This document shows, piece by piece, positions 1 to 64,000 of a stretch of 64,000 bases of DNA (positions are counted from its first letter, which is position 1; each line of letters begins with the position of its first letter). Below the pieces are notes generated by a model that was not told the origin of the DNA, ran no database searches, and saw only the letters and a list, made by a program, of their open reading frames with translations. The DNA comes from a virus: positions 64,001-128,000 of IMG/VR virus record IMGVR_UViG_3300045988_176782; one strand, written 5' to 3'. A program made the position numbers and the translations under genes.

Positions 1-91
1 GGCTTTCTGTTGTAGCAAGAAAAGCATTAAAATTTCCAGCAATTCAATGGCATTTTACTTAACCATTACTGGTTAAGGGACCTGGAACTTG

Positions 92-532
92 TCAAGTCCT
101 ATAATTCCCCTTAAGTTTGCTGTCTTTGGTCCCTACGATGTAGGCCGCGGACGAATGTAAATTACCTTTTGTATCAACCCAATTTATAATGTAATTACAC
201 TAAACCATATAAAATTTATTGTGAGGCTGATAAGCAGACACAACTTTTTTATATATAAGCCAAGGTTTTTCGTTCCAAATTACTAAATCACCGGGTTTCA
301 AATCCACCGATAACTCAGTTAATAAAATTTGAGAAACACGATTTTCATCCTATTTATCAGTCAAAATAACTCCATCAAAATAGTTATCCTCACATCGCAA
401 TCCCCTGACTGTTGCTTGATTATAATATAAATTCTTTTTAAACTCTAACTAACCAGACTTAAAAGCCCGTTCTTGCGGAGTTACTCCTAAATGAGTTGCG
501 CGCTAACGATAGACTTCAAAATATTCACTCAT
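92..532 (-). CDS. structural-module protein, 146 aa, readable only with TAG as sense
   Basis: ATG at 532-530 overlaps the upstream TGA (ATGA). Open to TGA at 92-94 with 4 in-frame TAG and no TAA/TGA. Absent from the standard-code ORF track. Confidence 0.6.
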
Positions 533-782
533 TCGCACTCAACTCCTTAACTAAATTGATACACTCAAAAATAGTTTTTCTAAAATACTGATAATCCAAA
601 TATTTTAGTTCAGAGAGTTTTCCAATAAGAGGCCAATAATTGATTGTTTTATCAATTTTTTCTAGGCCATAAAGTTCCAAAAGAATCGTTTCTAAAAATT
701 TTTCCCAAGCCCCACCTTTTTCACGTTCACAAAGCAACCCATAAAGCCGCCCTTGAAGCTTATTGTAATAACCTTCAATCAT
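525..782 (-). CDS. small head-tail module protein, 85 aa
   Basis: Intact ORF in the track. Start overlaps the upstream stop (ATGA). Lies in the head operon. Confidence 0.55.
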   Translation of the reverse strand: MIEGYYNKLQGRLYGLLCEREKGGAWEKFLETILLELYGLEKIDKTINYWPLIGKLSELKYLDYQYFRKTIFECINLVKELSANE

Positions 783-1225
783 GTATTTTTACCTGCCAAT
801 TTACCAAAAATTTTATTTGGCTTATAGCGAATAGAGCGGTCATAACGGTCCAACAAAAACAAGCAATCATCCATACATTGGGCTTGGTCTTTGATGAGCT
901 TGTCGAGGAAATTGGCCTAACTGAAATCCTTTGTTGAATAAAGGTGCCGAATGTTATCCCACGTATTCACGCAACGAGATAACCATTCATATTTCATAAA
1001 AGAAGCAAGAATCTGAATCTCGTCATTAGTTAATGTTTCGTCAAAACTTTCTGCTTTAACATCATAATCTAAAGAAATATGTGGGTAACGAAAACGCATT
1101 ATCGCCGCATCAAGCAGCATCTTCCAATCTTTTTTCACTATGTCCCAGTATTCTGTGGCCATCCAGTCATCGGTTTCAACTTTGGATAAGAACACATCAT
1201 ATACATCTTGAAAAGAGGTAGCCAT
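779..1225 (-). CDS. head-tail connector/adaptor-like protein, 148 aa
   Basis: ORF 917..1225 continues in frame through TAG at 917-919 to TGA at 779-781. Located just downstream of the capsid genes. The adaptor-like call rests on position and size only. Confidence 0.5.
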
Positions 1226-1238
1226 AGAGCTTCACCCC

Positions 1239-1688
1239 TTACTTAATAGACATACGAACGGCTTCTAAACAATCAAAACCTAAATATTGCTTTAGAGCAT
1301 TGCTGCGGCCAAGATCTGTAATCTTTAGCTCACGAGCGGTTTCAATAAACTCGTCTTTTAGTGCAGGAGATAAGTCCTTGCCCTTAAGAACAGTAATTAA
1401 ATCCTTAACAGGAGCTTCAGTTAATAAATACTTTACATTAACATCTGCGCTAGTTTTAGCAGTGGGCTTTACACTAATTTGAGCCTTAAGTTCAGCATCT
1501 TCAGTAATAACTTGCAAAAAACCGTCCTTAATAAAAGCCTGACAGCCAGGGTCGTAATTGAATTCTTCAAATACATCTTCCGGCAGTGCAGTTTCTTGCT
1601 TTGGCATCAAATCGCGACGGAAACGCACATTAGGTAAATTAATACCAATTACAAATGTGCTTAAATTCTTAACTTTAACTTTACCCAT
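1239..1688 (-). CDS. hypothetical head-module protein, 149 aa
   Basis: Intact ORF between the capsid and connector genes, ends in TAA. Confidence 0.5.
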   Translation of the reverse strand: MGKVKVKNLSTFVIGINLPNVRFRRDLMPKQETALPEDVFEEFNYDPGCQAFIKDGFLQVITEDAELKAQISVKPTAKTSADVNVKYLLTEAPVKDLITVLKGKDLSPALKDEFIETARELKITDLGRSNALKQYLGFDCLEAVRMSIK

Positions 1689-1756
1689 TATCTTTACTCC
1701 TTTTACTCATATGGAGGGAGGCCGACTCGCGGCCTCCCGCGAATTTATCTTAATCA

Positions 1757-2803
1757 TTAGGGATTTAGAATCTTATCGTTATCCCAACCGCCATCTTCAA
1801 TGGCGCTATTGTAATAAATGCCCCAGTAATAAGGCTCAGTTACAATAGCCATACCTAGCTTTTTGTAGAATTGAACTTCGGTGCTCCAATCCTTATTGTC
1901 AACATAACGCATATGGGAGTCACCAACCATAGCAATCTTAACAATCTTTTCCTTGCCAGCAGGAATTACATAAGCAAAGCGAGGATTGAAAATCATATGA
2001 GAGTTGGTTTCATCAGTGAAGCTATTAGGCATTACTACGATAGAAGCACCAGCAAATTTGCCAATATAGCCATTTTCACGGACTTCATCTGCATCACGGT
2101 CAGAAACCTTCCAATAATGCACGCCATCAGTCATAACATTGGACATTTGAGCAGCAAATTCATGACCACAATAAATAACAGGAGTGCCGTAAGCACTTAC
2201 AACAGAAATTAACTTAGACATCTTTGCAGCATCAAAGCCATTAGAAGCAGCCTTGTTTGCGCCAGGACGACCAGCATCATTCCAAGTAGCAAGTAGCATA
2301 CCTTGAATTTCTTGATAAATACGCTCGGCGAGACCATCAAGAATAATGTCATAAATTTCAAGAATATTTTCGTCACCATCAAGATAACGTTCAAAGTCCA
2401 TAATACCAGCGGCGCCGTAAGCAACTGGAGTTACTTCAAATTGCTCTTGATCAAGACGGAAAGTCTCATAGACACCAGCTGCGGTAGCACGAGTTACATA
2501 TTGCTTGCCACGTTCGCGGCCTTTCTTCTTCTTGAAGATTAGGCGGTCCTTGTTGCCAAATTGCTTTACTTCGGCAAACATACCAATTAAATCAATAACC
2601 TTACGAGGGAGAATTTCCTCAGCGGTTTGCTCTAGAATTTCAAATACTTCGGGGGCATTACGCTCAAATTGGTGACGAGTGCCCATTAGACGCTTTAGCT
2701 CATCACGAAGAGCTGCATCATAATCAATAGACTGATTCTCAAACTCGGTGGGGATATTTACACCACGAGCGCAATCTAATAGTTGCTTTAAGTTATTTTC
2801 CAT
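1757..2803 (-). CDS. major capsid protein (HK97-fold-like)
   Basis: 348 aa ORF directly after scaffold and accessory genes, with an SD upstream. Size, position and sequence character are typical of Caudoviricetes MCPs. No search was possible. Confidence 0.7.
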   Translation of the reverse strand: MENNLKQLLDCARGVNIPTEFENQSIDYDAALRDELKRLMGTRHQFERNAPEVFEILEQTAEEILPRKVIDLIGMFAEVKQFGNKDRLIFKKKKGRERGKQYVTRATAAGVYETFRLDQEQFEVTPVAYGAAGIMDFERYLDGDENILEIYDIILDGLAERIYQEIQGMLLATWNDAGRPGANKAASNGFDAAKMSKLISVVSAYGTPVIYCGHEFAAQMSNVMTDGVHYWKVSDRDADEVRENGYIGKFAGASIVVMPNSFTDETNSHMIFNPRFAYVIPAGKEKIVKIAMVGDSHMRYVDNKDWSTEVQFYKKLGMAIVTEPYYWGIYYNSAIEDGGWDNDKILNP

Positions 2804-2822
2804 AATCTTATACCTCCAACTA

Positions 2823-3362
2823 TTAAGCTTCTAAGATGGTGTACTTAATCGCCTTTTCGCCGTTAGGAACAGTAGTATACTTTACTACCTGGCCATAAGC
2901 ACCGGAAGTGGGCTTAGTGGCGGTTACCTTGGGACGGCCATCACCAGCTACGGGTACAACATATAGAGGAGTAGTATCAAGAGCCTTCATAGCTTCTTCA
3001 AAAGTCTTTAAGTTGGCAAAATCACCCATATCAAAGCAGTTAGTGGTGAAAATGTCGCCAGAGTGTAGAATACCTACACGGGGATAAGCGCCAGCTACAT
3101 CAAAATGCTCTTTTAAACCATATACATAGCGGCCCCATTCCTTTTCAGTGGTGTAAACGATACCATATTGTACAGTATCAGCAGCAGGTAGCTTAATTTC
3201 TTGATTAGCAATATTAGCGTCTACCCACATACCGTTCTCACAAGGAGCAGCGGCAGTAAATTCATCAGACAGAGGAGTCTGAGAACGAACTAAACCATTC
3301 TTTAGATATGCCGCACGATTCATTTCTAGGCTGGCATACTTAGAAAGTGGAAACTTAGCCAT
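2823..3362 (-). CDS. capsid accessory/decoration-like protein, 179 aa
   Basis: Intact ORF between the scaffold and MCP genes with GGAGG upstream. Function is inferred from position only. Confidence 0.4.
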   Translation of the reverse strand: MAKFPLSKYASLEMNRAAYLKNGLVRSQTPLSDEFTAAAPCENGMWVDANIANQEIKLPAADTVQYGIVYTTEKEWGRYVYGLKEHFDVAGAYPRVGILHSGDIFTTNCFDMGDFANLKTFEEAMKALDTTPLYVVPVAGDGRPKVTATKPTSGAYGQVVKYTTVPNGEKAIKYTILEA

Positions 3363-3378
3363 AATAAATTCCCTCCAA

Positions 3379-4677
3379 TTATTTCTTGTATTTGCTTAGA
3401 AGTTGAGCAAAAGCATTAGATTCCTTCGGTACTTGAGGTACACGAATTTCTTCATCTTGTTCTTTTGCCATAGAGAAAGAAGTGTATTCCATCGCCAAAC
3501 GAGTATTTAATTCATCTAAGGTCATATTAGCCATAGAATCATTAACTTCTTGCATTACTGGCGCAGGTAGGCACTTAGAGAACTTTTTGAGTAGTTCTTC
3601 TTTTTCTTCCTGTTCATACTTTTGGATGCGTTTAGAATAGTCAGAAATAGTTTCTTCCTTAGAAGCTAAATCTTGCTTTACAGCTTCGTAGAGTTGGTCA
3701 GCAACTTCCTTTTCTTCGGAAGTCTTGTTATAGTCTTCTTGTAGAGTTTTATGTTGCTCTACTAACGCATCATATTGAGTTTGGAGAGCATTGTAAGTCT
3801 CCAGTAGCTCGTTATATTTATCCTCAAAGTTAGGAGTTTCTTCCACAACAGGTTCTGTAGTGGATTCTTCAGGAGTTTCTTCTACAGTGCTTTCTGCCGC
3901 AGGAGTTTCTTCCTCTTCCTTCACCTCTTCGGACTCAGTAGGAGCGCTAGCTTCGGCTTCCGCAGGAGCCTCTACTTGTGTTTCTGCTGTAGGTTCGGTT
4001 TCCGTAAAGACTTCTTCAGTAACCTCAACAGAAGTTTCTTGCTTAACTTCTTCCATAGCGTCCTTACCTCCATTAAAGTATTTTTGCATAGCAAGTGTAA
4101 ATTGCTTATAACTATCGTCAGCTAAATCAAAGAACGCAGCACCCTCAAAACAAGGTTCGCGCTTGCCGAGAACACATAGCCCCTTAATTACGCCATCGGT
4201 ATATACAAATGCTTGGTCCTCAAAATCATTATAAATAATATCTCTCCAAGAACCTTTAATTGTATTCTTATCCAGTTCCATACTTTGTGCTTTTGAAAAA
4301 ATTTCTTTTGCTTCGTCCCAATATTCGGCCCAAACAATAACATCAAAAGTTGCATAAGTACGTTTCACACCATCGGGGTCAAGATGATCTTCCCAGGTTC
4401 CGCTGTTTGGAACAACTACCCCGTAAGCGCGCTTATCGGTGGATTCTTCGTGACCGCCAAAATCCTTTTCAGAGTACAAATAAGTCCCTACAATAGGTTT
4501 GAGATTAGCAGATTCAATTAACTTTTGTGCAAAAGAATCTGTAATATAACTGTAATTGCGATTCAAACCCTTGTAAAAAACTCTAACTTTGCCTTTCTTT
4601 AAGGTGGGGTCTTCCTGAGTAGGAATGAATGTTTCACCAAACTGAATATCAAATTTAAATGGAATTTGCTTTTCCAA
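3379..4677 (-). CDS. scaffolding protein, possibly fused to a prohead-protease-like N-domain
   Basis: 432 aa. The N-terminal globular part is followed by a strongly acidic Glu/Thr/Pro-rich linker and a coiled-coil-like C-terminus. Located between portal and capsid. Confidence 0.55.
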   Translation of the reverse strand: MEKQIPFKFDIQFGETFIPTQEDPTLKKGKVRVFYKGLNRNYSYITDSFAQKLIESANLKPIVGTYLYSEKDFGGHEESTDKRAYGVVVPNSGTWEDHLDPDGVKRTYATFDVIVWAEYWDEAKEIFSKAQSMELDKNTIKGSWRDIIYNDFEDQAFVYTDGVIKGLCVLGKREPCFEGAAFFDLADDSYKQFTLAMQKYFNGGKDAMEEVKQETSVEVTEEVFTETEPTAETQVEAPAEAEASAPTESEEVKEEEETPAAESTVEETPEESTTEPVVEETPNFEDKYNELLETYNALQTQYDALVEQHKTLQEDYNKTSEEKEVADQLYEAVKQDLASKEETISDYSKRIQKYEQEEKEELLKKFSKCLPAPVMQEVNDSMANMTLDELNTRLAMEYTSFSMAKEQDEEIRVPQVPKESNAFAQLLSKYKK

Positions 4678-4691
4678 TTTGATTCACCCCA

Positions 4692-6248
4692 TTAGGTAGC
4701 CCCGTCGATATTTTCATTAGTGCGGTCTGCACGCTCTTCAATACTCTTCGTAGGACGGCCACCTTCATTAGATAAGTTGGGAGTAGAAGTAGTCTTATTA
4801 GGAGTTTTTTCATTATTTTTAGAATTTTTATCGTTGGAACTTTGAGTATAACTATTATTTAATGGCACGAGTTTTTGGTCTAACTTCGCGGTCTTATTTT
4901 CATAATCAGAAAGTTCCATTAAATCTATAGCATCTAAGCCAAGTGCGCTACTAACCATTGTTTTTGGATAGCCATATTGCGCCGCTTTGAGATACATATC
5001 TACACTATCTTTTTGAAAGATTGTAGAAATTGGTAGAAACTTAATAGTGCAATAATTATTTTCAGATTTTGTGCGGTTGCGCAAAACCACATTCAACCAA
5101 ATCTCATACTACTTACTCCAAGAAAACATAATGGAAATATCTTTTTTAATAGAATAAGTAATCGCGGTGCTACCATTAGAAGAATTAAAGATTTGAGAAG
5201 TTATACCCATATCGTCATAAACGCTGGAAGTATATTTCTATAAACGACTTGTAGAGCTGTTCGCAGCGGAATCTGGTTCTTGTACGCTTTCCAAAGAAAT
5301 ATCTGCATAGGTTGTTAGAACATCAATTGTGTCGTTATCGCCTACCATATTGCAAACGCTTTGGTGCAATTCTTGCGCCTCTTCCAAAGAAAAAAGCAAT
5401 TCTCCTGTAGATTTGTCTACAGGTAATTTTTGGATTAGTAGTTTTTGTAGTTCATTTTTGTCGCGTTCTGCTTCTCTGTCACGGGCGCCCTAAAGGTCTG
5501 CAATAGCATCCATACCAGCAATAAGAGGAGGGACTCCTTCCTCATTAAACATAAAACACATCCCCCCTTCTACGGCGGGGATTTCAATCCAAAGTTCGCT
5601 CACTTTTTTCTTGCGATACAGAGCCTAAACATATTTTGGGAATAATTCTAAAATGCTTTTTCGTTCTGCCTCATCGTATGCGATATTATCAAAATAGGCC
5701 GCATTTAATTCAAGAACGGGCAAACCAAATTCATCATTAAACCTTGTGCGGCAATAGCGGACAGGCAACTAGTAGAAAATTGGTTGGTCTTTTTCTCCCA
5801 CTTTCATAAAGCCATAGTATATGCCTTCGCGTAAGATGACTTTATTAATTTTAGGCAAAAGCATCTCTAAATTCATAGATTTCAAGAATCTACAATTTTT
5901 GTTGTAAGTATTTTTTAAGTTTTTAGGCGCATTATCTAAATTATATTGCGGAATAACGATATAGTTATAAGTAAGTAATGTCGCCATATAGGCAATAATT
6001 CTATCATAAATACCGCTAAATCGCGCAAAGTAAAGTGATAATTGCCGAATAAGAGTTGGATTGCCAGAAGCAAGAATGTCATTAATTTCTTCTTTGGTAA
6101 AACCTTTTGTGGAAGTTGTACTATATACGCGGTTATACCTATCATTTAATGCACGTTCTGTTCTAGGCGCGCGATATGATGCCTTTTTTGCAAATTCAAT
6201 AAAAGCATTAATATCGCGAGGTTGGGTGTTTTCTGGCAAATTAATCAC
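4692..6248 (-). CDS. portal protein, 518 aa with TAG read as sense
   Basis: Track fragments 4692..5096 and 5769..6248 are in the same frame. I translated the gap by hand and it contains only TAG interruptions (e.g. 5109-5111, 5625-5627, 5769-5771). GTG start with GAAGG upstream. Located next to terminase. Confidence 0.75.
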
Positions 6249-6985
6249 CTGCCTTCTTTTTACTTGATGAGAAGAATGTCATTGCGCCAACACCAGTTCG
6301 TTTTTTGTTGCGACGGGTTTCTTTATCTTCGTATTCTTTAATGCGATAAAGTCCATAGGCTAGAGCAGAAACACGGTCTTTGTTTATACGTCTAGAAATC
6401 TATTCTACTGCTAACTGGTTAGCAGCGCCAGTGGGACGCAATTTTAGGTTATTAATCTCATCTATAAGTCGCGAGGTCATTATGTATGGTAAGAGGAATT
6501 TTTCTCTCTAATATAAATTCATTCGTTGGCCTTTTTTGGTTGATAGTAATTTTTCACGTGCGATTCTTTCATTGGCTAAAAGCAAAACATTTCCACTGTT
6601 CATTTGGATATAAAAGTTAGAATATATTTCGTTGTTAAGGGCAGCGTTGGCTTTTATGTTGTAGATTTTTGCCTCAACTCCACGAGGATGGGGATAAGTG
6701 TCGGGGTCATTAGAAACATAAAGTGCGCCGTATTGTTGCCCTTTAGGGCCAATGGAGGGAATAACAAGTTGGTCAAGTAGACCAGTACCGATAGTGTTTG
6801 CGTCAATTACGATGTCGCGAGGATTAAAGAGCTCGTTAAGTTCTTTAATGCGTGCGGCTTGTTCGGGGAAGGACATTTTTGTTAGATTTTCAGTATAAAC
6901 TACTTTCTTCGTCCAACCGTCTTGAGAAGGCAGGACTTTTATAATCATTACAGAAGTATCATTATTTCCTGTACGTGCTACGTCT
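6241..6985 (-). CDS. terL: terminase large subunit, exon 3 (nuclease domain)
   Basis: Begins ..DVARTGNNDTSVMIIKV. Reads through TAG at 6508-6510 and 6400-6402 to TAA at 6241-6243. Joins exon 2 in frame (FYIISV|DVAR). Confidence 0.7.
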
Positions 6986-8233
6986 CATTATTATTTCGGT
7001 AAGGTCGCTACGCTTACCGCATGGAGCTTTACATCTCTGTAAAGATTAGACTATATTTTCATCTATGATAGATGTTTCTTCTTTCGGGCGGCAATCGCTT
7101 CCGTCCTACTCCACATTGGGATAGTCGTTGAACCAATTTTCTAATATTTGTTCTATTTTACGAAAATTTGTATATGAAATTATTAAATAATTATAACCTT
7201 GCTGTTTAGCTTCTCGTTCTTTTAAAATATCTCGTTCTTGGCGTTCAGCCAAAGGTAATTTAGATTCAAATTTGACAAACTCTTTGTAATGTTGCTCTCC
7301 ATGGTATTCTATAATTAAATTATATTCAGGTATATAAAAATCATATCTATATCGTGGATTAGATTGCCATTTAAAAGTTGCTTCTTTTTGGAAAGAAATT
7401 TTTTGCGAATCTAAGTAATCTACAATTTTCTTTTCGCCATGACTCATTTTATCTGAGCATCTTGGACAACCAGCATGGCCTGATAGCAAAGCGTGAGGAG
7501 AAATTTTTCTAATAAAACCACATTTATGTCTCATTAGAATTTTTGTATCCGTGCCTTGATATTCTTCTAAAGGTTCGTAGTCTTGTGGAATTAAAGAGCG
7601 AAATACAACATCATTCATATCATGATGAGATTCACAAAAAGGACAAGTTTGGGTTTTTAAATAATCTTGTTTGCTTTTTTCAAAGATTTGATTACATTTT
7701 TCACACAGGACTTTTACAGTTTCCTTTTGTGTGTGTTCGCGGTATCCCCAATCTATAAAAGTTTGATTGGGATTATTATTAATTAATTGTAAAATTTTTT
7801 CTTTATTTTGTTTTTGTATGGCTTTATAAGCCGTCCTGCCTAAGCACTCGCAAATTGCTTGTCCATTCCTAATAAAATTATAAAAAGAAGAGTAAGTTCG
7901 TCTTTCTCCACAAGTTAAGCATTTAATTGTAAAAGGCTTACTAACTTTAGTATATTCAATAATTTCATAAGGTTGATTAGGGAATTTATTATTAATTCTT
8001 TGTTTAATTTCATCAATGATAATAATTTTCATAAATAGAATACCTCCAAAATTGGTGCTGATTGCCCTTTTGTAGCATTTAGGTTTACACCATGTGCCTT
8101 TTTGTTATTTGTTTCTGCTTTCGCGGCGTCATTATATTGAGGTAGATATAATTAGCATAACAAAACTTTCGGGGTTCCCAGCTTTTAAAGAAATTTTAGC
8201 ATCTCTTGTCACCAAGAGAGTCGGCAGAATTTT
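6986..8233 (-). mobile_element. group I-like intron A in terL (about 1.25 kb, carries an endonuclease ORF)
   Basis: Interrupts the TerL reading frame. The 5' exon ends in T and the intron ends in G. Shares the blocks GCTGGGAACCCC, GCGAAAGCAGAAA, GGGCAATCAGCA and ATATAGTCTAATCT with introns B and C. Boundaries are inferred, +/- a few nt. Confidence 0.6.
7106..8032 (-). CDS. intron-encoded homing endonuclease, PD-(D/E)xK (Vsr/DUF559-like) C-domain with CxxC zinc-ribbon repeats
   Basis: 308 aa with its own GGAGG RBS. Has several C-x2-C pairs and a C-terminal YRYDFYIPEYNLIIEYHGEQH motif. It ends in TAG in the standard reading. Read-through would add 20 codons, to TAA at 7046-7048. Confidence 0.65.
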   Translation of the reverse strand: MKIIIIDEIKQRINNKFPNQPYEIIEYTKVSKPFTIKCLTCGERRTYSSFYNFIRNGQAICECLGRTAYKAIQKQNKEKILQLINNNPNQTFIDWGYREHTQKETVKVLCEKCNQIFEKSKQDYLKTQTCPFCESHHDMNDVVFRSLIPQDYEPLEEYQGTDTKILMRHKCGFIRKISPHALLSGHAGCPRCSDKMSHGEKKIVDYLDSQKISFQKEATFKWQSNPRYRYDFYIPEYNLIIEYHGEQHYKEFVKFESKLPLAERQERDILKEREAKQQGYNYLIISYTNFRKIEQILENWFNDYPNVE

Positions 8234-8373
8234 ACCGAAATGATATAGAACATTTTTGGATTGCTTGAGGATTTAGCTTTTCTTTCAGCGTTAAGAAGCT
8301 TACGGATTTTGATAAGACGGTTAGAATTAAACCAGCTATCAGAATTACTACCTGTCCAAATTGACTGCGATTC
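8234..8373 (-). CDS. terL: terminase large subunit, exon 2 (140 nt)
   Basis: Translates ESQSIWTGSNSDSWFNSNRLIKIRKLLNAERKAKSSSNPKMFYIISV between the two introns. Its frame links exon 1 (..DSFAR) to exon 3. Confidence 0.55.
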
Positions 8374-9635
8374 CTTTATTTTTTTTCATATAAATTCGCT
8401 ATATTTATATCTGTTTTTACAGCTTATATTTTCATATAAGATAAGACTATATCTTCACCCTAAAATATTTAGGGGTTCGGCGTTAGAGCGCTTGCTCATT
8501 TAGTCGTTGAGCTAATAAGTCAGAATTTAATAATGTTTCATCATTATATGGTATTTTAATTAAAATAATATCATTATTTTTACAGTATTCAGCTTTATCT
8601 TTATCACATTGTTGCTGTTTAAGAAAAGCTTGCTCACCACCAAACCATTTAACAGGTTGGTAATGCTGGATGCCATTATATTCAATAGCATATTTCTTAT
8701 TGCTTTTTTCTAAATAGAAATCAAAGCGTAATACACGATGCTCACCACAAGGAATGATTTTTTGTTCTTCAAAAATAAAATTATATTTTTGTAAATATTC
8801 TCGTACTTTTCGTTCCCCTTTACTTGCCCTACAACGAGGGCATCCAGTGCGTTCCTTTAGAAAATGATAACAATCTACTTCCCAAATAAAACCACATTGG
8901 TTATGACGTACTTTAAAACGTCTTTGATGTTTAGAATTATGAGTGGTAGGTGCAACTCGGGTGTATTCATTGCCCCATGTTTGTTCAATACGATAATCAA
9001 TCATTTCATCGTTTAATAAAGCAAAGTTAGCTTCGCACCAAGGGCATTTTGTTCCTTCTTCTGTATAAGATACAGCAAAGGGCGCCCGAGAAAATGTATG
9101 CCCACATTTTCTACATTGCCAGTCTATTTTTTCTTTCCATGACCAACGGATGTCTTCAATTGCGAAATCTAATGGAATTAAAGAACTATTTTTAATAATT
9201 TCCATTCGTTGCTTTTGCAAGCCAGTTCTGCCAGCAGTTTCACATTTATTACAAATATCTAAATTACCACGTTTAGCCCGCTTCTTAAAATTACTGGCCA
9301 CTTTAAAAGTGAAATGAGAACCACATTTATTACAAACAATTTCACATGGATTTTCTGTACCATTAAAAGTTACAAAATCAAAATCAGATGTGGGTAAAGC
9401 TTCTTGTAAAATATCATGATATTCTTGTTGAGTATATTTCATATTAAATCCTCCTTATTAGTTGCTGATTGCCCATTAGCAAGCCCTTAGCGTTGCCGCT
9501 TAGGCTCATCCAAAAACTTATTTCTGCTTTCGCTCCGTCATAATTTAAGGTAAATTATTGTGGCATTTTGGCTTTAGGGGTTTCCAGCAGTTAACCGAAT
9601 TCTATAACTATATTACTATAGTTTCGCGCAAATCT
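8374..9635 (-). mobile_element. group I-like intron B in terL (about 1.26 kb, carries an endonuclease ORF)
   Basis: Homologous to intron A at both ends, with the same conserved blocks. The 5' exon ends in T and the intron ends in G. Boundaries are inferred. Confidence 0.6.
8483..9442 (-). CDS. intron-encoded homing endonuclease, paralog of 7106..8032
   Basis: 319 aa with AAGGAGG RBS. Has CxxC repeats and a C-terminal LRFDFYLEKSNKKYAIEYNGIQH motif. Ends in TAA. Confidence 0.65.
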   Translation of the reverse strand: MKYTQQEYHDILQEALPTSDFDFVTFNGTENPCEIVCNKCGSHFTFKVASNFKKRAKRGNLDICNKCETAGRTGLQKQRMEIIKNSSLIPLDFAIEDIRWSWKEKIDWQCRKCGHTFSRAPFAVSYTEEGTKCPWCEANFALLNDEMIDYRIEQTWGNEYTRVAPTTHNSKHQRRFKVRHNQCGFIWEVDCYHFLKERTGCPRCRASKGERKVREYLQKYNFIFEEQKIIPCGEHRVLRFDFYLEKSNKKYAIEYNGIQHYQPVKWFGGEQAFLKQQQCDKDKAEYCKNNDIILIKIPYNDETLLNSDLLAQRLNEQAL

Positions 9636-10517
9636 ACGTGCAAAGCTGTCCATATCAAAAGTCGCGCTCATTCGCTGTTCATTAAGAAACTTCTTATTAA
9701 GCAAACCATAATGCACAGGTAACTCATATGAACTGCCACAGACAAAATAATCGTCTGGGTCAATTACTTCATTAACTACTAGTTCAATTAATTTTTCATA
9801 AGCAAAGGTAGTTTTGCTACCCGCACTAGTAATATAAATTTGTTGGGCGTGAGGTTCGTCCGCATTCACGAAACCATTTACTTGAGGCCTAGGTACATTC
9901 ATCATGGGGATTATTACCTCATTCAGCAAAGTCCCATCTATCAAGGCAGCTTCCTCAACTACGCCACCCGTTGCACGCTAGCCACGACTTGAAGCAGAAA
10001 GAGCAAGAACGTGGAAAATGGAACCATTCTTAAATTTCATTTCAATATAATCGGTGCTTTGCTTTAAATATTCAAGCTCGTTTTTAAGTAGCGGCCACCA
10101 ACGAAAGATTTCTTCTATTTTTTGTTTTGCAATATCCAAAGATGCTTTTTTGTATTGAGAAACCAAAAAGCGCTTACTATTGGGTAGAAATATGCAAGAC
10201 AAGATTTGAGAGAGTATAGCAATGAAAGACTTTGAAGTTGCGCGTGTGAATGACCCGAAGAAGTATCTGTATCGCGCGCACGCTCGCAACATAACCCTCT
10301 GATAATACATTAATTTAATTGGACAATCGCGGCTTGAAATCATATCTAAAAAAAGGTCAGGGTAAAGCCGCCACTTCTCACAATAATATTGGATTAGGTC
10401 TTCATTCTATTCTACCCATCGTTCATCAAGCACAACACCTTTTTCTACTGGTATGCCGTCTCGTAGAACATTACCATTAACACGGAAGCTGTCAATTGGA
10501 TTAGTTAATTGCGTCAT
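9636..10517 (-). CDS. terL: terminase large subunit, exon 1 (ATPase domain)
   Basis: The ATG at 10517 overlaps the upstream gene end. Track fragments 9978..10343 and 9591..9944 are in frame with it and are joined by TAGs (9978-9980 and about 10400). Contains a Walker-A-like TRATSKSF. The tail of the track ORF (RFARNYSNIVIEFG*) is intron read-through. Confidence 0.7.
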
Positions 10518-10872
10518 CGTCATCATCCTCCAGGTCCATAGTATCTTCATATTCTATGGAACGAAGAGTTTCTTCTTCGGTGTCGGTATCTTCGTAGCTG
10601 CCGGTTTGTTCTAAGCGGTCAGCCAATTCAAGTTGCTTGCGGCGGTCTTCAACCTAATCGCCAATGCTACTTTCATTTTGCACCAAACGCTTAAGATGGT
10701 CTTGGATACATTTTATAGTAAAGTCTGCACTATCTTGCGGCTCAGTATGCCAATTCATCTTTTTGCCGCGTTTCTCCAAGTAAGTGAATAATTCACCTAC
10801 ACTGTCAAAATCGCCGGTTGATTTGCTGTTTTTCGGTTCAAAACCTTCAGCTTTGATAATATTATGATACAT
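10501..10872 (-). CDS. small-terminase-like protein, exon 2
   Basis: Track ORF 10654..10875 continues through TAG at 10654-10656 to TAA at 10501-10503. Acidic C-terminus. Overlaps the terL start. Confidence 0.5.
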
Positions 10873-11083
10873 CATAAAATTTAAAAGAGTTCGCTAAGCT
10901 CTTCCCATGGGGCTGCATATTACTATGCAGATTAGACTATATCATCACCTTGCGGTGTTTCCCGTTTCAGCCCGCTTGGGCTTACGCCTTTCGGCTAGTC
11001 GTTGAACGTCCCTTATAAAAATAAGGTTTCGCTGCTGATTGACCATTGTTGTATGGTGTTCCCAGCAATTAGAGAAATTTTAC
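10873..11083 (-). mobile_element. ORF-less group I-like intron C (about 211 nt)
   Basis: Contains the same blocks as introns A and B (AAAATTTCTCTAATTGCTGGGAACACC, AATCAGCAGCGAAAC, GATATAGTCTAATCT plus a hairpin, and an AAATTTTATG end). Removing it joins two in-frame coding segments. Confidence 0.5.
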
Positions 11084-11689
11084 ATGGACGTGTATCAGTT
11101 CATCCATTTCTTTTTTAGCGTCTTGACCACTACGGATTTTCTTATTAATTAAGAGTCCGACCTCGCACAGTCTCTTGGCATCGTCGCGCTAAGTTGCTGT
11201 TACAAGGTTTTGCGTAGCAAGTAAATCATTATATAAATCTTCCAAATAATGATAATCTTCAACTGTTCTTTCAATTTCGGCGGGCCATTTTCGTTGCATT
11301 CTTAGCATAAAGGCTTCATCTGCGCCATCTAAAAAGTCGCCTAATGTTCCAAAACTTTCCTCTTCCTTCCACTTCTCATTCATTGTTTCCCAATCAACAG
11401 ATTGGTAAGTTGGATTTTCACTAATTTGTTTGGCGTAAAGGTGAAGTGTGCGCTCTTTTCCGGAGCGTGCTAACTTCGTCCAAAGCTCCACACTAAATGG
11501 CCAGTCAAGCCACTACATCAACTTATTAACTGCGGCCAGGTCATCGTATGGAACCATACGCTCCAAACAATCAGTACAAAAGAGGCTTGTGCCCGCGACT
11601 TGGAAGGGGCTTTTGGTTTTTAGATATTCGGTTTGGGTTTTTTCTATCTTGCATTTTGGGCAGCGTCTTGTTTTTTCTATTCCTGCCAT
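11084..11689 (-). CDS. small-terminase-like protein, exon 1 (N-terminal zinc ribbon)
   Basis: GGAGG then ATG at 11689. Begins MAGIEKTRRCPKCK..LFCTDC. Reads through two TAGs (about 11500 and 11189-11191). The terS call rests on position immediately upstream of terL. Confidence 0.5.
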
Positions 11690-13005
11690 TATTGAGTTTC
11701 CTCCTATTTTTTACAGTTTGCTTCTTTGCGTTGGCGCCGCATTTTTTGGCACACCTTACACTATACACAATAACCGGTTTTGGTCGCTTTGTTGCGTCCA
11801 TAATAGAGTTCGTGAAGTGGTTTAAGTTGTCCGCAACAAGTGCACCGTTGGAGAGGAATTTTTTTTGTTTCTGTATCGCTTTGTATCCGCAAAATAGTGG
11901 CGGTTTTAGCGATTTTTTGAGGAATTACTTTTTTCATTAGATTAGAAACTTGCTAATCAGATAAACAAAAACCTTCTTCAATTAAAATTTTTTGAATTAA
12001 TGCTATACTGCGGTGTGCAACACGTTGGCGCAATAGGAAGGTTTCAAGGTCGGTTAATTTCGTATTTTCAATAAGGCGTTCTAAGTCCCAACAAATCATT
12101 CGTGTGGTGCTGTCAGGGTGGGGATAAGAGCGCTTTAAGAGAGAAACATAATTATCAAGTAGGGCGATGATGTGTTCGTAATTTTCGTAATTTAATTTAT
12201 TGTCGGAAATCTTCCAATACATTTTAGAAGCAGAGTTGCGTTCTGCGTCCTCATAGGAAGGTTGCTCGGTGTCGTAGGGTTTTGGTTTGCGTTTGCGGAC
12301 GCACCATTCTTCTTCCTCAAGCCATAGGCCGGTGTTGCTTTCAAAATCAACTGGGCCTTTGGTTGGCGGCGCAATATTAAAGAAATGGAGGGTTGGATTA
12401 TATGAATCTTTAATGTAGTATTGTTGGCGGCGCAAATCAATTAAAAGATGTTGCATTTTATACAACTAATACTTCGTAATGGGGTGCGCCCTTACCCATT
12501 CGTCAGGCGGAATTTTGCCTCTATACATATCATAATGCAAAGAAATGCGGTCAATAGATTTCCAAAGTTCCCTCATAAAAGGTATTTCGTTTCCTTCATT
12601 GTCAAAGTCGTCGCCATATTCTAAAATGTTGCCGTTTTCATCGTATTTGGTGCGGCGAATTTCCTACTTAAAAACTTTGTAGGGGGATTTGTTTTCGGGG
12701 GAGACGGGTTTGGCGTTGTTTTCTATGTCTTGCGCCACAACCGGGTCTTCCAGGAGCGTGTCAAGGGATTCAGTTTCTTCGGCTTTGGTTTGGAAACTGC
12801 TGTAGCGGCGTTTAGGTTGGAGGATTTCTTTGGTGTCAACTACACTTAGATTTTGGTCGTCTTTGCCGTAGAGGATGTAATCCGCCATTTGCTCCAGGTC
12901 GGTGTGATTTGGGGTTTGGGGTAACTCATCCAATATTTCTGCTATGGCATCTATGCGGTCATAGGTTGAATATATATCGTAGTTTAAACTGTAAGCTTTT
13001 TTCAT
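11689..13005 (-). CDS. putative late transcription regulator (sigma region-4-like HTH, C-terminal zinc ribbon), 438 aa if all TAGs are read through
   Basis: ATG at 13005 with AAAGGTGA RBS. Track ORFs 12664..13293 (from internal Met) and 11953..12465 plus an 82-codon CxxC ORF are all in one frame, joined by TAGs (12664-6, 12466-8, 11953-5 and two more). The LTDLETFLLRQRVAHRSIALIQKIL segment resembles an HTH. Confidence 0.45.
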
Positions 13006-13099
13006 AGGGTCACCTTTTTTATTTTTCCCGGAAAGTATATCCGGGGTTAGGTTTGTTTTTTTGTTGTAGAGAAATTTGACTTCTTTTCTTTTTTGTTTT

Positions 13100-13128
13100 A
13101 TTTTAGAATAAAATTTTTGTTTTGTCAA
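13100..13128 (-). promoter_or_regulatory. sigma-A-type promoter for the minus-strand regulator gene
   Basis: On the minus strand: TTGACA, 17 nt spacer, TAAAAT. Confidence 0.5.
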
Positions 13129-13217
13129 ATTTTTTGATAGGAGAAAGGGAAGAGAGTGGAAGAAGAAAACGAAAAATGAGTTCTGGCGGGAATTGACCAG
13201 ACCCGGCGTGTCTGGGC

Positions 13218-13295
13218 ATTTGTCGTTTTTGGCCTCCCCGAAACCATACCCGCCATTGCCACATGTGGGAATGATAGCGGCCAAAAACGACAAAT
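13218..13295. repeat. perfect 17-bp inverted repeat with 44-nt GC-rich loop
   Basis: ATTTGTCGTTTTTGGCC (13218-13234) is the exact reverse complement of GGCCAAAAACGACAAAT (13279-13295). Confidence 0.85.
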
Positions 13296-13305
13296 TCGCT
13301 TATTT

Positions 13306-13360
13306 TTTTTGTTCATAGTTTGTTTACAGTTTGTTCATAGTTTGTTTACAGTTTGTTCAT
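13306..13360 (+). repeat. five phased 11-bp GTTTGTT repeats (a 22-bp unit twice, plus one)
   Basis: AGTTTGTTTACAGTTTGTTCAT occurs twice in tandem (13317-13338 and 13339-13360), preceded by TTTGTTCAT. Confidence 0.85.
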
Positions 13361-13369
13361 AAAAAACTA

Positions 13370-13398
13370 TTGCATTATTCTGCCGTTTATGATAATAT
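13370..13398 (+). promoter_or_regulatory. early promoter (TTGCAT, 17 nt, TG-n-TAATAT)
   Basis: The hexamers and the 17-nt spacer were read directly. Followed by a roughly 180-nt leader with hairpins before the ATG at 13580. Confidence 0.55.
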
Positions 13399-13579
13399 AT
13401 AACCGTGCTCAAAAGAAAGCACAAGCCGGGAACGGAAACTAACGGGAACGGCTTGCAATTTGAAAACTAAATAGCCGGAACCCTTGTATGTTGAGCGAGT
13501 GCCTAGAAGTAGGTGAAACACTTGCGAGGAAAACAGACAAGGCAAGCGGAAACATAAAAAAAGAAAGAAGGTTTTCACA

Positions 13580-14245
13580 ATGGCAAAAATGGGAAAAAAG
13601 CAAACAGCAGAAAAAATCAATCAGTACGCGGCACTATCGCATGATAAGCTGCAAAGCGGCAGCAAAGACACGGCAATTTTGCCCAAATGGGTTGAGACTG
13701 TCAATCGCTGTGCATGTAATGGCGAGCGGCTCGCCGTCAATGACGTAAAAGCTCGTAAAGCGGATAAAACTGATATTATCATGATCATCAATGGAAAGCG
13801 CTGCAAAGTTGAGGTAAAATGCAGCGCTGGAGCTGTTTTTTATGCGAAAAAAGACGGCTTCGGAAATGCGCTGGACTTGCCGGAAACACTGGATAATTTT
13901 AATGAATCGGATATTTTGCCTGACGCTGATTTTGTTATCTACACGCCGGACACGTTTTCAGAATGGCTTGAAAACCCTGCACAGGTTATAAAAAGCTGTT
14001 TTGTAATGACGCGCCAAGATTTTATTGGATTGTTACTTGCCACAACGAAAGGCAAAAACTACGGTTTGAAAATTGACAAGGCGCGCGGACAAGTCACAAT
14101 GTGCAACATGGTGGATAAAAAGCGGAATAAAGAAACGGGCGAAATCAAGTACTACACCAGTCGGCTGGATAGAGCATGGGATTATATCGAATCCCACAAT
14201 TTCCCCACCGTGGAAAGCTGGCTCAAGGAATTGGGAAGGCTATAA
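13580..14245 (+). CDS. immediate-early protein, possible PD-(D/E)xK-type nuclease, 221 aa
   Basis: Intact ORF with GAAAGAAGG RBS. DKTDIIM..CKVEVKC resembles a D..ExK core. GC content is visibly higher than in the neighbours. Confidence 0.5.
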   Translation: MAKMGKKQTAEKINQYAALSHDKLQSGSKDTAILPKWVETVNRCACNGERLAVNDVKARKADKTDIIMIINGKRCKVEVKCSAGAVFYAKKDGFGNALDLPETLDNFNESDILPDADFVIYTPDTFSEWLENPAQVIKSCFVMTRQDFIGLLLATTKGKNYGLKIDKARGQVTMCNMVDKKRNKETGEIKYYTSRLDRAWDYIESHNFPTVESWLKELGRL

Positions 14246-14290
14246 AAGCCTTCCCCTTCTTCCCACATTAAAAGAAAAGAGGTTAATAAA

Positions 14291-14464
14291 ATGAAGCTGG
14301 CTATTATCACCACTTGTCCTATTGGTAAAAAGATTCGCAACCGGCCGGGCTGGTATTTGGTGCGAATTGATGAAGTTGGCGCCGCATGTGCCTACGCTGA
14401 AATGTTAGCAGAAAAGCTAGACAAGTTGCCTGGTAGTTGGCTGGTTGATACGGTCAAGGCGTAA
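14291..14464 (+). CDS. small early protein, 57 aa
   Basis: AGAGGTTAATAAAATG RBS context, the same as the gene at 14693. Below the ORF-track size cutoff. The stop lies in the hairpin CAAGGCGTAAGCCTTG. Confidence 0.5.
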   Translation: MKLAIITTCPIGKKIRNRPGWYLVRIDEVGAACAYAEMLAEKLDKLPGSWLVDTVKA

Positions 14465-14497
14465 GCCTTGACCGACTTTATAGAAAGGTGGTTTACA

Positions 14498-14656
14498 ATG
14501 GTACTTCTAAAATGGTATGTAATGGGCTTGCTCAGACGATTGATAGGAACAGGAACGGCGCTCGCACTTGCTCAATGGGCAATCAGAAAGCTACGGAAAC
14601 ACCGGGAAGAAATAAAGGCGCTCATATTGAAAAAGCTAAATAAAGGGAAGGCGTAA
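14498..14656 (+). CDS. small membrane protein, 52 aa
   Basis: AAAGGTGG RBS, then ATG inside track ORF 14468..14656. Hydrophobic N-half and a Lys/Arg-rich tail. Confidence 0.5.
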   Translation: MVLLKWYVMGLLRRLIGTGTALALAQWAIRKLRKHREEIKALILKKLNKGKA

Positions 14657-14692
14657 AGCCTTCCCTCCAATTCTGAAAGAGAGGTTAATAAA

Positions 14693-14920
14693 ATGAAAAA
14701 TTCAAACTACTATTCTAGGAAAATTCTTCATCAAGAAATCAAGTATTTGCATGGGTTACTTGAGCAACTTGAGCTTAAAAACAACCTACTTCATAAAGTC
14801 GCCGTCAAACATGGCTATACAACCATTATTGATATAAGCATAAATGCGAACAACCTAAATTGCAACTATTATCAAGGGCGATTGACGGGCATCAAGTTGG
14901 CATTAAAACTAATGCAATAA
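14693..14920 (+). CDS. early protein, 75 aa
   Basis: Intact ORF with a good RBS, ends in TAA. Confidence 0.55.
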   Translation: MKNSNYYSRKILHQEIKYLHGLLEQLELKNNLLHKVAVKHGYTTIIDISINANNLNCNYYQGRLTGIKLALKLMQ

Positions 14921-14926
14921 AAGAAG

Positions 14927-14951
14927 AAGGGCGAAGGCCCTTTCTTTTTTT
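14927..14951 (+). terminator. rho-independent terminator of the first early operon
   Basis: AAGGGC-GAAG-GCCCTT hairpin followed by TTCTTTTTTT. Confidence 0.65.
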
Positions 14952-14952
14952 A

Positions 14953-15060
14953 GCATATAGGCGAACATATGTTCGGCGAATGTATGTTCGTATAGGAATA
15001 TATGAACAGTCATTCATATGAACAACCATTCATATATAAAGAATGAATATTCATACATGT
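14953..15060. promoter_or_regulatory. cluster of ATATGAAC/GTTCATAT half-sites (operator-like)
   Basis: Contains CGAACATATGTTCG (a perfect 14-bp palindrome), GAATGTATGTTCG, TATATGAACAG, TCATATGAACAA, TTCATATAT and GAATATTC within about 100 bp. Confidence 0.6.
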
Positions 15061-15115
15061 ATATACAATGTATATTTTGGCCATATTCATACCAGAAAAG
15101 ACAAAGATTTTTTCC

Positions 15116-15130
15116 TTATGTTAAACATAA
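15116..15130 (+). promoter_or_regulatory. early-cassette palindrome TTATGTT-N-AACATAA, copy 1/28
   Basis: Exact 7-1-7 inverted repeat. A -35-like CTTGCG and a TATAAT lie downstream. Confidence 0.9.
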
Positions 15131-15202
15131 GGAAAAGAAACTTGCGCTTTTATGCAAAGTATGCTATAATAAGGCGAAGCCGATAGAAAGAAGGTATCTA
15201 CC

Positions 15203-15433
15203 ATGTATAACTATGCACCCACTGCATCACTTTACCATGCTAAAGCGCTCACCCACCATGTCAATGTGCACCGTTTGCGCCTGCGCCGTTCCTACCACAG
15301 CGTTATTAACTGGCAGGGCGCGGGACATTACGGTTGCGAGCTGGGCTGGAAGCTGCTGAAGCTGCTATTGGTCGGAGCTGGAGCTGCTTCCTTCCCCGTT
15401 GCGTTTATCCTTTGGTGGTTCGGCATTGTATAA
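15203..15433 (+). CDS. early cassette protein, 76 aa, C-terminal transmembrane segment
   Basis: GAAAGAAGG RBS. His/Arg-rich N-part then LLLVGAGAASFPVAFILWWFGIV. Confidence 0.6.
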   Translation: MYNYAPTASLYHAKALTHHVNVHRLRLRRSYHSVINWQGAGHYGCELGWKLLKLLLVGAGAASFPVAFILWWFGIV

Positions 15434-15456
15434 TGCCGAACTGCATTTGATTTTCC

Positions 15457-15471
15457 TTATGTTAGACATAA
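15457..15471 (+). promoter_or_regulatory. early-cassette palindrome, copy 2/28
   Basis: TTATGTTAGACATAA (one mismatch). TTTACA and TATAAT lie downstream. Confidence 0.85.
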
Positions 15472-15557
15472 AGAAAAAAGACTTTACAAAATCTCAAAAC
15501 TATAATATAATATAATCAACCCGAAAGGGCATAATTTAGAAAGAAGGTTAAACTATA

Positions 15558-15839
15558 ATGATGAACGCCGCCGCCGCTATGCGCAAGATAACCGAAACTG
15601 CTCGTTTGGATTTAGGCACGCAAGTCATAGACCATTGGATTGAGACAGTGGTTATTCCCGAAATGAAAGAACTGGCCGAACTCGGACTTTCCAATTATGT
15701 AGTTAATAATTGTCCCACTTTTCGCGATACAGAAATCAATAAGCAACTTTGCCAATATACTGGAAAAATTCTCAATGAAAACGGATACGACTACAGCACC
15801 AACAAAGAAAAAACCAAAATTGCAATCATCTATTGGTAA
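15558..15839 (+). CDS. early cassette protein, 93 aa
   Basis: Cassette promoter and RBS upstream. The stop lies inside the hairpin TGGTAAGGC..GCCTTACCA. Confidence 0.6.
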   Translation: MMNAAAAMRKITETARLDLGTQVIDHWIETVVIPEMKELAELGLSNYVVNNCPTFRDTEINKQLCQYTGKILNENGYDYSTNKEKTKIAIIYW

Positions 15840-15877
15840 GGCGCGAGCCTTACCATTTTATTTCATTTTCTTTTTCC

Positions 15878-15892
15878 TTATGTTAAACATAA
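15878..15892 (+). promoter_or_regulatory. early-cassette palindrome, copy 3/28
   Basis: Exact repeat. Promoter and GTTCC..GGAAC leader lie downstream. Confidence 0.9.
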
Positions 15893-15984
15893 AGAAAAAA
15901 CCTATTGCAATTCTCCCAAAACTATGTTATCATATAATCGTTCCAAGGGAACACACCAATTACATTCTGAAAGGGGTTTATACT

Positions 15985-16176
15985 ATGTTTAGCGCTTACT
16001 ATGCTCCCGCCACCGTTTCCAAAGGGTATTTTGTTGATTCTGTTCTGCGCTCCACTTCCCGCCGTCTTTTGAAATACTTGGGCTGCGTCAATATTCAAAT
16101 TTCAAAAGTGGAAGATAATCGTTTTTTATCTTTCCTTTACTGCTCCGAACTATCCCGAAACCTTGAGCAAAATTGA
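15985..16176 (+). CDS. early cassette protein, 63 aa
   Basis: AAAGGGG RBS, then internal ATG of track ORF 15775..16176. Confidence 0.5.
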   Translation: MFSAYYAPATVSKGYFVDSVLRSTSRRLLKYLGCVNIQISKVEDNRFLSFLYCSELSRNLEQN

Positions 16177-16229
16177 ATTGGTTTTGGCCGCTTATGTCTA
16201 AGCGGCCACCTATTTCATTTTCTTTTTCC

Positions 16230-16244
16230 TTATGTTAGACATAA
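16230..16244 (+). promoter_or_regulatory. early-cassette palindrome, copy 4/28
   Basis: TTATGTTAGACATAA. TTGCGC and TATACT lie downstream. Confidence 0.85.
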
Positions 16245-16331
16245 AGAAAAACCCCTTGCGCAAAACCCAAAACTATGTTATACTTGTATCGTTCCAAAGG
16301 GGAACAGAATTTATTGAAAGGTGGTCATACC

Positions 16332-16640
16332 ATGATTAACATTCGCACGATTCGCAAGCTCTCTAATAACGACGGTCTTACTCTCAAAAAAGGCAAGAAA
16401 ATTGCCTACAAAACCGGTTGGCAAGTAGCCGACCATGGTGTAGAATGCAAAACGCCGGAAGCTGCTATCAAAGCTGTGCGCGGGCTGGGCGGCGATTGTG
16501 GTATTTGGTACAGTGATGGAATTTACTATATTGACCACAGCTTCCGTGTAGATACCAAAAAGAAGGCGCTGGAAATTGGGCGGCGGCACAATCAGATTTC
16601 CGTTCTCGGTTGGCGTAAAATGAACTTGGCGTATTGCTAA
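16332..16640 (+). CDS. early cassette protein, 102 aa
   Basis: GAAAGGTGG RBS, then internal ATG of track ORF 16275..16640. Confidence 0.6.
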   Translation: MINIRTIRKLSNNDGLTLKKGKKIAYKTGWQVADHGVECKTPEAAIKAVRGLGGDCGIWYSDGIYYIDHSFRVDTKKKALEIGRRHNQISVLGWRKMNLAYC

Positions 16641-16660
16641 TACGCCATCCCCTATTTTCC

Positions 16661-16675
16661 TTATGTTAAACATAA
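16661..16675 (+). promoter_or_regulatory. early-cassette palindrome, copy 5/28
   Basis: Exact repeat. TTGACA and TATAAT lie downstream. Confidence 0.9.
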
Positions 16676-16747
16676 AGAAAATAATCTTGACAACACTGTC
16701 CTATTTTAGTATAATACAATTACCAAATAACGAAAGGGGTTTTCACC

Positions 16748-16909
16748 ATGACGAATTACTACTACATCCACAACGAACACGGCTATCTTGTTACCTATGA
16801 CGAGATGATTGAAATTTGCCGCAACGAATATGATTGCGATGACCCTACTAATTCTCTAAGCTGGAAGGAATATTTCACCAAAACACGATATGTTGTGCCT
16901 TGCGAATAA
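16748..16909 (+). CDS. early cassette protein, 53 aa
   Basis: Full cassette upstream with AAAGGGG RBS. Below the ORF-track cutoff. Translated by hand. Confidence 0.5.
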   Translation: MTNYYYIHNEHGYLVTYDEMIEICRNEYDCDDPTNSLSWKEYFTKTRYVVPCE

Positions 16910-16926
16910 GCAAGGTCATATTTTCC

Positions 16927-16941
16927 TTATGTTTAACATAA
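16927..16941 (+). promoter_or_regulatory. early-cassette palindrome, copy 6/28
   Basis: TTATGTTTAACATAA (central T). Promoter lies downstream. Confidence 0.9.
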
Positions 16942-17026
16942 AGAAAAAGGTCTTGCACTTTCCGCGCCATTATGTTATTATGTAGGTGTTCCAAAGGGAA
17001 CGGAATAATGAAAGGTGGTTGTGATC

Positions 17027-17374
17027 ATGTTTGAATCTCGTGAAAATCTTCTAGATGAAATCATTTCGCAGGCCATTTCTGATGAAGTTTTCTGCCACAA
17101 CGTTCTCAAGCCCACCATTGAAGATTATGGCGATACAGCTGATGAAGCTGAATGGAAAACTACCGCGCAGGTCGCGGTTGGCGGCTATGTAAAGGATAAT
17201 TTTTCCGTGGAGCTGAGTCAAGCGTGGAAAATCGCGCAAAACCTTTTCACCAAGGAAGATATTGAGTATATGGCCGATGCCTTTATGAACTACTATGAAG
17301 AAGAAATTGAGGAAGCGCGAGCCGAATCCATTGAAAGGCATAAAGCAAAAATGAAAGAACTTTTTGGGGAGTAA
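17027..17374 (+). CDS. early cassette protein, 115 aa, acidic
   Basis: AAAGGTGG RBS, then ATG inside track ORF 17015..17374. Confidence 0.6.
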   Translation: MFESRENLLDEIISQAISDEVFCHNVLKPTIEDYGDTADEAEWKTTAQVAVGGYVKDNFSVELSQAWKIAQNLFTKEDIEYMADAFMNYYEEEIEEARAESIERHKAKMKELFGE

Positions 17375-17400
17375 AGTCCCCAATTTCATTTTTATTTTCT

Positions 17401-17415
17401 TTATGTTAAACATAA
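17401..17415 (+). promoter_or_regulatory. early-cassette palindrome, copy 7/28
   Basis: Exact repeat. TTGCAA and TATACT lie downstream. Confidence 0.9.
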
Positions 17416-17502
17416 AGAAAAGAAGATTGCAATTTTCCCTTTAATATAGTATACTTATATCGTCCAAAAGGACATACCAATTTTAGAAAGAAGGTTTTTA
17501 CT

Positions 17503-17811
17503 ATGACAAAGGTTTCGGAACTCGTCTTTTCCAATCACTGTTTGCAGGAACGTCTTTACCGCATCAATCTAATTGAGGAAAAAATTGGTTATGGGCAGAT
17601 TGTAAAAGAATCCTATTGGCGCGGAAGTTATCATTTTCTAACTGACACTGGCGTGGCGTTTGTGGTAGATAATGATAAGCATTATATCATTACTCTTTAT
17701 TTGGTAGATGAAGGACAAGCAAATCGTTTGTACGGCGGAAAAATTCCTAAAAGTTTGCAAAAGAAAATCAGTAAAAATATTTCAATGGGATATGTAAAAT
17801 TGAGGGATTAA
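17503..17811 (+). CDS. early cassette protein, 102 aa
   Basis: Cassette and RBS upstream. Intact ORF. Confidence 0.6.
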   Translation: MTKVSELVFSNHCLQERLYRINLIEEKIGYGQIVKESYWRGSYHFLTDTGVAFVVDNDKHYIITLYLVDEGQANRLYGGKIPKSLQKKISKNISMGYVKLRD

Positions 17812-17830
17812 AATCCCTCTCTGTTTTTCT

Positions 17831-17845
17831 TTATGTTAAACATAA
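17831..17845 (+). promoter_or_regulatory. early-cassette palindrome, copy 8/28
   Basis: Exact repeat. TTGACA and TATAAT lie downstream. Confidence 0.9.
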
Positions 17846-17935
17846 AGAAAATCCCTCTTGACAAATTACGCCACTTCCTTTATAATTAAGACGTTCCCAG
17901 AAGGGAGCAACCAAAAACGAAAGGTGGTTTTCACT

Positions 17936-18271
17936 ATGATGACTTCTTCTACCTTCTACTTTGACCGTGCCCGCAATGGTTACGTATTCCGCCGTATGAA
18001 CCGCGCAGAATGGTACGAGACTTCTCATCTACTCCGCCGCTTCCACCTGACCGAAGGAATGGTGTTGGGGAGCTGGTACGAGGAACAGTTCTTCATGTTC
18101 TACAGTGGCTATGAGGGCTATGGCGTAGAAATCTCACCGTTGGACTCTGGCAAGACGAGCTACATCATGAGCTGCCGCCGTCTTTACCAGCTGGCCGAGA
18201 GCGAAGAAGAGCGGCGAACCCAACTGGAAAATGCACGCGAATGGTATAACAAATATATTAAGGCTCATTGA
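17936..18271 (+). CDS. early cassette protein, 111 aa
   Basis: GAAAGGTGG RBS, then internal ATG of track ORF 17858..18271. Confidence 0.6.
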   Translation: MMTSSTFYFDRARNGYVFRRMNRAEWYETSHLLRRFHLTEGMVLGSWYEEQFFMFYSGYEGYGVEISPLDSGKTSYIMSCRRLYQLAESEEERRTQLENAREWYNKYIKAH

Positions 18272-18292
18272 GCCTTAATTTTATTTTCTTCC

Positions 18293-18307
18293 TTATGTTA
18301 AACATAA
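18293..18307 (+). promoter_or_regulatory. early-cassette palindrome, copy 9/28
   Basis: Exact repeat. TTGCAT and TACTAT lie downstream. Confidence 0.9.
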
Positions 18308-18394
18308 AGAAAATGGTATTGCATTTTCTTCCCCGATATGATACTATATAGGTGTTCCAAGGGGAACGAAATAAAGAAAAGGACGGTGCAAACT

Positions 18395-18616
18395 ATGTAT
18401 ACTAAAATTGATAAACGACAGGCGCGCAAACTCTGGAATGAGGGCAAAAATTTTACTATGGTATCTTGCAATCTGCGGCCAGAGTTTGGAATCAATGTAA
18501 ATTCTGCGAGCTGGAAGCAACTTAAGGACTTTGATAAGCTCATCAATGAGTTTAGCTATTATAACTGCGGAGACTCTGCGCGTGGCCGCTACCCGGCATT
18601 TTATGTGGAGCTGTAA
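18395..18616 (+). CDS. early cassette protein, 73 aa
   Basis: AAAAGGA RBS, then internal ATG of track ORF 18338..18616. Confidence 0.55.
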   Translation: MYTKIDKRQARKLWNEGKNFTMVSCNLRPEFGINVNSASWKQLKDFDKLINEFSYYNCGDSARGRYPAFYVEL

Positions 18617-18633
18617 AAGCTCCACTATATTCT

Positions 18634-18648
18634 TTATGTTAAACATAA
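18634..18648 (+). promoter_or_regulatory. early-cassette palindrome, copy 10/28
   Basis: Exact repeat. TTGACA and TATTAT lie downstream. Confidence 0.9.
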
Positions 18649-18725
18649 GGAAGCTGGCATTGACACAAACAAAAACTTTTGATATTATATAGATGTTCTA
18701 AGGAACAAGAAAGGAAGTAAAAGGT

Positions 18726-19118
18726 ATGACGATTGGTGCTTGGATTTTGGTTATTATCTTGGGTATTATTGGAATTGGTTTTGCTATATTTTATTTTCTT
18801 GACGATGAAAAAACTCATGGACTGGTGGCTATACTAATTACTATTATTGTAATTGGTGGTCTAATCCTTGGTTTGTCTTGGTTTTATAATAATACTGGTT
18901 CTGGCCTCCGTGCAATGAAAGACCAGCAGAGCAATCTTAACAACGGTATCAACCGCGACATTAAAGTTGTTGAAAGCAATGGTTTTGTTTCCTACGAATT
19001 TAGCGGCAAGGCTGATTTGGAAACGCACGACGATTATATTGTATTTGAAAGTGAAGGTAAGCGCACTATTATTTACAAGAGTTATACTAGCACGATTGTA
19101 ATTACGGAAATTGATTAA
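18726..19118 (+). CDS. membrane protein, 130 aa, two N-terminal TM helices
   Basis: Hydrophobic stretches AWILVIILGIIGIGFAIFYF and LVAILITIIVIGGLILGLSWF. Confidence 0.6.
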   Translation: MTIGAWILVIILGIIGIGFAIFYFLDDEKTHGLVAILITIIVIGGLILGLSWFYNNTGSGLRAMKDQQSNLNNGINRDIKVVESNGFVSYEFSGKADLETHDDYIVFESEGKRTIIYKSYTSTIVITEID

Positions 19119-19146
19119 AGGGAGACTTCTCCCTTCCTTAAATTCT

Positions 19147-19161
19147 TTATGTTAAACATAA
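19147..19161 (+). promoter_or_regulatory. early-cassette palindrome, copy 11/28
   Basis: Exact repeat. TTGACA and TATAAT lie downstream. Confidence 0.9.
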
Positions 19162-19226
19162 AGAAAAAATAATTGACACAAAAATAATTTTCTGTTATAA
19201 TCTTTTTACGAAAGGGGTTGAAAGAT

Positions 19227-19418
19227 ATGGATAATTCAAAGTACCCTATGATTTTTGGTCAAGGTGAGCGATTGGGATACTATGCCTATGTGTTGGACTG
19301 GAATAGTTGTTGCGTCAAGTTGCGTATTCCTGTTGGTATGTTTACATTTTTCTATGATGAATGGTATAGCTGGGATGAAGCCATGGAGCTGTATAATTTT
19401 GAAGGAGTTGAGCTGTAA
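19227..19418 (+). CDS. early cassette protein, 63 aa
   Basis: AAAGGGG RBS, then ATG inside track ORF 19218..19418. Confidence 0.5.
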   Translation: MDNSKYPMIFGQGERLGYYAYVLDWNSCCVKLRIPVGMFTFFYDEWYSWDEAMELYNFEGVEL

Positions 19419-19603
19419 TGACAAATTTTGAGAGAGAAGAACAGGCAATTTTGACAGAAGCTGCAAGCACAAAAGCTAATATTTTCCGTATGATTAAAGA
19501 CCAGCTGCTAACAGAAGAAGAAGGCTACTTATGGCTCAATGACAAGCTGCTGATACTCCAAGAACGTTGGTTCCAGCTCCATCGCAAGTTGATGGAAGGT
19601 TAA
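19418..19603 (+). CDS. early protein, 61 aa
   Basis: The start overlaps the upstream stop (TAATG). Confidence 0.5.
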   Translation: MTNFEREEQAILTEAASTKANIFRMIKDQLLTEEEGYLWLNDKLLILQERWFQLHRKLMEG

Positions 19604-19621
19604 ACCTTCCACTCAAATTCC

Positions 19622-19636
19622 TTATGTTAAACATAA
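19622..19636 (+). promoter_or_regulatory. early-cassette palindrome, copy 12/28
   Basis: Exact repeat. Promoter and leader hairpin lie downstream. Confidence 0.9.
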
Positions 19637-19707
19637 AGAAACAAACCTTGTATTTTTTCGCAAACTATGTTATTATCTAATTGTTCCAAGAGGAACAGAA
19701 AGGAAGT

Positions 19708-20127
19708 ATGAATATGAATCAGATGGACGGAAATTTCTCTCATCAGGTTTGGCAGAGCGCAGTGCAATTCCAGAAGGAAACCATTGGCAAGAACAATAAC
19801 TTGTATGAGTTCCTTCAGTGGGTTAGCGAGAAAGCTAACAACAAAGACACCTATCGGTGGGCTGATGCCGTCAATAACTATGCCGCAGGCCGCTACACCG
19901 TGGAAACCTTCGTGAAGGGCCGCAATGTGGTTGTGTATGTGGGCGATGAGGTTGATAATGTGTTCTGCCGTGGTTCTGCTCATTGCAACAAGGACGACCA
20001 CTTTGATTCTAATATTGGCCGCGCCATTGCGCTGTATCGTGCGCTTTCCAGTCTGGAAGATGGCAAAGACGACAGCGGTATCTACAATCCCAAGCGAACC
20101 GACCTTGAGCCGCCGTTTGACATCTAA
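19708..20127 (+). CDS. early protein with C..D.FD.NIGRAIA motif, about 139 aa
   Basis: Internal ATG of track ORF 19681..20127 (19714 is also possible). Shares the motif HCNKDDHFDSNIGRAIALYRAL with 20459..20704. Confidence 0.55.
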   Translation: MNMNQMDGNFSHQVWQSAVQFQKETIGKNNNLYEFLQWVSEKANNKDTYRWADAVNNYAAGRYTVETFVKGRNVVVYVGDEVDNVFCRGSAHCNKDDHFDSNIGRAIALYRALSSLEDGKDDSGIYNPKRTDLEPPFDI

Positions 20128-20162
20128 TGGAAATGGGGATTTTCCCTATTTCATTTAATTCC

Positions 20163-20177
20163 TTATGTTAAACATAC
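20163..20177 (+). promoter_or_regulatory. early-cassette palindrome, copy 13/28
   Basis: TTATGTTAAACATAC. TTGACA and TATTAT lie downstream. Confidence 0.85.
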
Positions 20178-20255
20178 AGAAAACCATATTGACAATTTTC
20201 CCCCGAAATGATATTATATCACTGTTCCAATAGGGAACGAGGAAGGAGAAACACC

Positions 20256-20441
20256 ATGTATACCAAAAATGTTGAAGTCCTCAAGAAGGTTTTGGCTTCC
20301 CGTGTTCAACGGTTGAAGCAGGTATCTGTTGAAGTCAATAATCTTTCTAAAGAGGTTGGCACGCTCGCAGGTACAATGCAACGATTGGGCGTGTCGTCGG
20401 TAGAAGTTGGCAAAATTATCGCAGATAACTCTAAGTTCTAA
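20256..20441 (+). CDS. early cassette protein, 61 aa
   Basis: GAAGGAG RBS, then internal ATG of track ORF 20208..20441. Confidence 0.5.
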   Translation: MYTKNVEVLKKVLASRVQRLKQVSVEVNNLSKEVGTLAGTMQRLGVSSVEVGKIIADNSKF

Positions 20442-20458
20442 GAAAGGAAGCTGGGACT

Positions 20459-20704
20459 ATGAATACTATTGGTCAGTGGGCAGCTAGGATTAACAGCAAA
20501 TATAAGGAAAACGTCATCTGCACCTATCGCAAGCAGAAGAAAATCCGTGTTGTTCTTTGGAACGATTACGGTATTATGACGTGGGGCGATGCCTATTGCA
20601 AAAAGGGAGACCAATTTGATATTAACATTGGCCGCGCCATTGCAATTGCAAAAGCGTTGGAAATTCCCCTGCATCCAGACCTAATGCCAATTAAGACGGA
20701 GTAA
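20459..20704 (+). CDS. early protein with NIGRAIA motif, 81 aa (paralog of 19708..20127)
   Basis: YCKKGDQFDINIGRAIAIAKAL motif, with a good RBS. Confidence 0.55.
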   Translation: MNTIGQWAARINSKYKENVICTYRKQKKIRVVLWNDYGIMTWGDAYCKKGDQFDINIGRAIAIAKALEIPLHPDLMPIKTE

Positions 20705-20723
20705 TTCCGTCTTTTATTTTTCT

Positions 20724-20738
20724 TTATGTTAAACATAA
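20724..20738 (+). promoter_or_regulatory. early-cassette palindrome, copy 14/28
   Basis: Exact repeat. TTGACA and TATACT lie downstream. Confidence 0.9.
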
Positions 20739-20826
20739 AGAAAATCTTATTGACACAAATGCCGCCTTCTGTTATACTAACATTGTTCCTAAGGGAACGA
20801 AATAAATAAAAAAGGTGGAGAGAATA

Positions 20827-21387
20827 ATGACCAATACTTACGGTGAAGTTTATGCCAAGGTTTCTTCCAAGGACTGCACGGTAAAAGACCTCCAAGAAAT
20901 CATCTGGAAGTATGCAAGTGAAGAAATGATGGAAATCCTCAAGTCTGGCAAGGTAGATGTTAATCTTGTTAAGACCCTCATGAACTATCACGGCAACAGT
21001 TACGGCGCACATGCTATGTTGCTGGATATGGGGTTCGGCAATTTGTATGAAGATATTCACATTCTCATCATGGAGTATGCAAGCACACACGAAAATTCTT
21101 GGCACGGCACTACTTGTTGTTATGACTTCAAAGATAACATGGATGCTTATATTAGTGCAAGGAAAACTAAAAAAATTGTTGCAGACAAAATCTGTGACAA
21201 TCCTCTGATTCAGAACTTGTATAAAAATGGCCACCGCACCTTTGCAAATAAAGCTATCTGTTTGCTTGCCAAGAGCGATGAAGAAAATAAGAGTGCAAAT
21301 AAAGTCCAGCAGAGAGCCTTGTATAATATGCGGGCAGAAAATTTCTTCAAGACTTTGGAAAAGGTTGTGGAGGAATTGGGAGAGTAA
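20827..21387 (+). CDS. early cassette protein, 186 aa
   Basis: AAAGGTGGAG RBS, then ATG inside track ORF 20815..21387. Confidence 0.6.
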   Translation: MTNTYGEVYAKVSSKDCTVKDLQEIIWKYASEEMMEILKSGKVDVNLVKTLMNYHGNSYGAHAMLLDMGFGNLYEDIHILIMEYASTHENSWHGTTCCYDFKDNMDAYISARKTKKIVADKICDNPLIQNLYKNGHRTFANKAICLLAKSDEENKSANKVQQRALYNMRAENFFKTLEKVVEELGE

Positions 21388-21408
21388 TTCTCCCTTCCTT
21401 TTTTTTCC

Positions 21409-21423
21409 TTATGTTTAACATAT
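21409..21423 (+). promoter_or_regulatory. early-cassette palindrome, copy 15/28
   Basis: TTATGTTTAACATAT. TTGACC and TATACT lie downstream. Confidence 0.85.
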
Positions 21424-21492
21424 AGAAAACTTCCTTGACCTAATTTCATTTTCGTGTTATACTATTCACGAACTTGAAAGGAGGTTTGACCT

Positions 21493-22065
21493 ATGACCCA
21501 AAAGGAACACGCACTTAAACTCATTTCAGCTTTCTACGCCGAGTTCGGTATGGAGCGGGAATACTATGCTAATTACCCCAAAACTTCCAACCCTACCTAT
21601 AATCTGTATGCTGGCGTATTTCGTTTGACTATCGTCCCGAAAAATGCAAATTTCATCTTGAAGCTGGGCAAAACCGACACCGGAGACGAACAAAACGAAA
21701 ATGAAACCCGCATCTACAAGCTGGCGCAAGAGCAGAACTTGCAACACTGGTTTGCAAAACCTTTATTTATTATAAATGCTGGGCTATATACTTGGCACGC
21801 CTACGAGAAAGCATACTTCATTGGCGAAGCTGGGCAAAGCCCTTTGAAGGAAAAAGAAGTATCAGATGAAATCGTAGAACGCTATTGCAGTGCTTTGTAT
21901 ACTGATGAAATTGATAAATGGCCACATTATATTGCACATGAAAAAGTCGTTAATCGTCTTATTGACTTCTTTGAAGATTATGGGATTAACGACCTTCACG
22001 ACGGTAATTGGGGCTATTCTAAGCGGGCGCGTCATCTTATCTTCACCGACTATGCGGGATGTTGA
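21493..22065 (+). CDS. possible protein-kinase-like fold protein, 190 aa
   Basis: DLHDGNWGY resembles the kinase/APH catalytic loop (D-x-H-x-x-N), followed by FTDYAG (DFG-like). There is no clear Gly-rich loop. Confidence 0.4.
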   Translation: MTQKEHALKLISAFYAEFGMEREYYANYPKTSNPTYNLYAGVFRLTIVPKNANFILKLGKTDTGDEQNENETRIYKLAQEQNLQHWFAKPLFIINAGLYTWHAYEKAYFIGEAGQSPLKEKEVSDEIVERYCSALYTDEIDKWPHYIAHEKVVNRLIDFFEDYGINDLHDGNWGYSKRARHLIFTDYAGC

Positions 22066-22076
22066 AGTTAATAAAA

Positions 22077-22098
22077 TTGTAACAATTTTGTAACAATT
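22077..22098 (+). repeat. tandem TTGTAACAATT x2 operator-like repeat upstream of a consensus promoter
   Basis: The two 11-bp units were read directly. TTGACA (22105-10), 17 nt, then TGgTATAAT (22125-33) follow. Confidence 0.7.
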
Positions 22099-22160
22099 TT
22101 GTGCTTGACAAAAAATTAAAAATATGGTATAATATATATGTAAGATAAAGGAGGGATAGT

Positions 22161-22349
22161 ATGACTAAGATTTATTGCTTACCCAAAACTCCCGACGCAA
22201 ACGCAACTATGCGAAGAATCTGCGGACTTGTCCCTTGTTTGGGAAAAGTAAAGGCAAGTAAAAATTATATTTTCTTTTCCATCTCTTGCAGAGAAAAAGA
22301 CATTCAAATTGTAGAACGCATCTTGCGTCAAGGAGGTTATTTGGAATGA
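22161..22349 (+). CDS. early protein, 62 aa
   Basis: AAAGGAGGG RBS. Intact ORF. Confidence 0.55.
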   Translation: MTKIYCLPKTPDANATMRRICGLVPCLGKVKASKNYIFFSISCREKDIQIVERILRQGGYLE

Positions 22350-22525
22350 CGGAACGAGTTTATGTTATTATGTATGAAATTGAAGGCGAAAATTGGCTTA
22401 AATCGGTTGTTGATTGTGTTGTGCCCTCTTTAGAGCAAGCAGAAGAATACTGCTTGCGTAAAGAACGAGAACACCCTAATTTGATTTTCTATTGGGTTGC
22501 TTCCTTTCTAACGGATGAACCGTAA
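22346..22525 (+). CDS. early protein, 59 aa
   Basis: GGAGG RBS. The ATG overlaps the upstream stop. Internal start of track ORF 22286..22525. Confidence 0.5.
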   Translation: MTERVYVIMYEIEGENWLKSVVDCVVPSLEQAEEYCLRKEREHPNLIFYWVASFLTDEP

Positions 22526-22542
22526 GGTTCTCCCGGAAATCC

Positions 22543-22557
22543 TTATGTTAAACATAA
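22543..22557 (+). promoter_or_regulatory. early-cassette palindrome, copy 16/28
   Basis: Exact repeat. TTGACT and TATAAT lie downstream. Confidence 0.9.
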
Positions 22558-22635
22558 GGAAGATTCGTTTGACTTTTCTTGTATCTATGCTATAATGAGT
22601 ATGTTCCAAAAAGGGACAGAAAGGACGTGCAGACT

Positions 22636-23052
22636 ATGCCGAAGAAAACCGAAGGTGCTTTGAAAACTGAACGCAGGGATTACTTTATGCAGAAAATCAA
22701 GGACTTCCTCACAGAACAAGGCGAAGATGTAGCTTTCATCAGTGGGAATACCATCAACCTCCCCACGGTAGATGAATACGAGAATGAACGCTGGATTGAA
22801 ATTAAAGTTTCCGTTCCTGCTGGTGCAAGGGGAGAAGAATATGACGGCTATTCTTTGCGAGAAGATTATGGCCTCAAAATCCGCGAACAGGCCGACAAGA
22901 AAGAACGACTTACAAAGGAAAAGGCGAAAAAGGCCGCAGAACAAAAAGTGAAGCGTGAAGCCCTTGCGAAGAAACGAGAAGAAGAACGAGCGGAGAAAGA
23001 CCGAATCAGAGCGGAACTTGACGCAAAGGAAGCGAACAAAGATGAAGAATAA
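22636..23052 (+). CDS. paralog family A member (N-domain plus Lys/Glu/Ala-rich tail), 138 aa
   Basis: Internal ATG of track ORF 22579..23052. N-domain similar to 25971, 30059 and 32796. The tail is KKERLTKEKAKKAAEQKVKREALAKKREEERAEKDR. Confidence 0.55.
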   Translation: MPKKTEGALKTERRDYFMQKIKDFLTEQGEDVAFISGNTINLPTVDEYENERWIEIKVSVPAGARGEEYDGYSLREDYGLKIREQADKKERLTKEKAKKAAEQKVKREALAKKREEERAEKDRIRAELDAKEANKDEE

Positions 23053-23275
23053 ATACTATGAGGTTGTTGCAGAACGCGCCCATCTTGGGCGCGGCAACAC
23101 CAATACAATAGCATTTTATTACAAGGCAGAAAACGCCCTTGACGCAATGAATAAAGTAAAACATCAAGGTGGAATAAAACGTTCCCGTGTGCCTTTAAGG
23201 GTGCAAGAGGTTTCGCAAGAAGAATACGAAAATAACATCAAGGTTTCAGCGTATGTTAGAGCGGGAGTTAGATAA
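23042..23275 (+). CDS. early protein, 77 aa
   Basis: Internal ATG of track ORF 22955..23275, overlapping the upstream gene end by 11 nt. Confidence 0.45.
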   Translation: MKNKYYEVVAERAHLGRGNTNTIAFYYKAENALDAMNKVKHQGGIKRSRVPLRVQEVSQEEYENNIKVSAYVRAGVR

Positions 23276-23297
23276 GACTAACTCCCTTATTATTTCC

Positions 23298-23312
23298 TTA
23301 TGTTAAACATAC
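23298..23312 (+). promoter_or_regulatory. early-cassette palindrome, copy 17/28
   Basis: TTATGTTAAACATAC. TTGACA and TATACT lie downstream. Confidence 0.85.
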
Positions 23313-23390
23313 AGAAAAAAGTTTTGACAAAATCTAAAATCTTTGCTATACTATCATTGTTCCAAAAGGGACAGGAAAGGAGAAAGAACC

Positions 23391-23606
23391 ATGACACTAG
23401 ACGAATGTTGCCCTTATTGTGGAAGCGAGGATATTTTCTTCAAAGATTCCCGGCTTGACTATGTAGGTGGGATATTAGTAGAAACTAGTTTTGGCGTTTG
23501 TAAAAATTGCGAAAAAGACTTCAACATTGTAATAGATTACATTCCACGGATTCGCCGCTACTACAATCCTTCAACCTGCGACTATCTAAAAGGGGAGGAA
23601 TTTTAA
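23391..23606 (+). CDS. zinc-ribbon protein, 71 aa
   Basis: CPYCGS ... CKNCEK. GAAAGGAG RBS. Confidence 0.55.
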   Translation: MTLDECCPYCGSEDIFFKDSRLDYVGGILVETSFGVCKNCEKDFNIVIDYIPRIRRYYNPSTCDYLKGEEF

Positions 23607-23607
23607 G

Positions 23608-23862
23608 ATGAATAGAACTTTCGTTTGTCATGTGTGGGATAAAGCAACCTATATTCTTGAGGCCGAAACCCCTGAAATAGCCGCAGAAATGGCACAAGAT
23701 ATGTTTGACGAGCGCAAACACGGTGTTTCAATTTCTGCACCGCAAACCCCGTGTCAGGTGGGGCAAGATTGCCCCGACAATTTGAATTGCACTTCTTGTG
23801 TAGCCTTGTATGCGAAAATGGATTCAGACGAAACCGAAAGGGAGGGCGTTTCTAATGATTAA
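23608..23862 (+). CDS. early protein, 84 aa
   Basis: GGGGAGG RBS. Intact ORF. Confidence 0.55.
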   Translation: MNRTFVCHVWDKATYILEAETPEIAAEMAQDMFDERKHGVSISAPQTPCQVGQDCPDNLNCTSCVALYAKMDSDETEREGVSND

Positions 23863-24304
23863 GAAGATTGTTTATGTTACTGATGACGGCAAGACCTTTG
23901 AAAGCGAAGAAGATTGTTTGGAACATGAACAACGGCAACTTTATGCTAAAACCAACGTAAAGAATAACTTGTTTTGCTTTGATATGGAGAATAAGCGTTA
24001 CTTTCCTACTACCTATCAGGATTTTGAAAATCTTAAATCTTTCTTCTGTAAAACGCAAGAAACCTATGAGATTCTTCAACAGGTTGAAGAAAATGCAGAT
24101 GCAAGTTTTCTTCCTTTTGAAGGTGATAGCTATCAACCGCACGACTATGATGAAGAAGTCGTTCCTATCCTTAATGCTCATTGGGTATATGATAATGATG
24201 AATGGACTTGTTTAGAATATGAAGTAAAGAAAATTTCCGAAGCCATTCTTGAACAACAGAACCTTATTGAAGTTGCAAAGCAAAGTACAGGTTGGGAGAG
24301 TTAA
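23855..24304 (+). CDS. early protein, 149 aa, acidic
   Basis: GGAGGG RBS, then internal ATG of track ORF 23810..24304. Confidence 0.55.
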   Translation: MIKKIVYVTDDGKTFESEEDCLEHEQRQLYAKTNVKNNLFCFDMENKRYFPTTYQDFENLKSFFCKTQETYEILQQVEENADASFLPFEGDSYQPHDYDEEVVPILNAHWVYDNDEWTCLEYEVKKISEAILEQQNLIEVAKQSTGWES

Positions 24305-24324
24305 TCTCTCCTAATTTTCCTTCC

Positions 24325-24339
24325 TTATGTTAAACATAC
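24325..24339 (+). promoter_or_regulatory. early-cassette palindrome, copy 18/28
   Basis: TTATGTTAAACATAC. TTGACA and TATACT lie downstream. Confidence 0.85.
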
Positions 24340-24416
24340 AGAAAACAAAATTGACAAAAATGAAAATTTCCTATATACTATAACTGTTCTTAAGGGAACA
24401 GAAAGGAAGTTATTCT

Positions 24417-24617
24417 ATGAGAGATATTAGACGTATCCGCCGCATTACTGAACTTTTGGTAAAATTTTGGAATCGTCCCGAATGTCAAGATATGCGGTTT
24501 TGGCAGATGATGTCCTATCTTGGCGCCAAAGTGTTTGATGAAACCAAGTGCTCAGATTTCTTCTATCTGGAAGATGACGAGTTTGAAAGTTTTTTGAAAA
24601 AAATACTTGACAACTAA
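24417..24617 (+). CDS. early cassette protein, 66 aa
   Basis: GAAAGGAAG RBS. Intact ORF. Confidence 0.55.
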   Translation: MRDIRRIRRITELLVKFWNRPECQDMRFWQMMSYLGAKVFDETKCSDFFYLEDDEFESFLKKILDN

Positions 24618-24635
24618 GAAAACTTATGATATACT
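24607..24635 (+). promoter_or_regulatory. promoter of the tRNA cluster
   Basis: TTGACA, 17 nt, TATACT, followed by the same GTTCC..GGAAC leader hairpin. Confidence 0.6.
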
Positions 24636-24677
24636 AAATATGTTCCAAGGGTGAGGAACAAAAATAAAATCCCGCTT

Positions 24678-24765
24678 GGCGATGTGATGCAATAGGCGAG
24701 ACATAGCGCACTCAAAATGCGCCACATTAGAAACATTGTCGGTTCGAATCCGACCATCGCCACCA
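24678..24765 (+). tRNA. class-II-like tRNA, anticodon CAA (Leu), encoded CCA
   Basis: Hand fold: 7-bp acceptor GGCGATG/CATCGCC, T-arm GTCGG-TTCGAAT-CCGAC, anticodon arm GCGCA-CTCAAAA-TGCGC and a 3-bp D stem. The 15-nt variable region pairs poorly, which is atypical. Confidence 0.6.
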
Positions 24766-25035
24766 AATGCCTTATGTGTTGGCGGCAGTTACATTAAAAG
24801 AACACTTCGGTTTATCCCCTCCGGAAGTGGGGTACATCCTGACCAAAAACTATCCGGGTTCAACTCCCGGCCTGCCTACGGGCGGGGCGTAGGTTGCATA
24901 GTGAGTAAGGTGGAGAAAGATAGGAATAAGTATCTACGCCAATAGATTTACTGTTCTGACCGCTTTCAGGGATGGACGTACCTTGGCGGGTACGTTTTCA
25001 AGGGAGAAAGGTGCGCAACTTTCTCTCATTCTTTT
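24766..25035 (+). ncRNA. unassigned structured spacer between tRNAs (several strong hairpins, one T-arm-like motif)
   Basis: Contains CCGGG-TTCAACT-CCCGG (24854-70), CACTTCGG..CCGGAAGTG, GGCGTAG..CTACGCC, ACGTACC..GGTACGT and GAGAAAG..CTTTCTC. I could not build a complete cloverleaf or find a CUA/UCA/UUA anticodon loop. Confidence 0.3.
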
Positions 25036-25111
25036 CGGTCATTAACTCAGTTGGTAGAGTATCGCACTTTTAATGCGAGAGTCATGCGTTCAAGTCGCAT
25101 ATGACCGACCA
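25036..25111 (+). tRNA. tRNA-Lys (anticodon TTT), encoded CCA
   Basis: Hand fold: acceptor CGGTCAT/ATGACCG, D-arm ACTC-AGTTGGTA-GAGT, anticodon arm TCGCA-CTTTTAA-TGCGA and T-arm ATGCG-TTCAAGT-CGCAT. Confidence 0.85.
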
Positions 25112-25114
25112 TTT

Positions 25115-25190
25115 CGGAATAAGGTGATGTGGTTCGTTGCAACTGGCTTATATCCAGCGATTCGGGGTTCGATTCCTCGTATTCCGACCA
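25115..25190 (+). tRNA. tRNA-Ile-like (anticodon TAT), encoded CCA
   Basis: Hand fold: acceptor CGGAATA/TATTCCG, T-arm CGGGG-TTCGATT-CCTCG and anticodon loop CTTATAT on a 4-bp stem plus an A-C mismatch. The D stem has two G-U pairs. Confidence 0.65.
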
Positions 25191-25198
25191 ATTTTTCC

Positions 25199-25213
25199 TT
25201 ATGTTTAACATAC
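25199..25213 (+). promoter_or_regulatory. early-cassette palindrome, copy 19/28
   Basis: TTATGTTTAACATAC directly after the last tRNA. TTGACT and TATACT lie downstream. Confidence 0.85.
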
Positions 25214-25291
25214 GGAACAATCCTTTGACTTCCTCCCCATCTTATGTTATACTTTAGTTGTTCCAAAGAGAGCAGAAAGGAAAGAAAAGAT

Positions 25292-25732
25292 ATGAAAAAA
25301 ATTCTCGCGGTTCTCCTTACGGTAATTCTCCTATTCGGTTGCACTTCGGCTTTTGCCGCTTCTGACCCTGACTTTGAAATTCTTACTGTCAAAACCGTTT
25401 CTGATGCCCAAGAGTGCTATACTGCATTCAACGATTACGGATATAATGCAGAAATGTACCTGACCGCTTTCGGCGGCGCGCTTCTTGACATAGATGCCAT
25501 TAAATATTTTGATATTTGGCTTATCGGTTTTGAAGATTCAGGGCTTAAAAAGTATGATGTTGTATATGGTTGGTCAGAGTCTGTTAGTAAATTTGTTGTA
25601 GCCACTAACGATGTTATTATGCTTTTCCCTGATTGTTATGATAAAGATGATTATACTACATATCAACTCTTTCTCGGCGCGGTTCTGAATGAAGTAAATG
25701 TGACTTATACTGAAATGAAAACGGATGTTTGA
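25292..25732 (+). CDS. lipoprotein, 146 aa
   Basis: Signal peptide MKKILAVLLTVILLFGC with an L-F-G-C lipobox. Internal ATG of track ORF 25244..25732. Confidence 0.7.
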   Translation: MKKILAVLLTVILLFGCTSAFAASDPDFEILTVKTVSDAQECYTAFNDYGYNAEMYLTAFGGALLDIDAIKYFDIWLIGFEDSGLKKYDVVYGWSESVSKFVVATNDVIMLFPDCYDKDDYTTYQLFLGAVLNEVNVTYTEMKTDV

Positions 25733-25759
25733 AACATCCGTTTTCTTTTTTTTAATTCT

Positions 25760-25774
25760 TTATGTTTAACATAC
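25760..25774 (+). promoter_or_regulatory. early-cassette palindrome, copy 20/28
   Basis: TTATGTTTAACATAC. TTGACT and TATAAT lie downstream. A second promoter follows about 90 nt later. Confidence 0.85.
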
Positions 25775-25970
25775 GGAAAATAAATTTGACTTTCAGGAAA
25801 AATTGAGTATAATAATAATTGTTCCTGATGAGGGGCAAGGATAACCGGCAGACCGCAACCGAAAAGATTTTCAAAAAAGTCTTGACAAAGCGTCCGCAAA
25901 TGTGTTATACTCTAACCGTCCCCAAGAGGGAGAAATAAAGATGCGGTTAAACCGCAAGAAAGAGGTATGT

Positions 25971-26492
25971 ATGACTACTAACGAAATCATTTCCAAGATT
26001 CTGTCCGACTATGAAGGTTCTGCACTGGTTCGCCCCGACAAGGCCACTTTTATCGCTGTCCCCACCGAAGAAGGTACTTACATCAAGATTGCCGTTTCCA
26101 AGCTCGCTTCTAAGGACGTGGAGCGCAAGGACGGCAAGGTAATCCCTGCTTTCAACTTTGAAACCGCTGTTGAAGGTTACAAGACTTTCGTCGCAGAACA
26201 GGAAGCCAAGGCCGAAGCTCGTGCCAATGCCCCCAAGAAGGAGCGAGTATCCAAGGCTGACCCCGAAAAGGTTAAGATGCGGGCAGAGCGTCAGGCTAAG
26301 TTGGCAGCTTATTTGGAGACTATCGCAGGAATGACTTTCACTTCTACCGACATTGCCAACACTTGTACCGACATTTATCCCGATGGTAATGTGCTAAATG
26401 TAGGCGCGGATTTGGCAACGATTGCCAAGACCGATGACCGTCTTGTGATGGAAAAGATTGAAGGCAAGAAGCACTGGACTTTCAACAAGTAA
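25971..26492 (+). CDS. paralog family A member, 173 aa
   Basis: AAAGAGG RBS. N-domain (..YIKIAVSKL..FNFETAVEGYKTF), an Ala/Lys/Glu linker and a C-terminal domain similar to 30059 and 32796. Confidence 0.55.
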   Translation: MTTNEIISKILSDYEGSALVRPDKATFIAVPTEEGTYIKIAVSKLASKDVERKDGKVIPAFNFETAVEGYKTFVAEQEAKAEARANAPKKERVSKADPEKVKMRAERQAKLAAYLETIAGMTFTSTDIANTCTDIYPDGNVLNVGADLATIAKTDDRLVMEKIEGKKHWTFNK

Positions 26493-26543
26493 GATTAAAG
26501 GGAAGGACAAAAAGTCCTTCCTTTTTTTTATTAGATTTTTTCC

Positions 26544-26558
26544 TTATGTTAAACATAC
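26544..26558 (+). promoter_or_regulatory. early-cassette palindrome, copy 21/28
   Basis: TTATGTTAAACATAC. TTGACT and TATACT lie downstream. Confidence 0.85.
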
Positions 26559-26636
26559 AGAAAAAATATTTGACTTTTCTTTTCTTTTCCATTATACTAA
26601 TAGTGTCCTAAAGAGGACAAGAAAGGAAGTTTTAAT

Positions 26637-27050
26637 ATGTTGCATTATTATCGGGTTCTCTCTACGACTTATAACAATGGAGTTACTGTTGGTAAAAGAT
26701 ATGGCTCTGGTATTATAGACGAAAGTGAAGTCAAAGAAGAAACTATTTCCATTACTTGGGAAAACCTTGAAGAAGTTTATTATGACTATGGCTTAAAACT
26801 CCCCTTTAATATTTGGAACTTCAAGCGCGGTCGTGTTATTAGTTTCTTTGAAGGTGGCCTCACTGACAAGAATCGCCGCGATATTAAAGAATGGAAAACT
26901 CCTGAACTTAATATGAAACTTGTTATCACTTATGAAGTTATGCCTTATTCTCTTAATGATATTCTTAACTATTGGGACAGCGAAAAAGCAATCCAATATT
27001 TGCGTGAAAGAAATTTGTCTTGCCCTATTGACATCTTGAAAAAGTCGTGA
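26637..27050 (+). CDS. early cassette protein, 137 aa
   Basis: GAAAGGAAG RBS. Intact ORF. A consensus TTGACA-17-TATAAT promoter lies inside its 3' end (about 27017-27056). Confidence 0.6.
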   Translation: MLHYYRVLSTTYNNGVTVGKRYGSGIIDESEVKEETISITWENLEEVYYDYGLKLPFNIWNFKRGRVISFFEGGLTDKNRRDIKEWKTPELNMKLVITYEVMPYSLNDILNYWDSEKAIQYLRERNLSCPIDILKKS

Positions 27051-27088
27051 TATAATCAAGGAGAACTTGAAAGAAAGGAAGTTTTGAT

Positions 27089-27556
27089 ATGAATGCAAAT
27101 TTTACCCTAATCTTTGATATGGATGGAACAATCGTATCTTTGTATGATGTTCCCGACTGGCTTAAAAAAATTCGCAATGAAGATACTTCCCCTTACCTTG
27201 ACGCCGCCCCAATGTGGGATATGGCAGAACTTTCCACCATTTTGAACAAATTGTTGGAAATTGGTGTAGAAATTAAAATTGTAAGTTGGTGCGCAAAACA
27301 CGCAACGAAGACTTATGATGATGAAGTCCGCAAGGCAAAACGTGAATGGTTGAAGAAGTTTGACTTTCCTTGTTCTTCCTGTCGCATTACACCTTATGGT
27401 TATCCCAAAGAATACTTGAGAAACAAGAACCGTATCAATATTCTAATTGACGATAACAAAGAAGTTAGGGAAAATTTCCAGCGGTTTGATGGTTGCGAAA
27501 CGATAGACCCAACAAAGATTGACATTGTAGAGTGGTTGAAGGGTTTGATGGAGTAA
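27089..27556 (+). CDS. HAD-superfamily phosphatase / (deoxy)nucleotidase-like, 155 aa
   Basis: N-terminal FDMDGTIV (the DxDGT HAD motif I). Size and layout resemble the 5'(3')-deoxyribonucleotidase family. Confidence 0.65.
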   Translation: MNANFTLIFDMDGTIVSLYDVPDWLKKIRNEDTSPYLDAAPMWDMAELSTILNKLLEIGVEIKIVSWCAKHATKTYDDEVRKAKREWLKKFDFPCSSCRITPYGYPKEYLRNKNRINILIDDNKEVRENFQRFDGCETIDPTKIDIVEWLKGLME

Positions 27557-27575
27557 TCCATCAAACCATTTTTCT

Positions 27576-27590
27576 TTATGTTAAACATAC
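27576..27590 (+). promoter_or_regulatory. early-cassette palindrome, copy 22/28
   Basis: TTATGTTAAACATAC. TTTACT and TATACT lie downstream. Confidence 0.85.
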
Positions 27591-27670
27591 AGAAAACACA
27601 CTTTACTTTTTCCTAATTTATGCTATACTATACTTGTTCCTAAGGGGAACAGAAAGAGAGGAAGAAAGAC

Positions 27671-28075
27671 ATGGAAAACACCACTTATCTGATTCGGTTC
27701 CTTATCTTGAATGACGAGAACGAGGTTCTCAAGAACTTCATTCTGACTGAACGTAAATACAATACCCGCGAAGAAGCCGCCGAAGCCGCACAGACAGTGT
27801 GCTGTGTGCTAATGAACCATTGCGGATGGAATGTATTCTATCGTATTGTTAATCCCGTTGCTATTTGTACAAGTGGCTTTCACGAGATGACCGCAGACGG
27901 TAGCATCGTTAGTGATGATGAATTACACGAAGAAGAAGAAAACGAGGATGAGGACGAAGAAGAATACGAAGGTGAAGAAGAAAATGATTCCTACAACGAG
28001 CTTACGGACGAAGAAATAAGAGCCATTCTCCGGTATGCACCCAACTTTATTAGAAAGAAATATGAGGACGAGTAA
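27671..28075 (+). CDS. early cassette protein, 134 aa, poly-acidic C-region
   Basis: Intact ORF. Contains HEEEENEDEDEEEYEGEEEND. Confidence 0.6.
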   Translation: MENTTYLIRFLILNDENEVLKNFILTERKYNTREEAAEAAQTVCCVLMNHCGWNVFYRIVNPVAICTSGFHEMTADGSIVSDDELHEEEENEDEDEEEYEGEEENDSYNELTDEEIRAILRYAPNFIRKKYEDE

Positions 28076-28095
28076 TCGTCCTTTTCTTGTTTTCT

Positions 28096-28110
28096 TTATG
28101 TTAAACATAC
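28096..28110 (+). promoter_or_regulatory. early-cassette palindrome, copy 23/28
   Basis: TTATGTTAAACATAC. TTGACT and TATAAT lie downstream. Confidence 0.85.
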
Positions 28111-28189
28111 AGAAAATTCCATTGACTTCCTCCCTAAATATGATATAATAAATTTGTCCTTGAGGGGCAGAAGAAAGAAAGGAAGTTAA

Positions 28190-28792
28190 ATGCATGATTT
28201 TCAAGACTTACGAACCACCACTCTGACCGACCGCGCTTCTATTGGTGTTGCTACTGTAAAGTTTAATGCTGTTTGCCGTGCCTGCGGAAAGAACAAGCCA
28301 AACAAGAATGATTATATTGATTACTGTTTTAATAAATTGGGAGCAATGGAAAAATGCAAACTCAAACATGACTGGCTTCGTGATGAAGATGACCTTGACC
28401 GCGCCGCTTGGGAAGCACAGTGCCAACAGGAATGGTATAACATTCTTGATACCATTCGTTCCAATGATTCTTCCCCTATCTTCGCAGTTTATATCGCTAT
28501 TCTTCCTTCTGGCGTGAAGTGCGGCGAAACTAAGAACTTGCGTCAGCGCTATTCTTCCTTGAAAGCAAGCAACGACATTCTCCACATGTACTACTTGCCT
28601 GTAGAAAACAAGGAACAAAGCACCGCCGCAGAAGATGCCCTTCACTATATTTTTGACCACGCTAAAGGTATGCGGCGAGAGAAGAACAAAAAAGACTACT
28701 ATTCTTGCGAAGAAGATTATGCCCGCAAATTTATTGAGCGAAATAAGCGAGAAATTTATGATGCGATTATGGCAGAAATTGAGGGAGACTGA
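28190..28792 (+). CDS. T5orf172/GIY-YIG-like domain protein, 200 aa
   Basis: FAVYIAILPSGVKCGETKNLRQRY resembles the T5orf172 (MUG113) core. Called from the motif by eye only. Confidence 0.4.
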   Translation: MHDFQDLRTTTLTDRASIGVATVKFNAVCRACGKNKPNKNDYIDYCFNKLGAMEKCKLKHDWLRDEDDLDRAAWEAQCQQEWYNILDTIRSNDSSPIFAVYIAILPSGVKCGETKNLRQRYSSLKASNDILHMYYLPVENKEQSTAAEDALHYIFDHAKGMRREKNKKDYYSCEEDYARKFIERNKREIYDAIMAEIEGD

Positions 28793-28812
28793 TTCTCCCT
28801 TTTATTTTTTCC

Positions 28813-28827
28813 TTATGTTTAACATAA
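28813..28827 (+). promoter_or_regulatory. early-cassette palindrome, copy 24/28
   Basis: TTATGTTTAACATAA. TTGACT and TATACT lie downstream. Confidence 0.9.
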
Positions 28828-28905
28828 AGAAAATCTCTCTTGACTTTTCGTGTCTTTCCTGTTATACTATCAGTGTTCTAAAGAGAACAGAAAGGCGGTA
28901 ACTAC

Positions 28906-29907
28906 ATGGCCAAACAGAAATTACTCTTAACCTTTGATACAGAGACTTGCACTATCTCTGTACCTGATTCTTGGAATCTGACTGCCAACGAGAAGAAAAA
29001 AATCTGTATTACCCGTCCGCTTATTTATGATATTGGCTGGACAATTTCTTCTCGTTCTGCTGGTATTATTGAAAAGAAAAACTATCTCATTGCCGAAACA
29101 TTCTCCGTTCCCTCCGTTTTCAATACTGCTTACTATAAAGAAAAACGCCCCATTTATCTTGATATGATTAACAACGGTGAGTTGACTGTTCGTTGTTGGC
29201 GCGAAGTAATGGAAATTTTTCTCGCAGACTGCGAACAGGCAGATTTAATCTGCGCTTTCAATGAACAATTTGACCTCCGTGCAATTAACTTTACCGAGCT
29301 TTATATCAACAAACTTTATAGTCCTAACTATCAAAGTTGGTATGAAAATCAGGTTGCGCTCTGTTGGAAAATCGCCCATCAACCCTACAAAAAGAAAAAT
29401 GACAAAGACTTTGACCCCTTGTATTTTACCTTCCGAAACAAACAGTATAAGGTGATGGATATTTGGGGCTTAGCTTGCGAAAACATTATCAATACCCCTA
29501 CATATAAACGAGCTTGTCTTGAACATTCTCTTATTTCTCCGTCTGGAATGTATTTTAGCACTAATACCGAAAATGTTAGACGCTTCATCTATAAAGAATA
29601 CGGCTTTATTGAAGAACATACAGCACTTTCTGACGCAGAAATTGAAACAGAAATCCTTCTTAAAGCCCTCAAGCGTGGCAAGAAGGTTGAAGGAATTGAG
29701 TTTTTTCCCTTCCGAAAACTTGGTTATGTTTCTGATTTTATTGTAGAAGATAGCCGCATTACTCCCGCTATGGCACAAAATGCACTTGATATTCTGAATG
29801 CCTATATTGACCAGCATAGCGAACAACAAACACCGTATTTGTCGCAAGTTATCAACCATACGGCGCGGATAGAAAAAAGACGTGATTCTCTTTTGTGGGA
29901 CGAATAA
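28906..29907 (+). CDS. DEDDh 3'-5' exonuclease (DnaQ-like), 333 aa
   Basis: Exo I is FDTET, Exo II is AFNEQFD and Exo III is HTALSDAEIE. Confidence 0.7.
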   Translation: MAKQKLLLTFDTETCTISVPDSWNLTANEKKKICITRPLIYDIGWTISSRSAGIIEKKNYLIAETFSVPSVFNTAYYKEKRPIYLDMINNGELTVRCWREVMEIFLADCEQADLICAFNEQFDLRAINFTELYINKLYSPNYQSWYENQVALCWKIAHQPYKKKNDKDFDPLYFTFRNKQYKVMDIWGLACENIINTPTYKRACLEHSLISPSGMYFSTNTENVRRFIYKEYGFIEEHTALSDAEIETEILLKALKRGKKVEGIEFFPFRKLGYVSDFIVEDSRITPAMAQNALDILNAYIDQHSEQQTPYLSQVINHTARIEKRRDSLLWDE

Positions 29908-29936
29908 TGTCCCACCTTTTTATAAAAATTTCTTCC

Positions 29937-29951
29937 TTATGTTAAACATAC
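29937..29951 (+). promoter_or_regulatory. early-cassette palindrome, copy 25/28
   Basis: TTATGTTAAACATAC. TTGACA and TATACT lie downstream. Confidence 0.85.
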
Positions 29952-30058
29952 AGAAAAAGATTATTGACAAAAAATAAAAATCTTGTTATACTATATATGT
30001 TCCTTGAGAGAGGAAAAAAGAGGAAGGACACCTCACAAACCAGAGAGGAAGAAAACAT

Positions 30059-30595
30059 ATGAAAAAGGATTTTAAGGCGGAAGTTCTGGCACTGGCTGAA
30101 TCTATGGTGGGCATTCCCGAAGGTGCTTTCAAGGTTCTCCACTCCAAGCAGGAATGTTATTGCTTTGACACTGGCAAGAAGGATGAAGAAGGCCGTCCCG
30201 TTCCGGCTCTGTTGTATGTGAAGATTCCCGACATTGAAGGAACGAAAACTCGTGATGGTTTTGACGTGGAACTTGCGAAAGCCGCCTACGAAGAAAAGAT
30301 GACTGCCGCCGCAAACAAGCCCGCGAAGAAGTCCGCGCCCAAGGGCGGTGACCCGGCTGTGGCTGAAAAGCGTGAAGAACGCATGAAGGTTCTGCGCCGT
30401 TGGTGGGAGAATGAAGCCGAATATGGTCACGATTACACCAGCACCGAAGTATTCAACGCTCTGCCTGATATTTACGGCATTGACGTTAATACGCAGGGCG
30501 CAATGCTGACAGGCCGAGACCTTGCCCAGCTTGCGAAGGAAGGGCTTGCCGAAATGAATATGATTGAAAAGAAGAAGTGCTATTCCAAGCGTTAA
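30059..30595 (+). CDS. paralog family A member, 178 aa
   Basis: Same architecture as 25971 and 32796: an N-domain, an Ala/Lys-rich linker and a C-terminal domain. Confidence 0.55.
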   Translation: MKKDFKAEVLALAESMVGIPEGAFKVLHSKQECYCFDTGKKDEEGRPVPALLYVKIPDIEGTKTRDGFDVELAKAAYEEKMTAAANKPAKKSAPKGGDPAVAEKREERMKVLRRWWENEAEYGHDYTSTEVFNALPDIYGIDVNTQGAMLTGRDLAQLAKEGLAEMNMIEKKKCYSKR

Positions 30596-30641
30596 GGTAA
30601 GAGGGGACGAAAGTCCCCTTTTATTTTAAGAGTAGGTTTCC

Positions 30642-30656
30642 TTATGTTAAACATAC
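30642..30656 (+). promoter_or_regulatory. early-cassette palindrome, copy 26/28
   Basis: TTATGTTAAACATAC. TTTACA and TATTAT lie downstream. Confidence 0.85.
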
Positions 30657-30731
30657 AGAAACAGACCTTTACATTTCTGCGGCGATATGGTATTATATCA
30701 ATGTTCCAAGGAACAGAAAGGAAGGTAGAAT

Positions 30732-30983
30732 ATGAAGATTAAACACGCAGACACATTAGGCATTCATTGCTTTAAGAATCTTAAAGCAGGAGATACTTTT
30801 TACTATAACGACAAACTTTATATAAAAGTGCATTCTCTCTCTGTTACTTTTGCCTATAAGAAAGTCATTATCGCGAATGCTCTAAGTTTAGAGGTTTTCG
30901 CTTTAGCTTATATTAAAGATGATGAAAAAGTCGCTTGTGTTGAAAGTGAGCTTACTGTTAGTAATTATAGGAGGATGAACTAA
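30732..30983 (+). CDS. small paralog family B, member 1 (83 aa)
   Basis: The first of four tandem genes of about 80 aa sharing G-D-x-F-x-Y-x-(N/D)-x-(Y/F)-(Y/F/I)-(I/M)-K-(L/V). Confidence 0.6.
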   Translation: MKIKHADTLGIHCFKNLKAGDTFYYNDKLYIKVHSLSVTFAYKKVIIANALSLEVFALAYIKDDEKVACVESELTVSNYRRMN

Positions 30984-30984
30984 G

Positions 30985-31218
30985 ATGGAAATCATTTACG
31001 CCTATCAAACTCAATCATTTTCTAAAATTATCGCGGGAGATATTTTCAAGCACGAAGATGAATACTATATGAAGCTCGCGCAAAAATCGGAACCTGTTAT
31101 TGTTTTTAATAACAACTTTGTCCCTAATGCCGTTGGAATGAGAGACGGCGAACTAATTTATTTTCCTGCTGATACAAAAGTGATGTTTGTTCCTGCAAAA
31201 CTTCAAGTAGAAAGGTGA
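30985..31218 (+). CDS. small paralog family B, member 2 (77 aa)
   Basis: AGDIFKHEDEYYMKL. GGAGG RBS. Confidence 0.6.
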   Translation: MEIIYAYQTQSFSKIIAGDIFKHEDEYYMKLAQKSEPVIVFNNNFVPNAVGMRDGELIYFPADTKVMFVPAKLQVER

Positions 31219-31223
31219 AATGT

Positions 31224-31466
31224 ATGCAAATTACTACTGTTGATAAAGAAAAAGAAATTTCTCTCCATTGTATTGACTATGGTGCAGTATTCAAATATTA
31301 TAATGAATATTACATAAAACTGAAATATGCAGATACCAGTAATTTACCCCGATACGAAAGCGGAGCTTACCCCACTGTTGTTTGTTTAGAAGATGGAAGT
31401 TTAACTTGTTTTGCAGAAACGACTTTAGTGGAAGTCGTAGATGCAGAGTTAAGAGTAAAGGAGTGA
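31224..31466 (+). CDS. small paralog family B, member 3 (80 aa)
   Basis: GAVFKYYNEYYIKL. ATG inside track ORF 31215..31466. Confidence 0.6.
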   Translation: MQITTVDKEKEISLHCIDYGAVFKYYNEYYIKLKYADTSNLPRYESGAYPTVVCLEDGSLTCFAETTLVEVVDAELRVKE

Positions 31467-31471
31467 AAGAT

Positions 31472-31708
31472 ATGAAGGTTCTTTCCGAAGATTTTTGTAA
31501 GAGGACTTTTCAGGAACTTCCTGAAGGTGAAATTTTTCGCTATGGCAACAACTTTTTTATTAAACTTGTCCAATTAGAAAAAGTCATTATGCACGATGAA
31601 GAAGGTTATCCTATCAATGCCGTTAATATTGGAAATGGCGTTCCTGCTTATTTCCAAGAAGGTGTTATTATTACTTACTTTGACGACGAAGTTATGGCAA
31701 TGAGGTGA
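31472..31708 (+). CDS. small paralog family B, member 4 (78 aa)
   Basis: GEIFRYGNNFFIKL. AAAGGAG RBS. Internal ATG of track ORF 31382..31708. Confidence 0.6.
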   Translation: MKVLSEDFCKRTFQELPEGEIFRYGNNFFIKLVQLEKVIMHDEEGYPINAVNIGNGVPAYFQEGVIITYFDDEVMAMR

Positions 31709-31713
31709 AGTAC

Positions 31714-31911
31714 ATGCACATTTTAGTTTGTATCTTTCTTGCCTTTTACTTTACTGAATGTATTTCTTCCGCTTTTGAAATTGCAGGAGAAGATTGTCCA
31801 ACACTTTCACTTACGGATACTTTGCTGTTTCTATTGTGTTGTATTGTACCGATGAAGTGCATAGCCAAGGCATACAAGAAACTTGATAATTGGGTAAGAG
31901 GACTTGAGTAA
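31714..31911 (+). CDS. small membrane protein, 65 aa
   Basis: Two hydrophobic segments. ATG inside track ORF 31705..31911. Confidence 0.5.
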   Translation: MHILVCIFLAFYFTECISSAFEIAGEDCPTLSLTDTLLFLLCCIVPMKCIAKAYKKLDNWVRGLE

Positions 31912-31931
31912 GCAAGTCCTTTTTGTTTTCC

Positions 31932-31946
31932 TTATGTTTAACATAA
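31932..31946. promoter_or_regulatory. early-cassette palindrome, copy 27/28, at a convergent gene junction with no promoter
   Basis: TTATGTTTAACATAA sits between the T-tracts of two facing terminator hairpins (31895-31928 and 31950-31985). No -35/-10 follows on either strand. Confidence 0.85.
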
Positions 31947-31966
31947 AGAAGAAAAAGGAGGAAGAT

Positions 31967-32272
31967 TTAATCTTCCTCCACAATCCAATCATCTACAGTT
32001 TCTTCCGCGGTTTCATCAACAAAATCACTAACAAATTGCTTGAAAGTGTTTTGCATTTCTTTTAACTGTTTCTCCGTTGCCTTTGGCAGCTTCAACAGCC
32101 AATCATCCAAGCAACAATCTTTGTGTTCGCCTAAATACTCATTGAAATAATACATAATATCGTCGTTGCACAAATATTTTTCCGGGTCTTTTGCCCAAGT
32201 CATAGCTAAAAATTCTTTTGCATTTTCCCGAACAAAGAACTTATTGCCATCAATATTCCAAATCTTTTCCAT
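31967..32272 (-). CDS. early cassette protein on the opposite strand, 101 aa, acidic C-terminus
   Basis: The complete cassette (palindrome, promoter, leader, GAAAGGAAG) is present on the minus strand. Internal ATG of track ORF 31967..32305. Confidence 0.6.
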   Translation of the reverse strand: MEKIWNIDGNKFFVRENAKEFLAMTWAKDPEKYLCNDDIMYYFNEYLGEHKDCCLDDWLLKLPKATEKQLKEMQNTFKQFVSDFVDETAEETVDDWIVEED

Positions 32273-32349
32273 ATCCCTCAACTTCCTTTCTGCTCTCTTG
32301 AGCATCTATAGAATATCACACTCCACCTAAAAAGTCAAACCAAAATTCC

Positions 32350-32364
32350 TTATGTTTAACATAA
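32350..32364 (-). promoter_or_regulatory. early-cassette palindrome, copy 28/28, serving the minus-strand gene
   Basis: On the minus strand the order is palindrome, TTTGAC, TATTCT, CTCAAGAGAGC leader, GAAAGGAAG, then ATG at 32272. Confidence 0.85.
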
Positions 32365-32409
32365 CGAAAATCCACTCCTGTCCCTTTTGTCCATCCTTCT
32401 TCCCATTTT

Positions 32410-32438
32410 TGACAAATTCAAAATTTTCCTTTATAATA
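32410..32438 (+). promoter_or_regulatory. consensus promoter (TTGACA, 17 nt, TATAAT) opening the replication-module side
   Basis: Read directly. Followed by about 350 nt of leader with three AGCTGCA-containing repeats and a second -10 at about 32655. Confidence 0.55.
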
Positions 32439-32795
32439 GAACCATCTTCTCCACCGAAGATAATCCTTTCCCCAACCCCCTTCTATACAACACCACGCGG
32501 CGCGCAGCAATTTCCTAAATAAGCTGCAACTTCCCGCGCAAAAAGCTGGAATGAGCTGCATTTTCTTCCCGCCGCAAATTCTTTTCCCCAAAAATTTTCC
32601 AACGAGCTGCAAATTTTCCTCTAAAAAAATTTGCCAAACACCAAAATTTCCTCTATAATATATCTACAAAGTGAGGGAACAAATCACCTCCTCAATTGCT
32701 CTCCCTCGCTTTATAAATAAGAGAAGGAAAACTCTAAATCAAACCGGCCCCGCAATAAGCTGGGCGGGCGCATTAAGCGCCGCAAGGAGAATTAA

Positions 32796-33308
32796 ATGTC
32801 TGTATCTGTTCGTGATGCTCTACGCGCTGAAGTCGTAGAGAAGCTAATGGGTTGCTACGAAAACGCTCAAAAGGTTGCCGGCGGCTTTGCCTTTATGTCT
32901 GACAAGATGGACGAGGAAACTGGTCTATTCATTCCTGTGGTTGTAACCGTAACCGCAAAGAATACCGCTCCTACTGCTCGCAGTGAAGCTTATGACATTG
33001 ACAAAGCCGTAGCCGAATACGCCGCCAAGCCTGGTCGTCGTGTTGCTGACCCTGCTAAGATTGCTGAACGCGCTGCCGCTAAGGAAGCTGCTGCTTCCCG
33101 CAAGCAAGCTAATCTAAGCATTCTACGCAGCTGGGTTGCTGCCAATCCTGTTGATGGTCTGGCTGCCAAGGAAATCTATGACCAGATTCCTGAGCTGCAA
33201 CATATTCAGCTAATGCAAGTTGGTACTCTACTAACCTCTCTAGTTGAGGATGGTACACTAACTGTAAGTCTGAATGATAAGCGTAAGAAGATTTACCATA
33301 AGGCTTAA
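32796..33308 (+). CDS. paralog family A member, 170 aa
   Basis: AAGGAG RBS. Architecture as for 25971 and 30059. Visibly higher GC and different codon choice than the neighbours. Confidence 0.6.
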   Translation: MSVSVRDALRAEVVEKLMGCYENAQKVAGGFAFMSDKMDEETGLFIPVVVTVTAKNTAPTARSEAYDIDKAVAEYAAKPGRRVADPAKIAERAAAKEAAASRKQANLSILRSWVAANPVDGLAAKEIYDQIPELQHIQLMQVGTLLTSLVEDGTLTVSLNDKRKKIYHKA

Positions 33309-33322
33309 GACACAATGGAAGA

Positions 33323-33347
33323 GAAGCGCGAAAGCGCTTCTTTTTTT
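33323..33347 (+). terminator. rho-independent terminator
   Basis: GAAGCGC-GAAA-GCGCTTC followed by TTTTTTT. Confidence 0.75.
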
Positions 33348-33405
33348 GTATTTTTATAATTTTTATATTATAATATAAAAAAATAAAAGGAGAAAAAAAT
33401 ACTAC

Positions 33406-33600
33406 ATGACAAACATAAATCGTAAAGTAATTTTTTCTCGTTGGATTAGAAACGCACTTCTTTTCCAGGGAGAAGAACTAATAGAGACTCAAATTAATCG
33501 CGACAATCCTTCGTTCCATGTATATATTTTTAAATATAGCGATACCTTAGATGAATCAATTAAGTACGCTCTTGCGCATAAAAAAGAATTTCAACTTTAA
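33406..33600 (+). CDS. hypothetical protein, 64 aa
   Basis: AAAGGAG RBS. Intact ORF. Confidence 0.5.
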   Translation: MTNINRKVIFSRWIRNALLFQGEELIETQINRDNPSFHVYIFKYSDTLDESIKYALAHKKEFQL

Positions 33601-33614
33601 GGAGCGAAACACAC

Positions 33615-33959
33615 ATGGCACAAACACAAACCGCTCCTATTTTAAAACATAACATAGATAAAAAACAATTCTTGGTTGCGCCCTACAATATGAATTTCTA
33701 CCAAATTCCGCAAGCTATTGCAGACAAGCTGAATCAAAAGCTGGGAAATTCATCCGCACAATTACGGCTAATGTATGTTCTTATCGGAACTAAAGAAGGT
33801 TTTGGTTTATCCTTAGAATGGTTATCACAGCGAACAAGTTTAGCCAAAACCAATATTGTGCGCACCAAGAAAGCTTTAATTGACGCGGGCCTACTATTGG
33901 AAAGCACAGATGGAACACACAATTTTTTAACAATTAATTATCAAAAAATTATGGAATAA
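33615..33959 (+). CDS. winged-helix DNA-binding protein, candidate replication initiator/origin-binding protein, 114 aa
   Basis: AAGGAG RBS. LSLEWLSQRTSLAKTNIVRTKKALIDAGLL looks like a wHTH. An iteron array follows immediately downstream. Confidence 0.45.
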   Translation: MAQTQTAPILKHNIDKKQFLVAPYNMNFYQIPQAIADKLNQKLGNSSAQLRLMYVLIGTKEGFGLSLEWLSQRTSLAKTNIVRTKKALIDAGLLLESTDGTHNFLTINYQKIME

Positions 33960-33974
33960 AATTTGAAATTTCCA

Positions 33975-34116
33975 TTATCACCATGATTATAATCCTTTTC
34001 CGTTTTTATGAGAATATGATTATCACTGTGATACGGACTCGTATCACCATGATATTCTTATTATCACCATGATAACGTGCTCGTATCACAGTGATAATGG
34101 GAATTATCACCATGAT
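33975..34116. repeat. iteron array: six TATCAC(C/T/A)(A/G)TGAT sites
   Basis: Sites at 33975-87, 34022-32, 34042-53, 34061-73, 34084-96 and 34104-16. Followed by an A+T-rich (TA)n stretch and the GC hairpin ATTTCGCGC..GCGCGAAAT (34187-34208). Confidence 0.8.
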
Positions 34117-34210
34117 ATACGTAATATATAATATATATATAAACAAAGAGAGGATATATAATCTAACAAATATGTAATATATAATTATTTCGCGCTTGCG
34201 CGCGAAATTT

Positions 34211-34522
34211 ATGATTAATATTTCTGGAGAGAGCATAACAAAGATGAGATATGTTGAAGAAAAGTTGAAATTTATTAATAATATTATTGATGAGATTCTT
34301 CCAGCTGAAGCCGCTATAGAATACAAACTAGAAGTAAAAAAATGGATACGTAAAATGGCAAGCCTTGATTGGAACACAAATAATACTTTTAGTTATAAAA
34401 CTTTTATCGCGCCGCAAGTAAAAACTGAGCTTTATCCATATAAAGACGAGAATAGCGCGCTACAAGATATTATCACTGTTCTTGGCGGCAGAGTGTTTGA
34501 TTATTATCATAAGTGTAAATAA
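34211..34522 (+). CDS. hypothetical protein, 103 aa
   Basis: ATG inside track ORF 34196..34522. A terminator follows. Confidence 0.5.
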   Translation: MINISGESITKMRYVEEKLKFINNIIDEILPAEAAIEYKLEVKKWIRKMASLDWNTNNTFSYKTFIAPQVKTELYPYKDENSALQDIITVLGGRVFDYYHKCK

Positions 34523-34528
34523 AAAAGA

Positions 34529-34562
34529 GGGAATTTCATTTTGAAATTCCCTTTTCTTTTTT
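34529..34562 (+). terminator. rho-independent terminator
   Basis: GGGAATTTCA-TTT-TGAAATTCCC followed by a T-rich run. Confidence 0.75.
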
Positions 34563-34991
34563 CTTTTCTAATTTCATTTTGTTTCTTCCCGATAATACTC
34601 CGCGTTTAATTTCATTTTTGCTTTCCCTATAAGGTAGGCGGCGAGATTTTAATTTTATGTTTCCCTAAAAGTGGCTGTGAAGCTGCGAAAAGGTTCTTTC
34701 CCACCATTAATAGTATATAATAAATTTGTCAAATTTTCAAATTTTTATTTAACAAATTTTGAAATCCAAATATGAAAATCTCCACACCTTCGGTTGTGCA
34801 AAAAAAGGACACTATGAACATTGTTTCCAAGGAAAAAAAGGACACTATGGTAAATGAATTTTTATATTATATATAATGATATTTTTTTCTCATTTCCAAA
34901 GAAAAAATTTTTTAGTCTCATAAAAACTCCATAATAAAATAATCTCATTTTCTTACTTAATAATGAAGTAAGAAATAAATAGGAGGCTAAT

Positions 34992-35339
34992 ATGCTTATT
35001 TCAAAAGCACTTTATGAAAAATTACAAACAATAAATTCTATGTATGGCGCCGCGGCAACAGTGCAATTTTTATTTGCTTTAAACGAATATTATTTTAATA
35101 ACATTAAAACCACAGACAAAGTAATAATTGCATTAGGAATAGAAGAATTTTATGTTTCGCCTCAACAATTTACTAAAACAAACATAACAAATGAACAACT
35201 TTTATCTTTACTTTACGAAGGCAAAACTATGAAAGAAATTATAGAAGAAACAGGCTTGCCGCGCTCTACCGCCTACAGACGAATTAATAAAGTTAAGGAG
35301 ATGTTAAAACTTGACAATACCAATGGTAGTCTTGACTGA
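34992..35339 (+). CDS. HTH protein, replisome-organizer-like, 115 aa
   Basis: TAGGAGG RBS. C-terminal HTH is TMKEIIEETGLPRSTAYRRINKV. Confidence 0.5.
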   Translation: MLISKALYEKLQTINSMYGAAATVQFLFALNEYYFNNIKTTDKVIIALGIEEFYVSPQQFTKTNITNEQLLSLLYEGKTMKEIIEETGLPRSTAYRRINKVKEMLKLDNTNGSLD

Positions 35340-35964
35340 TTATTTTTTAGAAAAAATTAATAAAGTAGCAAGTTATTATGGAGCAGAGAAAGCTTTATAT
35401 TACCTTAATGAGCTATATAATTATGCTTACTATGATATTTATCCACAAGATGTTTTTCTAAAAAATTAGTTAAATTTTAGAAAAGATTCTCTAATCATTG
35501 ACTCCTATAAAAAAGATGCTTTTACTAAACCCACCATTCCAACTGGCCGCATATTAGAATATAAAATTAAAGGTCTAACTCCCCAGGAAATTGCAGGTAA
35601 AGTTGGTTTATCATCATCTACTGTGCGTAAGCGGCTGAATGACTTTATGAATGAAAGTGCCATTAATAGAGTTATTATAGAGAAAAAACCCAATCCCATA
35701 GAAGAACCAGTTGAATCATTACCTGATGATTTTGTTTTTCCAGAAAACGAAGACCCGCGAATTACGACTGCGAAAGAAGCACTTTGGCTAAAACAACTAG
35801 GATACCGCTATCTCATTGCAAGTGAAGTAGAAGATTACTATGACCGTGGTTATACACCAATAGAAAATCTTAGAAAGTTTGGCTGGTATTACTTAAAACA
35901 AAATGGCTATGATGTAGATTGGCCAACAGAAAAGGATGATGAGGATTGGGCAAGTTTGACTTAA
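35323..35964 (+). CDS. HTH protein, paralog of 34992..35339, 213 aa with one sense TAG
   Basis: The ATG at 35323 is in frame with track ORF 35623..35964 through TAG at 35467-35469. HTH is TPQEIAGKVGLSSSTVRKRLNDF. Confidence 0.55.
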
Positions 35965-36701
35965 AGTAGATAGAAAAGGATAAAGAGCGCACGCGCCTAA
36001 TCCCGCAAGAAGAAGCATTTCTACATTATTCTACTGATGATTTACTATATGGGCTGCTTGCCTATAAAGCAAATTATGACATTGAAACAAAGACTCTTTT
36101 TCTTAAACAAGAAGACTTACCTGCCATTAAAAAAATGGTTGCAGGTTGGTTAGACTGTACAATTAGAACAATGGGCAATCACTTACACGATTTAATGGAT
36201 AAGGGCTATATAGAATATGACTAGTTAAATAAGAGATATATAATAAAAAACTACCACGAAAAATATTAGTAGGTTAATAATCATATGCTTTTTGTTTTAT
36301 TACAAAATATGCGGCCAAATACAATTAAAATATACAGTTATTTATTAAATAAATATATTTGGAAAAAATCAGAAGGGAAAGTTTTTTATTTTTCTATTAG
36401 TTCCTTATTAAAAGATTTGGGTTATGTAAATATCTATAATCGTCTTGAACGCGAATCAATAAAAGATATATTGTTTTTCTTAAATTTAATGGGCTTTATT
36501 ACAATTTCTCGTGTATATAAAATTACTAACGATGTATATATACCATACTATTCTTTAGATTTTGCTACAATAAATGCGGATGAACTCCAACATAAACATC
36601 TATCAGAAATTGACCCCAATTTGAATTTAGAGCAAAGAGTACGCATCTATGAGCTGCCAGAAGATGTCGCTGTGGTTGATGACGATGGTCTTATTGAATG
36701 A
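35946..36701 (+). CDS. replication-module protein, about 251 aa with four sense TAGs (start uncertain)
   Basis: The frame of track ORF 36285..36701 stays open upstream through TAGs at 36222-4, a TAG-TAG pair at about 36267-72, and 35967-9. The nearest start candidate is TTG at 35946. Confidence 0.45.
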
Positions 36702-37140
36702 GACTTTGAGATTTTTTCTGTCATTTTTTGAAATTCTAATAATATCGCAACTCGGATTTTGTATATGAGAAATTCTGGAAGATAGATAAGAAATCTGAGA
36801 AGCGCCACACTAATGGAAAATGAAACATTAGCGGAAATCTGAGAAGCGCGCTAAGGAAATTCTGGAAGATTAATCGGAAATTCTATCATAAACTCTTAAT
36901 AGAATAAATAGAAGAATTAAGAGAGTATATTTATAATAGTTCTTACGAGACGGCCGCCATTAAAATGGCGCCCGCTTTAAAAATGATGATTGATTGATTG
37001 AAGACACGATAAAACTAAATTTCATAGCTGCGGCCGCAGGAATTTTTCTGCCTTCTCCACCATCCCTATTATAATTCAAATTTGTCCATTTTTAAAATTT
37101 ATATTCCAATCTATTTTTTTCGGGAAAAGGTATCCCTGTA

Positions 37141-37245
37141 ATTTTTGAAATTCTAACCTTTCTGGAACACAGGAAAAAATCCGATGCAAAATTTTGAAGA
37201 AAAAAAGTAGCATCGTAGCTCCTTACAATCATACAGCAAAATTTT
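37141..37245 (+). repeat. about 105-nt imperfect direct repeat, copy 1
   Basis: The ATTTTTGAAATTCTAA..TTTCTGGAACAC..GGAAAAAATCCGATGC..TTTTGAAGAAAAAAA block recurs at 37393. A partial copy lies at about 36724. Confidence 0.75.
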
Positions 37246-37392
37246 TTCTGGCCTCTCCCTACAAAAACGGAAATACTTACCATAATAAAATAACGGTATT
37301 TTTTCTCCTACTATGAGTTTGGCCGCGAAAGTTTGAAGTTCTCCAATTTTATTATGATTGAGGTATTTTCTCTTGGAAATGGTGTTGCGTGG

Positions 37393-37497
37393 ATTTTTGA
37401 AATTTGAATGTTTCTAGAACACGGAAAAATATCCGATGCGGATTTTTGAAGAAAAAAATTTACTTCGGGGAGCTTAACAACCATACATAGGAATTTT
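37393..37497 (+). repeat. about 105-nt imperfect direct repeat, copy 2
   Basis: ATTTTTGAAATTTGAA..TTTCTAGAACAC..GGAAAAATATCCGATGC..TTTTTGAAGAAAAAAA. Confidence 0.75.
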
Positions 37498-37673
37498 GTT
37501 CAGTGATGGTCGTGAGGGAACGAGAGGTTAGAATATAAAAAGTATAGTGTAGAAAATTTTGATTAGAATGAAAATTTTATTTACACACCATCATTTTTCA
37601 AGACTTAGAATTGGAGACACAAATGAAAAAACACGGAAAAAATAAAGGGTTTCGCGCCTATGCTGCGATTTCA

Positions 37674-37710
37674 ACTCCTCCCCTTCACTTCTCCCCTCCT
37701 CTCCCCTCCC
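37674..37710 (+). other. 37-nt polypyrimidine (CCTCC/TCCCC-rich) tract
   Basis: CTCCTCCCCTTCACTTCTCCCCTCCTCTCCCCTCCCC, read directly. Confidence 0.9.
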
Positions 37711-37826
37711 CGTGTGAAAAAATCCAATCCCAATTTCAAAACGCACGGAACTCCGGTCGGACATCCGAATATAAATATATTATATCCTTTTTAATTCGTG
37801 TAAGAAGTACCTATCATCAAAATAAG

Positions 37827-37851
37827 TATGAGGGCCTCTCATATTTTTTTT
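37827..37851 (+). terminator. rho-independent terminator ending the non-coding region
   Basis: TATGAG-GGCCT-CTCATA followed by TTTTTTTT. Confidence 0.65.
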
Positions 37852-37875
37852 ATATTATAATTTCGGAGGCTTACT

Positions 37876-38262
37876 ATGGCTGTTAGTTTTACGCTACAAG
37901 ATATAAAAACCACTTTAGAATCTGTGCCATTGCTAAAAGTTGAAGAGCTTGGCCGTCAATATAAATGTAAAGAAGGCATTACCACTATCTTGTGTGGCCA
38001 TATGCCTCGTTATCTTTCTTTAGAAAAATTAGTTATTATTTGTAAAAAGATTAATCCTTATATAAATTGGTCTTTTCCTACAATGAAAGAAATTAATGAT
38101 TTTTTTTATACAATAAATACAGATGAATTAAACTATGAAGATAGAAAAACCATCTTGAAAATTCGCACTAATCCCAATCTTTCAACATATTTTGAACTTT
38201 GGGACTTATATGATACATTAAAAAATAAAAAAACGGAGTGTGATACCCAATGTTCCGTATAA
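37876..38262 (+). CDS. hypothetical protein, 128 aa (first gene of the plus-strand late operon)
   Basis: CGGAGG RBS. Intact ORF. Confidence 0.55.
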   Translation: MAVSFTLQDIKTTLESVPLLKVEELGRQYKCKEGITTILCGHMPRYLSLEKLVIICKKINPYINWSFPTMKEINDFFYTINTDELNYEDRKTILKIRTNPNLSTYFELWDLYDTLKNKKTECDTQCSV

Positions 38263-38441
38263 TTTCCGCCCCTTCTGATCCCGTTCCAACTTATGTTTGT
38301 GATACGAAAAATGATTTACCTCTTATACTTAAAGAACAATTTGATGGTAATATGATTGGTATAACGGTTTTGTGTTTAGAAGATAAAAATGTTTATATGA
38401 TGAATGGGGACAAAGAAAATCCAACTTGGATAGTATTGTGA
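38250..38441 (+). CDS. hypothetical protein, 63 aa
   Basis: ACGGAG RBS. Overlaps the upstream gene end. Confidence 0.5.
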   Translation: MFRIISAPSDPVPTYVCDTKNDLPLILKEQFDGNMIGITVLCLEDKNVYMMNGDKENPTWIVL

Positions 38442-38453
38442 GGTGCAAAATAA

Positions 38454-39035
38454 ATGTTAGATTTAATTACATATGCACTTCTAAAAGCAAAACAAGTTGA
38501 GGCCGCAACAGGCATACAAGGTGCAGAAATAAAGAAAGGAGAACTTATCTTTACTTTGTCTGATGGTTCGATTGTTTCTGCAGGCAAACTTTGGGATGAA
38601 AACTCCTCTCCTATTACCAATGTAAAATTTGAAGATTCTACTCTTATTGTAGAACATCTAAGCGGCGAAAAAGAAACCCTTAATTTACCCCAAAACGAAA
38701 TTAAGGGTGTAGAGTTGTAGGGCACAAATCTTATTTTTACTTTCTTTGATAATACGTAGTTGGTTGCGCCACTTTCTGGAAAACAAATTACCGCCGCAGA
38801 AATTAAAGACAACCACCTAATTTTTACTTTTTCAGATTCTTCAACCTTAGATGCTGGAGAACTTTTAGTTTCTTCTGTGGGTATTGACGATACAAAAATT
38901 TCTCCTTCAACTACCTATAGTAGCGAAAAAATTTAGGATATTATAAATTTTGAACTTATTTGTTGCGGCGACAGTATAGATGTAAATTCTTCTTTGGAAA
39001 ATCTTATTCCTGATGCAACTTCACGTCAATGGTGA
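38454..39035 (+). CDS. tail-associated repeat protein, 193 aa with three sense TAGs
   Basis: Track ORF 38454..38720 continues in frame through TAGs to TGA at 39033-5. Has a repeated (E/N)LIFT(L/F)SD motif. Confidence 0.55.
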
Positions 39036-39038
39036 TTT

Positions 39039-40169
39039 ATGTATTATAAGATAAAAGATGAATTTCTTTCTAACATCGCCGCAGCAATTAGAGAAAAATT
39101 AAACCTGCAAAAATAGCTAGAAATACAAGAATTTTCTCCTCTTATTCATTCTATTGGAGGAGAAACCTTTTTTGAAGTAGAAGGTCAAACTACATTTTTA
39201 GGCTGGGATGGTCTATAGAGGTATCGGCAAAATGCCACTTCTCCTTTCCCTTCTTCTCCCACTCCAAATTTTCTTCTCGTGGAAAAAGAAGTAGGAGATA
39301 ATTTTCTTCGTAGTAAAATCTATACTACAACCTCCGGAAAACACCTACTTTTTATTAAACTTCTCGCCGCCGCAACAATTACACTAAACATTAATGCTTC
39401 TTTTGTTGATTGGGGCGACGGCACACAAAGTACTACTCTATCCCATACCTATTCTACTGCCGGCGCATACACTATAAAATGTGATGGTACAACACTAAAG
39501 GCAAACTTCATTTCTCCTAACAGCATTTTATATGAGGCGCATTTTGCAAAAGGCTTAACCACCATACAACAAAATGCCTTTTCCAATCAAACTTTTCTCC
39601 AAATTCTAACGCTGCCTTCTTCTTGCACCAATATCGCTGCGGAAAATGTATTTAACGGTTGCGTTAGTTTAAATGCGTTAGTGTTTCCAGCTAATTGTTC
39701 TATTACAAAGTTAAATGCTGTAAAAGTTTAGAATATAATTTTGCCTTCTACAATTTCTGAACTACCTTCTTCCTACAACAATAGTAATCCCTCTCTAAAA
39801 CAAATTACTTTGCCTGAAGGTATAAAGGAAATTCCCGCCGCGTCCTTTTTGTATAATTATGGTTTGGAGCAAATTCATTTACCTTCTTCTTTGGTTTCTA
39901 TTGGCTCCAATGCCTTTAAAGGATGCGCGAATTTACAAAAATTGGAAATCCCGCAATCAATTACTACCTTAAGTGTTGATTGTTTTAGGGATTGCACTGG
40001 CTTACTTTCTATTAAATTAAAGTCTCCTACGCCTCCTATTCTCCAAAATGGGCTTGTGTTTGATAAGTCAGCTTGTCCCATTGTTGTGCCTAAAGGGACA
40101 CTTACTACCTACAAAAACGCAACAAATTGGATATTACTCCAAGACCGCTTAAAGGAGGCCGTGCAATGA
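39039..40169 (+). CDS. BspA-type leucine-rich-repeat (LRR_5-like) protein, 376 aa with three sense TAGs
   Basis: The ATG at 39039 is in frame with track ORFs 39279..39731 and 39741..40169. Repeats are of the type LPSSLVSIGSNAFKGCANLQKLEIPQSITTL. Confidence 0.6.
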
Positions 40170-40339
40170 TACAACAAAAAATATATTCAACAATTCCACT
40201 TATTTACGAAACTAAAAGTGACCGTAATATGTGGATTAAAAGCGAACTTTCTGGCGCACTTTATGTTATTGCCTATGACCCTATTCCAAAAAAATATAGC
40301 GAAACGGAGGAACCAATAAATGAGTCAACGAGTGATTGA
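40166..40339 (+). CDS. hypothetical protein, 57 aa
   Basis: AAGGAGG RBS, then ATG inside track ORF 40127..40339. Confidence 0.45.
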   Translation: MIQQKIYSTIPLIYETKSDRNMWIKSELSGALYVIAYDPIPKKYSETEEPINESTSD

Positions 40340-40985
40340 CCTTGCTAAAAAGATTTCTCCTCCTCTCCCTTGGGGTAATTAGGGTGAGGCAGGAGCGACA
40401 GATTTATTCTTAGATATAAGTGAATTTTATATGGCCGATCCGAATGGGAAAGCCATTGTTACTTTTACCCGTCAAGATGGACATACTTACATACACAAAT
40501 TTTAGTTAGAAAATAAAAACCTATTCATAACCTTAACTGCTACCGATACACAATTAGTGGGGAAATGTGAAGTTTAGATTAATTGGCTTTCTAAAGGGAA
40601 CCGATTAACTAAATCTTATAATTATAAAAGTTTTATTCTCCCCGCTGCGTCAGAAAAGCCCTTCCCATTAACAGAAGAAAGTGTTGCTGCTTTAGATAAT
40701 TTGCAATCTTATATTGAAGATGCCAAAAAAATTCTTGAAGAAGCTAAACTTAAAAAACAAATTATCTTCTGTGATGAACTTCCATTGGAAGGTTTGAGTG
40801 AGTTTGTCTATTTACTATCAAAAGATAAAGGATTATATTATTGGTCTGATGGCTGGTATTTGCTTAATCCTAAAAGTTCTGGCGGCGGTTTAGGAGATTA
40901 TGATTTTGTTTTTGGCGGCAATGCTGAAGGTCCCACAAATGAAAGTCAGTGGATTGGAGGTACTGCTAGCCAAGTAGACCCTTAA
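40320..40985 (+). CDS. tail/baseplate-associated protein, 221 aa with three sense TAGs
   Basis: GGAGG RBS. The ATG at 40320 is in frame with track ORF 40701..40985. Only TAG interruptions occur. Confidence 0.5.
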
Positions 40986-41005
40986 TTCTTCATTGAGGTG
41001 ATATT

Positions 41006-42265
41006 ATGGCAATAAGTCTTAACACCAGAATTTGCCTACGCAATGATACGGCAGCTCGCTGGGTTGAAGTAAACCCTATTCTTAAAAAGGGCGAAATTGG
41101 CGTAGAAAATGATACTGGTAAGTTTAAAATTGGTAATGATGAAAGTAATTGGAACGACTTAGATTATGCCAATAGCGGCTCTGATGTATCTGTTGCCGCG
41201 CACTATGAAGGTGAAGCCGCAGAAGGCGAAACCGATGAAGCTGTTATTGCTCGTGTTATGGGCGCAACTGCCCCTGCAAATGACGACATTTTTGTTGTAA
41301 AACGTGTAATTAACGGCGAAAAGAAATCTTACACTTCTTACGTTTACAATGGCACTGCTTGGGCTGCGATGGATGGCAATTATAATGCTAATAATGTGTA
41401 TTTTGATGCTGATTTTGTCGCAACAGAAAAAGTTGGTACTATTACCATTCCCGCTTCTGGCAGCGCCACTGTAACAGCAGCAGGCAAAAATGTAAAAGAA
41501 GTATTGGCTTCTATTCTTGCGCAAGAAAAGAATCCTACTGTTACCCAACCCTCTGTTTCTGTTAATATAACTAATTCTACCAAAGCATTAGAAGTAGGCT
41601 CTAAAGTAATTCCTACCTATAAAGCTACTTTTAATGCTGGTTCTTATTCTTATGGCCCTGCTACTGGCATTACTGCAAAGACTTGGGAAATTACCAACTC
41701 TGTAACTGATGAAACATTAAATACTGCCGAAGGTTCTTTTGCAGAACTAACTGTGGCAGACAACACCAACTTCTCTATCACTGCTAAAGCAACCTATGAA
41801 GGTGGCGCAGTTCCCAAAACCAATATCGGCAATGAAAAACCCAATTTAGCTATCGCGGCTGGTTCCAAGAGCGCCGTTAGTTCTGCTAAAATTACTGGCT
41901 ATCGTAATTTCTTCTACGGTTTTGTAGCCTCTAGTTCTGCCGATGTCCCTGTTGATAGCGCGCTAGTTCGTAGTTTAACTGCTGGCGGCGCTTATAATGC
42001 AAAAAAATCCTTTACGATTAAAGCTGCAAACACTGCTGGCGCAAAGCGTATTGTTGTTGCGATTCCTGCTAACTCTACTCGTAGCGGCTTAATTTCTGTT
42101 TCTCTTGATAGCACTATGAATCTTGACATTACTGCTGAATATAATCAAATCGCTAATGTTAATGTTGAAGGCGCTAATGGTGCTACCGCAATTCCTTATA
42201 AGGTTTGGGTATATGAACCTGCTGAATTAGGCAGCGACCAAATTCAAACCATTACTTTAGGTTAA
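41006..42265 (+). CDS. tail fibre/receptor-binding protein with HylP-type N-terminal domain, 419 aa
   Basis: N-terminus LNTRICLRNDTAARWVEVNPILKKGEIGVENDTGKFKIGNDESNWNDLDY matches the streptococcal-phage hyaluronidase / Mtd-N-like motif. Confidence 0.65.
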   Translation: MAISLNTRICLRNDTAARWVEVNPILKKGEIGVENDTGKFKIGNDESNWNDLDYANSGSDVSVAAHYEGEAAEGETDEAVIARVMGATAPANDDIFVVKRVINGEKKSYTSYVYNGTAWAAMDGNYNANNVYFDADFVATEKVGTITIPASGSATVTAAGKNVKEVLASILAQEKNPTVTQPSVSVNITNSTKALEVGSKVIPTYKATFNAGSYSYGPATGITAKTWEITNSVTDETLNTAEGSFAELTVADNTNFSITAKATYEGGAVPKTNIGNEKPNLAIAAGSKSAVSSAKITGYRNFFYGFVASSSADVPVDSALVRSLTAGGAYNAKKSFTIKAANTAGAKRIVVAIPANSTRSGLISVSLDSTMNLDITAEYNQIANVNVEGANGATAIPYKVWVYEPAELGSDQIQTITLG

Positions 42266-42279
42266 GGAGGTAAGTGAAA

Positions 42280-43881
42280 ATGGCTGAAATTAAAAAGGTA
42301 TTTAATGCGTCTTCCTTACCTATTGCGTTTTCTCGTGGTAATCCTATTCCAATTGACAAGAGTTCTGTATGGTACTCTAAAACGGATATGGAAAATTACG
42401 CTAAAACTGGCGCAACCGCTTATGTTGGTCAAATTTTAGCATTAGTTGATGACGTAAATAACACTTCCACTGCATACATTATCACCGATACTACTGGCAC
42501 TTTAAAGGAAGTAGGCAGTGCAACTATAGGTGATAATAAAACTATTGTATTAAACGAAGGTGCGCTTTCTTTAAAAAACTGGGGCGTTGAATATTACCGT
42601 TGGGTAGATGCAGTAGGAGAAGAAGGGCAAGAAGGCTATGTTGCTGGGCATCATGAAAAGCAAATCGTTGATGAAACTCACCCTTGGATTGCTGGCTTAG
42701 AGCCTAAAGCAATCGCAGGCATTGATGGCACTTTTGAAATTGCTTGGTATCAGCCTTCTACTACAACTGTTGAAGGTTTAAATTCTGCTATTGGTTCTTT
42801 GCAAACTTCTGTAAATGAAATTAATAGTGCATTAGGTAATGCTGAAACTGCAGGCACCATTCGCGGTGATATTAAAGCTAATAATGATGCTTTAACCACT
42901 AAGCTCGCTCTCGCCGGTGGCACTATGACTGGTGATATTATCCTAACCGACGGCGGTAAAGCTATTTCTGATACTGCTGTTGCTGGTTTAATCGCATCTG
43001 CTGGTCATATTAAGCGCACAATTGTAGAAGTTTTACCTGAAGCCTCTACGGCTAATGCCAATACCATTTATATGGTTAAGGATGCTACAGTTACTTCTGG
43101 CGACGCATATAATGATTATATGCTTATTGACGGGGCACTAGTCCAAGTCGGCGGCACAAGCGTTGATTTAAGTGGCTATGCTACTACAGAAGCAGTAAGT
43201 GAAGTTCAAACTGCTTTAAACAACCATAAAGCTGACACAACTCTACACATTACTAATGAGGAACGTTCTGCTTGGAATAATAAGGTTGATAAGGCAGAGG
43301 GAAAATCTCTTGTTGCAGATGAGCAAATCACCAAGTTATTTGGTCTTGCTAACATCAAAACGATTGGGAAGAACCTTTCTCTTTCTGAAGATGGTGTTCT
43401 TGCTGCATTAGCAGAACAATATACTCTTCCTGCTGCAACCGCTAGCGACCTTGGTGGTGTCAAGAAGGGTGATGGCCTTTCTATTACCACTGAAGGTGTT
43501 TTAGCCGTTCAACTTAACACAGAAAAAGCCAACGGTCTAACTGTCAGTGCGGATGGCCTTGAATTAGCTCTAGCTTCCAATACTACCGCGGGTGCAATGA
43601 GTGCTGCCGAACATGTAAAGTTAGCCAATTTGGTAGAAAATGCACAAGCAAATATCATTGAGGGTGCTTTATTAGGTACTGTTGCCGCAACAATTGATGA
43701 GAATAAGAATCTTGTTATTCCTGTTGCAACAGAAACCGCGCTTGGCCTTGTTAAAGGTAGTAAGGAAGATAATGAAATTACAATCCAAGGAAATGGCGAA
43801 ATGGAAGTTAATCGTCTTTCTGTTGGTAAGTTATTTGTTCCAGAAAATGAAGAGTTCATTATTAATGGTGGGAATGCTTAA
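42280..43881 (+). CDS. tail fibre protein, 533 aa
   Basis: AAGGAGG RBS 9 nt before the ATG (the track begins at GTG 42274). Long Ala/Thr/Gly-rich fibrous sequence. Confidence 0.6.
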   Translation: MAEIKKVFNASSLPIAFSRGNPIPIDKSSVWYSKTDMENYAKTGATAYVGQILALVDDVNNTSTAYIITDTTGTLKEVGSATIGDNKTIVLNEGALSLKNWGVEYYRWVDAVGEEGQEGYVAGHHEKQIVDETHPWIAGLEPKAIAGIDGTFEIAWYQPSTTTVEGLNSAIGSLQTSVNEINSALGNAETAGTIRGDIKANNDALTTKLALAGGTMTGDIILTDGGKAISDTAVAGLIASAGHIKRTIVEVLPEASTANANTIYMVKDATVTSGDAYNDYMLIDGALVQVGGTSVDLSGYATTEAVSEVQTALNNHKADTTLHITNEERSAWNNKVDKAEGKSLVADEQITKLFGLANIKTIGKNLSLSEDGVLAALAEQYTLPAATASDLGGVKKGDGLSITTEGVLAVQLNTEKANGLTVSADGLELALASNTTAGAMSAAEHVKLANLVENAQANIIEGALLGTVAATIDENKNLVIPVATETALGLVKGSKEDNEITIQGNGEMEVNRLSVGKLFVPENEEFIINGGNA

Positions 43882-43944
43882 TTATTAAATTAATTATTCT
43901 CTTTTATAAAATACTTGCACATACACAACGAGGTGTAATTATTT

Positions 43945-45801
43945 ATGGCTGAACACATTTTAAATACACGGATTACTCTAAAGTATGATACTTATGAAAA
44001 TTGGCAAAAATCTACTTTAGTTCTGAAAGCTGGCGAAGTTGCAATCTGCGCAGTTCCAAGTGGTGTAACTGTTGAAGGCATCGCTAAGCCACCCGCCGTT
44101 CTTCAAAAAATTGGCGATGGTGTAAATGTCTTCAAAGATTTACCCTGGCTTCAAGCCGTTGCTTCTGATGTTCATACTTGGGCAAAAGCAGCGAGCAAAC
44201 CTACCTATAAAGCAGATGAAATTACTGGCTTAGACACTTACATTACTGGTCAGATTCAAGATACTGATACTCAATATACAATTGTTAAAGGCGACAACGA
44301 TTATACATATAAGTTAATGTCTCGTGCTAAGGGCGCAGAGAATTACTCTACTGAGGTCGCTACTTTATCCATTCCCGACCCCAGCGCGGATATTAATGTT
44401 CTTAAGGCCCTAGTTGGTGATACCGCAGTCGCTACTCAAATTAGCGAGGCTATTGCTGCTTTAAAACTAAGCGATACTTATGAGCAAAAGGGTGCTGCCG
44501 CAGCTGTAAAGACTGCTTTATTAGGCGACGCCGCGGAATCTTATAATACTTTAGGTAAGTTAGAAGATGCTGTAATTGCTGCGAAGGCCTCTGCCGATGA
44601 AAAAACTACTATGGCTGCCGTAGAAGCCAAAGACTATGCCACTAAGACAGAAGCCCAAGGCTACGCTACTGCTGTAGTTGGCGCGGCTGCAGATACCGTA
44701 GATAAGGACACTGTAAAGGGTGCCAAAGCTTATGCTAAGGGCCTTAATGATGCCACCAACACTCGCGTAGAAGCTCTAGAAACTGCCATTGGCGAAGGCG
44801 GCTCTGTTGATTCTCAAATTGATGCTAAGATTGCAGAACTGGATGCGGCAGAGGTTGCTGTTGGCACAGGTGAAATTATTGAGAAGATTTCTCAAACCGA
44901 CGGTAAGATTTCTGTAAGTAAGCGCGCTTTGGCTGCAGGCGATATTCCCACAATTGAACAGAATCAAGTGAATGGCCTTGCTGGCGCTCTGGCCGCAAAA
45001 CAAGATACCTTGGCCTTCCAAAGCGACAACTATGATAAAGAAACAAATAAGGCCATCACTAAGAGCGACTTAGACACAGCTATTGCGGGCTTGACAGGCG
45101 TAACTCACTTCAAGGGCGTAGTAGAGAATCTACCTGTTTCTGCTGAAAACGGCGATATTTACATCAAGACTGATGGCACTGAGCATATTTATGTAAAGCC
45201 TGATGCCGCGACAGAAGGCCGTTTTGAAGAACTGGGCGATCAAAATTCCCATATCAAGCACGGCACTGTTGTAGATAGCGATATTGCCGCTAATGCTGCT
45301 ATTGCTCAATCCAAGATTGCCGGTCTAACCGATGCCTTAGCCGCAAAGGCTAACACTGCTGACCTTGGTACCATGGCCGTAGAAACCGCCACAAATTATA
45401 TCAAGAAAACCGAAGCTTCTGGTTATGATGATATTCTAACCACTGCTGTTGCTGGCACAACTTACGAAACCAAGAAAGATGCTACAGCTAAGCTAACCGA
45501 AGCTAAGGGCTATGTTGATACTGAGCTTGGTAAGCTAGACCTTACAGAAGTTACTGCTGGCCAAGGCACAATCATTGGAGCGATTTCTCAAACCGATGGT
45601 CTTATTAGTGTATCTACTCGTGAATTAACTGCTGATGACATCCCTGTTTTAGCACAAAGCAAAATCACTGGTTTAGAGGCCGCTTTAAATGCGAAGGCAA
45701 ATGACGCTGATTTAGCAGCAATTGCAAAGAGCGGCTCTACTGATGATTTGATTCAAGGAACAGATACCTTAGTCTTTAATTGCGGCGGTGCGAATGCGTA
45801 A
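43945..45801 (+). CDS. tail fibre with HylP-type N-terminal domain and Ala-rich coiled-coil shaft, 618 aa
   Basis: N-terminus ILNTRITLKYDTYENWQKSTLVLKAGEVA..KIGDGVNVFKDLPWL. Has repetitive A/D/T/K-rich segments. Confidence 0.65.
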   Translation: MAEHILNTRITLKYDTYENWQKSTLVLKAGEVAICAVPSGVTVEGIAKPPAVLQKIGDGVNVFKDLPWLQAVASDVHTWAKAASKPTYKADEITGLDTYITGQIQDTDTQYTIVKGDNDYTYKLMSRAKGAENYSTEVATLSIPDPSADINVLKALVGDTAVATQISEAIAALKLSDTYEQKGAAAAVKTALLGDAAESYNTLGKLEDAVIAAKASADEKTTMAAVEAKDYATKTEAQGYATAVVGAAADTVDKDTVKGAKAYAKGLNDATNTRVEALETAIGEGGSVDSQIDAKIAELDAAEVAVGTGEIIEKISQTDGKISVSKRALAAGDIPTIEQNQVNGLAGALAAKQDTLAFQSDNYDKETNKAITKSDLDTAIAGLTGVTHFKGVVENLPVSAENGDIYIKTDGTEHIYVKPDAATEGRFEELGDQNSHIKHGTVVDSDIAANAAIAQSKIAGLTDALAAKANTADLGTMAVETATNYIKKTEASGYDDILTTAVAGTTYETKKDATAKLTEAKGYVDTELGKLDLTEVTAGQGTIIGAISQTDGLISVSTRELTADDIPVLAQSKITGLEAALNAKANDADLAAIAKSGSTDDLIQGTDTLVFNCGGANA

Positions 45802-45808
45802 TTAATAT

Positions 45809-45839
45809 GGGGAGGAATTTTCCTCCCCTTATTTTTTTT
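45809..45839 (+). terminator. rho-independent terminator
   Basis: GGGGAGGA-ATTT-TCCTCCCC followed by TTATTTTTTTT. A 450-nt A+T-rich gap follows. Confidence 0.8.
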
Positions 45840-46292
45840 AAAGTGAAGACTTATTGTTTATTTTTTATTATAATTATTAAAGTTTGAATTTAATAAAATT
45901 TGACTTTTATGGAAATTTAATATACACTAATTAAAAAAGAAAATGATAGACAATTGTAAATACAAATTTGATTTAAAAAAAATTTTCCCTTTGTAATTTA
46001 ATTAATTCTTTTGAGTCACTTAATAAGAAAATTAAATTCGTTAAATTAGTGAAGGAAAATATTTTAATCTTTAAAGTCTATCTTCTCCGTCAAAAACGGC
46101 AAATAAAGGATTTATAAAAAGTTTCTTTTATAGAAGAATTTATTAACAAACAAAATGTTCTATTAGAATGATTACTTATAAAATTTAATTAATTTTGGCT
46201 AGAAGAATTCTTCTTGCCGCATATTTGAGTTGAAAAAAGATACTCAAAACAAATACTCGTTCTGAAAGTGACGAACAAAAGGGGTAATTTGT

Positions 46293-47414
46293 ATGGCAGA
46301 AAAAATATTGCAAACAAGAATTTAGTTAAAATATGATACTGAAACCAACTGGAATAAAGCTACAAATTTTATTCCTAAAGCTGGCGAAATTATTTTATAT
46401 TCTGATGGCGGCGGTACTGGTATTCCTAAAATGAAAGTTGGGGATGGAAGTACAAAAGTTGGAAATTTAAAATTTCTTAAAGGAGATGGAGAATATCTAA
46501 CCTCTGTCCCTGCTGGGACTTGGACTTGGACTAATGGTACATCTGCAGGGCCTACTGCAAAATTAACTATTGACTCTAATGCAACAACTATCGGCGCAAT
46601 TCCAGCTGCTTCTTAGAGCCAAAGTGGTATAATTACAACAACTTCTCAAGTCATTTCTGGTAATAAAGCTATGTTAGGTAATTTTTCTGTTGGTAGCAGA
46701 ACTGATGCAAATTTATATACTTTAAATATTAGTCGTAAAAGTGCTTCTGATGCATCTTCTATGCTGTTTTAGGGCTATATTAATGAAACCGCAAACAATT
46801 TTCAAATGTGCATTTATCGTTATGGAATAGATAATACCGAAGCTTGGCGTTTAATTCTAAATTTTTTAAATGGAACAATTACAAGTGATTCTACTACTCC
46901 AATTACTCTTGGTTCTGCGGACATTCCTTGGACTGCTGTTTATGCTAAGAAATTTGTTGGTGGTGAAGCCACAACTTCCGTAGCAGGTTTGATGAGTGCA
47001 GAAGATAAAACTGCCCTTGATAGTTTAAGCGCTGTTTTTGGTGGCAGTTCTTCTAGTTCAGCTGGCACAAAAGGTCTTGTTCCTGCTCCTGCAAGTGGGC
47101 AACAAAATTATGTTTTACGTGGCAATGGCAGTTGGTCTCAATCTGTTGTTTCTACTACTGCGACACTAACTGCCAATGGCTGGTCTTCTTCTACACCACA
47201 CACTCAAATCATTAGTGTTAGCGGTATTACTACGAATTCTAAGGTAGTAATTGATGTTAATTTAAGCGGACAAAGTTCTGACAATATTTCTAGTATTCTT
47301 GAAAATTGGAGTAATGTTAATGATATTCAAACTAATAGTGGCGCATTAACAGCTTATTGCTATGGTGATGTTCCTACAGTTAATTTGCCAATTAATATTA
47401 TTGATATTAAGTGA
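46293..47414 (+). CDS. tail fibre with HylP-type N-terminal domain, 373 aa with three sense TAGs
   Basis: The ATG at 46293 is in frame with track ORFs 46431..46616 and 46806..47414. TAGs lie at 46323-5, 46614-6 and about 46770. N-terminus is ILQTRI*LKYDTETNWNKA..KMKVGDGSTKVGNLKFL. Confidence 0.65.
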
Positions 47415-47423
47415 GGTTAAGTT

Positions 47424-48539
47424 ATGGGACAATGTTTAATTACACGTCGTGGTGGAAAGACATCTGTAAATACTGACTTGCCTGCTTTAGATAATAATTA
47501 TCCTCAAGATGTTATAATTTGGGGAGGAGAAGCAAATGCTTCTTTTAAAGTTGTAATTAGTCGGGCCGGAACCGACACAAATTATGCCTATCAATGGTTT
47601 AAGGATGGTGCAGTAGTTGGGACTGCTGCAACATATTCAGAAACGACACCTACTGATTATGGTTCTCACACTATACAATGCGTTATAACTACCTCTTAGG
47701 GAATTATATCTTCTCGTATTGCCACTTATATTGTAAAGAATCCTAATTTCTTATATTCATACACTGGTAATATAACTACCGGTTCCAATAATACCTTCTA
47801 TCTTACTACAAGTGGCACCTTAAATATTGCTAATTATGGTAAAAATGAAGATGGAATGTTTGATATTTTTCTCCTTGGTGGCGGTGCAGGTGGAGCTGTT
47901 ACTGGCCTTGGTGGTGGCGGTTATTATACTATTACTTCAAAGAAGAAATTAGAAAAAAACACTAATTATCAGTTTATCATCGGTGCAGGCGGCGCGGCTG
48001 GTTCTTTAACTGCGGCAGGCGGTAATGGCGGCTCAACTACGACGACTATTAGCAATATTAATGAAGGAGCGGGCGGAAAAGCTGGCAACAGAGTTGACGC
48101 ATATATTAGTTGTACTTGCCAAAGTCCTAATGGCACAGCGGGTAATATTTACGAATATAGATATGGTTATAATCAAGATACAGGTGTTTATACTATTACA
48201 AATCGCAGTTCTGTAGGGAGCGGAAGTCGGACTTTAAATTTATTATACCCATTAAAACAAGTTTCTGCTTTATATAACGGCTCAGCTATTAATGTTTATC
48301 TCGCTCCAAATAAAATTGCTTATTGGTGTTATATTACAGAGCAAAAGACCATTTCTAGTAATAATGCAACTGCTGGTGCGGGCGGTTCAATAACATATAT
48401 ATTTGGAAGTAACTCTAATCTTCAGGTTAGCGGTCCAGGCGTGTTTAACAGCAATGCTGCTTTACGTTATGGCTAGGGCGGTAATAATAATATTTTAGCA
48501 GGTAAGAATGGACTAGCCGCGATTAGGTTTAGTTCATAA
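47424..48539 (+). CDS. Ig-like plus glycine-rich domain protein, 371 aa with two sense TAGs
   Basis: Track ORFs 47424..47699 and 47856..48476 are in one frame joined by TAGs (47697-9 and 48474-6). Ends in TAA at 48537-9. Contains YQWFKDG (Ig-like) and GGGAGGAVTGLGGGG. Confidence 0.6.
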
Positions 48540-48549
48540 GGAGTAAAAA

Positions 48550-49593
48550 ATGAGTTCTTGTTTATTAGTGCAAAGTCTTAAAGAAAAGAAAATCCCGCCT
48601 ACTTTATCACCTTATCAGCCTGCTAATGCCACAGCTTGGCAAGGTGATTCGGCAACTTTTTGGGTAGAAATCGCCACTCCTGGTGTCCCTGCGGAATATA
48701 CTTATCAATGGTACCGTGATGGAGCAAAATGGTCCGGAGCGACAAAAGCAAGCGTCAGTTGGAGTAGTGCATCTATTGGAGTGCATAGTATTTATTGTAT
48801 AATATCTAATGCCGCTGGAGAAGTAACAAGTCGTACAGCCACATTGACGGTAAAGAACCCCAATATGACTTACACCTACACTGGCGGCCATGAGAAGATC
48901 GACGACGGAAGCGGCAACTGGCGCATCAAGTTCAAAAGCAGCGGCACGTTGAAATTTACCAACCTTGGCAAGTGGGACGGCAAGCTGGACGTGTTCTGCG
49001 TGGGTGGAGGTTGCGCAGGTGGTAGCGGCTACTGGGACGCAGGCAACGGCTACGGTAAAGCTGGTAGTGGTGGGTACACCACAACCCAAAAAAGTGTCCA
49101 ATCAGCCGCAAATGTCTCTTATAACATTGTTATCGGTGCAGGTGGACAAAGTGCCTTTGCGTCTGGTGGAAACACTACCGCTTTTGGTGTGGCGGCTGGT
49201 GGCGGCACGAAGCTGGGAGGTGGCAGCGGCGGCGGCGCTTATGGTAACAGAGAAGTGAACAACGGCGGCTCGGACGGCGGCAATGGCGAACCGCAGAACG
49301 CCGCCAACATCGGCATTGACCATTGGGGTTCCCCCGGCAAGGGGCAGGGAACCACGACCCGCGAGTTCGGCGAATCCACCGGCACCCTCTACGCGGGCGG
49401 CGGCGGTGCTGGCGGAAACGGCTCCGCACAGGCCCATGGCGGCGCTGGCGGTGGCGGAAATGGCGCGTGGAATGGGCACCCACAAACAAGTGGCACGGAA
49501 AACACCGGTGGCGGTGGTGGTGGCATGTACTATGGCCTAACTGTCCTGGGCAAAGGTGGTAGTGGCATAGTCGTCATACGTAATCACCGATAA
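48550..49593 (+). CDS. Ig-like plus glycine-rich domain protein, paralog with a GC-rich C-terminal half, 347 aa
   Basis: The N-half is paralogous to 47424 (YQWYRDG, TVKNPN). From about 48870 the DNA becomes markedly GC-rich and encodes GGxGG-rich sequence. Confidence 0.65.
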   Translation: MSSCLLVQSLKEKKIPPTLSPYQPANATAWQGDSATFWVEIATPGVPAEYTYQWYRDGAKWSGATKASVSWSSASIGVHSIYCIISNAAGEVTSRTATLTVKNPNMTYTYTGGHEKIDDGSGNWRIKFKSSGTLKFTNLGKWDGKLDVFCVGGGCAGGSGYWDAGNGYGKAGSGGYTTTQKSVQSAANVSYNIVIGAGGQSAFASGGNTTAFGVAAGGGTKLGGGSGGGAYGNREVNNGGSDGGNGEPQNAANIGIDHWGSPGKGQGTTTREFGESTGTLYAGGGGAGGNGSAQAHGGAGGGGNGAWNGHPQTSGTENTGGGGGGMYYGLTVLGKGGSGIVVIRNHR

Positions 49594-49617
49594 ATGGTGG
49601 TAAAGGAGTGTTTGTTT

Positions 49618-49890
49618 ATGAATTATAATTATGCTTTAATTTCTGACGGTGTTGTGCAAAATGTTATTTCGCTTTATCCAGGAAATGCGAAAGAATTTCC
49701 CACTGCAGTTCCTTTAGATGATTATCCAGTTGCAATTGGAGATACTTATGATGGAACTTATTTTTATCGTAATAATGAGCAATTAAAAACTGAAAAGCAA
49801 TGTTTTCAAGAAGAAAATACAAAACTTGTCGCGGCTTTTTCAGCTTTAGGCTTAGATTTTAATTCTATGGAGGAAACAACAAATGAGTGA
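49618..49890 (+). CDS. hypothetical protein, 90 aa
   Basis: AAAGGAG RBS, then ATG inside track ORF 49594..49890. Confidence 0.5.
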   Translation: MNYNYALISDGVVQNVISLYPGNAKEFPTAVPLDDYPVAIGDTYDGTYFYRNNEQLKTEKQCFQEENTKLVAAFSALGLDFNSMEETTNE

Positions 49891-50290
49891 TAATCGTTAT
49901 CTTGATGCTATTTTAGAATTATGCGAAGCTATGAAAAAAGCGGGTTTTTTCTTAACTGATGAGCAAGCATTAGAAGTACAAATTATCTATCCAATTTGGA
50001 CTTCTACTGGTACTTACGCAGTAGGGGATAGAGTGCGATATAATAACGCCCTTTATCGTTGCCTTATCGCTCATACCGCTCAAGAATCTTGGACTCCTGA
50101 AGCCGCAGCTAGTTTGTGGGCAAAAATCTTAACTGACCCAAGTGGTGGGATTTTACCTTGGGAGCAACCCGACAGCACTAATCCATACAAGAAGGGTGAT
50201 AAGGTTACTCATAATGGTAAAACTTGGATAAGCACAATTGATAATAATGTATGGGAACCAGGCGTTTATGGTTGGGAAGAAGTTCAATAA
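49883..50290 (+). CDS. CBM5/12-like (chitin-binding type 3-like) carbohydrate-binding repeat protein, 135 aa
   Basis: Two repeats: YAVGDRVRYNNALYRCLIAHTAQESWTPEAAASLW and YKKGDKVTHNGKTWISTIDNNVWEPGVYGW. Confidence 0.55.
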   Translation: MSDNRYLDAILELCEAMKKAGFFLTDEQALEVQIIYPIWTSTGTYAVGDRVRYNNALYRCLIAHTAQESWTPEAAASLWAKILTDPSGGILPWEQPDSTNPYKKGDKVTHNGKTWISTIDNNVWEPGVYGWEEVQ

Positions 50291-50374
50291 ATTTGATTTT
50301 TTATAAAATTTTCTTTATAATATAATTAAAGAAAAATGAAATTTATTAGCATTATTTACTTATTTTATTAAGTC

Positions 50375-50411
50375 AAACGCCGCAGCGTCTTGTTCATTCT
50401 GCGGCGTTTTG
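50375..50411 (+). terminator. hairpin terminator
   Basis: AAACGCCGCAG..CTGCGGCGTTT followed by TT. A second small hairpin lies at about 50440-50465. Confidence 0.55.
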
Positions 50412-50485
50412 GCATCTTTATTCTGAAAAGATGAATAAAGAAATTACCAATCGTCTGAAAAGACGACGATTAGGAGGTAATAATT

Positions 50486-52681
50486 ATGGCAAAACAACTT
50501 AACGCTCGTGTTCAAACTAAACGAGACACAGAACAAAATTGGAATTAGGCAATTAACTTTATTCCTAAAGATGGCGAAATTATTATTTATAAAGCTGATA
50601 CAACCGCGGAAGAGCTTCAAACTTTTTATGAAGCATATTTGGCGGAAGTTGAAGCACTAAAATTAATTACCAATACTTCCTCAACCGAATATCAAGAACA
50701 ATCTGTAAAAGTTTCTGAAGCTCTCGCCACCTATAATAATCGCTCTACACGAATTGTGCCGCGTTTTAAAGTAGGAAATGGAGAAAAATATTTAAAAGAT
50801 TTACCTTTTGTAAATGACCCATTTGTAATTAAGGAAGAAGGTAAAGGTCTTTCTGAATGTGATTATGATAAGCGTGCTCACGATATTATTGAGAACTTAA
50901 AGCAATTTGAAGATAATAATACCGGTGAAGTTTAGTATACTGACACAAAATATACTAACGGCGTCGGATTGGGGCTATTAGAGGATACAATTCCTTCAAC
51001 TTCTCAAACCCATACTTTCTACAATACTGGTATTGTTTCTATTCAAGAAAGCGCCATTAATGGTAACATTTCTGTAGCTCGTGGTAATTCCAGCACCGAT
51101 ACCACTGTAAGTGATATTGCAATTCACGGTTTAACTCAAACTGCTTATACTTTACCTGAAACTTTTGCTACAGCAAAAGCGGGCGAGCGCGCAATGACGG
51201 CATTGCAAAATGTCGCTACTCCTTTTGAACCAGTAAGCGTAAAAGATTTAACAATTCAAAAGTTGTTTGATTTAGGTTTCTTAAATACATCTTCTATTCC
51301 TGATTCTGCCGCATATTTACTTTCAGACGAAGGAAAAGCTAAAAAAATAGAAGAAATTCCAAGCTCCGAAAACGGTAGTATAAGTTATTTAATTTTTCTT
51401 GGCCTTTATCCATATGATGTCGCCGCACAAACAATGCTTCGTGGTACAGTTAATTTACAAAAAATGGATGAGGATGACAATCTAATTAACCTCTATGCGC
51501 CTGTAATTGGATTGGGCAAAATGGCTTATATTGATGAAGTTAATGCTTCCAATATTAACTTGGATACTTTGCCTATTATGACAGGTGTTAGGAAAGTTGA
51601 AACTACTGATGAAGATGGCAACATTACCGAAACAACTTATCTTTCTGGGCATAAAGGTTTGGTTCCGACTCCAACAGAAAACGATTATGGCAAAGTTCTA
51701 TTTAGCGATGGCTCTTGGCGACCAATTACAGATATTGCGATTAACATTGGTGATATTCCTTCTGGTTTAGCAACCGATAATGAAGGTAAAATTTATAATA
51801 ATGGTATATTAAATTTAAGTAGTGAAGAAAATATTATAAACTTTACTCAACTTCAATTAGATGAAGCTACTCAAAAATATCAATTAGTTTCCTATCAACT
51901 TGAAATTCCCGCAGCGGTATCTTGGACTTCAACACTTACGAGTGGAGAACAAATTGGCACTTTAACTATTAATAACGCTGAAAATATTTTATATGCTCCG
52001 GTTGCATCCGACAGAGTGGCAAAAGCAGGAGATACAATGACCGGACGATTAATTTCTCCTGCGATAGAAATTCGCAAAGACGCTTGGCCATAGCTTCTAT
52101 TAAGCAATGCTTCAGGTGGTCCTCGTGGAATGATGTATGTAGCAACCAGTGATGGTAGTGTGGGTAATTTATATCTTAGAGCATATTCTTCTGACACAGA
52201 ATATTCTCAAGCTTATTTAACAACTTCTGGAACTTTTTCCGCACCAAGTGTTGAAGGCGCAGTCTTTAACGATTACGCAGAATACCGTGCTTTAAAAGAC
52301 CCAATTGAATCCTACGAACCAGGTTATTGTATGACCTGCAATAGAGATGGAAAACTTTTCCGCACTTCTTCTCGTATGCAACATTGTGAAGGCATTACCT
52401 CTGATACTTTTGGTTTCTCTATTGGCCGCACAGATGAAGCTACTGTTCCTCTTGCAGTTGCAGGTCGCGTACTAGTATATACTTCTGAAGACCCCTCTAC
52501 TTACTATACTGGTCAAGCTGTTTGTGCTAGTAGGGGTGGCCGCGTTTCTAAAATGACAGATTCTGAAATTGCTCAAAATCCTGACCGTATTGTTGGAATA
52601 GTAAGTGAAGTTCCTACATATGAAACTTGGGGAACAAATAATGTTAAAGTTAATGGTAGAATTTGGATTACAGTAAAATAA
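50486..52681 (+). CDS. tail fibre with HylP-type N-terminal domain and conserved C-terminal domain, 731 aa with three sense TAGs
   Basis: The ATG at 50486 (GGAGG RBS) is in frame with track ORFs 50639.., 50969.. and 52130... TAGs lie at 50546-8, 50933-5 and 52091-3. The C-terminal 140 aa or so is homologous to that of 52731..54188. Confidence 0.65.
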
Positions 52682-52730
52682 ATTTGCCTATAAACAAAAA
52701 TTATTGTAAAATAATTTTGGAGGATGAAAT

Positions 52731-54188
52731 ATGAAACAAGTAAATATTATTGTAAAGTCTTCTGTGCAAGAATAGGAAAAATTTATTGGAACTTATCCAG
52801 AAAAAAACCTATTAACAATTGATGCAGAAGGACAAATTATTCAAGATGATGTAATTACTCACGGTATAAAAATTGGTGATGGCGAAACCAAATGGGATGA
52901 TTTACCTTTCTTGAAGTTGCCGCCTGATATAGCGAATGATTGGAAAGTTTTAGCAGAAAGCGCGACCAATGGCCAACTTGTGACCTTACCTGATTTGAAT
53001 TTTGCATATTTATTAATTGACGCAGAAAAACTAGATAACGCACAGTATACTGAAATTGTAAATCAAATTGCTTCTCGTAATATTGGTTTATATTTAGCCG
53101 CGGCAGAATCAGAAAAATCATTATACCCTGATGGAAGTCAAATTCAAAATTATGCTCTCACAATCAACACAGACGAAGATAAACCATTCATAACTCAAGA
53201 CCCAAATGGTGCAACTGCCACAAATAGTATAGTAGATAGGTTTATTTTTAATACTTCAAATGAATCCAAGTATAATAAAATTGAAGTGAAATTAAAAGAT
53301 AGTGAAGCGCAAGAAAAAATTGAACAGCTTAAAGCTACGGTAGATGATAAATTTACTACTTTTTCTGAGCAAACTAAAAAAGATATTGAACAAGTAAAAA
53401 AAGATATTAAAGAATCCACCTATATTTTTGGTAGCAATAACATCCCCGAAGGAACCACAAGTGGCCTAATTCCTTTTCCTGAAGTAGAAAAACGAACAAA
53501 AGATTACTTCCTTTCTGGCGCAGGGACTTGGGAACAAATCATTCTTACCGCTGATAAAGTAAAATACACCACTCCGACTGGTAGCCAAACATATGTTAAA
53601 GATGTGTTAGATGATTTATTGAGCGGTGCTAGTCTAAGTTTTGCTCAAGGTAGCGCGACAGACCGTCAGGTATTTATTGTTGGCGCGACACAAGAAGGTT
53701 TGAATAATAAAAAAACTACATTAAAATATAGTCCAAGTGTGTATCTTGACTGTAAGGATAATGTACTATATGGCGGCGCTTGGAATGATATTGCTGAATT
53801 TAGGGAGTCTTTTGATTCTTATGTGGCAGGAAACTGTGTATATGAAACTGCACGAGGCAAATTGATGATTTCTGATAAGCGTATGATTCCAAATAGTTAT
53901 ATTGTATCTGACACTTATGGTTATGCTTTGGGTGAGAAAGATATTGATACAGTTCCTGTTACTATTGCCGGTAGAGTTTTGGCTTATTATTTAGAAGATA
54001 AAAATGAACTAAAAATTGGTGATGCTGTATGCAGCGGTCCAAATGGTGCAGTTTGTAAGATGAAGAAATGGGAAAAAATTTTACATCCTGAATGTATTAT
54101 TGGCTATGTAAGTGAAATTCCTCAATATGAGATTTGGGGCCAACATAATACTTCTGTGCGCAATCGTATTTGGATTAAGGTGAAGTAA
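52731..54188 (+). CDS. tail fibre/spike protein with shared C-terminal domain, 485 aa with one sense TAG
   Basis: GGAGG RBS. TAG at 52773-5. Contains IKIGDGETKWDDLPFL. C-terminus NDIAEFRE..TVPVTIAGRVLAY..IIGYVSEIP..RIWIKVK parallels 50486's NDYAEYRA..TVPLAVAGRVLVY..IVGIVSEVP..RIWITVK. Confidence 0.6.
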
Positions 54189-54189
54189 T

Positions 54190-54882
54190 ATGGTAGAAAA
54201 AATTACAGCTTCTTGGTTTAATAGAATTATTGATGCCATTAAGCGTTTAAAGAATTTAGGATTTGCTTTTTCTACAGAAGGAGTCCCAAATAAAATTACC
54301 ATAAATTCAGATGGCACAACAGGAAAACTTTATACTCCTTCTGACTTTAGTGCGATTAATGCAATAATTCAACGAATGTCAACAGATGAATACTTACAGC
54401 AAACAAATAACGCTTCTTATCCTGCACAACAAATTTATTATAATACTGTTTCTGTCGGTAAGCGTGGGCAAAGACCGTTATTAGATTGGAAAAATCAATT
54501 AGATAGAACGGTTGATTCTTGGCAATATATTACTTGCTATCACGGAACTGCAAAAACGAATGGTGTAAATAGCGTTGCGTGCCAGCATGGGGCGAATAGT
54601 AATGGTGATAATACGAATGGTTATTGCCAAAGAGGATTAACTCCTTGTGACCATGGAACTAATCATGTTTGTAATACTAATTATAGTAGTCAAGGTAATA
54701 AAGGTTGGCATACTAAAACTTGCTCCAACGCCACCGTAAAAGATGGAAAAGGCAGCAACACCAATGGTATGTATTCCCCTAACGGCACAAATAGTAACGG
54801 TACTTTTGCTAACACTTGTCCTCACGGAGATTGTCAGCAAGGTATCGATATTAACATTCGTTATAAAACAACACAAGGATAA
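54190..54882 (+). CDS. structural-module protein with Cys/His/Asn-rich C-terminal repeat region (candidate radical-SAM substrate), 230 aa
   Basis: The C-terminal 110 aa or so has 8 Cys, four C-x-H-G motifs (CYHGT, CQHGA, CDHGT, CPHGD) and many N-(S/T)-N-G repeats. Confidence 0.6.
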   Translation: MVEKITASWFNRIIDAIKRLKNLGFAFSTEGVPNKITINSDGTTGKLYTPSDFSAINAIIQRMSTDEYLQQTNNASYPAQQIYYNTVSVGKRGQRPLLDWKNQLDRTVDSWQYITCYHGTAKTNGVNSVACQHGANSNGDNTNGYCQRGLTPCDHGTNHVCNTNYSSQGNKGWHTKTCSNATVKDGKGSNTNGMYSPNGTNSNGTFANTCPHGDCQQGIDINIRYKTTQG

Positions 54883-54891
54883 AAGAAAAGA

Positions 54892-56232
54892 ATGAATAAA
54901 AATTTAAAGCATACTGTCTTAACTTTATTTCCTTCCGCAGTTTGTAATTTAAACTGTACATACTGCAACATTAGTAAAAATAAGGCTCTAATTGAAATTG
55001 ATAAAGAATTGAAAGATTTCTTTAACGACCCAGATTATATAATGCAACGAGTGCATAAGTATTTTGAACCTTGTGCTCTTACCACATTAGAAACCTGGGG
55101 CGGCGAACCTTTTCTCCATATGGATAGAATATATAAGGTATTGCCGCGACTTGTGGAAGATTATCCATATTTACAGAATTTCTTCAGTTCTACAAATTTT
55201 TCTTTTTCTACTTGGATAGAACAATTTTTTGGCCTGATGCACCAATTTAAGCAATGGCCAGACCGTCAATTTAATTACAAACTCCAAATTTCTTGTGATG
55301 GCCCAACTGAATTAAACGATTTGGGGCGCGGAAAAGGCACAACTTTAAAGTGCTTGGAAAATTATGCCAGATTGGTTGAGTCTTTAGAAAAGAGATTGCC
55401 TGCTAATATCAATCTTTCTATTGTTCCTAAGCCTACTTTAAATTTAGAAACAGTTCGTTTATTAAATACAAAAGAAAAAATTATAGAATATTACCAATTC
55501 TTTGAAGATTGTTTTATTAATTTAGTTAATAAGTTGGAATTTAATAATGTTCAAGCTTACACAAACACTCCGAATATGGGCGTTCCTTGTCCAGCAACAA
55601 AAGAGGACGGGTTATATTTTGCTAAGTTTGCGAAAAATTGTGCAGAAGTAAGCAAACACGCAAAGAAATACTTCAAATATTATACTAATGTGCGACCTTT
55701 TTCCATATATCAAAAACAAACGAAAAACCTAACTTTCTATCAATCCTGTATTGGTTGTGGTATGGGATATTCTAATATTGGACTTTTGCCGCAAGACAAA
55801 ATTTCAGTATGTAATGAAGGATTTGTTCAAACTGTAAAACAATATAATGAACTACGCTCTCAAGAGCAAGAAAGCGGCACAATTGAAAAGAAAACTCGTC
55901 AATCAAAAAATCAACATCATCTATGCTATAGTGATGATGAATATGAGAAGTTTGAAGAACAAATGTGTAATTTCTGTTATACTGCAAATACATCAGTTTT
56001 GGTTGGTTTATGCAATCAAATCACTCTTTTGGCTTTAAGCGGCCAGATTGATAAACAATATATACAGCAATCTAATGCTCTTCACGCCGCACAAGTTTTA
56101 GCAGGAGAATACTTTTGTTTAAAAGATAATTATGACATTACAGGATCTTTTTCTCTTGTTCCTGTAGGGTTAATTCGTTTATTATTAAATGGTGCTTTGC
56201 CATATTTGGAGAATAATGATGAAAACATTTAA
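54892..56232 (+). CDS. radical SAM enzyme with additional Cys clusters, 446 aa
   Basis: CNLNCTYC (CX3CX2C) near the N-terminus, a GGEPFL motif, and downstream clusters SCIGCG..VCNEG and CNFC. Confidence 0.75.
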   Translation: MNKNLKHTVLTLFPSAVCNLNCTYCNISKNKALIEIDKELKDFFNDPDYIMQRVHKYFEPCALTTLETWGGEPFLHMDRIYKVLPRLVEDYPYLQNFFSSTNFSFSTWIEQFFGLMHQFKQWPDRQFNYKLQISCDGPTELNDLGRGKGTTLKCLENYARLVESLEKRLPANINLSIVPKPTLNLETVRLLNTKEKIIEYYQFFEDCFINLVNKLEFNNVQAYTNTPNMGVPCPATKEDGLYFAKFAKNCAEVSKHAKKYFKYYTNVRPFSIYQKQTKNLTFYQSCIGCGMGYSNIGLLPQDKISVCNEGFVQTVKQYNELRSQEQESGTIEKKTRQSKNQHHLCYSDDEYEKFEEQMCNFCYTANTSVLVGLCNQITLLALSGQIDKQYIQQSNALHAAQVLAGEYFCLKDNYDITGSFSLVPVGLIRLLLNGALPYLENNDENI

Positions 56233-57616
56233 AGAAGAAAATAACGATTTTTTAAAGTTTTTGTTAAATGAAAGGTTTTTTAAGAATTGGAAGAAACCTT
56301 CAAATAATGGCAAAGACTTACATTCTATTTCTCAAATTGAGTTTTATATTACTAACCAGTGTAATCAACATTGTGAGTATTGTTATTTATATAATAATTA
56401 CAATATCTATCCAAAAGAAGCCACAGAAGCAAAAACAATTCTTAATAATCTAACTATGGTTTTTAATTGGCTTATTGAAAATAATTATTATATTCAAACT
56501 ATTGATTATTTTTCTGGCGAAATTTGGCATACTCAATTAGGATTGGACATTTTGGATTTGACCTTTAAAGCTTTACAAAATGGTTTGCAAGTTAAACGAA
56601 TAATGATTCCTACAAATGGCTCATTTATTATGAATGATGCGGTTAAACAGAAAATTCAAAACTATATCAATGCTTTCCAAGACCTTGGGACAAGTCTTCA
56701 ACTGTCTTTTTCCATTGATGGTAAAGTAATTGACAACTTGAATCGTCCACGTAATGACAGTTCTAAATTATATACTGACGAATTTTATAATAAAGTATTT
56801 GATTTTGCTTATCATAATGATTTTTTCTTCCATCCAATGGTTGCTGCTTATTCTATTGAAAAATGGAAAGAAAACTTCTATTGGTGGAAAGAAATGTGCC
56901 AAAAATATAATTGGTCAACTCATTATCGTGTAATGATGTTGGAAGTGCGCAATGATGACTGGACGGAAGAAAAGATTAAAACTTATTGTGATTTTCTTAC
57001 ATTTTTAATGGATGATTTTAGAGAAGAAAATCCTCAATATGCTTCAATAGAAAATTTTTCTGAATTTATCTTTGGTAAATATATAACACTAGAAGAAAAC
57101 TATACTTACCTTCCTTGGGTACTTGCGCTAACTTCCGATGTTTTTTCTTGTACAATACCGTGTCAATTATGTATTCGTTTAGGCGATTTAGCTTTGGCAC
57201 CTTGCCATAGAACAGCATACGATAAATTTATCTATGGCTATTTTCAAACTCAAAATGGTCGCATCGTAGACATTAAGGAAAATAATTTTTATCTTGCTGA
57301 ACGATTTCTTTATATGAGCAATATTTACGCTACTCCTCATTGCGATACTTGTGTGTATAATAAGTTCTGTATAAAGGGATGCGCAGGTTCACAGTATGAA
57401 AATACTGGAGATTTATTCTTCCCTATTCCCTCTGTATGCAAATTAGAAAAAGCAAAAATTAATACAGCAATTAACTATTATCAAAAGAATGGCATAATTG
57501 ATTACTACAAAAATCTTCCTATTGACCATTTTATGTATTCAAGTGCCTCAAGACTTTTAGGAGAAATTTATGCTATTCAAAAAGAAACCGAAACTTATTC
57601 AATCTCTAACTCTTGA
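56216..57616 (+). CDS. radical SAM / SPASM-domain enzyme, 466 aa
   Basis: CNQHCEYC (CX3CX2C) and a C-terminal CDTCVYNKFCIKGC, which fits the SPASM CX2CX5CX3C signature exactly. GGAGA RBS, then ATG inside track ORF 56189..57616. Confidence 0.8.
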   Translation: MMKTFKEENNDFLKFLLNERFFKNWKKPSNNGKDLHSISQIEFYITNQCNQHCEYCYLYNNYNIYPKEATEAKTILNNLTMVFNWLIENNYYIQTIDYFSGEIWHTQLGLDILDLTFKALQNGLQVKRIMIPTNGSFIMNDAVKQKIQNYINAFQDLGTSLQLSFSIDGKVIDNLNRPRNDSSKLYTDEFYNKVFDFAYHNDFFFHPMVAAYSIEKWKENFYWWKEMCQKYNWSTHYRVMMLEVRNDDWTEEKIKTYCDFLTFLMDDFREENPQYASIENFSEFIFGKYITLEENYTYLPWVLALTSDVFSCTIPCQLCIRLGDLALAPCHRTAYDKFIYGYFQTQNGRIVDIKENNFYLAERFLYMSNIYATPHCDTCVYNKFCIKGCAGSQYENTGDLFFPIPSVCKLEKAKINTAINYYQKNGIIDYYKNLPIDHFMYSSASRLLGEIYAIQKETETYSISNS

Positions 57617-57809
57617 ACAATCTTGTCAAGGACAATTAACTACTACGGCGGAAAAAGTAGATATATATAGTGATGATACTGTTGTTCGTTATTATACATA
57701 TTCTATTCGTCATTTTGATAATATTGATGGCATTACGCCGCTTAATTATGTAGGACAAAAAATTTATAATCAGTTAACTGGGTATAAAGAGGAATTGACG
57801 AATTCCTAA
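57570..57809 (+). CDS. small protein, 79 aa, translationally coupled to the SPASM enzyme
   Basis: AGGAGA RBS 6 nt before the ATG. Overlaps the rSAM 3' end by 47 nt. Last gene before the terminator. Confidence 0.55.
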   Translation: MLFKKKPKLIQSLTLEQSCQGQLTTTAEKVDIYSDDTVVRYYTYSIRHFDNIDGITPLNYVGQKIYNQLTGYKEELTNS

Positions 57810-57970
57810 AATCAAAATAGATGAGACGATATTATAGCAGTTAAGTTTATTATCCAATTCACGGGAAAGCGCTTAACAGTCGCAGAAGAAAAAATAAAAC
57901 TTCTCTTCTAGTGTCGGCTCAATTGATTTATCTACGGCGATTTTAACAGGTGGTAATTCCATTACGAATT

Positions 57971-58001
57971 AAGAGGACAATTTTGTCCTCTTATTTTTTT
58001 T
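57971..58001 (+). terminator. rho-independent terminator of the late tail-fibre operon
   Basis: AAGAGGAC-AATTT-GTCCTCTT followed by ATTTTTTTT. Overlaps the next promoter (TTTACA, 17 nt, TGTATAAT). Confidence 0.8.
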
Positions 58002-58054
58002 ACAAAAAAGAAAATTTCGTGTATAATACAATTAACAAAGAAAGGAGCAAAGAT

Positions 58055-58369
58055 ATGAGACAAAAACATATAATTGAATTAGAACACGAAGATTTTCAAT
58101 ATTTATTAGAACATTGCGCAGAAAAGCTCTGGATATCTAAATCAAATAAAACATATTATCTTGTTATTCGCGGCTCTGAGCTGTGTCCGCATTGTCATCA
58201 AAGGACAGGTTATGGTGTTGTAGGAGAATATAATAAAATTGTTTGTCCGCAATGTGGTTTTGAGAGAACATTAATTGTATTAGATGATGGGAATGCAAAC
58301 GTAAATTTAGACCACATAAAGGCAAGTTCTTTGCTTATTTTCAAAGACAAAGGAGTACGTCATGAATGA
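58055..58369 (+). CDS. zinc-ribbon protein, 104 aa
   Basis: AAAGGAG RBS. HEDFQYLLEHC then CPHC..CPQCG. Internal ATG of track ORF 57950..58369. Confidence 0.55.
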   Translation: MRQKHIIELEHEDFQYLLEHCAEKLWISKSNKTYYLVIRGSELCPHCHQRTGYGVVGEYNKIVCPQCGFERTLIVLDDGNANVNLDHIKASSLLIFKDKGVRHE

Positions 58370-58817
58370 TTACCATATTACATTAAAACACGAAGATTTT
58401 ATGTATCTTCTTAAACATTGTACTTATCATCCAAAAGACAACTTGCAGCCTATAGTCGTCCTTGATAGTAATATTTGTCCAAATTGTGGGACTGAAGATG
58501 CCTGGCATTATGATAATAAGTCATTAACTGTCTCTTGCGCTTCTTGTGGGCATAACCGTACTAATATGTATCTTTCTGGAAGTGCGGTTCCCAGTAAAGA
58601 GGGCGGTGGCGGTGAAGTTGGATGGATGATTCCATCGGTAATTTTTCTTGATGAAAACGATGAAAAATATTTTAAGAAAATTTGTAAAAAAGCACGAAGG
58701 GAAGTATTTGTATGGAAAATCAAAAACCAACCCTCATTGTTATGGTCGGAGTTCCGGGAAGTGGTAAAGATTACCAAATTGAAAATAGTGAATTTCTTTA
58801 CGCAGATGGAGAAGTAA
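58362..58817 (+). CDS. zinc-ribbon protein, paralog of 58055..58369, 151 aa
   Basis: HEDFMYLLKHC then CPNCG..CASCG. Its 3' end overlaps the next gene by about 105 nt. Confidence 0.5.
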   Translation: MNDYHITLKHEDFMYLLKHCTYHPKDNLQPIVVLDSNICPNCGTEDAWHYDNKSLTVSCASCGHNRTNMYLSGSAVPSKEGGGGEVGWMIPSVIFLDENDEKYFKKICKKARREVFVWKIKNQPSLLWSEFREVVKITKLKIVNFFTQMEK

Positions 58818-59245
58818 AAAGAGAGGTCATAAGTCGCGACCTCGTGCGGTATGGGATGGTAAGGGAAGATGAAGAATATTTTTGTCGTGAAAAGGAAGTT
58901 TTTGAACAATATATTCTTCAAATTTCTAATGCTCTTTCAAATAATAAAATTGTAATTGCAAATGCCACTCAAGCTAATTATGGTAGCCGCAAAAAGCTTC
59001 TCCACGCTGTTGATGAAAAGTTTGGTCGCGATTACAATATTGTTATGTATTGTATTATTTGCGATTATGAAACTGCAGACCGTCGTAATAAGCAACGTGA
59101 AGGTAGAGCTGTTGTACCAAGCAAGGCTATGATGGAAATGTTTAATAATTTTTCTGTGCCAAATCTTAAAGAAGATGATAGGATTGAAAAAATTATCATT
59201 GAATGTTATGGTGCGTGTAGCATTATGCGGCGACAGAAAATTTAA
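58712..59245 (+). CDS. P-loop kinase, polynucleotide-kinase-like (AAA_33-type), 177 aa
   Basis: Walker A is GVPGSGKD. The overall layout (..ISRD.., ..IANATQANYGSRKKLL.., ..RNKQREGRAVVP) resembles PNK-type kinases. Confidence 0.55.
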   Translation: MENQKPTLIVMVGVPGSGKDYQIENSEFLYADGEVKREVISRDLVRYGMVREDEEYFCREKEVFEQYILQISNALSNNKIVIANATQANYGSRKKLLHAVDEKFGRDYNIVMYCIICDYETADRRNKQREGRAVVPSKAMMEMFNNFSVPNLKEDDRIEKIIIECYGACSIMRRQKI

Positions 59246-59263
59246 GGAAAGGAGAAAGAAGAT

Positions 59264-60055
59264 ATGAATCAAGTGTATTTTTCCTCGGATTTTCATCTGG
59301 GGCATTTGCGCGAATTTCTGTTTAAGCCTCGTGGTTTTTCTTGTATCGAAGAACACGACCGCAATATTATTGCAAATATCAATAAGGTTGTCGCAGAAGA
59401 CGATATTCTTTATATTCTTGGCGACCTTATGTTAAACGATAACGACAAGGGAATAGAATATCTAAAGCAAATTAAATGCCAAGATGTCCGTGTTGTGCTT
59501 GGCAATCACGATACGGATAATCGTAAGACTTTGTATGAATCGCTTCCTAACTTTACTATTCTTGGTTATGCTCATCCATTTAAATATAAGAAGTGGCGTT
59601 TTATGCTTTCTCATTATCCAATGGCTACAGCAAATTATGATGATGATGAAAAGCCTTATTTGAAGGTGCATAATATTTGCGGCCATAGCCATACCAAGAA
59701 TCGCTTTGACGATAAGACTGGCTCTTATCATGTGGAGTTGGATGCGCACGAAAATTTCCCTGTGAGTATTGATGAAATTATTTCTGATATTAAAAATCGT
59801 AAAGAAATTCAAAAAGTAGATACAATTATCCCTTACGAATGTTATACTACACACGAACACAGCCCTTTCCGTTTTGATGGTAATTGTCCTCATTGTGGCC
59901 AGCCACTTATGATTAATAGATTAAATCTACACGATATGGAAGTATGCCTTGACTCTTATAAGGGATATTCTTATCGTTTTAATGGACATTTTGTATGTGA
60001 AAATTGCGGAAAAGAAGTTAATGAATTTCAAACTTATTGGGGTGAGTTAAAGTGA
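59264..60055 (+). CDS. calcineurin-like metallophosphoesterase with C-terminal zinc ribbon, 263 aa
   Basis: SSDFHLGH, ILGDL, GNHD and CGHSH motifs in canonical order. C-terminal CPHCGQP..CENCGKE. Confidence 0.7.
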   Translation: MNQVYFSSDFHLGHLREFLFKPRGFSCIEEHDRNIIANINKVVAEDDILYILGDLMLNDNDKGIEYLKQIKCQDVRVVLGNHDTDNRKTLYESLPNFTILGYAHPFKYKKWRFMLSHYPMATANYDDDEKPYLKVHNICGHSHTKNRFDDKTGSYHVELDAHENFPVSIDEIISDIKNRKEIQKVDTIIPYECYTTHEHSPFRFDGNCPHCGQPLMINRLNLHDMEVCLDSYKGYSYRFNGHFVCENCGKEVNEFQTYWGELK

Positions 60056-60342
60056 AGCGGCGAAAGAAAACGGTTGGAACAAAAGTTTCTTCAGAAATTA
60101 AAACGCTATATAATAATATTATTAGAACCCATATTGTTTTATTGCACAAAACGAATAAATATGAATATTATTTTAGTCAAATATTTAATGATGCGCAATT
60201 ATTAGAACTATTAAGCTTATTTAACAAGCATGGATTCCAATCCACCGCGACTCGTATTGCGTCAGTTCAAGGAACAAGTTGTAATAATTGGTTATTTCAC
60301 ATTACTTGGGAGAAAGGAAAAATTGATTTATGCTTAGAATGA
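60052..60342 (+). CDS. small paralog family C member, 96 aa
   Basis: GTG start overlapping the upstream stop. Shares L..L...GF/GY .. (I/V).W with the next five genes. Confidence 0.45.
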   Translation: MKRRKKTVGTKVSSEIKTLYNNIIRTHIVLLHKTNKYEYYFSQIFNDAQLLELLSLFNKHGFQSTATRIASVQGTSCNNWLFHITWEKGKIDLCLE

Positions 60343-60623
60343 CTGCACATGACGCTTATAATGAAGCAACGAGACAAGAAGATGGTTTTTTCTCTACTTT
60401 ATATGAAGCTATTCAAGACAAAATTCTTGAAGCTACAAAAAAGAAGCAATTGCAAATGACTACACCTATTTATGCTTCTTTGGAAGAACTTTTTGAAGCT
60501 TTAAATATGCTTGAAAATGATGGATTTCAAACAACTGTTAGAATTATTAAATACGATGAAAAGCAACTTCCATATGTTGAAACAAGTGTTAGCGTTAATT
60601 GGTGTAATGAATTCCGTGATTAA
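60330..60623 (+). CDS. small paralog family C member, 97 aa
   Basis: MTAHDAYNEA.., LNMLENDGFQTTV, VSVNW. Confidence 0.5.
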   Translation: MLRMTAHDAYNEATRQEDGFFSTLYEAIQDKILEATKKKQLQMTTPIYASLEELFEALNMLENDGFQTTVRIIKYDEKQLPYVETSVSVNWCNEFRD

Positions 60624-60643
60624 AACAAATTGGAGATTAATCT

Positions 60644-60916
60644 ATGAAACTACCAACAGCACAAGAAGCACGGGCGTGGAGTAATTATAAGTATGACGAC
60701 CCGTTTATGTATATCTTAACAAAAATTTATGATGCGATTTCTAAACATCAGACTTCTACATTAATTATTTTTTCAAATAAATACGCAAATGATGAATTAA
60801 TGACACTTTATGTTGCTAATTTAGAACACAATGGTTATTCTGCATTTTACAGTAAATGGGAAGGTTTATATCACTTATATATTAATTGGTATGGAGAAGA
60901 AAATGATACAATTTAA
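60644..60916 (+). CDS. small paralog family C member, 90 aa
   Basis: LPTAQEARAWS.., LEHNGYSAF, LYINW. Confidence 0.5.
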   Translation: MKLPTAQEARAWSNYKYDDPFMYILTKIYDAISKHQTSTLIIFSNKYANDELMTLYVANLEHNGYSAFYSKWEGLYHLYINWYGEENDTI

Positions 60917-61169
60917 ACCAGCGATATATGCTCGTCAAGCAACATTAGAAGCCTTAAAAGTTGAAGAACTTGCAAAAGAAATTCAAAACAATATTAGTGC
61001 TGCTGCGAAAGCGGGCCAATGGAAAACCTGTTGTATTAATCCTAATTTTGGAACTGAAGTATGGATTTATCTAAGACGCTGTTTAGAGGCCCAAGATTAC
61101 ATTGTTGGTGAAATTGCAAAAGATTATGAACTTGTTGGTCTTGAAATTAAATGGATGGTATATAAATGA
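60903..61169 (+). CDS. small paralog family C member, 88 aa
   Basis: GGAGAAG RBS, then internal ATG of track ORF 60831..61169. Ends LEIKW. Confidence 0.45.
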   Translation: MIQFKPAIYARQATLEALKVEELAKEIQNNISAAAKAGQWKTCCINPNFGTEVWIYLRRCLEAQDYIVGEIAKDYELVGLEIKWMVYK

Positions 61170-61474
61170 ATTGCATTGAAGAAATTTTGGGCCACGATTT
61201 AATGACTGCCGATGAGGCTTATCATTCCACAATATTTGATTGTAGTTTAGAAACATTAATATCCATTGTAGATAAACAAATTCGCGCAGCAGTAGAAATG
61301 CGGTTAGATCATGTTAAAATTGATATGTCAAACTTTTATAGCTGTGAAATTGAAAGGATGTATTATATACTTAATGAATATGGTTATGAAGTAAAAACAG
61401 ATAGTTCTTACAATCTTATTATTACTTGGAATAATAAACATTTTGACAAGGATTATGGTGAAGATGATGATTAA
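61166..61474 (+). CDS. small paralog family C member, 102 aa
   Basis: MTADEAYHST.., LNEYGYEVKT, LIITW. Confidence 0.5.
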   Translation: MNCIEEILGHDLMTADEAYHSTIFDCSLETLISIVDKQIRAAVEMRLDHVKIDMSNFYSCEIERMYYILNEYGYEVKTDSSYNLIITWNNKHFDKDYGEDDD

Positions 61475-61718
61475 TGCAGACCAAGCAAGAGAATTAACCA
61501 AAGAAAGAAAAACTGTAGAACTTGACCGCTTTTTAAAAGCAGTAGAGGAAGCAGTTATCGCTACTGCAAACATAGGCGGACATATCTGTTATGTGGATAT
61601 TAATAAATATGAGTATAATCTTATTAGTTATGCGCCAGAAGTATTGCAAAATTTAGGTTATGAAGCAAATTTTGAATCTGATCATCAACAAACGACTTGC
61701 TTGGTGGTGAAGTGGTAA
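61455..61718 (+). CDS. small paralog family C member, about 85 aa (start ambiguous, 61455-61467)
   Basis: INADQARELT.., LQNLGYEANF, LVVKW. Confidence 0.5.
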   Translation: MVKMMINADQARELTKERKTVELDRFLKAVEEAVIATANIGGHICYVDINKYEYNLISYAPEVLQNLGYEANFESDHQQTTCLVVKW

Positions 61719-61924
61719 TGGATAGCTTAGATAAGCGCTTTTCTAAAGAAGAATTGAATTATCTTGATGTTTTTCTTTCAGACAAAAATAGTCCTGAAGA
61801 AATTCTTCAGAAACTTAAAGAACTTAGCATTTCTCCCCTAAATCCTAATGGTACTTTTAAAACTTTTTTCACTCTCACTGAAGAAATTATTAATGCTTTT
61901 CATCATAATAAAATTGACAATTAA
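61718..61924 (+). CDS. hypothetical protein, 68 aa
   Basis: The ATG overlaps the upstream TAA. Internal start of track ORF 61697..61924. Confidence 0.45.
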   Translation: MDSLDKRFSKEELNYLDVFLSDKNSPEEILQKLKELSISPLNPNGTFKTFFTLTEEIINAFHHNKIDN

Positions 61925-61965
61925 TAAATTTTCATATATAATTTTCTTGTAAGGAGTTGAGAGTT

Positions 61966-62124
61966 ATGACTTATGAAGAATTTGTCTTATGTAAAGTGCC
62001 AAATATTATTTCTTGTGAAAATTGCCCATATTATTCAAGTATGTGTCCACCTGTTAATTGTTTAAATGATTTTGAAAGTGAAGGCATAATTTGTGAAAGG
62101 TGGCTTGCTTTAAATGAAAAATGA
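61966..62124 (+). CDS. Cys-rich small protein, 52 aa
   Basis: AAGGAG RBS. Below the track cutoff. Translated by hand (CKVPNIISCENCPYYSSMCPPVNC). Confidence 0.45.
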   Translation: MTYEEFVLCKVPNIISCENCPYYSSMCPPVNCLNDFESEGIICERWLALNEK

Positions 62125-62275
62125 AAAACTACCTGTAAAGCCCTGGGAAGAAGTTTATCAAAAAATGCGGCGGCAATGGCCAGAAGGTTTTAAGCCCGCT
62201 ACAAAAATTGAAACCGATAAACGCAAAAAGCCACCCAAGCACAAGAAAAGAGAGGAAGAAAATTATGAAGGATGA
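62114..62275 (+). CDS. basic small protein, 53 aa
   Basis: Hand translation. Lys/Arg-rich. Overlaps both neighbours. Confidence 0.35.
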   Translation: MKNEKLPVKPWEEVYQKMRRQWPEGFKPATKIETDKRKKPPKHKKREEENYEG

Positions 62276-62624
62276 TAAATTTTGGTGGGATTTATCTGGA
62301 TTAGCAAAGCGGCAATATAAGCAGGAACGCCTTAAGGAAGGCATTAGTGAATATGATTGTTGGGATTTGGATGATTATTTAATTCATATTATTATTGTTG
62401 GGTTAAAAAAACTTGCAAATACAACTATTAGCTATCCTGGATTCGCGCCATATGAGACTCATGAAAAATGGGTAGAATATCTTCAAGACTTAAGCAAAAG
62501 ATTCCAAGAGTATTCTGAAATTGATTCTTTTGACTATTATCCTGACCGTGCAGACGAGTTAGTTGAAAAGCGTAATCAACTCTTTTTGGAGTTAAGTAAA
62601 GTTTTTCCTATGTTATGGAATTAA
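62265..62624 (+). CDS. hypothetical protein, 119 aa
   Basis: GAGAGGAAG RBS, then internal ATG of track ORF 62208..62624. Confidence 0.5.
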   Translation: MKDDKFWWDLSGLAKRQYKQERLKEGISEYDCWDLDDYLIHIIIVGLKKLANTTISYPGFAPYETHEKWVEYLQDLSKRFQEYSEIDSFDYYPDRADELVEKRNQLFLELSKVFPMLWN

Positions 62625-62639
62625 AAGGAGAATTGAATA

Positions 62640-63548
62640 ATGATTTGGTTTATTTTAGCAGTATTGGCATTAATTGCGGCGATTATTATTGCTATTCTAC
62701 GATATCAAGGAGCGAGCATCATTACTTTTGGGGCAGCGTTCCTATTCGGGATTTTATCAATTATTGCAAGTGTGCCTGCGGGTCATGTAGGTGTTGTATC
62801 TACTTTTGGTAAAGTAGATGAAAATGCTCGTGAAGCTGGTTTGTATGTAAAGGCGCCTTGGAGCTTTGTTACTCAAATGAGTATTCAAGAACAGCGTTAT
62901 GCTTTTGATACTGTAGCTTATAGCTCTGATATTCAAGAGGCCGCGGTTAAGGGCAGTGTTAATTATATCATTGATAAAACTGCCGCCGTCAATCTATATC
63001 GCACAGTTGGTGTAAATTATCTTGAGAAATTAATTGCTCCTCGTGTTGCGGAAAGTTTGAAAGACGTATTTTCTCATTATCGGGCGGAAGAGTTAATTAG
63101 TCAACGTGATTCTATCTCTAAAGCTATTTGCGAAAAAATGAATAAAGAATTAGAAGTATATGGTATCACAATTGTTGGATTACAAATTGAAGACATTGAT
63201 TATTCCGATCTTTTTACTTCTGCGATTGAAGCTAAACAGGTTGCGACTCAAGAGAAGTTGCGCGCTCAAACTGAGCAAGAACGTGTAACGATGGAAAAGG
63301 AAGCTCAACTTGCTCGTGATAAAGCACAAGCCGAGACTGATGCAGAGATTAAGCGTATTAATGCCCAAGCAGAAGCAGACCGTGTAAAGATGCTTGCAGA
63401 TGCAGAGGCAGAAGCTAATAAGAAAATTAGTGAATCTTTAACTGAAGACCTTATTAAGTATACCCAAATTTCCAATTGGAATGGTGTTATGCCTACGACA
63501 GTTGTTAATGGTAATAATACTATGCCTTTACTGTCTATTGGTGAATAA
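62640..63548 (+). CDS. SPFH/Band-7 (prohibitin/HflC-like) membrane protein, 302 aa
   Basis: N-terminal TM helices, then VPAGHVGVVSTFGKV..GLYVKAPW.. and a C-terminal Ala/Glu/Lys coiled coil, typical of SPFH proteins. Confidence 0.7.
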   Translation: MIWFILAVLALIAAIIIAILRYQGASIITFGAAFLFGILSIIASVPAGHVGVVSTFGKVDENAREAGLYVKAPWSFVTQMSIQEQRYAFDTVAYSSDIQEAAVKGSVNYIIDKTAAVNLYRTVGVNYLEKLIAPRVAESLKDVFSHYRAEELISQRDSISKAICEKMNKELEVYGITIVGLQIEDIDYSDLFTSAIEAKQVATQEKLRAQTEQERVTMEKEAQLARDKAQAETDAEIKRINAQAEADRVKMLADAEAEANKKISESLTEDLIKYTQISNWNGVMPTTVVNGNNTMPLLSIGE

Positions 63549-63556
63549 AAATTTTG

Positions 63557-63584
63557 GAGTGCGAAAGCACTCTTCTTTTTTTTT
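63557..63584 (+). terminator. rho-independent terminator
   Basis: GAGTGC-GAAA-GCACTC followed by TTCTTTTTTTTT. The next promoter (TTGACA 63583-8, 17 nt, TATAAT 63606-11) overlaps it. Confidence 0.8.
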
Positions 63585-63637
63585 GACAAAAATAAAAAAT
63601 TTTTATATAATATAATTATCAAGAAAGGAGAGAAACT

Positions 63638-63943
63638 ATGATAACGGTTCAAACAGGCAAAGAATACTTTAAACATATTCAAGGAAAACAACTTCAAATT
63701 TGTGAATGTTGGACTTGCCGCAATTTTGAAGGCGAAAACAAATGGTGTGGCCATAAAGGTATTGAAGTGAATTATAATACTGTTAAGGCCGATTGTGAAT
63801 ATTTTGACATAAAGGAATATTGCGGCGATTGTAAATTTTTCTTAAAGCGCTTTTCTTGTATTAAATATCCACATTGCACCATTCAAACTACCGATCACGC
63901 TTGTAAAAAATTTAAACCTAAGGATAAGGAGATTTATGTTTAA
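63638..63943 (+). CDS. Cys-rich protein, 101 aa
   Basis: GAAAGGAG RBS. Has 12 Cys, including CECWTC, CGDC and HAC. Confidence 0.55.
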   Translation: MITVQTGKEYFKHIQGKQLQICECWTCRNFEGENKWCGHKGIEVNYNTVKADCEYFDIKEYCGDCKFFLKRFSCIKYPHCTIQTTDHACKKFKPKDKEIYV

Positions 63944-64000
63944 CTACGAAACGGAAGAAGCTATTCCACTAACAGATTATACCAATTATGATTCTGAAAC
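63936..64000 (+). CDS. 5' end of a further gene, truncated by the window edge
   Basis: AAGGAG RBS then ATG. Open to the window end. Confidence 0.4.
   Translation, partial: MFNYETEEAIPLTDYTNYDSE

Follow-up and report, generated by a model that had tools for sequence, protein, structure and literature searches.

Genetic code 15 in an SPbeta-like gut siphovirus: in-frame TAG codons, their probable reading as glutamine and a CUA tRNA of the phage

When read in the standard code, many essential genes of the 64-kb stretch of phage DNA analysed here (the window) fall into fragments, which raises the question whether these genes are broken or whether TAG is translated. The source genome of the window is the ENA contig k119_200862 (167,278 bp), an SPbeta-like siphovirus of ~167 kb from a gut metagenome. 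Pfam matches to YonB, YomU, YomV, and YomW mark its structural module as SPbeta-like, and group I introns are unusually numerous in the genome. MAG binning, which is weak host evidence, points to Clostridiales and Lachnospiraceae; the host would be a Gram-positive bacterium using the standard code and is probably a member of Clostridia. We consider it very likely that this genome uses genetic code 15, with TAG translated as glutamine by means of a CUA tRNA of its own and termination predicted at TAA and TGA only. The recoding is real, but TAG reassignment of this type was already well known from gut phages and the genome matches the published "code 15" pattern.

Interruption of conserved genes by TAG and by introns

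The gene set comprises 52 public calls on the contig record, limited to the window parts covered by that record. These genes contain 46 in-frame TAG, distributed over 18 genes, and neither internal TAA or TGA nor frameshifts. All 21 TAG positions listed in the initial annotation belong to these 46 and are flanked on either side by coding sequence in the same frame (Table 1). The 52 genes stop at TAA (35) or TGA (17), and the joined ORFs all terminate at one of the two, as had been claimed. A TAG-sense table evidently underlies the public calls, and with such a table these endings are partly tautological; the informative version is a count over the TAG-free ORFs that we ourselves called in the window with TAG as sense, where TAG is the first stop in none of ~66. 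As TAG accounts for only 18% of the off-frame stop triplets in the 52 genes, 46 TAG among 46 interruptions are very improbable under random decay (P ~1e-34).

Coding density had been proposed earlier as a check. The coding signal continues past TAG, with a mean same-frame coding potential of +0.20 after TAG vs. -0.15 after TAA or TGA, and the 731-aa tail-fibre paralog maintains a high coding score across all three of its TAG. Plain ORF coverage does not by itself single out TAG, since dropping TAA lifts coverage equally.

Homology likewise crosses TAG in the portal and large terminase (TerL) genes, for which alignment to homologs had been suggested. The portal profile phrog_2739 gives one unbroken match (residues 12-516 vs. 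profile 8-495 of 501), the portals of Lactococcus and Bacillus phages give single tblastn matches across the five TAG, and residues 8-294 of TerL from relatives match 10469..9636 across both TAG (tblastn). Furthermore, phrog_3853 spans residues 1-120 of the 148-aa head-tail protein, whose TGA stop overlaps the ATG of the next gene, phrog_5767 covers residues 266-421 of the 438-aa protein and crosses a TAG, and an N-terminal tail-fibre domain match (residues 1-69 of the 373-aa paralog) crosses the TAG at residue 11. At 48 of 52 aligned TAG sites, TAG is kept in at least one relative. Independent assemblies from other samples, 87-99% identical, show TAG at the very same positions, and where relatives differ the partner is a sense codon.

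Table 1. Window features, their in-frame TAG codons and the state of these sites in related phages (L003 to L013).
Feature	Position	Strand	In-frame TAG	Basis	Sites in relatives
Head-tail region gene, 146 aa	92..532	-	503, 449, 350, 200	public call; PHROG match weak	all four conserved in L003 and L004
Head-tail gene, 148 aa	779..1225	-	917 (residue 103)		
Portal gene	4692..6248	-	5769, 5625, 5490, 5238, 5109	public start 5987	
TerL exon 3	6241..6984	-	6508, 6400	phrog_24618, phrog_5909	
Endonuclease ORF, terminase intron 2	7046..8032	-	7106	PHROG HNH/homing endonuclease families	7106 conserved in L004
TerL exon 2, ~54 aa	8212..8376	-		tblastn, TerL residues 294-346	
TerL exon 1 ORF	9591..10517	-	10407, 9978	homology ends near 9636	9978 = CAG in L003
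YonG-like exon 2	10501..10908	-	10894, 10654		
Group I intron in YonG-like gene	10913..11156	-		Rfam RF00028, 93.6 bits, E 1e-22	
YonG-like exon 1 ORF (Pfam YonG_N)	11069..11689	-	11513, 11189	public Pfam annotation, tblastn	11189 = CAG in L004
438-aa gene, sigma-factor/HNH-like C-terminus	11689..13005	-	12664, 12466, 11953, 11761, 11704	public call	every TAG conserved in L003 and L004
tRNA genes Leu(CAA), Lys(UUU), Ile(UAU)	24678..25190	+		ARAGORN, Rfam	
HTH-like gene, 213 aa	35323..35964	+	35467	public call	35467 conserved in L005 and L008
188-aa gene	36135..36701	+	36222, 36267, 36270	public call	36270 = CAA in L005 and L008
193-aa gene	38454..39035	+	38718, 38757, 38934	public call	38718 = CAA in L006 and L007
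Leucine-rich-repeat protein gene, 376 aa	39039..40169	+	39114, 39216, 39729	public call, Pfam LRR_5	TAG conserved in four relatives
221-aa gene	40320..40985	+	40380, 40503, 40575	public call	40380 = CAA in five relatives, L009-L013
Tail-fibre paralog, 373 aa	46293..47414	+	46323, 46614, 46770	public call	46323 also TAG in seven relatives
Tail protein gene, 371 aa	47424..48539	+	47697, 48474	public call	48474 = CAA in L008
Tail-fibre paralog, 731 aa	50486..52681	+	50546, 50933, 52091	public call	
Tail-fibre paralog, 485 aa	52731..54188	+	52773	public call	52773 conserved in L008

The initial annotation ascribed every break it had traced to TAG. This holds for the 21 positions that it listed, but genes of the terminase region are split by introns as well. 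The YonG-like gene, the upstream neighbour of TerL, is divided into two exons by a group I intron, so that TAG is not the only cause of its fragmentation; residues 194-296 of a 313-aa YonG homologue match 10863..10546 (tblastn). TerL itself is, as judged from homology, composed of three exons parted by two intron-sized segments, each with an endonuclease ORF. Residues 341-588 of TerL from relatives match 6984..6268 (tblastn), and a group I model matches only one of the two segments (8423-8577, 43.2 bits, below threshold). The endonuclease ORF at 7106..8032 had been singled out as the one CDS ending in TAG, and accurately so: TAG 7106 sits where the endonuclease family alignment ends (phrog_559 matches residues 7-302 of 308) and read-through adds 20 extra codons. 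The TAG at 7106, 11704, and 48474 all lie near 3' ends and could in principle be terminators.

The amino acid inserted at TAG

In the DNA of related phages, 35 of 97 codons opposite TAG encode Gln, followed by Ala (9), Lys (8), Arg (6), and Glu (6); Leu accounts for 4, Tyr for 3, and Ser and Trp for 1 each. These correspondences were taken in both directions with one count per site, and for about one third of them the alignment has less than 60% identity, which makes the residue opposite TAG noisy. The BLOSUM62 sum over the TAG partners is 157 for Gln vs. 63 for Glu. CAA is more frequent than CAG among the Gln partners, paralleling the genome's own Gln codon usage. In the portal, the TAG columns hold CAA or CAG in more distant homologues, and one homologue with 53% identity has CAA at three of the five window columns. 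Judging from these alignments, TAG almost certainly encodes glutamine. The initial annotation had tentatively arrived at the same residue from a single column of the paralogs at 46293 and 50486; that hint is weak, as other paralogs have Cys (one) and Thr (one) there, and the correspondences above reach far beyond it.

It is improbable that TAG is a sense codon for another residue, namely Leu, Tyr, Ser, Trp, or pyrrolysine. A long variable arm and A73 in the genome's own CUA tRNA point to Leu, Tyr, or Ser, although this tRNA also has a U1-A72 pair and U35; its ARAGORN label 'Pyl' is given to any CUA tRNA. Moreover, TAG corresponds to TGG once per direction (52091 and 34370), the Trp codon is one step from TAG, and a tRNA-Trp is encoded by the phage. 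Against this stand the low counts of Leu, Tyr, Ser, Trp, and also Lys next to Gln. In addition, the commonest partner is CAA, which two mutational steps separate from TAG and which synonymous drift among Gln codons would be expected to yield, and window TAG fall on conserved-Gln portal columns with real CAA/CAG codons in the homologues. Since the suppressor tRNA is unlike a textbook tRNA-Gln, the assignment of glutamine is based on alignments and not on tRNA identity rules.

The suppressor tRNA and a model for early and late decoding

The window holds three tRNA genes only, none of which reads TAG (ARAGORN and Rfam). A tRNA with a CUA anticodon, which the initial annotation had proposed to seek in the rest of the genome, is present on k119_200862 outside the window (L229 7228-7317, window-equivalent 78742-78831), 14.7 kb past the right window end. 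It is found by default ARAGORN and by the Rfam tRNA model (58.9 bits, E 1.8e-11). The gene lies directly downstream of lysis genes carrying 2, 5, and 2 TAG, and its neighbours further include a ROOL RNA as well as YqeY and RNA-ligase genes. A release-factor gene, likewise proposed, was not found in a motif search covering ~91 kb of the own contig and, for most of the rest, a 96-99% identical relative.

A CUA tRNA occurs at the same locus in five of five close relatives examined. Among close relatives, the suppressor tRNA at this locus takes three interchangeable forms, and in one of them the anticodon is split by a group I intron. In this intron-split allele (relatives 170892 and scaffold_12) an intron of ~270 nt lies between anticodon positions 35 and 36, is preceded by U and ends in G (group I model E 1.5e-10).

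Decoding of TAG without a phage tRNA, either by a near-cognate host tRNA-Gln(CUG) after inhibition of release factor 1 or in a TAG-sense host, is slightly less probable still than a residue other than Gln. Suppressor tRNAs were found in just 40% of TAG-recoded phages (Borges et al., bioRxiv 10.1101/2021.08.26.457843), and default searches detected no CUA tRNA over one whole relative genome. However, a CUA tRNA in non-canonical or intron-split form sits at the one locus in each of the relatives examined, so the apparent lack is a detection failure, and the tRNA in the window's own genome is plainly detectable. We know of no bacterial host that reads TAG as Gln. Hardly any credence is left for truly broken genes, be it in a prophage undergoing decay or through faults of assembly or sequencing, with TAG as nonsense mutations or errors: fragmentation of essential genes in the standard code and the equal gain in ORF coverage on removal of TAA would suit this explanation, but not interruptions that are exclusively TAG, recur across assemblies, leave the coding signal intact and are matched by a dedicated CUA tRNA.

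In the preferred reading of TAG as glutamine, TAG is concentrated in the genes for packaging, tail fibres, and lysis and absent from the early gene block, most replication genes, major capsid, scaffold, and three large fibre genes, a TAG-free set that includes the most abundant structural genes. In a 96-99% identical relative, the tape-measure gene (3318 aa) contains 36 TAG and other tail genes 12 and 18, and replication genes are mostly without TAG. Early genes would be readable in the standard host code, while the phage suppressor tRNA may accumulate and be charged by a host enzyme. The charged tRNA would then compete with release factor 1 at UAG, and full-length late proteins for assembly and lysis would become possible. 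This model of early and late decoding is the proposal of Borges et al. (bioRxiv 10.1101/2021.08.26.457843).

Relation to known phages and intron-containing tRNAs

Code 15 gut phages have been described in the Lak, crAss-like, Jade, Sapphire, Agate, Garnet, Amethyst, and Topaz clades (Borges et al., 2021/2022, bioRxiv 10.1101/2021.08.26.457843). The initial annotation had overlooked this prior description and the group I introns of the terminase region. As in those phages, TAG is found here in structural and lysis genes, early genes are compatible with the standard code, a phage suppressor tRNA lies beside lysis genes, the origin is the gut and the host is predicted to use the standard code; the genome size is within the range of the larger clades (~150-210 kb). 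In contrast to them, the motif search of ~91 kb of the contig and of the relative covering most of the rest found no release-factor (RF2) or aminoacyl-tRNA-synthetase gene completing a 'code-change module', and an SPbeta-like structural module and an unusual wealth of group I introns are present.

The human-gut siphovirus phAss-1 (OQ749652, proposed Phassvirus, >130 kb) reads TAG as Gln in terminase, portal, and tail genes and encodes tRNA-Sup-CTA genes (Babkin et al., 2023, PMC10607447). The suppressor described here shares its architecture with one of these genes, which is 88 nt in length and has a long variable arm. Similarity is distant and at the protein level only (major capsid 38%, TerL 39%, portal 28% identity), and nucleotide similarity is none. 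phAss-1 has 36 tRNAs including three suppressors and a continuous TerL ORF, whereas the genome studied here has at least 16 tRNAs, with one suppressor in the ~100 kb of contig read, and three TerL exons. In crAss-like phages, code 15 is reported to have been validated at the peptide level by proteomics (Peters et al., 2022, PMC9523058); these share the reassignment but belong to an unrelated order with Bacteroidota hosts, whereas here it is predicted from sequence. SPbeta and large Firmicutes siphoviruses (Lactococcus 949 group, Bacillus, and Brevibacillus phages) have homologous portal, capsid, tube, and tail-module proteins and a similar genome size, but their portals are only ~26% identical to that of the window. 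Group I introns with homing endonucleases are known in this group, and its cultured members are assumed to use the standard code.

Group I introns in the anticodon loop are known from cyanobacterial and plastid tRNA-Leu(UAA) and from Azoarcus tRNA-Ile. The allele in 170892 and scaffold_12 shows the same group I interruption of the anticodon region, but the putatively spliced tRNA is here a phage amber suppressor. A literature search returned no report of a phage amber suppressor tRNA interrupted by a group I intron. The three forms of the suppressor tRNA in close relatives, at a locus outside the window, are a more unusual result than the recoding.

Genes containing in-frame TAG codons

The window corresponds to bases 65,509-129,508, reverse strand, of the ENA contig ERZ27229731:k119_200862 (167,278 bp), to which 52 public gene calls can be mapped; these calls already treat TAG as sense, and those obtained lie outside the region at 13-35 kb. 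All 52 genes start with ATG and stop at TAA (35 genes) or TGA (17 genes), and 18 of them carry a total of 46 in-frame TAG codons without a single internal TAA or TGA, giving products of, for example, 731, 485, and 438 aa. The initial annotation had proposed that TAG is read as a sense codon, and both the observation and its interpretation are right: each of the 21 positions listed is a TAG triplet with its reading frame open before and after it, and the ORFs joined across them end in TAA or TGA throughout. Likewise, TAG is never the first stop in the roughly 66 TAG-free ORFs of our own TAG-sense gene set for the window. Because TAG accounts for only 18% of the off-frame stop triplets in the called genes, the probability that 46 of 46 random interruptions would be TAG is about 1e-34. 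Three or four TAGs near 3' ends (7106, 11704, and 48474) are ambiguous and might act as terminators. The endonuclease ORF 7106..8032 had been named as the only gene to end in TAG, and its TAG is indeed met at the end of the family alignment, where read-through would add 20 codons.

Comparing how long ORFs become, or how much of the sequence they cover, when one stop codon is freed does not discriminate: at 37% GC, freeing TAA lengthens ORFs at least as much as freeing TAG and lifts raw coverage as much. The comparison of coding density suggested by the initial annotation thus fails for raw coverage and succeeds with a frame-specific coding score, which was used together with homology because ORF statistics do not single out TAG. 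The score, based on codon usage trained on long unbroken genes, is read in the same frame over the 40 codons downstream of a stop triplet. It persists after TAG (mean +0.20, 58% of cases above threshold) and collapses after TAA or TGA (mean -0.15, about 10% above threshold).

Homology is likewise continuous through the TAGs, as alignment of the restored portal and large terminase (TerL) to their homologs shows. A single alignment joins residues 12-516 of the portal frame (518 aa, five TAG) to positions 8-495 of the 501-position PHROG portal profile, and tblastn likewise matches the frame in one piece to portals of large Firmicutes siphoviruses. TerL homology from relatives spans the TAGs at 10407 and 9978, and further TAGs are spanned by a head-tail protein profile and by a tail-fibre N-terminal domain. 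A minus-strand ORF amid plus-strand genes (window 31967-32644) has a candidate extended form with four in-frame TAGs, three of which are kept in relatives; its standard-code version starts at an ATG directly after one TAG.

The initial annotation attributed the gene breaks to TAG. This holds for the positions that it listed, but the terminase gene and its upstream neighbor, the YonG-like gene, are also split by intron-type segments (see table). In the terminase, the group I model matches intron 1 only, at 43.2 bits and below threshold. Group I introns and homing endonucleases, the latter of the DUF723/HNH, GIY-YIG, and NUMOD types, are unusually numerous in this genome. Several further introns lie in the tail-tube region (15938-16551 and 12700-12999 of retrieved locus L002; 3171-8568 of L162), and intron content varies among relatives that are 96% identical.

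Amino acid identity and distribution of TAG

Relatives were collected from IMG/VR and metagenome scans. Some are near-identical genomes 165-168 kb long (87-99% at the nucleotide level), and the others form steps of decreasing protein identity, at 73-79%, at about 53%, and at 34-40%. Codons were compared in true reading frames only, with each site counted once per distinct partner and in both directions. TAG itself recurs in at least one relative at 48 of the 52 window TAG sites that have an aligned partner. Among the 97 non-TAG partners, Gln is found 35 times, against a background of about 4%, followed by Ala (9), Lys (8), Arg, Glu, and Thr (6 each), Leu (4), Tyr (3), Ser, and Trp (1 each). 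BLOSUM62 sums at TAG sites are 157 for Gln, 63 for Glu, and 39 for Lys. The commonest partner is CAA, even though it lies two mutational steps from TAG, and the CAA and CAG codons are confirmed in the DNA. This preference mirrors the genome's own CAA:CAG ratio (403:45), as synonymous drift inside one codon family would predict; of the codons in the Gln family, 9% are TAG, about the same number as CAG.

Two portal TAG columns hold a conserved Gln over about 70 homologues, a count that is partly circular because the protein database translates TAG as Q. Given this circularity, the portal columns were re-examined as real codons. A portal that is 53% identical to that of the window (locus L037) has CAA at three of the five window TAG columns, and a 36% identical homologue has CAG at one. 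The initial annotation had tentatively proposed Gln from a single paralog column of the tail-fibre genes; the proposal is borne out by the partner codons, whereas the column itself is weak evidence, as other paralogs have Cys (one) and Thr (one). Taken from these comparisons, TAG very probably stands for Gln in this genome.

Within the window, TAG is found in head-tail, portal, terminase, YonG-like, fibre, and tail genes, and a few genes located at 35-41 kb also have it. The small-gene block at 13.5-31 kb and the region at 54-64 kb are TAG-free, as are the major capsid (YonB), scaffold, and YonD-like genes and three large fibre genes. Tiling of the entire genome of a relative (96-99% identical) gave 36 TAG in the tape-measure gene (3318 aa), 12 and 18 in two other tail genes, and none in the polymerase, helicase, and primase genes. 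The lysis genes of the window's own contig carry TAG as well (PG_binding_1 two, SpoIID five, SH3 two). Judged by gene content, recoding is concentrated in late structural and lysis genes, early genes would be readable in the standard code, and the same pattern runs across the whole genome of a relative. Five tail-fibre-like genes on the plus strand at 41006-54188 (starting at 41006, 43945, 46293, 50486, and 52731) share an N-terminal HylP/tail-fibre-type domain; no alignment to it is seen for the neighboring large gene at 42274. TAG is absent from the three large genes at 41006-45801 and occurs one to three times in each of those at 46293, 50486, and 52731.

The suppressor tRNA locus and its forms

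The window itself encodes tRNAs for Leu(CAA), Lys(UUU), and Ile(UAU) only; no CUA tRNA is detected within it by ARAGORN or Rfam even at permissive settings, and no tRNA is found in 18 kb flanking it. An IMG/VR scan with a generic suppressor anticodon/T-arm pattern retrieved no relative among the matches listed, and a search with a homing-endonuclease paralog gave no match from the 167,278-bp contig. A homology search with an RNA ligase yielded 7,990 proteins (E <= 1e-30), many of them encoded on contigs of 150-200 kb, and the suppressor locus of the own contig was reached via a cluster member of this ligase, whose gene is adjacent. The initial annotation had suggested a search for a tRNA with a CUA anticodon, and one is present in the same contig outside the window. 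It is intact and is followed by a free-standing GIY-YIG endonuclease gene, an abiF motif, a ROOL RNA (296 bits), a YqeY (GatB-tail-like) gene 2.2 kb away from the suppressor, and the RNA ligase gene. The N-terminus of the ligase resembles a tRNA-binding domain by eye, with no profile match. Together with the suppressor, these elements resemble a module built around tRNA that sits next to the lysis genes.

The own tRNA(CUA) has a U1-A72 pair, U35, A73, and a long variable arm. U1-A72 and U35 favor Gln identity, but A73 and the long variable arm do not; given these mixed elements, we infer its charging only. The initial annotation had also suggested a search for a release-factor gene. A six-frame search for the GGQ motif (SGAGGQ-type) over about 91 kb of the own contig and the tiles of relative IMGVR_UViG_3300045988_173030 (hereafter 173030) found no release factor, the motif matches being only endonucleases and a tail protein.

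Relative 173030 was tiled by walking with queries of two joined end proteins, and the last gap was bridged by a metagenome contig that matches both flanks identically. Default ARAGORN and Rfam find a dozen tRNAs in the complete tiling, none with a CUA anticodon. At slightly relaxed settings, ARAGORN detects an 86-nt CUA tRNA between the lysis genes and the ROOL RNA, which is missed by default ARAGORN and by the Rfam tRNA model. Its D stem is 5 bp long with a 4-nt loop, and its anticodon stem is 6 bp long with the loop CUCUAAA; the variable region spans about 20 nt, and the T stem has 4 bp and lacks the T-psi-C motif. All 25 proposed pairs form in three copies from different samples, and eight pairs change on both sides, as compared with zero to one in shifted-partner controls.

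At the same locus in two other relatives, the suppressor has a long variable arm and is split by an insert of about 270 nt after U35, between anticodon positions 35 and 36. Against the group I intron model, this insert scores 45.9 bits (E 1.5e-10). When the exons are joined, the loop CUCUAAA is restored and ARAGORN detects a tRNA(CUA) at default settings.

The own genome aligns with its relatives exactly up to the tRNA(CUA), and the alignment resumes past the endonuclease gene. Thus, the suppressor tRNA behaves as a replaceable cassette. We see about even chances that, in this group of phages, it is a swappable cassette at a fixed locus, between the lysis genes and the cluster of ROOL RNA, abiF motif, YqeY, and RNA ligase, with at least three forms, namely an ordinary-looking one with a long variable arm, which is that of the window's own genome, one of this kind split by a group I intron (U35/A36), and one of 86 nt without standard D and T loops. 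No description of a polymorphic suppressor locus with one intron-split and one non-canonical allele was found in the literature searched.

Coordinates of the split genes in the window and of the suppressor locus in retrieved loci (L229, stretch of the window's own contig; L164, relative IMGVR_UViG_3300045988_170892; L160, L163, and L224-L227, further loci)
Feature	Location	Strand	Evidence or content
Large terminase exons	window 10517..9636, 8376..8212, 6984..6241	-	tblastn homology
Terminase intron-sized segments, ~1.2 kb each	window 8377-9635, 6985-8211	-	endonuclease ORFs 8483..9442 and 7046..8032 inside
Group I intron between the two exons of the YonG-like gene	window 10913-11156	-	Rfam 93.6 bits
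Own tRNA(CUA), intact, 90 nt	L229 7228-7317 (window-equivalent 78,742-78,831)		ARAGORN default; Rfam tRNA 58.9 bits
abiF motif	L229 8326-8362 (window-equivalent ~79.8-80.7 kb with ROOL); L163 7369-7405
ROOL RNA, full-length	L229 8595-9170; L163 7640-8210		296-310 bits
Non-canonical 86-nt tRNA(CUA)	L163 7261-7346 (= L160 c4516-4601); L227 5091-5176; L224 5555-5640
Intron-split suppressor	L164 about 6980-7345; same locus in L225/L226		two relatives

Other tRNAs were considered as suppressors and rejected. For a tRNA-like gene with a 43-nt anticodon-loop insertion and for the phage tRNA-Trp(CCA), no route to a CUA anticodon was found. The tRNA cluster holds several tRNA-like genes with anticodon-loop insertions of 43-47 nt (L229 16389-16504; L163 14581-14696 and 12393-12512), which are too short for group I introns. 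The L229 copy scores 52 bits against the Rfam tRNA model and is read by ARAGORN as Phe(AAA) with an intron, and an insertion-bearing copy is 94% conserved in a relative. Near-identical genomes do not have the same set of tRNAs: the tRNA-Leu at window 24678-24765 (compared with 5021-5106 of locus L006) has the anticodon CAA here and in 170892 and UAA in 173030, and the tRNA-Ile(UAU) beside it is missing in 170892. More distant IMG/VR contigs (L021-L029; 104-146 kb, 34-40% identity on a 618-aa fibre protein) carry 17-21 tRNAs, some with a tmRNA. Their conserved 76-nt Sup(CUA) tRNA has a U1/U72 mismatch, G73, and CCA; it is located about 1.2 kb downstream of the fibre gene and is homologous to suppressor 2 of the phage phAss-1.

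Relation to known recoded phages

That gut phages recode TAG to Gln is already established, and such recoding is ordinary by current knowledge. Borges et al. (bioRxiv 10.1101/2021.08.26.457843) describe eight clades, a late-gene bias, and suppressor tRNAs near lysis genes, with suppressors detected in only 40% of TAG-recoded genomes. Code 15 (translation table 15, TAG to Gln) has been validated by proteomics in crAss-like phages by Peters et al. (PMC9523058), and NCBI taxonomy contains a 'Caudoviricetes code 15 clade'. The present genome shows the marks of code 15, i.e., in-frame TAG in essential genes, TAG as a non-terminator, alignment with Gln, a CUA tRNA, and late-gene bias. Of these marks, the phage-encoded CUA tRNA is common in the code 15 family without being shared by all its members. 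A phage-encoded RF2 or cognate synthetase, which is accessory and occurs in a minority of the code 15 family, was not found, the release-factor side being covered by motif search only.

Megablast of the window against GenBank phages finds no close relative. The 136-kb gut siphovirus phAss-1 (OQ749652), with three Sup-CTA tRNAs (Babkin et al., PMC10607447), shows distant protein likeness (capsid 38%, TerL 39%, and portal 28% identity); it gives no megablast match, and 13 of the 89 window proteins queried have a homologue there at 27-45% identity. The genome is not a member of Phassvirus, since members of this genus share 80-86% nucleotide identity and the window lacks nucleotide-level similarity to phAss-1. 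Its virion module resembles that of SPbeta, with the Pfam families YonB, YonG_N, YomU_Tube, YomV, and YomW syntenic with portal, terminase, and tape-measure genes, according to precomputed Pfam matches for genes of the own contig and of relatives. The lysins point to a Gram-positive host, and relatives have been binned with Clostridiales and Lachnospiraceae MAGs.

In annotation, table 15 is needed for this contig and its many relatives from the gut, as table 11 breaks the portal, terminase, tape-measure, fibre, and lysis genes. The genome adds an SPbeta-like, intron-rich, probably Firmicutes-infecting lineage to those phages whose late genes stay unreadable as long as the phage's own suppressor tRNA is missing. 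A side result is perhaps of greater use than this main one: close relatives in which standard tools see no suppressor do have CUA tRNAs, which are non-canonical or split by a group I intron, and this bears directly on how most recoded phages decode the reassigned codon. Hidden suppressors of this kind could explain much of the approximately 60% of TAG-recoded phages reported without a suppressor tRNA and, if the intron form is functional, the switch in genetic code would depend on RNA self-splicing.

Follow-up and report, generated by a model that had tools for sequence, protein, structure and literature searches.

The large terminase gene (terL) of this probably stop-codon-recoded gut phage is split by two group I introns, each of which carries a homing endonuclease gene. 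Splicing is predicted, and we put the probability of this reading at about 93%. The gene lies on the minus strand of the window, the whole stretch of 64,000 nucleotides that was analysed. Exon 1 (10517..9636, minus strand; 882 nt, 294 codons) encodes the ATPase domain and contains two in-frame TAG codons, which are probably read as Gln. Its 3′ end encodes SFAR, which is invariant among TerL homologues including that of Geobacillus virus E3, and it is collinear with the uninterrupted TerL genes of two related genomes, L001 and L002, up to the last base before intron 1. Exon 2 (8373..8234, minus strand) has 140 nt, equal to 46 codons plus 2 nt, and is collinear with positions 3709-3848 of L002; its 5′ end encodes ESQSIWTG, again invariant among homologues. 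Exon 3 (6985..6241, minus strand; 745 nt) encodes the nuclease domain and is collinear with L002 from position 3849 onwards. The first acidic motif of this domain, which is conserved, stands at its start as (V)DVAR; the exon contains two in-frame TAG codons and ends at a TAA stop.

The summed exon length is divisible by three, and its translation is a TerL of 588 aa with four in-frame TAG codons. The junction peptides are MDSFAR/ESQSIW and FYIISV/DVARTG, and a Val codon is divided as GT/A at the second junction. From end to end, the spliced TerL shows about 100% identity with P0001 and P0002, two uninterrupted 588-aa proteins of related metagenomic phages. Their contigs, L001 and L002, have the three exon pieces directly abutting, with no base between them: the junction 9636/8373 corresponds to 3708/3709 of L002, and 8234/6985 corresponds to 3848/3849. 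By sequence comparison, the boundaries leave no alternative register and precise intron removal would restore TerL. An earlier note, made from the letters of the window, had joined the same three pieces in frame. Its coordinates and junctions were exact, and the alignment with intron-less homologues, in which the pieces are contiguous and the junction motifs are restored, bears it out.

Both junctions sit in invariant TerL motifs (SFAR/E..SIW.G and YI..V/DVAR), with no indels at the junctions when compared with the TerL of Geobacillus virus E3 and four other TerLs. The spliced protein matched phrog_2 (E 1e-23) over residues 66-564, while phrog_26582 and phrog_5909 crossed both junctions, and TerL homology covered the ATPase as well as the nuclease domain. 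Annotated TerLs were found by tblastn, for example that of Geobacillus virus E3 (42% identity, E 2e-116, coverage 89%). Pfam Terminase_6C aligned with TerL residues 339-414 at 21.3 bits, slightly below its cutoff of 22.6.

Ribozyme cores and the intron family

Intron 1 occupies 9635..8374 (minus strand, 1262 nt) and intron 2 occupies 8233..6986 (minus strand, 1248 nt), close to the 1.25 kb given for each segment in the earlier note. In both introns the preceding exon base is U and the last intron base is G, as the same note had recorded. The 5′ ribozyme half of intron 1 (9635..9454) contains the IGS, P2, P3, P4, P5 with an extension, and the 5′ strand of P6. Its 3′ half (8519..8374) contains P6′, J6/7, P7, P7.2, P3′, P8, P7′, P9, P9.1, P9.2 and the terminal G. 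The corresponding halves of intron 2 lie at 8233..8048 and 7140..6986. P1/P10 was located in both introns. The P2-P9 core is fully paired in both, including P7.1/P7.2, and the P6 stem that closes the ORF loop has 8/8 bp in each, with sequences that differ between the introns (CUAAUAAG/CUUAUUAG vs CCAAUUUU/AAAAUUGG). P1 of intron 2 (UCGGU/GCCGA) forms 5/5 pairs with a U.G at the splice site. Intron 1 has a weak P1 (..CGU/GCG.., 6/8 pairs, two internal mismatches) and a P10 of 5 bp. With P7.1/P7.2 placed between P7 and P3′ and with an extended P5, the intron architecture is IA-like.

The sequences UUCAACGACUA and GAUAUAGUCU agree with the RF00028 consensus of the J6/7-P7 and J8/7-P7′ core. A search with the Rfam covariance models, named as a check in the earlier note, gave a divided result. 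The 3′ half of intron 1 (43.2 bits, E 9e-9) and the 3′ half of intron 2 (30.3 bits, E 6e-5) both matched RF00028, but neither intron reached its gathering score of 50 bits and the 5′ halves alone were not detected. These low scores are plausibly due to the ORF of 0.93-0.96 kb in P6; an adjacent ORF-less intron in the window scored 93.6 bits. With its ORF removed, intron 1 had an MFE fold that gave P2, P3, P4, P5, P6, P8 and P9 (z = −4.8). The MFE z of intron 2 was −3.5.

Introns 1 and 2 share the non-coding blocks GCGAAAGCAGAAA and GGGCAATCAGCA without a mismatch; for GCTGGGAACCCC and ATATAGTCTAATCT, the copy in intron 1 deviates at one base. The motif GCGAAAGCAGAAA..GGGCAATCAGCA was found at 77 viral loci, and a scan of 20 motif loci returned 17 full-length RF00028 matches of 71-102 bits from ORF-less relatives. 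Introns 1 and 2 align with these relatives from end to end when their ORFs are deleted. P3 was paired 6/6 at the homologous position in 13/13 family members with 13 different strands, while a non-self strand paired 6/6 in just 7.7% of the controls. In introns 1 and 2, P3 is likewise 6/6 and in register with the family. The P8 and P9 stems vary in sequence between family members and keep their pairing. The pairing of P3, P8 and P9 was measured by an anchor-based script; RNAalifold and pair counting on the MAFFT alignment were avoided, because that alignment misregistered intron 1 in P3′/P8 and both introns in P5a.

Judged by their sequences, introns 1 and 2 belong to a single phage intron family that is widespread, and have diverged within it. 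At about 61% identity, the two ribozyme cores are no more alike than either is to family members found on unrelated viral contigs. A recent duplication of one intron was considered and rejected, with cores at 61% and endonucleases at 26% identity. When the complete locus was compared by blastn with 50,697 phage records, no close relative emerged; the only matches were short ones of 70-180 nt to the endonucleases and the intron core. The earlier description of two group I-like segments, related to each other through shared non-coding blocks, thus agrees with the intron-less alleles, the ribozyme core and the covariation, with the qualifications that two blocks are identical and two differ by a base and that the introns are diverged. 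Reading the inserts as inteins or group II introns was also rejected: the ORFs are out of frame with the exons and flanked by stops, and there is no reverse transcriptase and no domain V.

If they behave like the phage group I introns that have been characterised, both introns would be transcribed within the terL pre-mRNA. Each would fold into its ribozyme core and excise itself by a guanosine-initiated, two-step transesterification, and ligation of exons 1, 2 and 3 would give an mRNA for the normal 588-aa large terminase.

Endonuclease genes in the P6 loops

Homing endonuclease gene B (8483..9442, minus strand) encodes 319 aa, ends at TAA and lies in the P6 loop of intron 1. Gene A (7106..8032, minus strand), in the P6 loop of intron 2, encodes 308 aa and ends at a TAG (7108..7106). 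Both ORFs are intact and preceded by GGAGG, which in B lies 7 nt upstream of the ATG; the description of each as free-standing with its own Shine-Dalgarno sequence held. A scan for sigma-70 promoters and terminators showed no enrichment (22 promoter sites vs 18.1 ± 4.2 in shuffled sequence).

Endonuclease B matched phrog_559 over nearly its full length (E 1.3e-50), phrog_9084 ‘homing endonuclease’ (E 1e-27) and phrog_7140 ‘intron encoded nuclease’, and had Pfam matches to Zn-ribbon and DUF723 families. Endonuclease A also matched phrog_559 over nearly its full length (E 1.9e-47) as well as Pfam DUF723. The two proteins share 26% identity (E 5e-23), and both retain every family-invariant residue. 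PHROG labels phrog_559 ‘HNH’, and a VSR signature has been reported for it (PMC11878797). HMMER searches of the PDB with endonuclease B and with a 41-sequence profile gave zinc-ribbon noise and no nuclease-domain match, so the fold was assigned by structure prediction and comparison. Endonuclease A was modelled with AlphaFold at a pLDDT of 89, and the best Foldseek matches of the model in the PDB were 1VSR, 1CW0 and 3R3P_B, the last being the I-Bth0305I catalytic domain (TM 0.72), each with a probability of 1.0. On this model, the catalytic domain of endonuclease A is a Vsr-like domain of the PD-(D/E)xK superfamily, probably of the EDxHD type. Together with the zinc-ribbon Pfam matches, this fits the PD-(D/E)xK/zinc-ribbon assignment proposed earlier. 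Among 41 homologues, which include both proteins of the window, residues E200, D231, E242, H248 and D268 (numbered as in endonuclease A) are either invariant or conserved to at least 90%. Compared by linear order, they follow E170, D196, N208, H213 and D222, the active-site residues of I-Bth0305I (PMC3239194).

Both ORFs extend into the ribozyme core (P6′, J6/7, P7). The last codons of endonuclease B traverse P6′, J6/7, P7 and P7.2, and the C-terminal WFNDYP of endonuclease A is the translated ribozyme core GGUUCAACGACUAUCC. As a result of this overlap, translation and folding need separate times or separate molecules. From its own Shine-Dalgarno sequence, each P6-loop gene would produce an endonuclease that binds DNA through zinc-ribbon/DUF723 modules at its N-terminus and has its Vsr-like EDxHD catalytic domain at the C-terminus.

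The TAG stop of endonuclease A

If the TAG of endonuclease A is read as Gln, the protein gains 20 codons up to a TAA at 7048..7046, exactly the tail that the earlier note had calculated. The same note had called endonuclease A the only ORF of the window that ends in TAG, and this was not confirmed: 5-21 codons ahead of the TAA or TGA end, an in-frame TAG occurs in at least seven further long ORFs. It had also read the TAG stop as fitting an arrival from a standard-code genome. The stop is present, but the step from it to an import is weak, as the UAG lies in a ribozyme element.

A recent import of intron 2 from a standard-code phage, with the TAG stop as its mark, is a possible account, though we consider it unlikely. 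On other contigs, homologous endonucleases terminate at the equivalent position, following FNDYxxx(E/K), and TAG is the stop codon in at least one of them (in L065); many unrelated viral contigs carry members of the intron family. However, the UAG is part of GGAGUAGG, a conserved element of the ribozyme that lies between P7.1 and P7.2; 8/11 ORF-less relatives have a UAG there too, and therefore RNA constraint alone would keep it. The TAG with its 20-codon tail is retained in a second recoded genome, L082, where the gene is called as 328 aa, and near-terminal TAG codons are found in other ORFs of the window too. Internal TAG codons are absent from both endonuclease ORFs, while TerL has four, which would suit an import; this absence from 627 codons is not significant, with about 2.8 expected (P ~0.06) from the window rate of 76 in-frame TAG per 17,168 codons of long ORFs. 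At TerL codon 297, where the window has CAG, L080 and L081 have TAG. A CUA anticodon was found in none of the three tRNAs of the window.

It is also conceivable, but improbable in our view, that intron 2 senses the state of the genetic code, the stop of endonuclease A being a reassigned codon that is fixed by the ribozyme. Before a suppressor is present, ribosomes would halt at the UAG and yield the 308-aa enzyme. Afterwards they would read through 20 codons across P7.2, P3′, P8 and P7′ and yield a tailed protein, and this read-through would unfold the catalytic core of terL transcripts that are translated while unspliced. If so, the form of the endonuclease, the efficiency of terL splicing, or both would be coupled to the switch of genetic code during infection.

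Alleles in related genomes and comparison with known systems

Genomes that are 88-97% identical in the terL region carry differing sets of introns. Both introns are present in the window and in L084. L082 and L083 have intron 2 only, at the same site as in the window, and L001, L002 and L080 have neither, with contiguous flanking exons. In L081 intron 2 is absent, and a different intron, without an ORF, is inserted some 15 nt away from the position of intron 1. Intron 1 is thus missing from L001, L002, L080 and L082, and intron 2 from L001, L002, L080 and L081. The aligned regions of L082, L083 and L084 are 96.7-100% identical to the window.

These alleles bear on the question of whether the inserts are decayed, non-splicing remnants of introns, in which case this terL copy would be a pseudogene and its phage lineage defective or dying out. 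The Rfam scores under threshold and the weak P1 of intron 1 would fit such decay. Nevertheless, intron 2 sits at one site in three independent assemblies (L082, L083 and L084), all core helices are intact (P3, P6, P8 and P9 perfectly paired), both endonuclease ORFs are full length with the family-invariant residues kept, and the exons are free of frameshifts and premature TAA or TGA codons, which makes decay very improbable. Least probable of all is a fractured gene, in which separately translated TerL fragments assemble without RNA splicing around the endonuclease genes: gene callers do give the pieces as separate ORFs, but neither exon 2 (46 codons) nor exon 3 opens with a start codon or a ribosome-binding site, exon 3 begins in the middle of a Val codon, the exon frames meet stops 14 and 8 codons inside the introns, a full ribozyme core surrounds each endonuclease ORF, and the boundaries are exactly a U before and a G at the end of each intron.

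With two mobile group I introns in terL, a mixed infection would allow the endonuclease to cut the intron-less terL of a related phage close to the insertion site, and repair from the intron-bearing copy would transfer the intron with short exon flanks. The exon flanks ATTTCGGT and AGACGTAGCACGTACAGGAAATAAT, upstream and downstream of the junction, are common to both intron-2-bearing genomes, unlike every intron-2-less allele. The intron-1-bearing allele has CGT before the junction, compared with AGA elsewhere; the change is synonymous and provides the U and the P1 pairing. Such intron-linked flanks look as would be expected for homing. The natural series of alleles (no intron, intron 2, introns 1 and 2, another intron 15 nt away) could serve as material for work on homing and co-conversion in phages that have not been cultured.

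Vsr-like endonucleases of PHROG 559 have been described in TerL introns of Bastillevirinae, where terL may contain two or three introns (PMC11878797). The Bastillevirinae cases (Moonbeamvirus, Nitunavirus, Caeruleovirus; PMC11878797) share with this locus the host gene and the phrog_559 family, and their introns are similar in being IA-like, in having the endonuclease in a ribozyme loop with overlap of the core, and in occurring several per terL. The phage here differs from them: it is SPbeta-like (YonG, YonB, YomU, YomV, YomW) and metagenomic, and it probably uses TAG as a sense codon. Its TerL is about 34-42% identical to the TerLs of cultured Bacillales phages. The zinc-ribbon/Vsr-like (PHROG 559) type of terL intron now extends past Bacillus myoviruses.

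I-Bth0305I is an EDxHD homing endonuclease from the recA group I intron of Bacillus phage 0305phi8-36 (PDB 3R3P; PMC3239194). It resembles endonuclease A in its Vsr-like catalytic domain (Foldseek probability 1.0, TM 0.72) and in being encoded by a phage group I intron. It differs in its NUMOD/HTH modules, in place of which DUF723 and several CxxC zinc ribbons stand at the N-terminus here, and in its host gene (recA there, terL here), and the two have no sequence match at HMMER level.

The td and nrdB introns of T4 (I-TevI, I-TevIII) are phage introns of IA type with the endonuclease ORF in the P6 loop; they home with co-conversion of flanking exon sequence, and their exon frame ends early within the intron. 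The introns described here are alike in the IA type, the P6-loop ORF and the early end of the exon frame in the intron. The T4 endonucleases belong to other families, GIY-YIG or HNH. Here the 3′ end of the ORF is fused to the core, J6/7-P7 being translated as FNDY. In this endonuclease family the ribozyme core determines the C-terminal peptide, WFNDYP.

Terminase genes broken up by mobile introns in alternatively coded phages, and an intron endonuclease whose expression could hinge on the state of recoding, were described by Borges et al. (10.1101/2021.08.26.457843). In their case the recoded codons are inside the endonuclease ORF and a block of early translation was proposed; here the only TAG is the stop codon. 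The locus is an ordinary, well-supported case of a known kind of mobile element, and the current understanding of group I introns is unchanged by it. For this recoded gut phage lineage with its SPbeta-like genes, the exact junctions supply the right 588-aa TerL sequence to use in annotation and phylogeny. Gene callers break this terL into three or four ORFs and prolong endonuclease A past its stop.

Three exons of one terminase gene

The gene for the large terminase subunit (TerL) lies on the minus strand as exons of 882 nt (10517..9636), 140 nt (8373..8234) and 745 nt (6985..6241), which joined into one reading frame of 588 codons with four in-frame TAG codons. The pieces and in-frame joins proposed in an earlier note, made from the sequence alone, were borne out, with junction residues MDSFAR|ESQSIW and FYIISV|DVARTG, the second splitting a Val codon (GT|A). 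Intron 1 (9635..8374, minus strand, 1262 nt) and intron 2 (8233..6986, minus strand, 1248 nt) each follow an exon T and end in G. The boundary bases allowed no alternative register with U before the intron and G as its last base.

TerL profiles matched the joined protein across both junctions (phrog_2 at residues 66-564, phrog_26582 at 256-565, phrog_5909 at 282-412). Its best annotated match among cultured phages was the TerL of Geobacillus virus E3 (42% identity, E 2e-116, 89% coverage). In a metagenome protein collection, two uninterrupted 588-aa proteins (P0001, P0002) were ~100% identical to the joined TerL, and ~20 further uninterrupted proteins were 97-99% identical. Alignment with intron-less homologues, proposed earlier as a check, agreed with the joins: in L001 and L002, the metagenomic viral contigs that encode P0001 and P0002, the exons abut with no base between them (window 9636|8373 is L002 3708|3709, and 8234|6985 is 3848|3849), and the motifs holding the junctions, SFAR|E..SIW.G and YI..V|DVAR, were invariant and free of indels in six aligned TerLs. 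Judged from these alignments, the three pieces are one terL gene, and we consider it very probable, at roughly 0.93, that endonuclease-bearing group I introns split it.

The group I ribozymes and their family

At the curated Rfam threshold neither terL insert was matched, and the only nearby match was a third, ORF-less intron (93.6 bits). At a relaxed threshold the Rfam search, also suggested in the earlier note, matched the group I intron model RF00028 to the 3′ halves of intron 1 (43.2 bits, E 9e-9) and intron 2 (30.3 bits, E 6e-5), both below the 50-bit gathering score, so that these two copies formally stay outside RF00028. The non-coding blocks said to be shared by the two segments were present, two identical in both and two differing by one base.

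Core helices were placed by a hand-built model, and their pairing was checked by script. Intron 2 showed a P1 of UCGGU/GCCGA whose splice-site pair is U.G; the P1 of intron 1 was weaker (6/8 pairs), but that intron has a 5-bp P10 (GAUUU/GAAUC). P2, P3, P4, P5 (with a three-way extension), P7, P7.2, P8, P9 and P9.1/9.2 all paired. In both introns P7.1/P7.2 sit between P7 and P3′, which is the arrangement of subgroup IA. The ORF-holding loop is closed by an 8-bp P6 (CUAAUAAG/CUUAUUAG in intron 1, CCAAUUUU/AAAAUUGG in intron 2), whose strands differ at most positions between the introns while pairing perfectly in each. Thermodynamic folds of the ORF-deleted introns recovered most of these helices and exceeded shuffles in stability (z = −4.8 and −3.5; 0/100 shuffles as stable).

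Read on into intron 1, the exon 1 frame stops after 14 codons at a UAA (9593..9591, minus strand) in J3/4; ribosomes reading on from exon 1 would cross P1 and P2 as well as the P3 5′ strand, then stop. The exon 2 frame stops after 8 codons of intron 2, at a UGA (8211..8209, minus strand) in the P2 loop.

A family-specific motif, GCGAAAGCAGAAA-N(30-60)-GGGCAATCAGCA, was found at 77 viral-contig loci. Rfam scans of 20 of these gave 17 full-length group I introns (71-102 bits), and the match enclosed the motif in L003, L021 and L032, the viral contigs whose coordinates were compared. Twelve Rfam matches taken as relatives spanned 306-381 nt, with no room for an endonuclease ORF, and the ORF-deleted introns 1 and 2 aligned with ORF-less relatives over P3 to P9. 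In P3, the six bases upstream of J3/4 paired 6/6 with the six just before P8 in 13/13 sequences, no two of which share a strand sequence; when strands were swapped in from other members of the family, 6/6 was reached in only 7.7% of combinations. This pairing bridges ~1.1 kb in introns 1 and 2. The P8 and P9 stems also vary between members with pairing kept. Together there is strong evidence for a ribozyme fold in both introns, whose splicing we infer.

The introns' ribozyme cores share 61% identity, compared with 54-65% for family members on unrelated contigs. As the pair is no more alike than either core is to those members, an origin by duplication was rejected; a single intron family therefore entered terL on two separate occasions.

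The endonucleases and a reassigned stop codon

Intron 1 holds endonuclease B (8483..9442, minus strand, 319 aa, TAA stop) and intron 2 endonuclease A (7106..8032, minus strand, 308 aa, TAG stop), each preceded by GGAGG and 26% identical to one another. Both matched phrog_559 (E 2e-47 for A, 1e-50 for B) and further families annotated as 'homing endonuclease' and 'intron encoded nuclease'. Pfam detected only DUF723 and zinc-ribbon modules, and PDB sequence searches gave no match for the C-terminal domain. The AlphaFold model of endonuclease A (41 homologues, pLDDT 89) had as best structural matches E. coli Vsr (1VSR, 1CW0) and the catalytic domain of I-Bth0305I (3R3P_B; TM 0.72, probability 1.0), an intron-encoded homing endonuclease with EDxHD active-site residues (PMC3239194). 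Across the endonuclease family, E200, D231, E242, H248 and D268 show complete or near-complete conservation, and they follow the order of those residues (PMC3239194). The earlier label 'PD-(D/E)xK/zinc-ribbon' therefore holds at superfamily level; judged by the structural model of A and by residue order, the enzymes belong more narrowly to the EDxHD/Vsr-like homing endonucleases, and zinc ribbons take the N-terminal place of NUMOD modules.

In-frame TAG occurred 76 times among 17,168 codons of the window's long ORFs. TerL codon 297 (8367..8365) is CAG in the window and TAG in the viral contigs L080 and L081, an alternation which supports a phage that would read TAG as Gln. No CUA-anticodon tRNA was among the three tRNAs within the window. 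These form a cluster at 24678..25190 (plus strand) of Leu-CAA (88 nt, with a long variable arm), Lys-UUU and Ile-UAU; the Rfam score of Ile-UAU is weak (36 bits).

The 3′ end of the endonuclease ORF passes through P6′, J6/7 and P7 in both introns. GG UUC AAC GAC UAU CC encodes WFNDY(P/S), the C-terminal peptide conserved in the endonuclease A family; more distant relatives translate this stretch of the core in a different frame, which gives GSTTI. The stop of endonuclease A is the UAG inside GGAGUAGG, at the P7.1-P7.2 junction. Several homologous endonucleases also terminate here, including one on contig L065 whose stop is TAG. The earlier note had taken this stop as a sign of import from a standard-code genome. 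The TAG alone does not show this, since UAG is kept at the corresponding position in 8/11 ORF-less relatives; RNA constraint and family history explain it, so it is no proof by itself of recent arrival. Neither endonuclease ORF has an internal TAG, against ~2.8 expected at the window's rate, which is not significant. At least seven other long window ORFs have a TAG 5-21 codons ahead of their TAA/TGA end, which leaves the earlier note's claim of a single TAG-ending ORF unconfirmed. The 20-aa tail foreseen under recoding agrees with the sequence: with TAG read as Gln, the ORF runs 20 codons further to the UAA in AUAUAGUCUAAUCU, giving the 328-aa form that gene callers report for P0121, a 97%-identical copy. 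Only one feature is mildly unusual: the stop uses the reassigned codon, and the ribozyme fixes it there.

Probable intron mobility, precedents and further introns

In a 9-kb comparison, the window was 100% identical to the 167-kb ENA contig ERZ27229731:k119_200862. Relatives 88-97% identical in the terL region differed in intron content: the window and contig L084 carry introns 1 and 2, L082 and L083 intron 2 only, and L001, L002, L080 and L081 neither. Exon flanks from about −8 to +24 are common to both intron-2-bearing genomes and different from every intron-2-less allele. The intron 1 site reads CGT| in the intron-1-bearing allele and AGA| in all others, a synonymous change which provides the U and P1 pairing. 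The distribution and linked flanks form the pattern expected from homing with co-conversion, as far as sequence comparison can tell; selection for P1 pairing and endonuclease resistance could also produce the flank pattern.

The phage T4 introns td and nrdB, which are of IA type and carry their endonuclease in P6, are a precedent for the layout of the terL introns. EDxHD endonucleases of the I-Bth0305I type are already described in phage introns (PMC3239194). PHROG 559, the family of the window's two intron endonucleases, is reported to bear a VSR signature and to occur in four Bastillevirinae terL introns, and terL genes with two or three introns are described (PMC11878797). Recoded phages with terminase genes broken by mobile introns are also known (10.1101/2021.08.26.457843). 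Every element of the split-terL system thus has a described precedent, and what is new is the lineage, that of an SPbeta-like phage with TAG recoding which is known from metagenomes.

The lineage is rich in introns. The third group I intron of the window (10873..11101, minus strand, 229 nt, ORF-less) splits a yonG-like gene just upstream of terL; joined, the exons of that gene (11689..11102 and 10872..10501) encode 319 aa. The P1 of this intron is AUGGAU/GUCCAU; the Rfam match (11156-10913, 93.6 bits) is offset, including ~54 nt of exon and missing the last 40 intron nt. This intron is absent in L081 and L082 and holds a 255-aa ORF in L080. L081 has another ORF-less RF00028 intron in terL (2044-2340, 72 bits), ~15 nt downstream of the intron 1 site. 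Its P1/P10-predicted junction restores S-I-W-T-G but puts A at the intron end; with the nearest G as end, the invariant Ile-Trp is lost. Two more RF00028 introns, at 12857-13183 and 13245-13470 of L002 (76 and 74 bits), adjoin YomU-like tail-tube genes beyond the window end. The unrelated viral contig L065 (765-3292; IMG/VR UViG_3300028591_001959) carries two tandem introns of the terL-intron family, and both contain a gene resembling endonuclease A (36% and 51% identity).

What the first reader, a model, noticed from the sequence alone, without database searches (positions are those of the whole stretch)
15116..32364. 28 copies of a 15-bp palindrome define insulated single-gene early cassettes
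TTATGTT-N-AACATAA is usually embedded in CCTTATGTTAAACATAAAGAAAA. It recurs 28 times in 17 kb.

In 26 plus-strand copies it sits about 10-11 nt upstream of a sigma-A-type -35 (TTGACA-like), followed by 17 nt and a TATAAT/TATACT -10. That puts the dyad centre near -55. It also lies immediately after the T-tract of the previous gene's terminator.

Copy 28 is inverted and serves the single minus-strand gene. Copy 27 (31932) lies between two convergent terminators with no promoter at all. So the element is not just part of the promoter.

It could be a dimeric regulator operator controlling the whole early regulon at once. It could also be an UP-element-like activator site, a transcriptional insulator or roadblock, or an RNA hairpin (8-bp stem, UAA loop) at transcript 3' ends.

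I do not know of a described phage regulon with this architecture.
Basis: seen in the sequence. Interest (0 to 1): 0.85.

Follow-up and report, generated by a model that had tools for sequence, protein, structure and literature searches.

The report
Phased palindromic operator on early promoters
A gut phage carries the same 15-bp palindrome at a fixed, helix-phased position upstream of 27 early promoters, and related phages carry different palindromes at the same place, so it is most likely the binding site of an unidentified regulator that controls the whole early gene set at once.

Summary
There are 28 copies of TTATGTT-N-AACATAA at 15116-32364, against 0-1.4 expected by chance.

Twenty-seven copies lie 11-12 nt upstream of a sigma-A-type -35. 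That puts the dyad centre at about -54, just after the previous terminator.

New evidence:
- The invariant site is 22 bp: TTCyTTATGTTWAACATAmrGAA. It is better conserved than the promoter hexamers.
- Relatives with 49-61% protein identity keep a palindrome at the same place. Their outer arm bases differ (TTA, AGA or ATC before TGTT). The change is the same in both arms and uniform within each genome.
- Over seven genomes the dyad-to--35 distance takes only the values 19, about 30, 40 and 50 bp. The period is 10.4-10.6 bp (0 of 20,000 nulls).
- Mismatches between the arms are not compensated, which argues against an RNA or cruciform role.
- Whole cassettes are gained and lost at the palindrome, as with T4 PeSL elements. 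The promoter-less copy 27 fits inversion of a cassette.

Best reading: an operator for a dimeric protein that contacts RNA polymerase. The protein is unidentified, and whether it activates or represses is unknown.

The phage reads TAG as glutamine outside this array.

The parts
15108..32368 (+). Early cassette array. It holds 27 units, each built as terminator, palindrome, A-tract, sigma-A promoter, 5'UTR and gene(s). All units are on the + strand except the last one.
   Evidence: No in-frame TAG occurs in its genes.
15116..15130 (+). Palindrome 1, TTATGTTAAACATAA
   Evidence: -35 at 15142-15147 (TTGCGC), -10 at 15165-15170 (TATAAT). Serves ORF 15203-15433.
15457..15471 (+). Palindrome 2, TTATGTTAGACATAA
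   Evidence: -35 at 15483, -10 at 15506. Gene 15558-15839.
15878..15892 (+). Palindrome 3
   Evidence: -35 at 15905 (gap 12), -10 at 15928. Gene 15985-16176. This cassette is absent in relatives B and L078.
16230..16244 (+). Palindrome 4, TTATGTTAGACATAA
   Evidence: -35 at 16256, -10 at 16279. Gene 16332-16640.
16661..16675 (+). Palindrome 5
   Evidence: -35 at 16687 (TTGACA), -10 at 16710 (TATAAT). Gene 16748-16909.
16927..16941 (+). Palindrome 6
   Evidence: -35 at 16953, -10 at 16976. Gene 17027-17374.
17401..17415 (+). Palindrome 7
   Evidence: -35 at 17427, -10 at 17450. Gene 17503-17811.
17831..17845 (+). Palindrome 8
   Evidence: -35 at 17858 (gap 12), -10 at 17881. Gene about 17936-18271.
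18293..18307 (+). Palindrome 9
   Evidence: -35 at 18319 (TTGCAT), -10 at 18342 (TACTAT). Gene 18395-18616.
18634..18648 (+). Palindrome 10
   Evidence: -35 at 18660, -10 at 18683. Gene 18726-19118.
19147..19161 (+). Palindrome 11
   Evidence: -35 at 19173, -10 at 19196. Genes 19227-19418 and 19418-19603.
19622..19636 (+). Palindrome 12
   Evidence: -35 at 19648, -10 at 19671. Gene 19708-20127 (Rv2632c-like domain).
20163..20177 (+). Palindrome 13, TTATGTTAAACATAC
   Evidence: -35 at 20189, -10 at 20212. Genes 20256-20441 and 20459-20704.
20724..20738 (+). Palindrome 14
   Evidence: -35 at 20750, -10 at 20773. Gene 20827-21387.
21409..21423 (+). Palindrome 15, TTATGTTTAACATAT
   Evidence: -35 at 21435, -10 at 21458. 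Gene 21493-22065, followed by the palindrome-less internal promoter at 22105.
22543..22557 (+). Palindrome 16
   Evidence: -35 at 22569, -10 at 22591. Genes 22636-23052 and 23042-23275.
23298..23312 (+). Palindrome 17 (...CATAC)
   Evidence: -35 at 23324, -10 at 23347. Genes 23391-24304.
24325..24339 (+). Palindrome 18 (...CATAC)
   Evidence: -35 at 24351, -10 at 24374. Gene 24417-24617. The tRNA genes that follow have their own palindrome-less promoter at 24607.
25199..25213 (+). Palindrome 19
   Evidence: -35 at 25225, -10 at 25248. Gene 25292-25732.
25760..25774 (+). Palindrome 20
   Evidence: -35 at 25786, -10 at 25808, with a second promoter at 25882. Gene 25941-26492.
26544..26558 (+). 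Palindrome 21
   Evidence: -35 at 26570, -10 at 26593. Genes 26637-27050 and 27089-27556.
27576..27590 (+). Palindrome 22
   Evidence: -35 at 27602, -10 at 27624. Gene 27671-28075. This cassette is absent in L073.
28096..28110 (+). Palindrome 23
   Evidence: -35 at 28122, -10 at 28144. Gene 28190-28792 (T5orf172).
28813..28827 (+). Palindrome 24
   Evidence: -35 at 28840 (gap 12), -10 at 28863. Gene 28906-29907, which was the query used to reach relatives.
29937..29951 (+). Palindrome 25
   Evidence: -35 at 29964 (gap 12), -10 at 29987. Gene 30059-30595.
30642..30656 (+). Palindrome 26
   Evidence: -35 at 30668, -10 at 30691. Five genes, 30732-31911.
31932..31946 (.). Palindrome 27. It has no promoter on either side and lies between convergent terminators at 31896-31923 (+) and 31979-31957 (-).
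   Evidence: Read as the far boundary of an inverted cassette.
32350..32364 (-). Palindrome 28. It lies 11 nt upstream of the minus-strand promoter TTGACT (32338-32333)-17-TATTCT, which serves gene 31967-32272. Its centre is also 52 nt upstream of the -35 of the plus-strand promoter at 32409.

Best explanation
**What it is.** The palindrome is the core of a 22-bp operator, TTCyTTATGTT-W-AACATAmrGAA. A sequence-specific dimeric DNA-binding protein most likely binds it. A phage-encoded protein is favoured, but a host protein is not excluded.

**Position.** The operator sits on one face of the helix, centred at about -54 of 27 sigma-A-type early promoters. In relatives it also sits one, two or three helical turns further upstream. 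An A-tract (AGAAAA, about -46 to -41) lies between the operator and the -35, where the alpha C-terminal domain of RNA polymerase normally docks.

**Proposed action.** The bound protein would touch RNA polymerase and set the activity of all early cassettes together. Most core promoters are already near consensus. I therefore think the more likely direction is coordinated shut-off, either by excluding the alpha C-terminal domain or by over-stabilising the polymerase as phi29 p4 does. Activation from a class-I-type position remains possible.

**Secondary effect.** The same invariant block is the main crossover point at which whole cassettes are gained, lost, replaced and, once, inverted.

**Shown and inferred.** Shown here:
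- copy number, spacing and conservation;
- the lineage-specific symmetric variants;
- the 10.5-bp phasing;
- the cassette polymorphism and its junctions.

Inferred:
- that a protein binds;
- that it contacts RNA polymerase;
- the direction of the effect;
- who encodes the protein.
For: **1. Sequence-specific constraint.**
- Information content is 1.4-2.2 bits at every palindrome position, higher than in the -35 and -10 hexamers. It falls to about 0.1 bit in the 5 nt between the AGAAAA tract and the -35.
- Between orthologous copies in three genomes that are about 90% identical, divergence is 1.9% in the palindrome. It is 4.5% in the -35, 4.2% in the -10 and 8% in the spacer.
- In 329 copies from the population, 17 positions never vary, including the G and the C.

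**2. Register with the promoter, not with the terminator.**
- The gap to the -35 is 11 nt in 263 and 12 nt in 28 of 327 copies.
- The distance from the terminator stem to the palindrome varies from 7 to 22 nt.

**3. Variation that keeps the symmetry.** Relatives were reached through the 333-aa early protein. Each carries a palindrome at the same place.
- TTATGTT-W-AACATAA: the window and L133.
- TTAGAYGTT-W-AACRTCTAA: L134 and L138.
- TAGATGTT-N-AACATCTA: L136 and L137.
- TATCTGTT-N-AACAGATA: L135.

Arm positions 1-4 (TGTT) are shared. Positions 5-7 are TTA, AGA or ATC. They are identical in both arms and uniform within a genome.

**4. Helical phasing.** Distances from the dyad centre to the -35 cluster as follows:

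| distance (nt) | sites |
|---|---|
| 18-20 | 106 |
| 28-31 | 9 |
| 39-41 | 5 |
| 49-52 | 16 |

The best period is 10.4-10.6 bp, with R = 0.87 for the 31 far sites. None of 20,000 uniform nulls reaches this value. The far sites are in phase with the main class.

**5. Directional asymmetry.**
- The promoter-proximal arm tolerates T to G at arm position 7. This occurs at 14 or more cassette positions.
- The distal arm never shows the mirror change (0 of 329).
- In L134 and L138, arm position 4 is mostly C in the distal arm and T in the proximal arm.

**6. A private motif.**
- It occurs only in this phage lineage: 2 IMG/VR contigs and about 40 gut-metagenome contigs, all 83-98% identical to the window.
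- In the two IMG/VR genomes of 165.6 and 168.2 kb it is confined to one stretch of about 17 kb each.
- Among 185,579 species genomes there are only scattered single hits.

**7. Timing.** The tRNA genes and several other genes inside the array use palindrome-less sigma-A promoters. This fits a control that is specific to the early protein genes.
Against: - No binding protein was identified.
- The most obvious candidates are the universal early winged-helix paralogues 25941-26492, 30059-30595 and 32796-33308. The 32796 model has pLDDT 84, and its best fold matches are Fur, Zur, PerR, CodY and MarR winged helices at weak E-values of 5e-3 to 3e-2. Their putative recognition helices do not change with operator class.
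- Uniformity within a genome together with differences between lineages is also what concerted evolution of a recombination linker would give.
- Symmetric change is also what a hairpin would give.
- The phasing statistics include orthologous promoters, so the sites are not fully independent.
- Promoters and transcription starts are predicted, not mapped.
- The host is unknown and uncultured.
- The direction of regulation is a guess. Near-consensus promoters argue against a need for activation, whereas class-I-like phasing is best known from activators.
Confidence: 0.62

Rival explanations
1. The palindrome is the operator of a host transcription factor. The phage would tie its early genes to a host regulator, and each phage lineage would track the operator variant of its own host.
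For: - The phage does use host sites. A perfect Firmicute LexA box, CGAACATATGTTCG, lies at 14962-14975, just upstream of the array.
- The 7-1-7 format is the one used by Fur-family regulators and CodY (own knowledge).
- No phage protein was found to co-vary with operator class.
- If the site activates, the protein must be present at the moment of infection.
Against: - A scan of 185,579 species genomes found only 27 single hits, scattered over unrelated taxa. No genome had several copies. The 20-nt pattern was strict, so degenerate host sites would have been missed.
- No known Firmicute operator that I can recall matches TGTT-N-AACA with these arms (own knowledge, not a database test).
Confidence: 0.2
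2. The palindrome is a recombination linker only. It would be the longest identical patch in a PeSL-like junction, kept uniform by gene conversion among copies, and it would matter for cassette shuffling but not for transcription.
For: **Whole-cassette differences among about 29 related sequences**:
- cassettes 03, 05-06, 06-08, 10-11 and 22 are absent in some sequences;
- new cassettes n1-n5 are present in others;
- the order of cassettes is conserved.

**Other evidence:**
- Identity jumps between 75% and 98% from one cassette to the next.
- Four of five mapped indel junctions lie within the palindrome block plus or minus 15 nt.
- Variant copies cluster by position...ATAA in the first half of the array and ...ATAC in the second.
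- A complete cassette lies inverted between copies 27 and 28.
- PeSL elements are a precedent (PMC2839356).
Against: - Neutral homogenisation does not explain why dyad symmetry is kept when the sequence changes between lineages.
- It does not explain the 10.5-bp phasing with the -35.
- It does not explain the sharp fall in conservation 5 nt before the -35, given that those 5 nt are conserved between orthologues.
- It does not explain the one-sided asymmetry.
- One junction lies in the 5'UTR hairpin rather than the palindrome. Recombination therefore uses any homology in the module.
Confidence: 0.1
3. The palindrome acts on termination or elongation. It would work either as an RNA hairpin at 3' ends or as the site of a roadblock protein like the mycobacteriophage stoperators. 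Either way it would insulate each cassette from read-through.
For: - It lies directly after the T-tract of the previous terminator.
- Copy 27 has no promoter.
- As RNA the block can fold, at -7.5 to -13.6 kcal/mol in some copies.
- Stoperators are a precedent for more than 20 repressor sites in intergenic spaces (PMC9283540).
Against: **Against an RNA hairpin:**
- Pairing is not maintained. Pair (0,14) is Watson-Crick in 56% of copies and pair (-1,15) in 34%, with no compensating changes.
- The ...ATAC variants fold at only -3.6 kcal/mol, z = -2.3.
- In L134 most copies carry a C-A mismatch in mid-stem.
- No U-tract follows the hairpin on either strand.
- The element lies downstream of the terminator and upstream of the transcription start, so it should be absent from most transcripts.
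- There is no Rfam match.

**Against a terminator-linked role in general:**
- The distance to the terminator varies from 7 to 22 nt, while the distance to the -35 is fixed and phased.
Confidence: 0.08
4. The palindrome is a purely cis-acting upstream promoter element. It would act as an UP-like site or as intrinsically bent DNA that the alpha C-terminal domain reads directly, with no dedicated factor.
For: - It occupies -61 to -47, the zone of the distal UP subsite.
- The flanking AGAAAA at -46 to -41 resembles the proximal UP subsite (own knowledge of the UP consensus).
- Palindrome-less promoters in the window have A/T tracts in the same zone.
Against: - The invariant G and C positions carry the highest information.
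- Host RNA polymerase alpha would not demand a different outer triplet (TTA, AGA, ATC) in different phage lineages, each uniform within its genome.
- Sites at -64, -75 and -85 are beyond the usual reach of an UP element.
Confidence: 0.06
5. The palindrome is extruded as a DNA hairpin and used as a promoter by a phage RNA polymerase, as in N4. It would give a second route of early transcription.
For: - The stem of 6-13 bp and loop of 3 nt resemble N4 early promoter hairpins (own knowledge).
- The sequence is uniform within a genome.
Against: - No phage RNA polymerase was found in the window. The only transcription gene seen is a sigma-factor-like ORF.
- The arm mismatches are not compensated.
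- Phasing with a sigma-A -35 has no role in such a model.
Confidence: 0.03

Closest known systems
PeSL (promoter-early stem-loop) cassettes of T4-type phages (Arbiol et al. 2010, PMC2839356; also PMC4122927)
   Same: - It is a repeated intergenic module that joins a strong sigma-70-type early promoter to a stem-loop terminator.
- It flanks small ORFan genes in a hyperplastic region.
- Close relatives differ by insertion, deletion or replacement of whole cassettes at the module.
   Different: - PeSLs have no extra invariant palindrome. The stem-loop itself takes variable positions relative to the promoter.
- Here a separate 22-bp operator, better conserved than the promoter, sits in a fixed helical register.
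- The phage family and host phylum are different.
- Mini-circles were not tested.
SPBRE operators of Bacillus prophage SPbeta, bound by the master repressor MrpR (Kohm et al. 2023, PMC10516654)
   Same: - A roughly 15-bp partly palindromic element is repeated in about 10 promoter regions of a large phage of Firmicutes and is bound by one repressor.
- In aimR and yonX it ends 8-10 nt upstream of the -35.
- The window phage shares distant structural-protein homology with the SPbeta-like group.
   Different: - The sequence derived here for SPBRE is ACAAATAC-AAAAAATATGTAT, which is not related.
- SPBRE position relative to promoters varies.
- There are about 10 copies in 134 kb, against 28 copies in 17 kb here.
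- No tyrosine-recombinase-like MrpR homologue was found in the window.
- The SPBRE system maintains lysogeny, and a temperate lifestyle is not shown here.
Stoperators of Cluster A mycobacteriophages (L5 gp71; PMC9283540, PMC6550527)
   Same: - More than 20 repressor sites lie in short intergenic spaces across the early region.
- The site sequence is specific to the lineage (own knowledge of PMC6550527, which was not read here).
   Different: - Stoperators are asymmetric 13-mers bound by a monomer.
- They act on elongation and depend on orientation.
- They are not in register with a -35.
- The sites here are dyad-symmetric and phased with promoters.
Phage phi29 protein p4 (own knowledge; no paper read here)
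   Same: - A Firmicute phage regulator binds an inverted repeat upstream of early promoters.
- It contacts the alpha C-terminal domain.
- It represses strong promoters by over-stabilising RNA polymerase and activates a promoter that lacks a good -35.
   Different: - p4 sites are few, and their inner sequence is not conserved.
- No p4 homologue was detected here.
- There is no cassette array in phi29.
Class I activator sites such as CRP at -61.5, -71.5, -82.5 and -92.5 (own knowledge)
   Same: A dyad-symmetric site upstream of the -35 works from positions spaced by whole helical turns, with room for the alpha C-terminal domain between the factor and sigma.
   Different: - The series here is about -54, -64.5, -75 and -85.5.
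- The core promoters are near consensus rather than weak.
- The half-sites are unrelated to the CRP/FNR consensus.

Membership tests
PeSL-type mobile regulatory cassettes | A repeated intergenic motif that combines a sigma-70-like early promoter with a stem-loop terminator | tested here: met
PeSL-type mobile regulatory cassettes | Close relatives differ by whole-cassette insertion, deletion or replacement, with junctions inside the motif | tested here: met
   Four of five junctions lie in the palindrome block and one lies in the 5'UTR hairpin.
PeSL-type mobile regulatory cassettes | Excised mini-circles form by recombination between neighbouring motifs | not testable with these tools
   This needs inverse PCR or read-level data from infected cells or virions.
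SPBRE/MrpR system of SPbeta | The operator sequence is related to SPBRE | tested here: not met
   SPBRE derived from seven SPbeta promoter regions is ACAAATAC-AAAAAATATGTAT. It has no similarity to TTATGTTWAACATAA.
SPBRE/MrpR system of SPbeta | The phage encodes a tyrosine-recombinase-fold repressor (MrpR/YopR homologue) | tested here: inconclusive
   There are no integrase-family hits among window proteins scanned with Pfam and PHROGs. Only 64 kb of a genome of about 165 kb is in hand.
Mycobacteriophage stoperators | An asymmetric 13-mer whose orientation follows the direction of transcription | tested here: not met
   The site is dyad-symmetric. Only one arm position shows a directional bias.
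Mycobacteriophage stoperators | Sites in intergenic spaces act independently of promoters, by blocking elongation | tested here: not met
   291 of 327 copies lie 11-12 nt from a -35, and the others are phased by whole helical turns.
Class I (CRP-like) activator sites | Upstream sites work only at positions spaced by integral helical turns | tested here: met
   Distances are 19, about 30, 40 and 50 nt, with a period of 10.4-10.6 bp, R = 0.87 and 0 of 20,000 nulls. This shows position only, not function.
Class I (CRP-like) activator sites | The core promoter is weak and depends on the activator | tested here: not met
   Most core promoters match 10-12 of 12 consensus positions, and many have a TG extension.
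UP element | An A/T-rich element read through the minor groove, with no base-specific G/C requirement, at -38 to -59 | tested here: not met
   The invariant G and C positions carry the highest information. The outer triplets are lineage-specific. The AGAAAA flank alone fits the proximal subsite (own knowledge of the consensus).
Structured RNA, terminator hairpin or Rfam family | Base pairs are kept by compensatory change, or the sequence matches a curated family | tested here: not met
   Two arm pairs are Watson-Crick in only 34% and 56% of 329 copies, with no compensation. L134 copies carry a C-A mismatch. There is no Rfam hit at E <= 0.1 other than tRNAs.
Mobile short repeats (MITE or REP type) | Copies are dispersed in unrelated genomic contexts or genomes, independent of transcription signals | tested here: not met
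   Multi-copy hits occur only in this phage lineage and only in the early array.
Integron attC cassettes | A dedicated integrase recombines at one precise point in the site | tested here: not met
   Junction positions differ between events. No integrase was seen in the window.

The most novel reading that the evidence does not exclude
These uncultured gut phages of about 165-185 kb, which read TAG as glutamine, would encode a so-far undescribed global early-gene regulator with exchangeable DNA specificity. At least three operator classes exist: TTA-, AGA- and ATC-TGTT. The regulator would contact host RNA polymerase from helically phased 7-1-7 operators. It would switch the whole standard-code early regulon together, possibly timed with the appearance of the TAG-dependent phage sigma factor.
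Probability: 0.35. Interest if true: 0.8.

Novelty: new variant of a known kind. Interest (0 to 1): 0.7.

Why it matters
- **A handle on uncultured phages.** It gives a concrete, testable way into early gene control in a widespread family of large human-gut phages that has no cultured member near this lineage. One short DNA site would report on 20-30 promoters at once. The natural operator classes are ready-made specificity-swap experiments.
- **A route to the regulator.** The site can be used to fish out the regulator, and it may reveal a new way of shutting off or timing host-polymerase transcription in Firmicute phages.
- **PeSL-type shuffling outside T4-like phages.** The array shows that PeSL-type modular shuffling of ORFan cassettes is not confined to T4-like phages of Gram-negative hosts.
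- **Parts for synthetic biology.** Each unit is standardised: terminator, operator, consensus promoter, 5' hairpin, strong ribosome-binding site. That also makes the units attractive parts for Gram-positive synthetic biology.

Tried and rejected
**Searches that found nothing**
- Megablast of the array against 50,697 phage records gave no match.
- Pfam and PHROGs on nearly all early proteins, scanned as concatenates, gave almost no families and no recognisable regulator.
- The first relatives I looked at do not have this palindrome. Enterococcus phage H1 puts the -35 inside the terminator loop. MT835855 has a different upstream motif.
- A scan of bacterial genomes for the motif gave only chance single hits, with no homology to the window. 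It yielded no host and no prophage.
- An Rfam scan found only the three tRNAs.
- A literature search for the palindrome sequences found nothing relevant.

**Candidate binding proteins**
- The winged-helix paralogues 25941, 30059 and 32796 were modelled and compared. The fold is a generic winged helix, with best hits to Fur, Zur, PerR, CodY and MarR at weak E-values. The putative recognition helix is nearly the same in the window and L134 although their operator classes differ. L135 and L136 show the same problem. They are not supported as the specificity determinant.
- The AbrB/SpoVT-domain early protein occurs only in L135-L137 and is absent from the window and L133, L134 and L138. It was rejected as a universal factor.
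- The universal 77-aa and 138-aa proteins show no class-linked pattern.

**Known operators recalled from memory**
- I compared the site with LexA, Fur/PerR/Zur, CodY, Rex, CcpA cre, TnrA, PrfA, PadR, DnaA and parS operators. None fits. This is a recollection, not a database test.

Full report
**1.

An exact search for TTATGTTNAACATAA finds 15 copies where shuffles give none. Allowing two mismatches gives 29 against 1.35 expected. Twenty-eight of these lie between 15116 and 32364.

I aligned the copies on the palindrome. Each unit has the same order of parts:
- a G+C-rich hairpin with a T-tract;
- TTCC;
- the palindrome;
- AGAAAA;
- 5 unconserved bases;
- a TTGACA-like -35;
- a 16-17 nt spacer, often with TG;
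- a TATAAT-like -10;
- a short 5' leader;
- a strong ribosome-binding site and a gene.

The gap from the palindrome to the -35 is 11 nt in 22 plus-strand copies and 12 nt in 4. This puts the dyad centre at about -54. Copy 28 has the same relation to a minus-strand promoter. Copy 27 has no promoter.

About a third of the cassettes hold more than one gene. Six sigma-A-like promoters in or next to the array lack the palindrome. They include the promoter of the three tRNA genes.

**2. What the window is**

The window is part of a large phage. Its head and portal proteins are distantly related to 130-140-kb phages of Enterococcus, Clostridioides, Brevibacillus and Bacillus, and to the gut phage phAss-1.

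The exact motif occurs in two IMG/VR contigs of 165.6 and 168.2 kb and in about 40 metagenome contigs. Where the records name a source, it is the human gut. All are 83-98% identical to the window. In the two IMG/VR genomes the motif is confined to one stretch of about 17 kb each.

Outside the array the genes make sense only if TAG is read through:
- With TAG = Gln, ORF 4692-6278(-) matches a portal family over its full length, E = 3e-76.
- ORF 11689-13299(-) matches a sigma-factor family.

This agrees with TAG-to-Gln recoding described for the phAss-1 group (PMC10607447). The array genes contain no in-frame TAG. They end in TAA 36 times, TGA 13 times and TAG twice. This fits their being expressed early, before suppression is available. 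That last step is an inference.

**3. The palindrome is under its own selection**

Information content is 1.4-2.2 bits at each palindrome position. That is above the promoter hexamers. It drops to about 0.1 bit in the five bases before the -35.

Between orthologous copies in three genomes, divergence is 1.9% in the palindrome. It is 4.5% in the -35, 4.2% in the -10 and 8% in the spacer.

Over 329 copies in the population the invariant positions define a 22-bp site, TTCyTTATGTTWAACATAmrGAA.

The palindrome keeps a fixed distance to the -35 in 291 of 327 copies. Its distance to the terminator stem ranges from 7 to 22 nt. It therefore belongs functionally with the promoter.

**4. It is not an RNA or cruciform element**

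- Two arm pairs are Watson-Crick in only 34% and 56% of copies, and no compensating change is seen.
- Predicted RNA stability ranges from -13.6 to -3.6 kcal/mol between copies.
- The variation is one-sided. The promoter-proximal arm often has G where the distal arm always has T (0 of 329).
- No U-tract follows the hairpin.
- The element lies between a terminator and the next transcription start.
- Rfam has no match.

**5. Relatives give the decisive evidence**

Homologues of the 333-aa early protein form a graded series. I fetched six loci at 69% to 49% protein identity.

| locus | identity to the 333-aa protein | operator |
|---|---|---|
| window, L133 | 69% (L133) | TTATGTT-W-AACATAA |
| L134, L138 | 61%, 57% | TTAGAYGTT-W-AACRTCTAA |
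| L136, L137 | 51%, 49% | TAGATGTT-N-AACATCTA |
| L135 | 54% | TATCTGTT-N-AACAGATA |

In every case the palindrome sits in front of the early promoters at the same place.

The inner four arm bases (TGTT) are shared. The next three are TTA, AGA or ATC. They are the same in both arms and the same in all copies of a genome. Changing both half-sites together while keeping symmetry and position is what a dimeric protein co-evolving with its operator would produce.

**6. Helical phasing**

Pooling the seven genomes, the distance from the dyad centre to the first base of the nearest downstream -35 takes few values.

| distance (nt) | sites |
|---|---|
| 18-20 | 106 |
| 28-31 | 9 |
| 39-41 | 5 |
| 49-52 | 16 |
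| 62, 77, 95 | 1 each |

The best period is 10.4-10.6 bp. The resultant length is 0.87 for the 31 far sites, and none of 20,000 uniform nulls reaches it. The far sites are in phase with the main class.

The operator is thus kept on one face of the helix relative to the promoter. This is the signature of a DNA-bound protein that touches RNA polymerase. The sites are not all independent, because some promoters are orthologous. Several distinct promoters contribute to each class.

The inferred positions are about -54, -64.5, -75 and -85.5, with the A-tract at about -46 to -41 between operator and -35. They resemble class I geometry (own knowledge).

**7. Direction of control**

This is not shown. 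Most core promoters are at or near consensus. They should therefore fire without help as soon as the DNA enters the cell.

For that reason I favour coordinated shut-off. It could work by keeping the alpha C-terminal domain off its A-tract. It could also work by holding the polymerase at the promoter, as phi29 p4 does at strong promoters (own knowledge).

The tRNA genes, which are needed throughout infection, have a palindrome-less promoter inside the array. This fits shut-off but is weak evidence. Activation by a host protein or an immediate-early protein is not excluded.

**8. Who binds**

This is unknown. Almost all early proteins are ORFans.

Seven early proteins are shared by all six relatives. 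Three of them are paralogues with an N-terminal domain, a long helix and a C-terminal winged helix. I modelled the best-conserved one, 32796-33308. Its gene lies just after the last operator, behind palindrome-less promoters.
- The model has pLDDT 84.
- The best structural matches are the winged helices of Fur, Zur, PerR, CodY and MarR, at weak E-values. Matches in the viral library are generic HTH proteins.
- The putative recognition helix barely differs between lineages with different operator classes, so I do not support this candidate.

An AbrB-domain early protein is limited to one branch of the family.

A host factor remains possible. The phage has a perfect LexA box just before the array. 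The motif is not enriched in any of 185,579 species genomes, although the search pattern was strict.

**9. Evolutionary role**

Among about 29 related sequences the cassette order is conserved, but whole cassettes come and go:
- cassettes 03, 05-06, 06-08, 10-11 and 22 are missing in some;
- five new cassettes appear in others, among them one with a 26-codon ORF and one with a GIY-YIG-like gene.

Identity between genomes jumps from 75% to 98% at cassette borders.

Four of five mapped deletion junctions fall within the palindrome block plus or minus 15 nt. One falls in the 5' leader hairpin. This is the behaviour described for PeSL elements of T4-type phages (PMC2839356).

Because the palindrome has no orientation, exchange between two copies can also invert a cassette. 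That would leave exactly what is seen at 31932-32364. One copy is next to a reversed terminator. The other is 11 nt from a reversed promoter. Copy 27 therefore does not need a promoter-independent function.

**10. Comparison with known systems**

- The array works like PeSL cassettes in architecture and shuffling, but it adds a separate operator.
- It resembles SPbeta SPBRE/MrpR and mycobacteriophage stoperators in having many copies of one regulatory site. Its sequence is unrelated to SPBRE. Its symmetry and promoter phasing differ from stoperators.
- I found no paper that mentions these sequences.
- I therefore class it as a new variant of a known kind: a multi-copy phage operator built into promoter-terminator cassettes. 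It has an unusually strict and phased geometry and natural specificity classes.

**11. Verdict**

The finding is real, and on the main point it was read well. The operator reading is supported at about 0.6. The regulator and the sign of its effect remain to be found.

Noticed in passing
window 4692-6278(-), 9591-10712(-), 11689-13299(-), 35943-36701(+), 39036-40169(+), 46272-47414(+), 50459-52681(+): Outside the early array, long coherent ORFs appear only if TAG is read through. With TAG = Gln, 4692-6278 matches a portal family over its full length (E = 3e-76). The early array has no in-frame TAG. No suppressor tRNA is in the window.
   Followed up: partly
window 11689-13002(-): A 438-aa ORF with in-frame TAG codons matches a phage sigma-factor family (phrog_5767, E = 4e-14). 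It has a Cys-rich C-terminus. It is transcribed divergently from the early array, from a palindrome-less sigma-A-like promoter near 13128.
   Followed up: partly
window 14962-14975 (and 14978-14990): A perfect Firmicute LexA (Cheo) box, CGAACATATGTTCG, plus a degenerate second copy. They lie between the terminator of the first plus-strand operon and palindrome 1, and are followed by A/T-rich CATATGAACA repeats (15000-15035).
   Followed up: partly
window 13305-13362: The 22-bp unit TGTTCATAGTTTGTTTACAGTT is repeated about 2.7 times in tandem, directly upstream of the first plus-strand sigma-A-like promoter (TTGCAT, about 13372). This is in the divergent region between late and early genes.
   Followed up: no
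window, 6-7 nt after each -10, for example 15940-15955 and 16291-16305: A conserved hairpin, (T)GTTCC-N3-5-GGAAC(A), starts at about the predicted transcription start in most cassettes of the window, and a GAAAGGAAG ribosome-binding site follows. It is also present in L134 but mostly absent in L135. It may be a 5' mRNA stabiliser or a second operator.
   Followed up: partly
window, for example 21378-21394, 20693-20713, 28064-28083, 27542-27567: Terminator stems overlap the last codons of the genes, and the TAA stop codon sits in the hairpin loop (...GAGTAA...). Many early proteins therefore end in similar residues.
   Followed up: no
window 33964-34130: Five copies of a different palindrome, TATCAC-NN-GTGATA-like, lie within about 170 bp, just after the winged-helix gene 33615-33959. 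This looks like an operator cluster or an origin.
   Followed up: no
window 22074-22099 (also L133 near 3680 and L134 near 2810): The internal promoter at 22105 has two copies of TTGTAACAATTT directly upstream instead of the palindrome. This element is kept in relatives that have a different main operator class.
   Followed up: partly
window 25941-26492, 30059-30595, 32796-33308 (N-terminal domain also in 22636-23052): A family of early paralogues found in all relatives. Each has an N-terminal alpha/beta domain, a long Lys/Ala/Glu-rich helix with an invariant PGRRVADP-type motif, and a C-terminal winged helix. They have no annotated homologues outside this phage family.
   Followed up: yes
window 7106-8032(-) and 8483-9442(-): Two HNH homing-endonuclease genes sit among fragments of what looks like the large terminase gene.
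   Followed up: no
IMG/VR contig 3300045988_173030 (locus set B, about 17080-17260 in the reverse-complemented assembly): A GIY-YIG-like ORF with its own palindrome and promoter is inserted right after the ribosome-binding site of the homologue of gene 27089. The ribosome-binding site is reused as half of a new terminator stem.
   Followed up: partly
L135 13068-13466, L136 12074-12475, L137 13164-13586: One branch of the family has an early protein with an AbrB/SpoVT (MazE_antitoxin) N-terminal domain. Its C-terminal part resembles the Rv2632c-like domain of window genes 19708-20127 and 20459-20704.
   Followed up: partly
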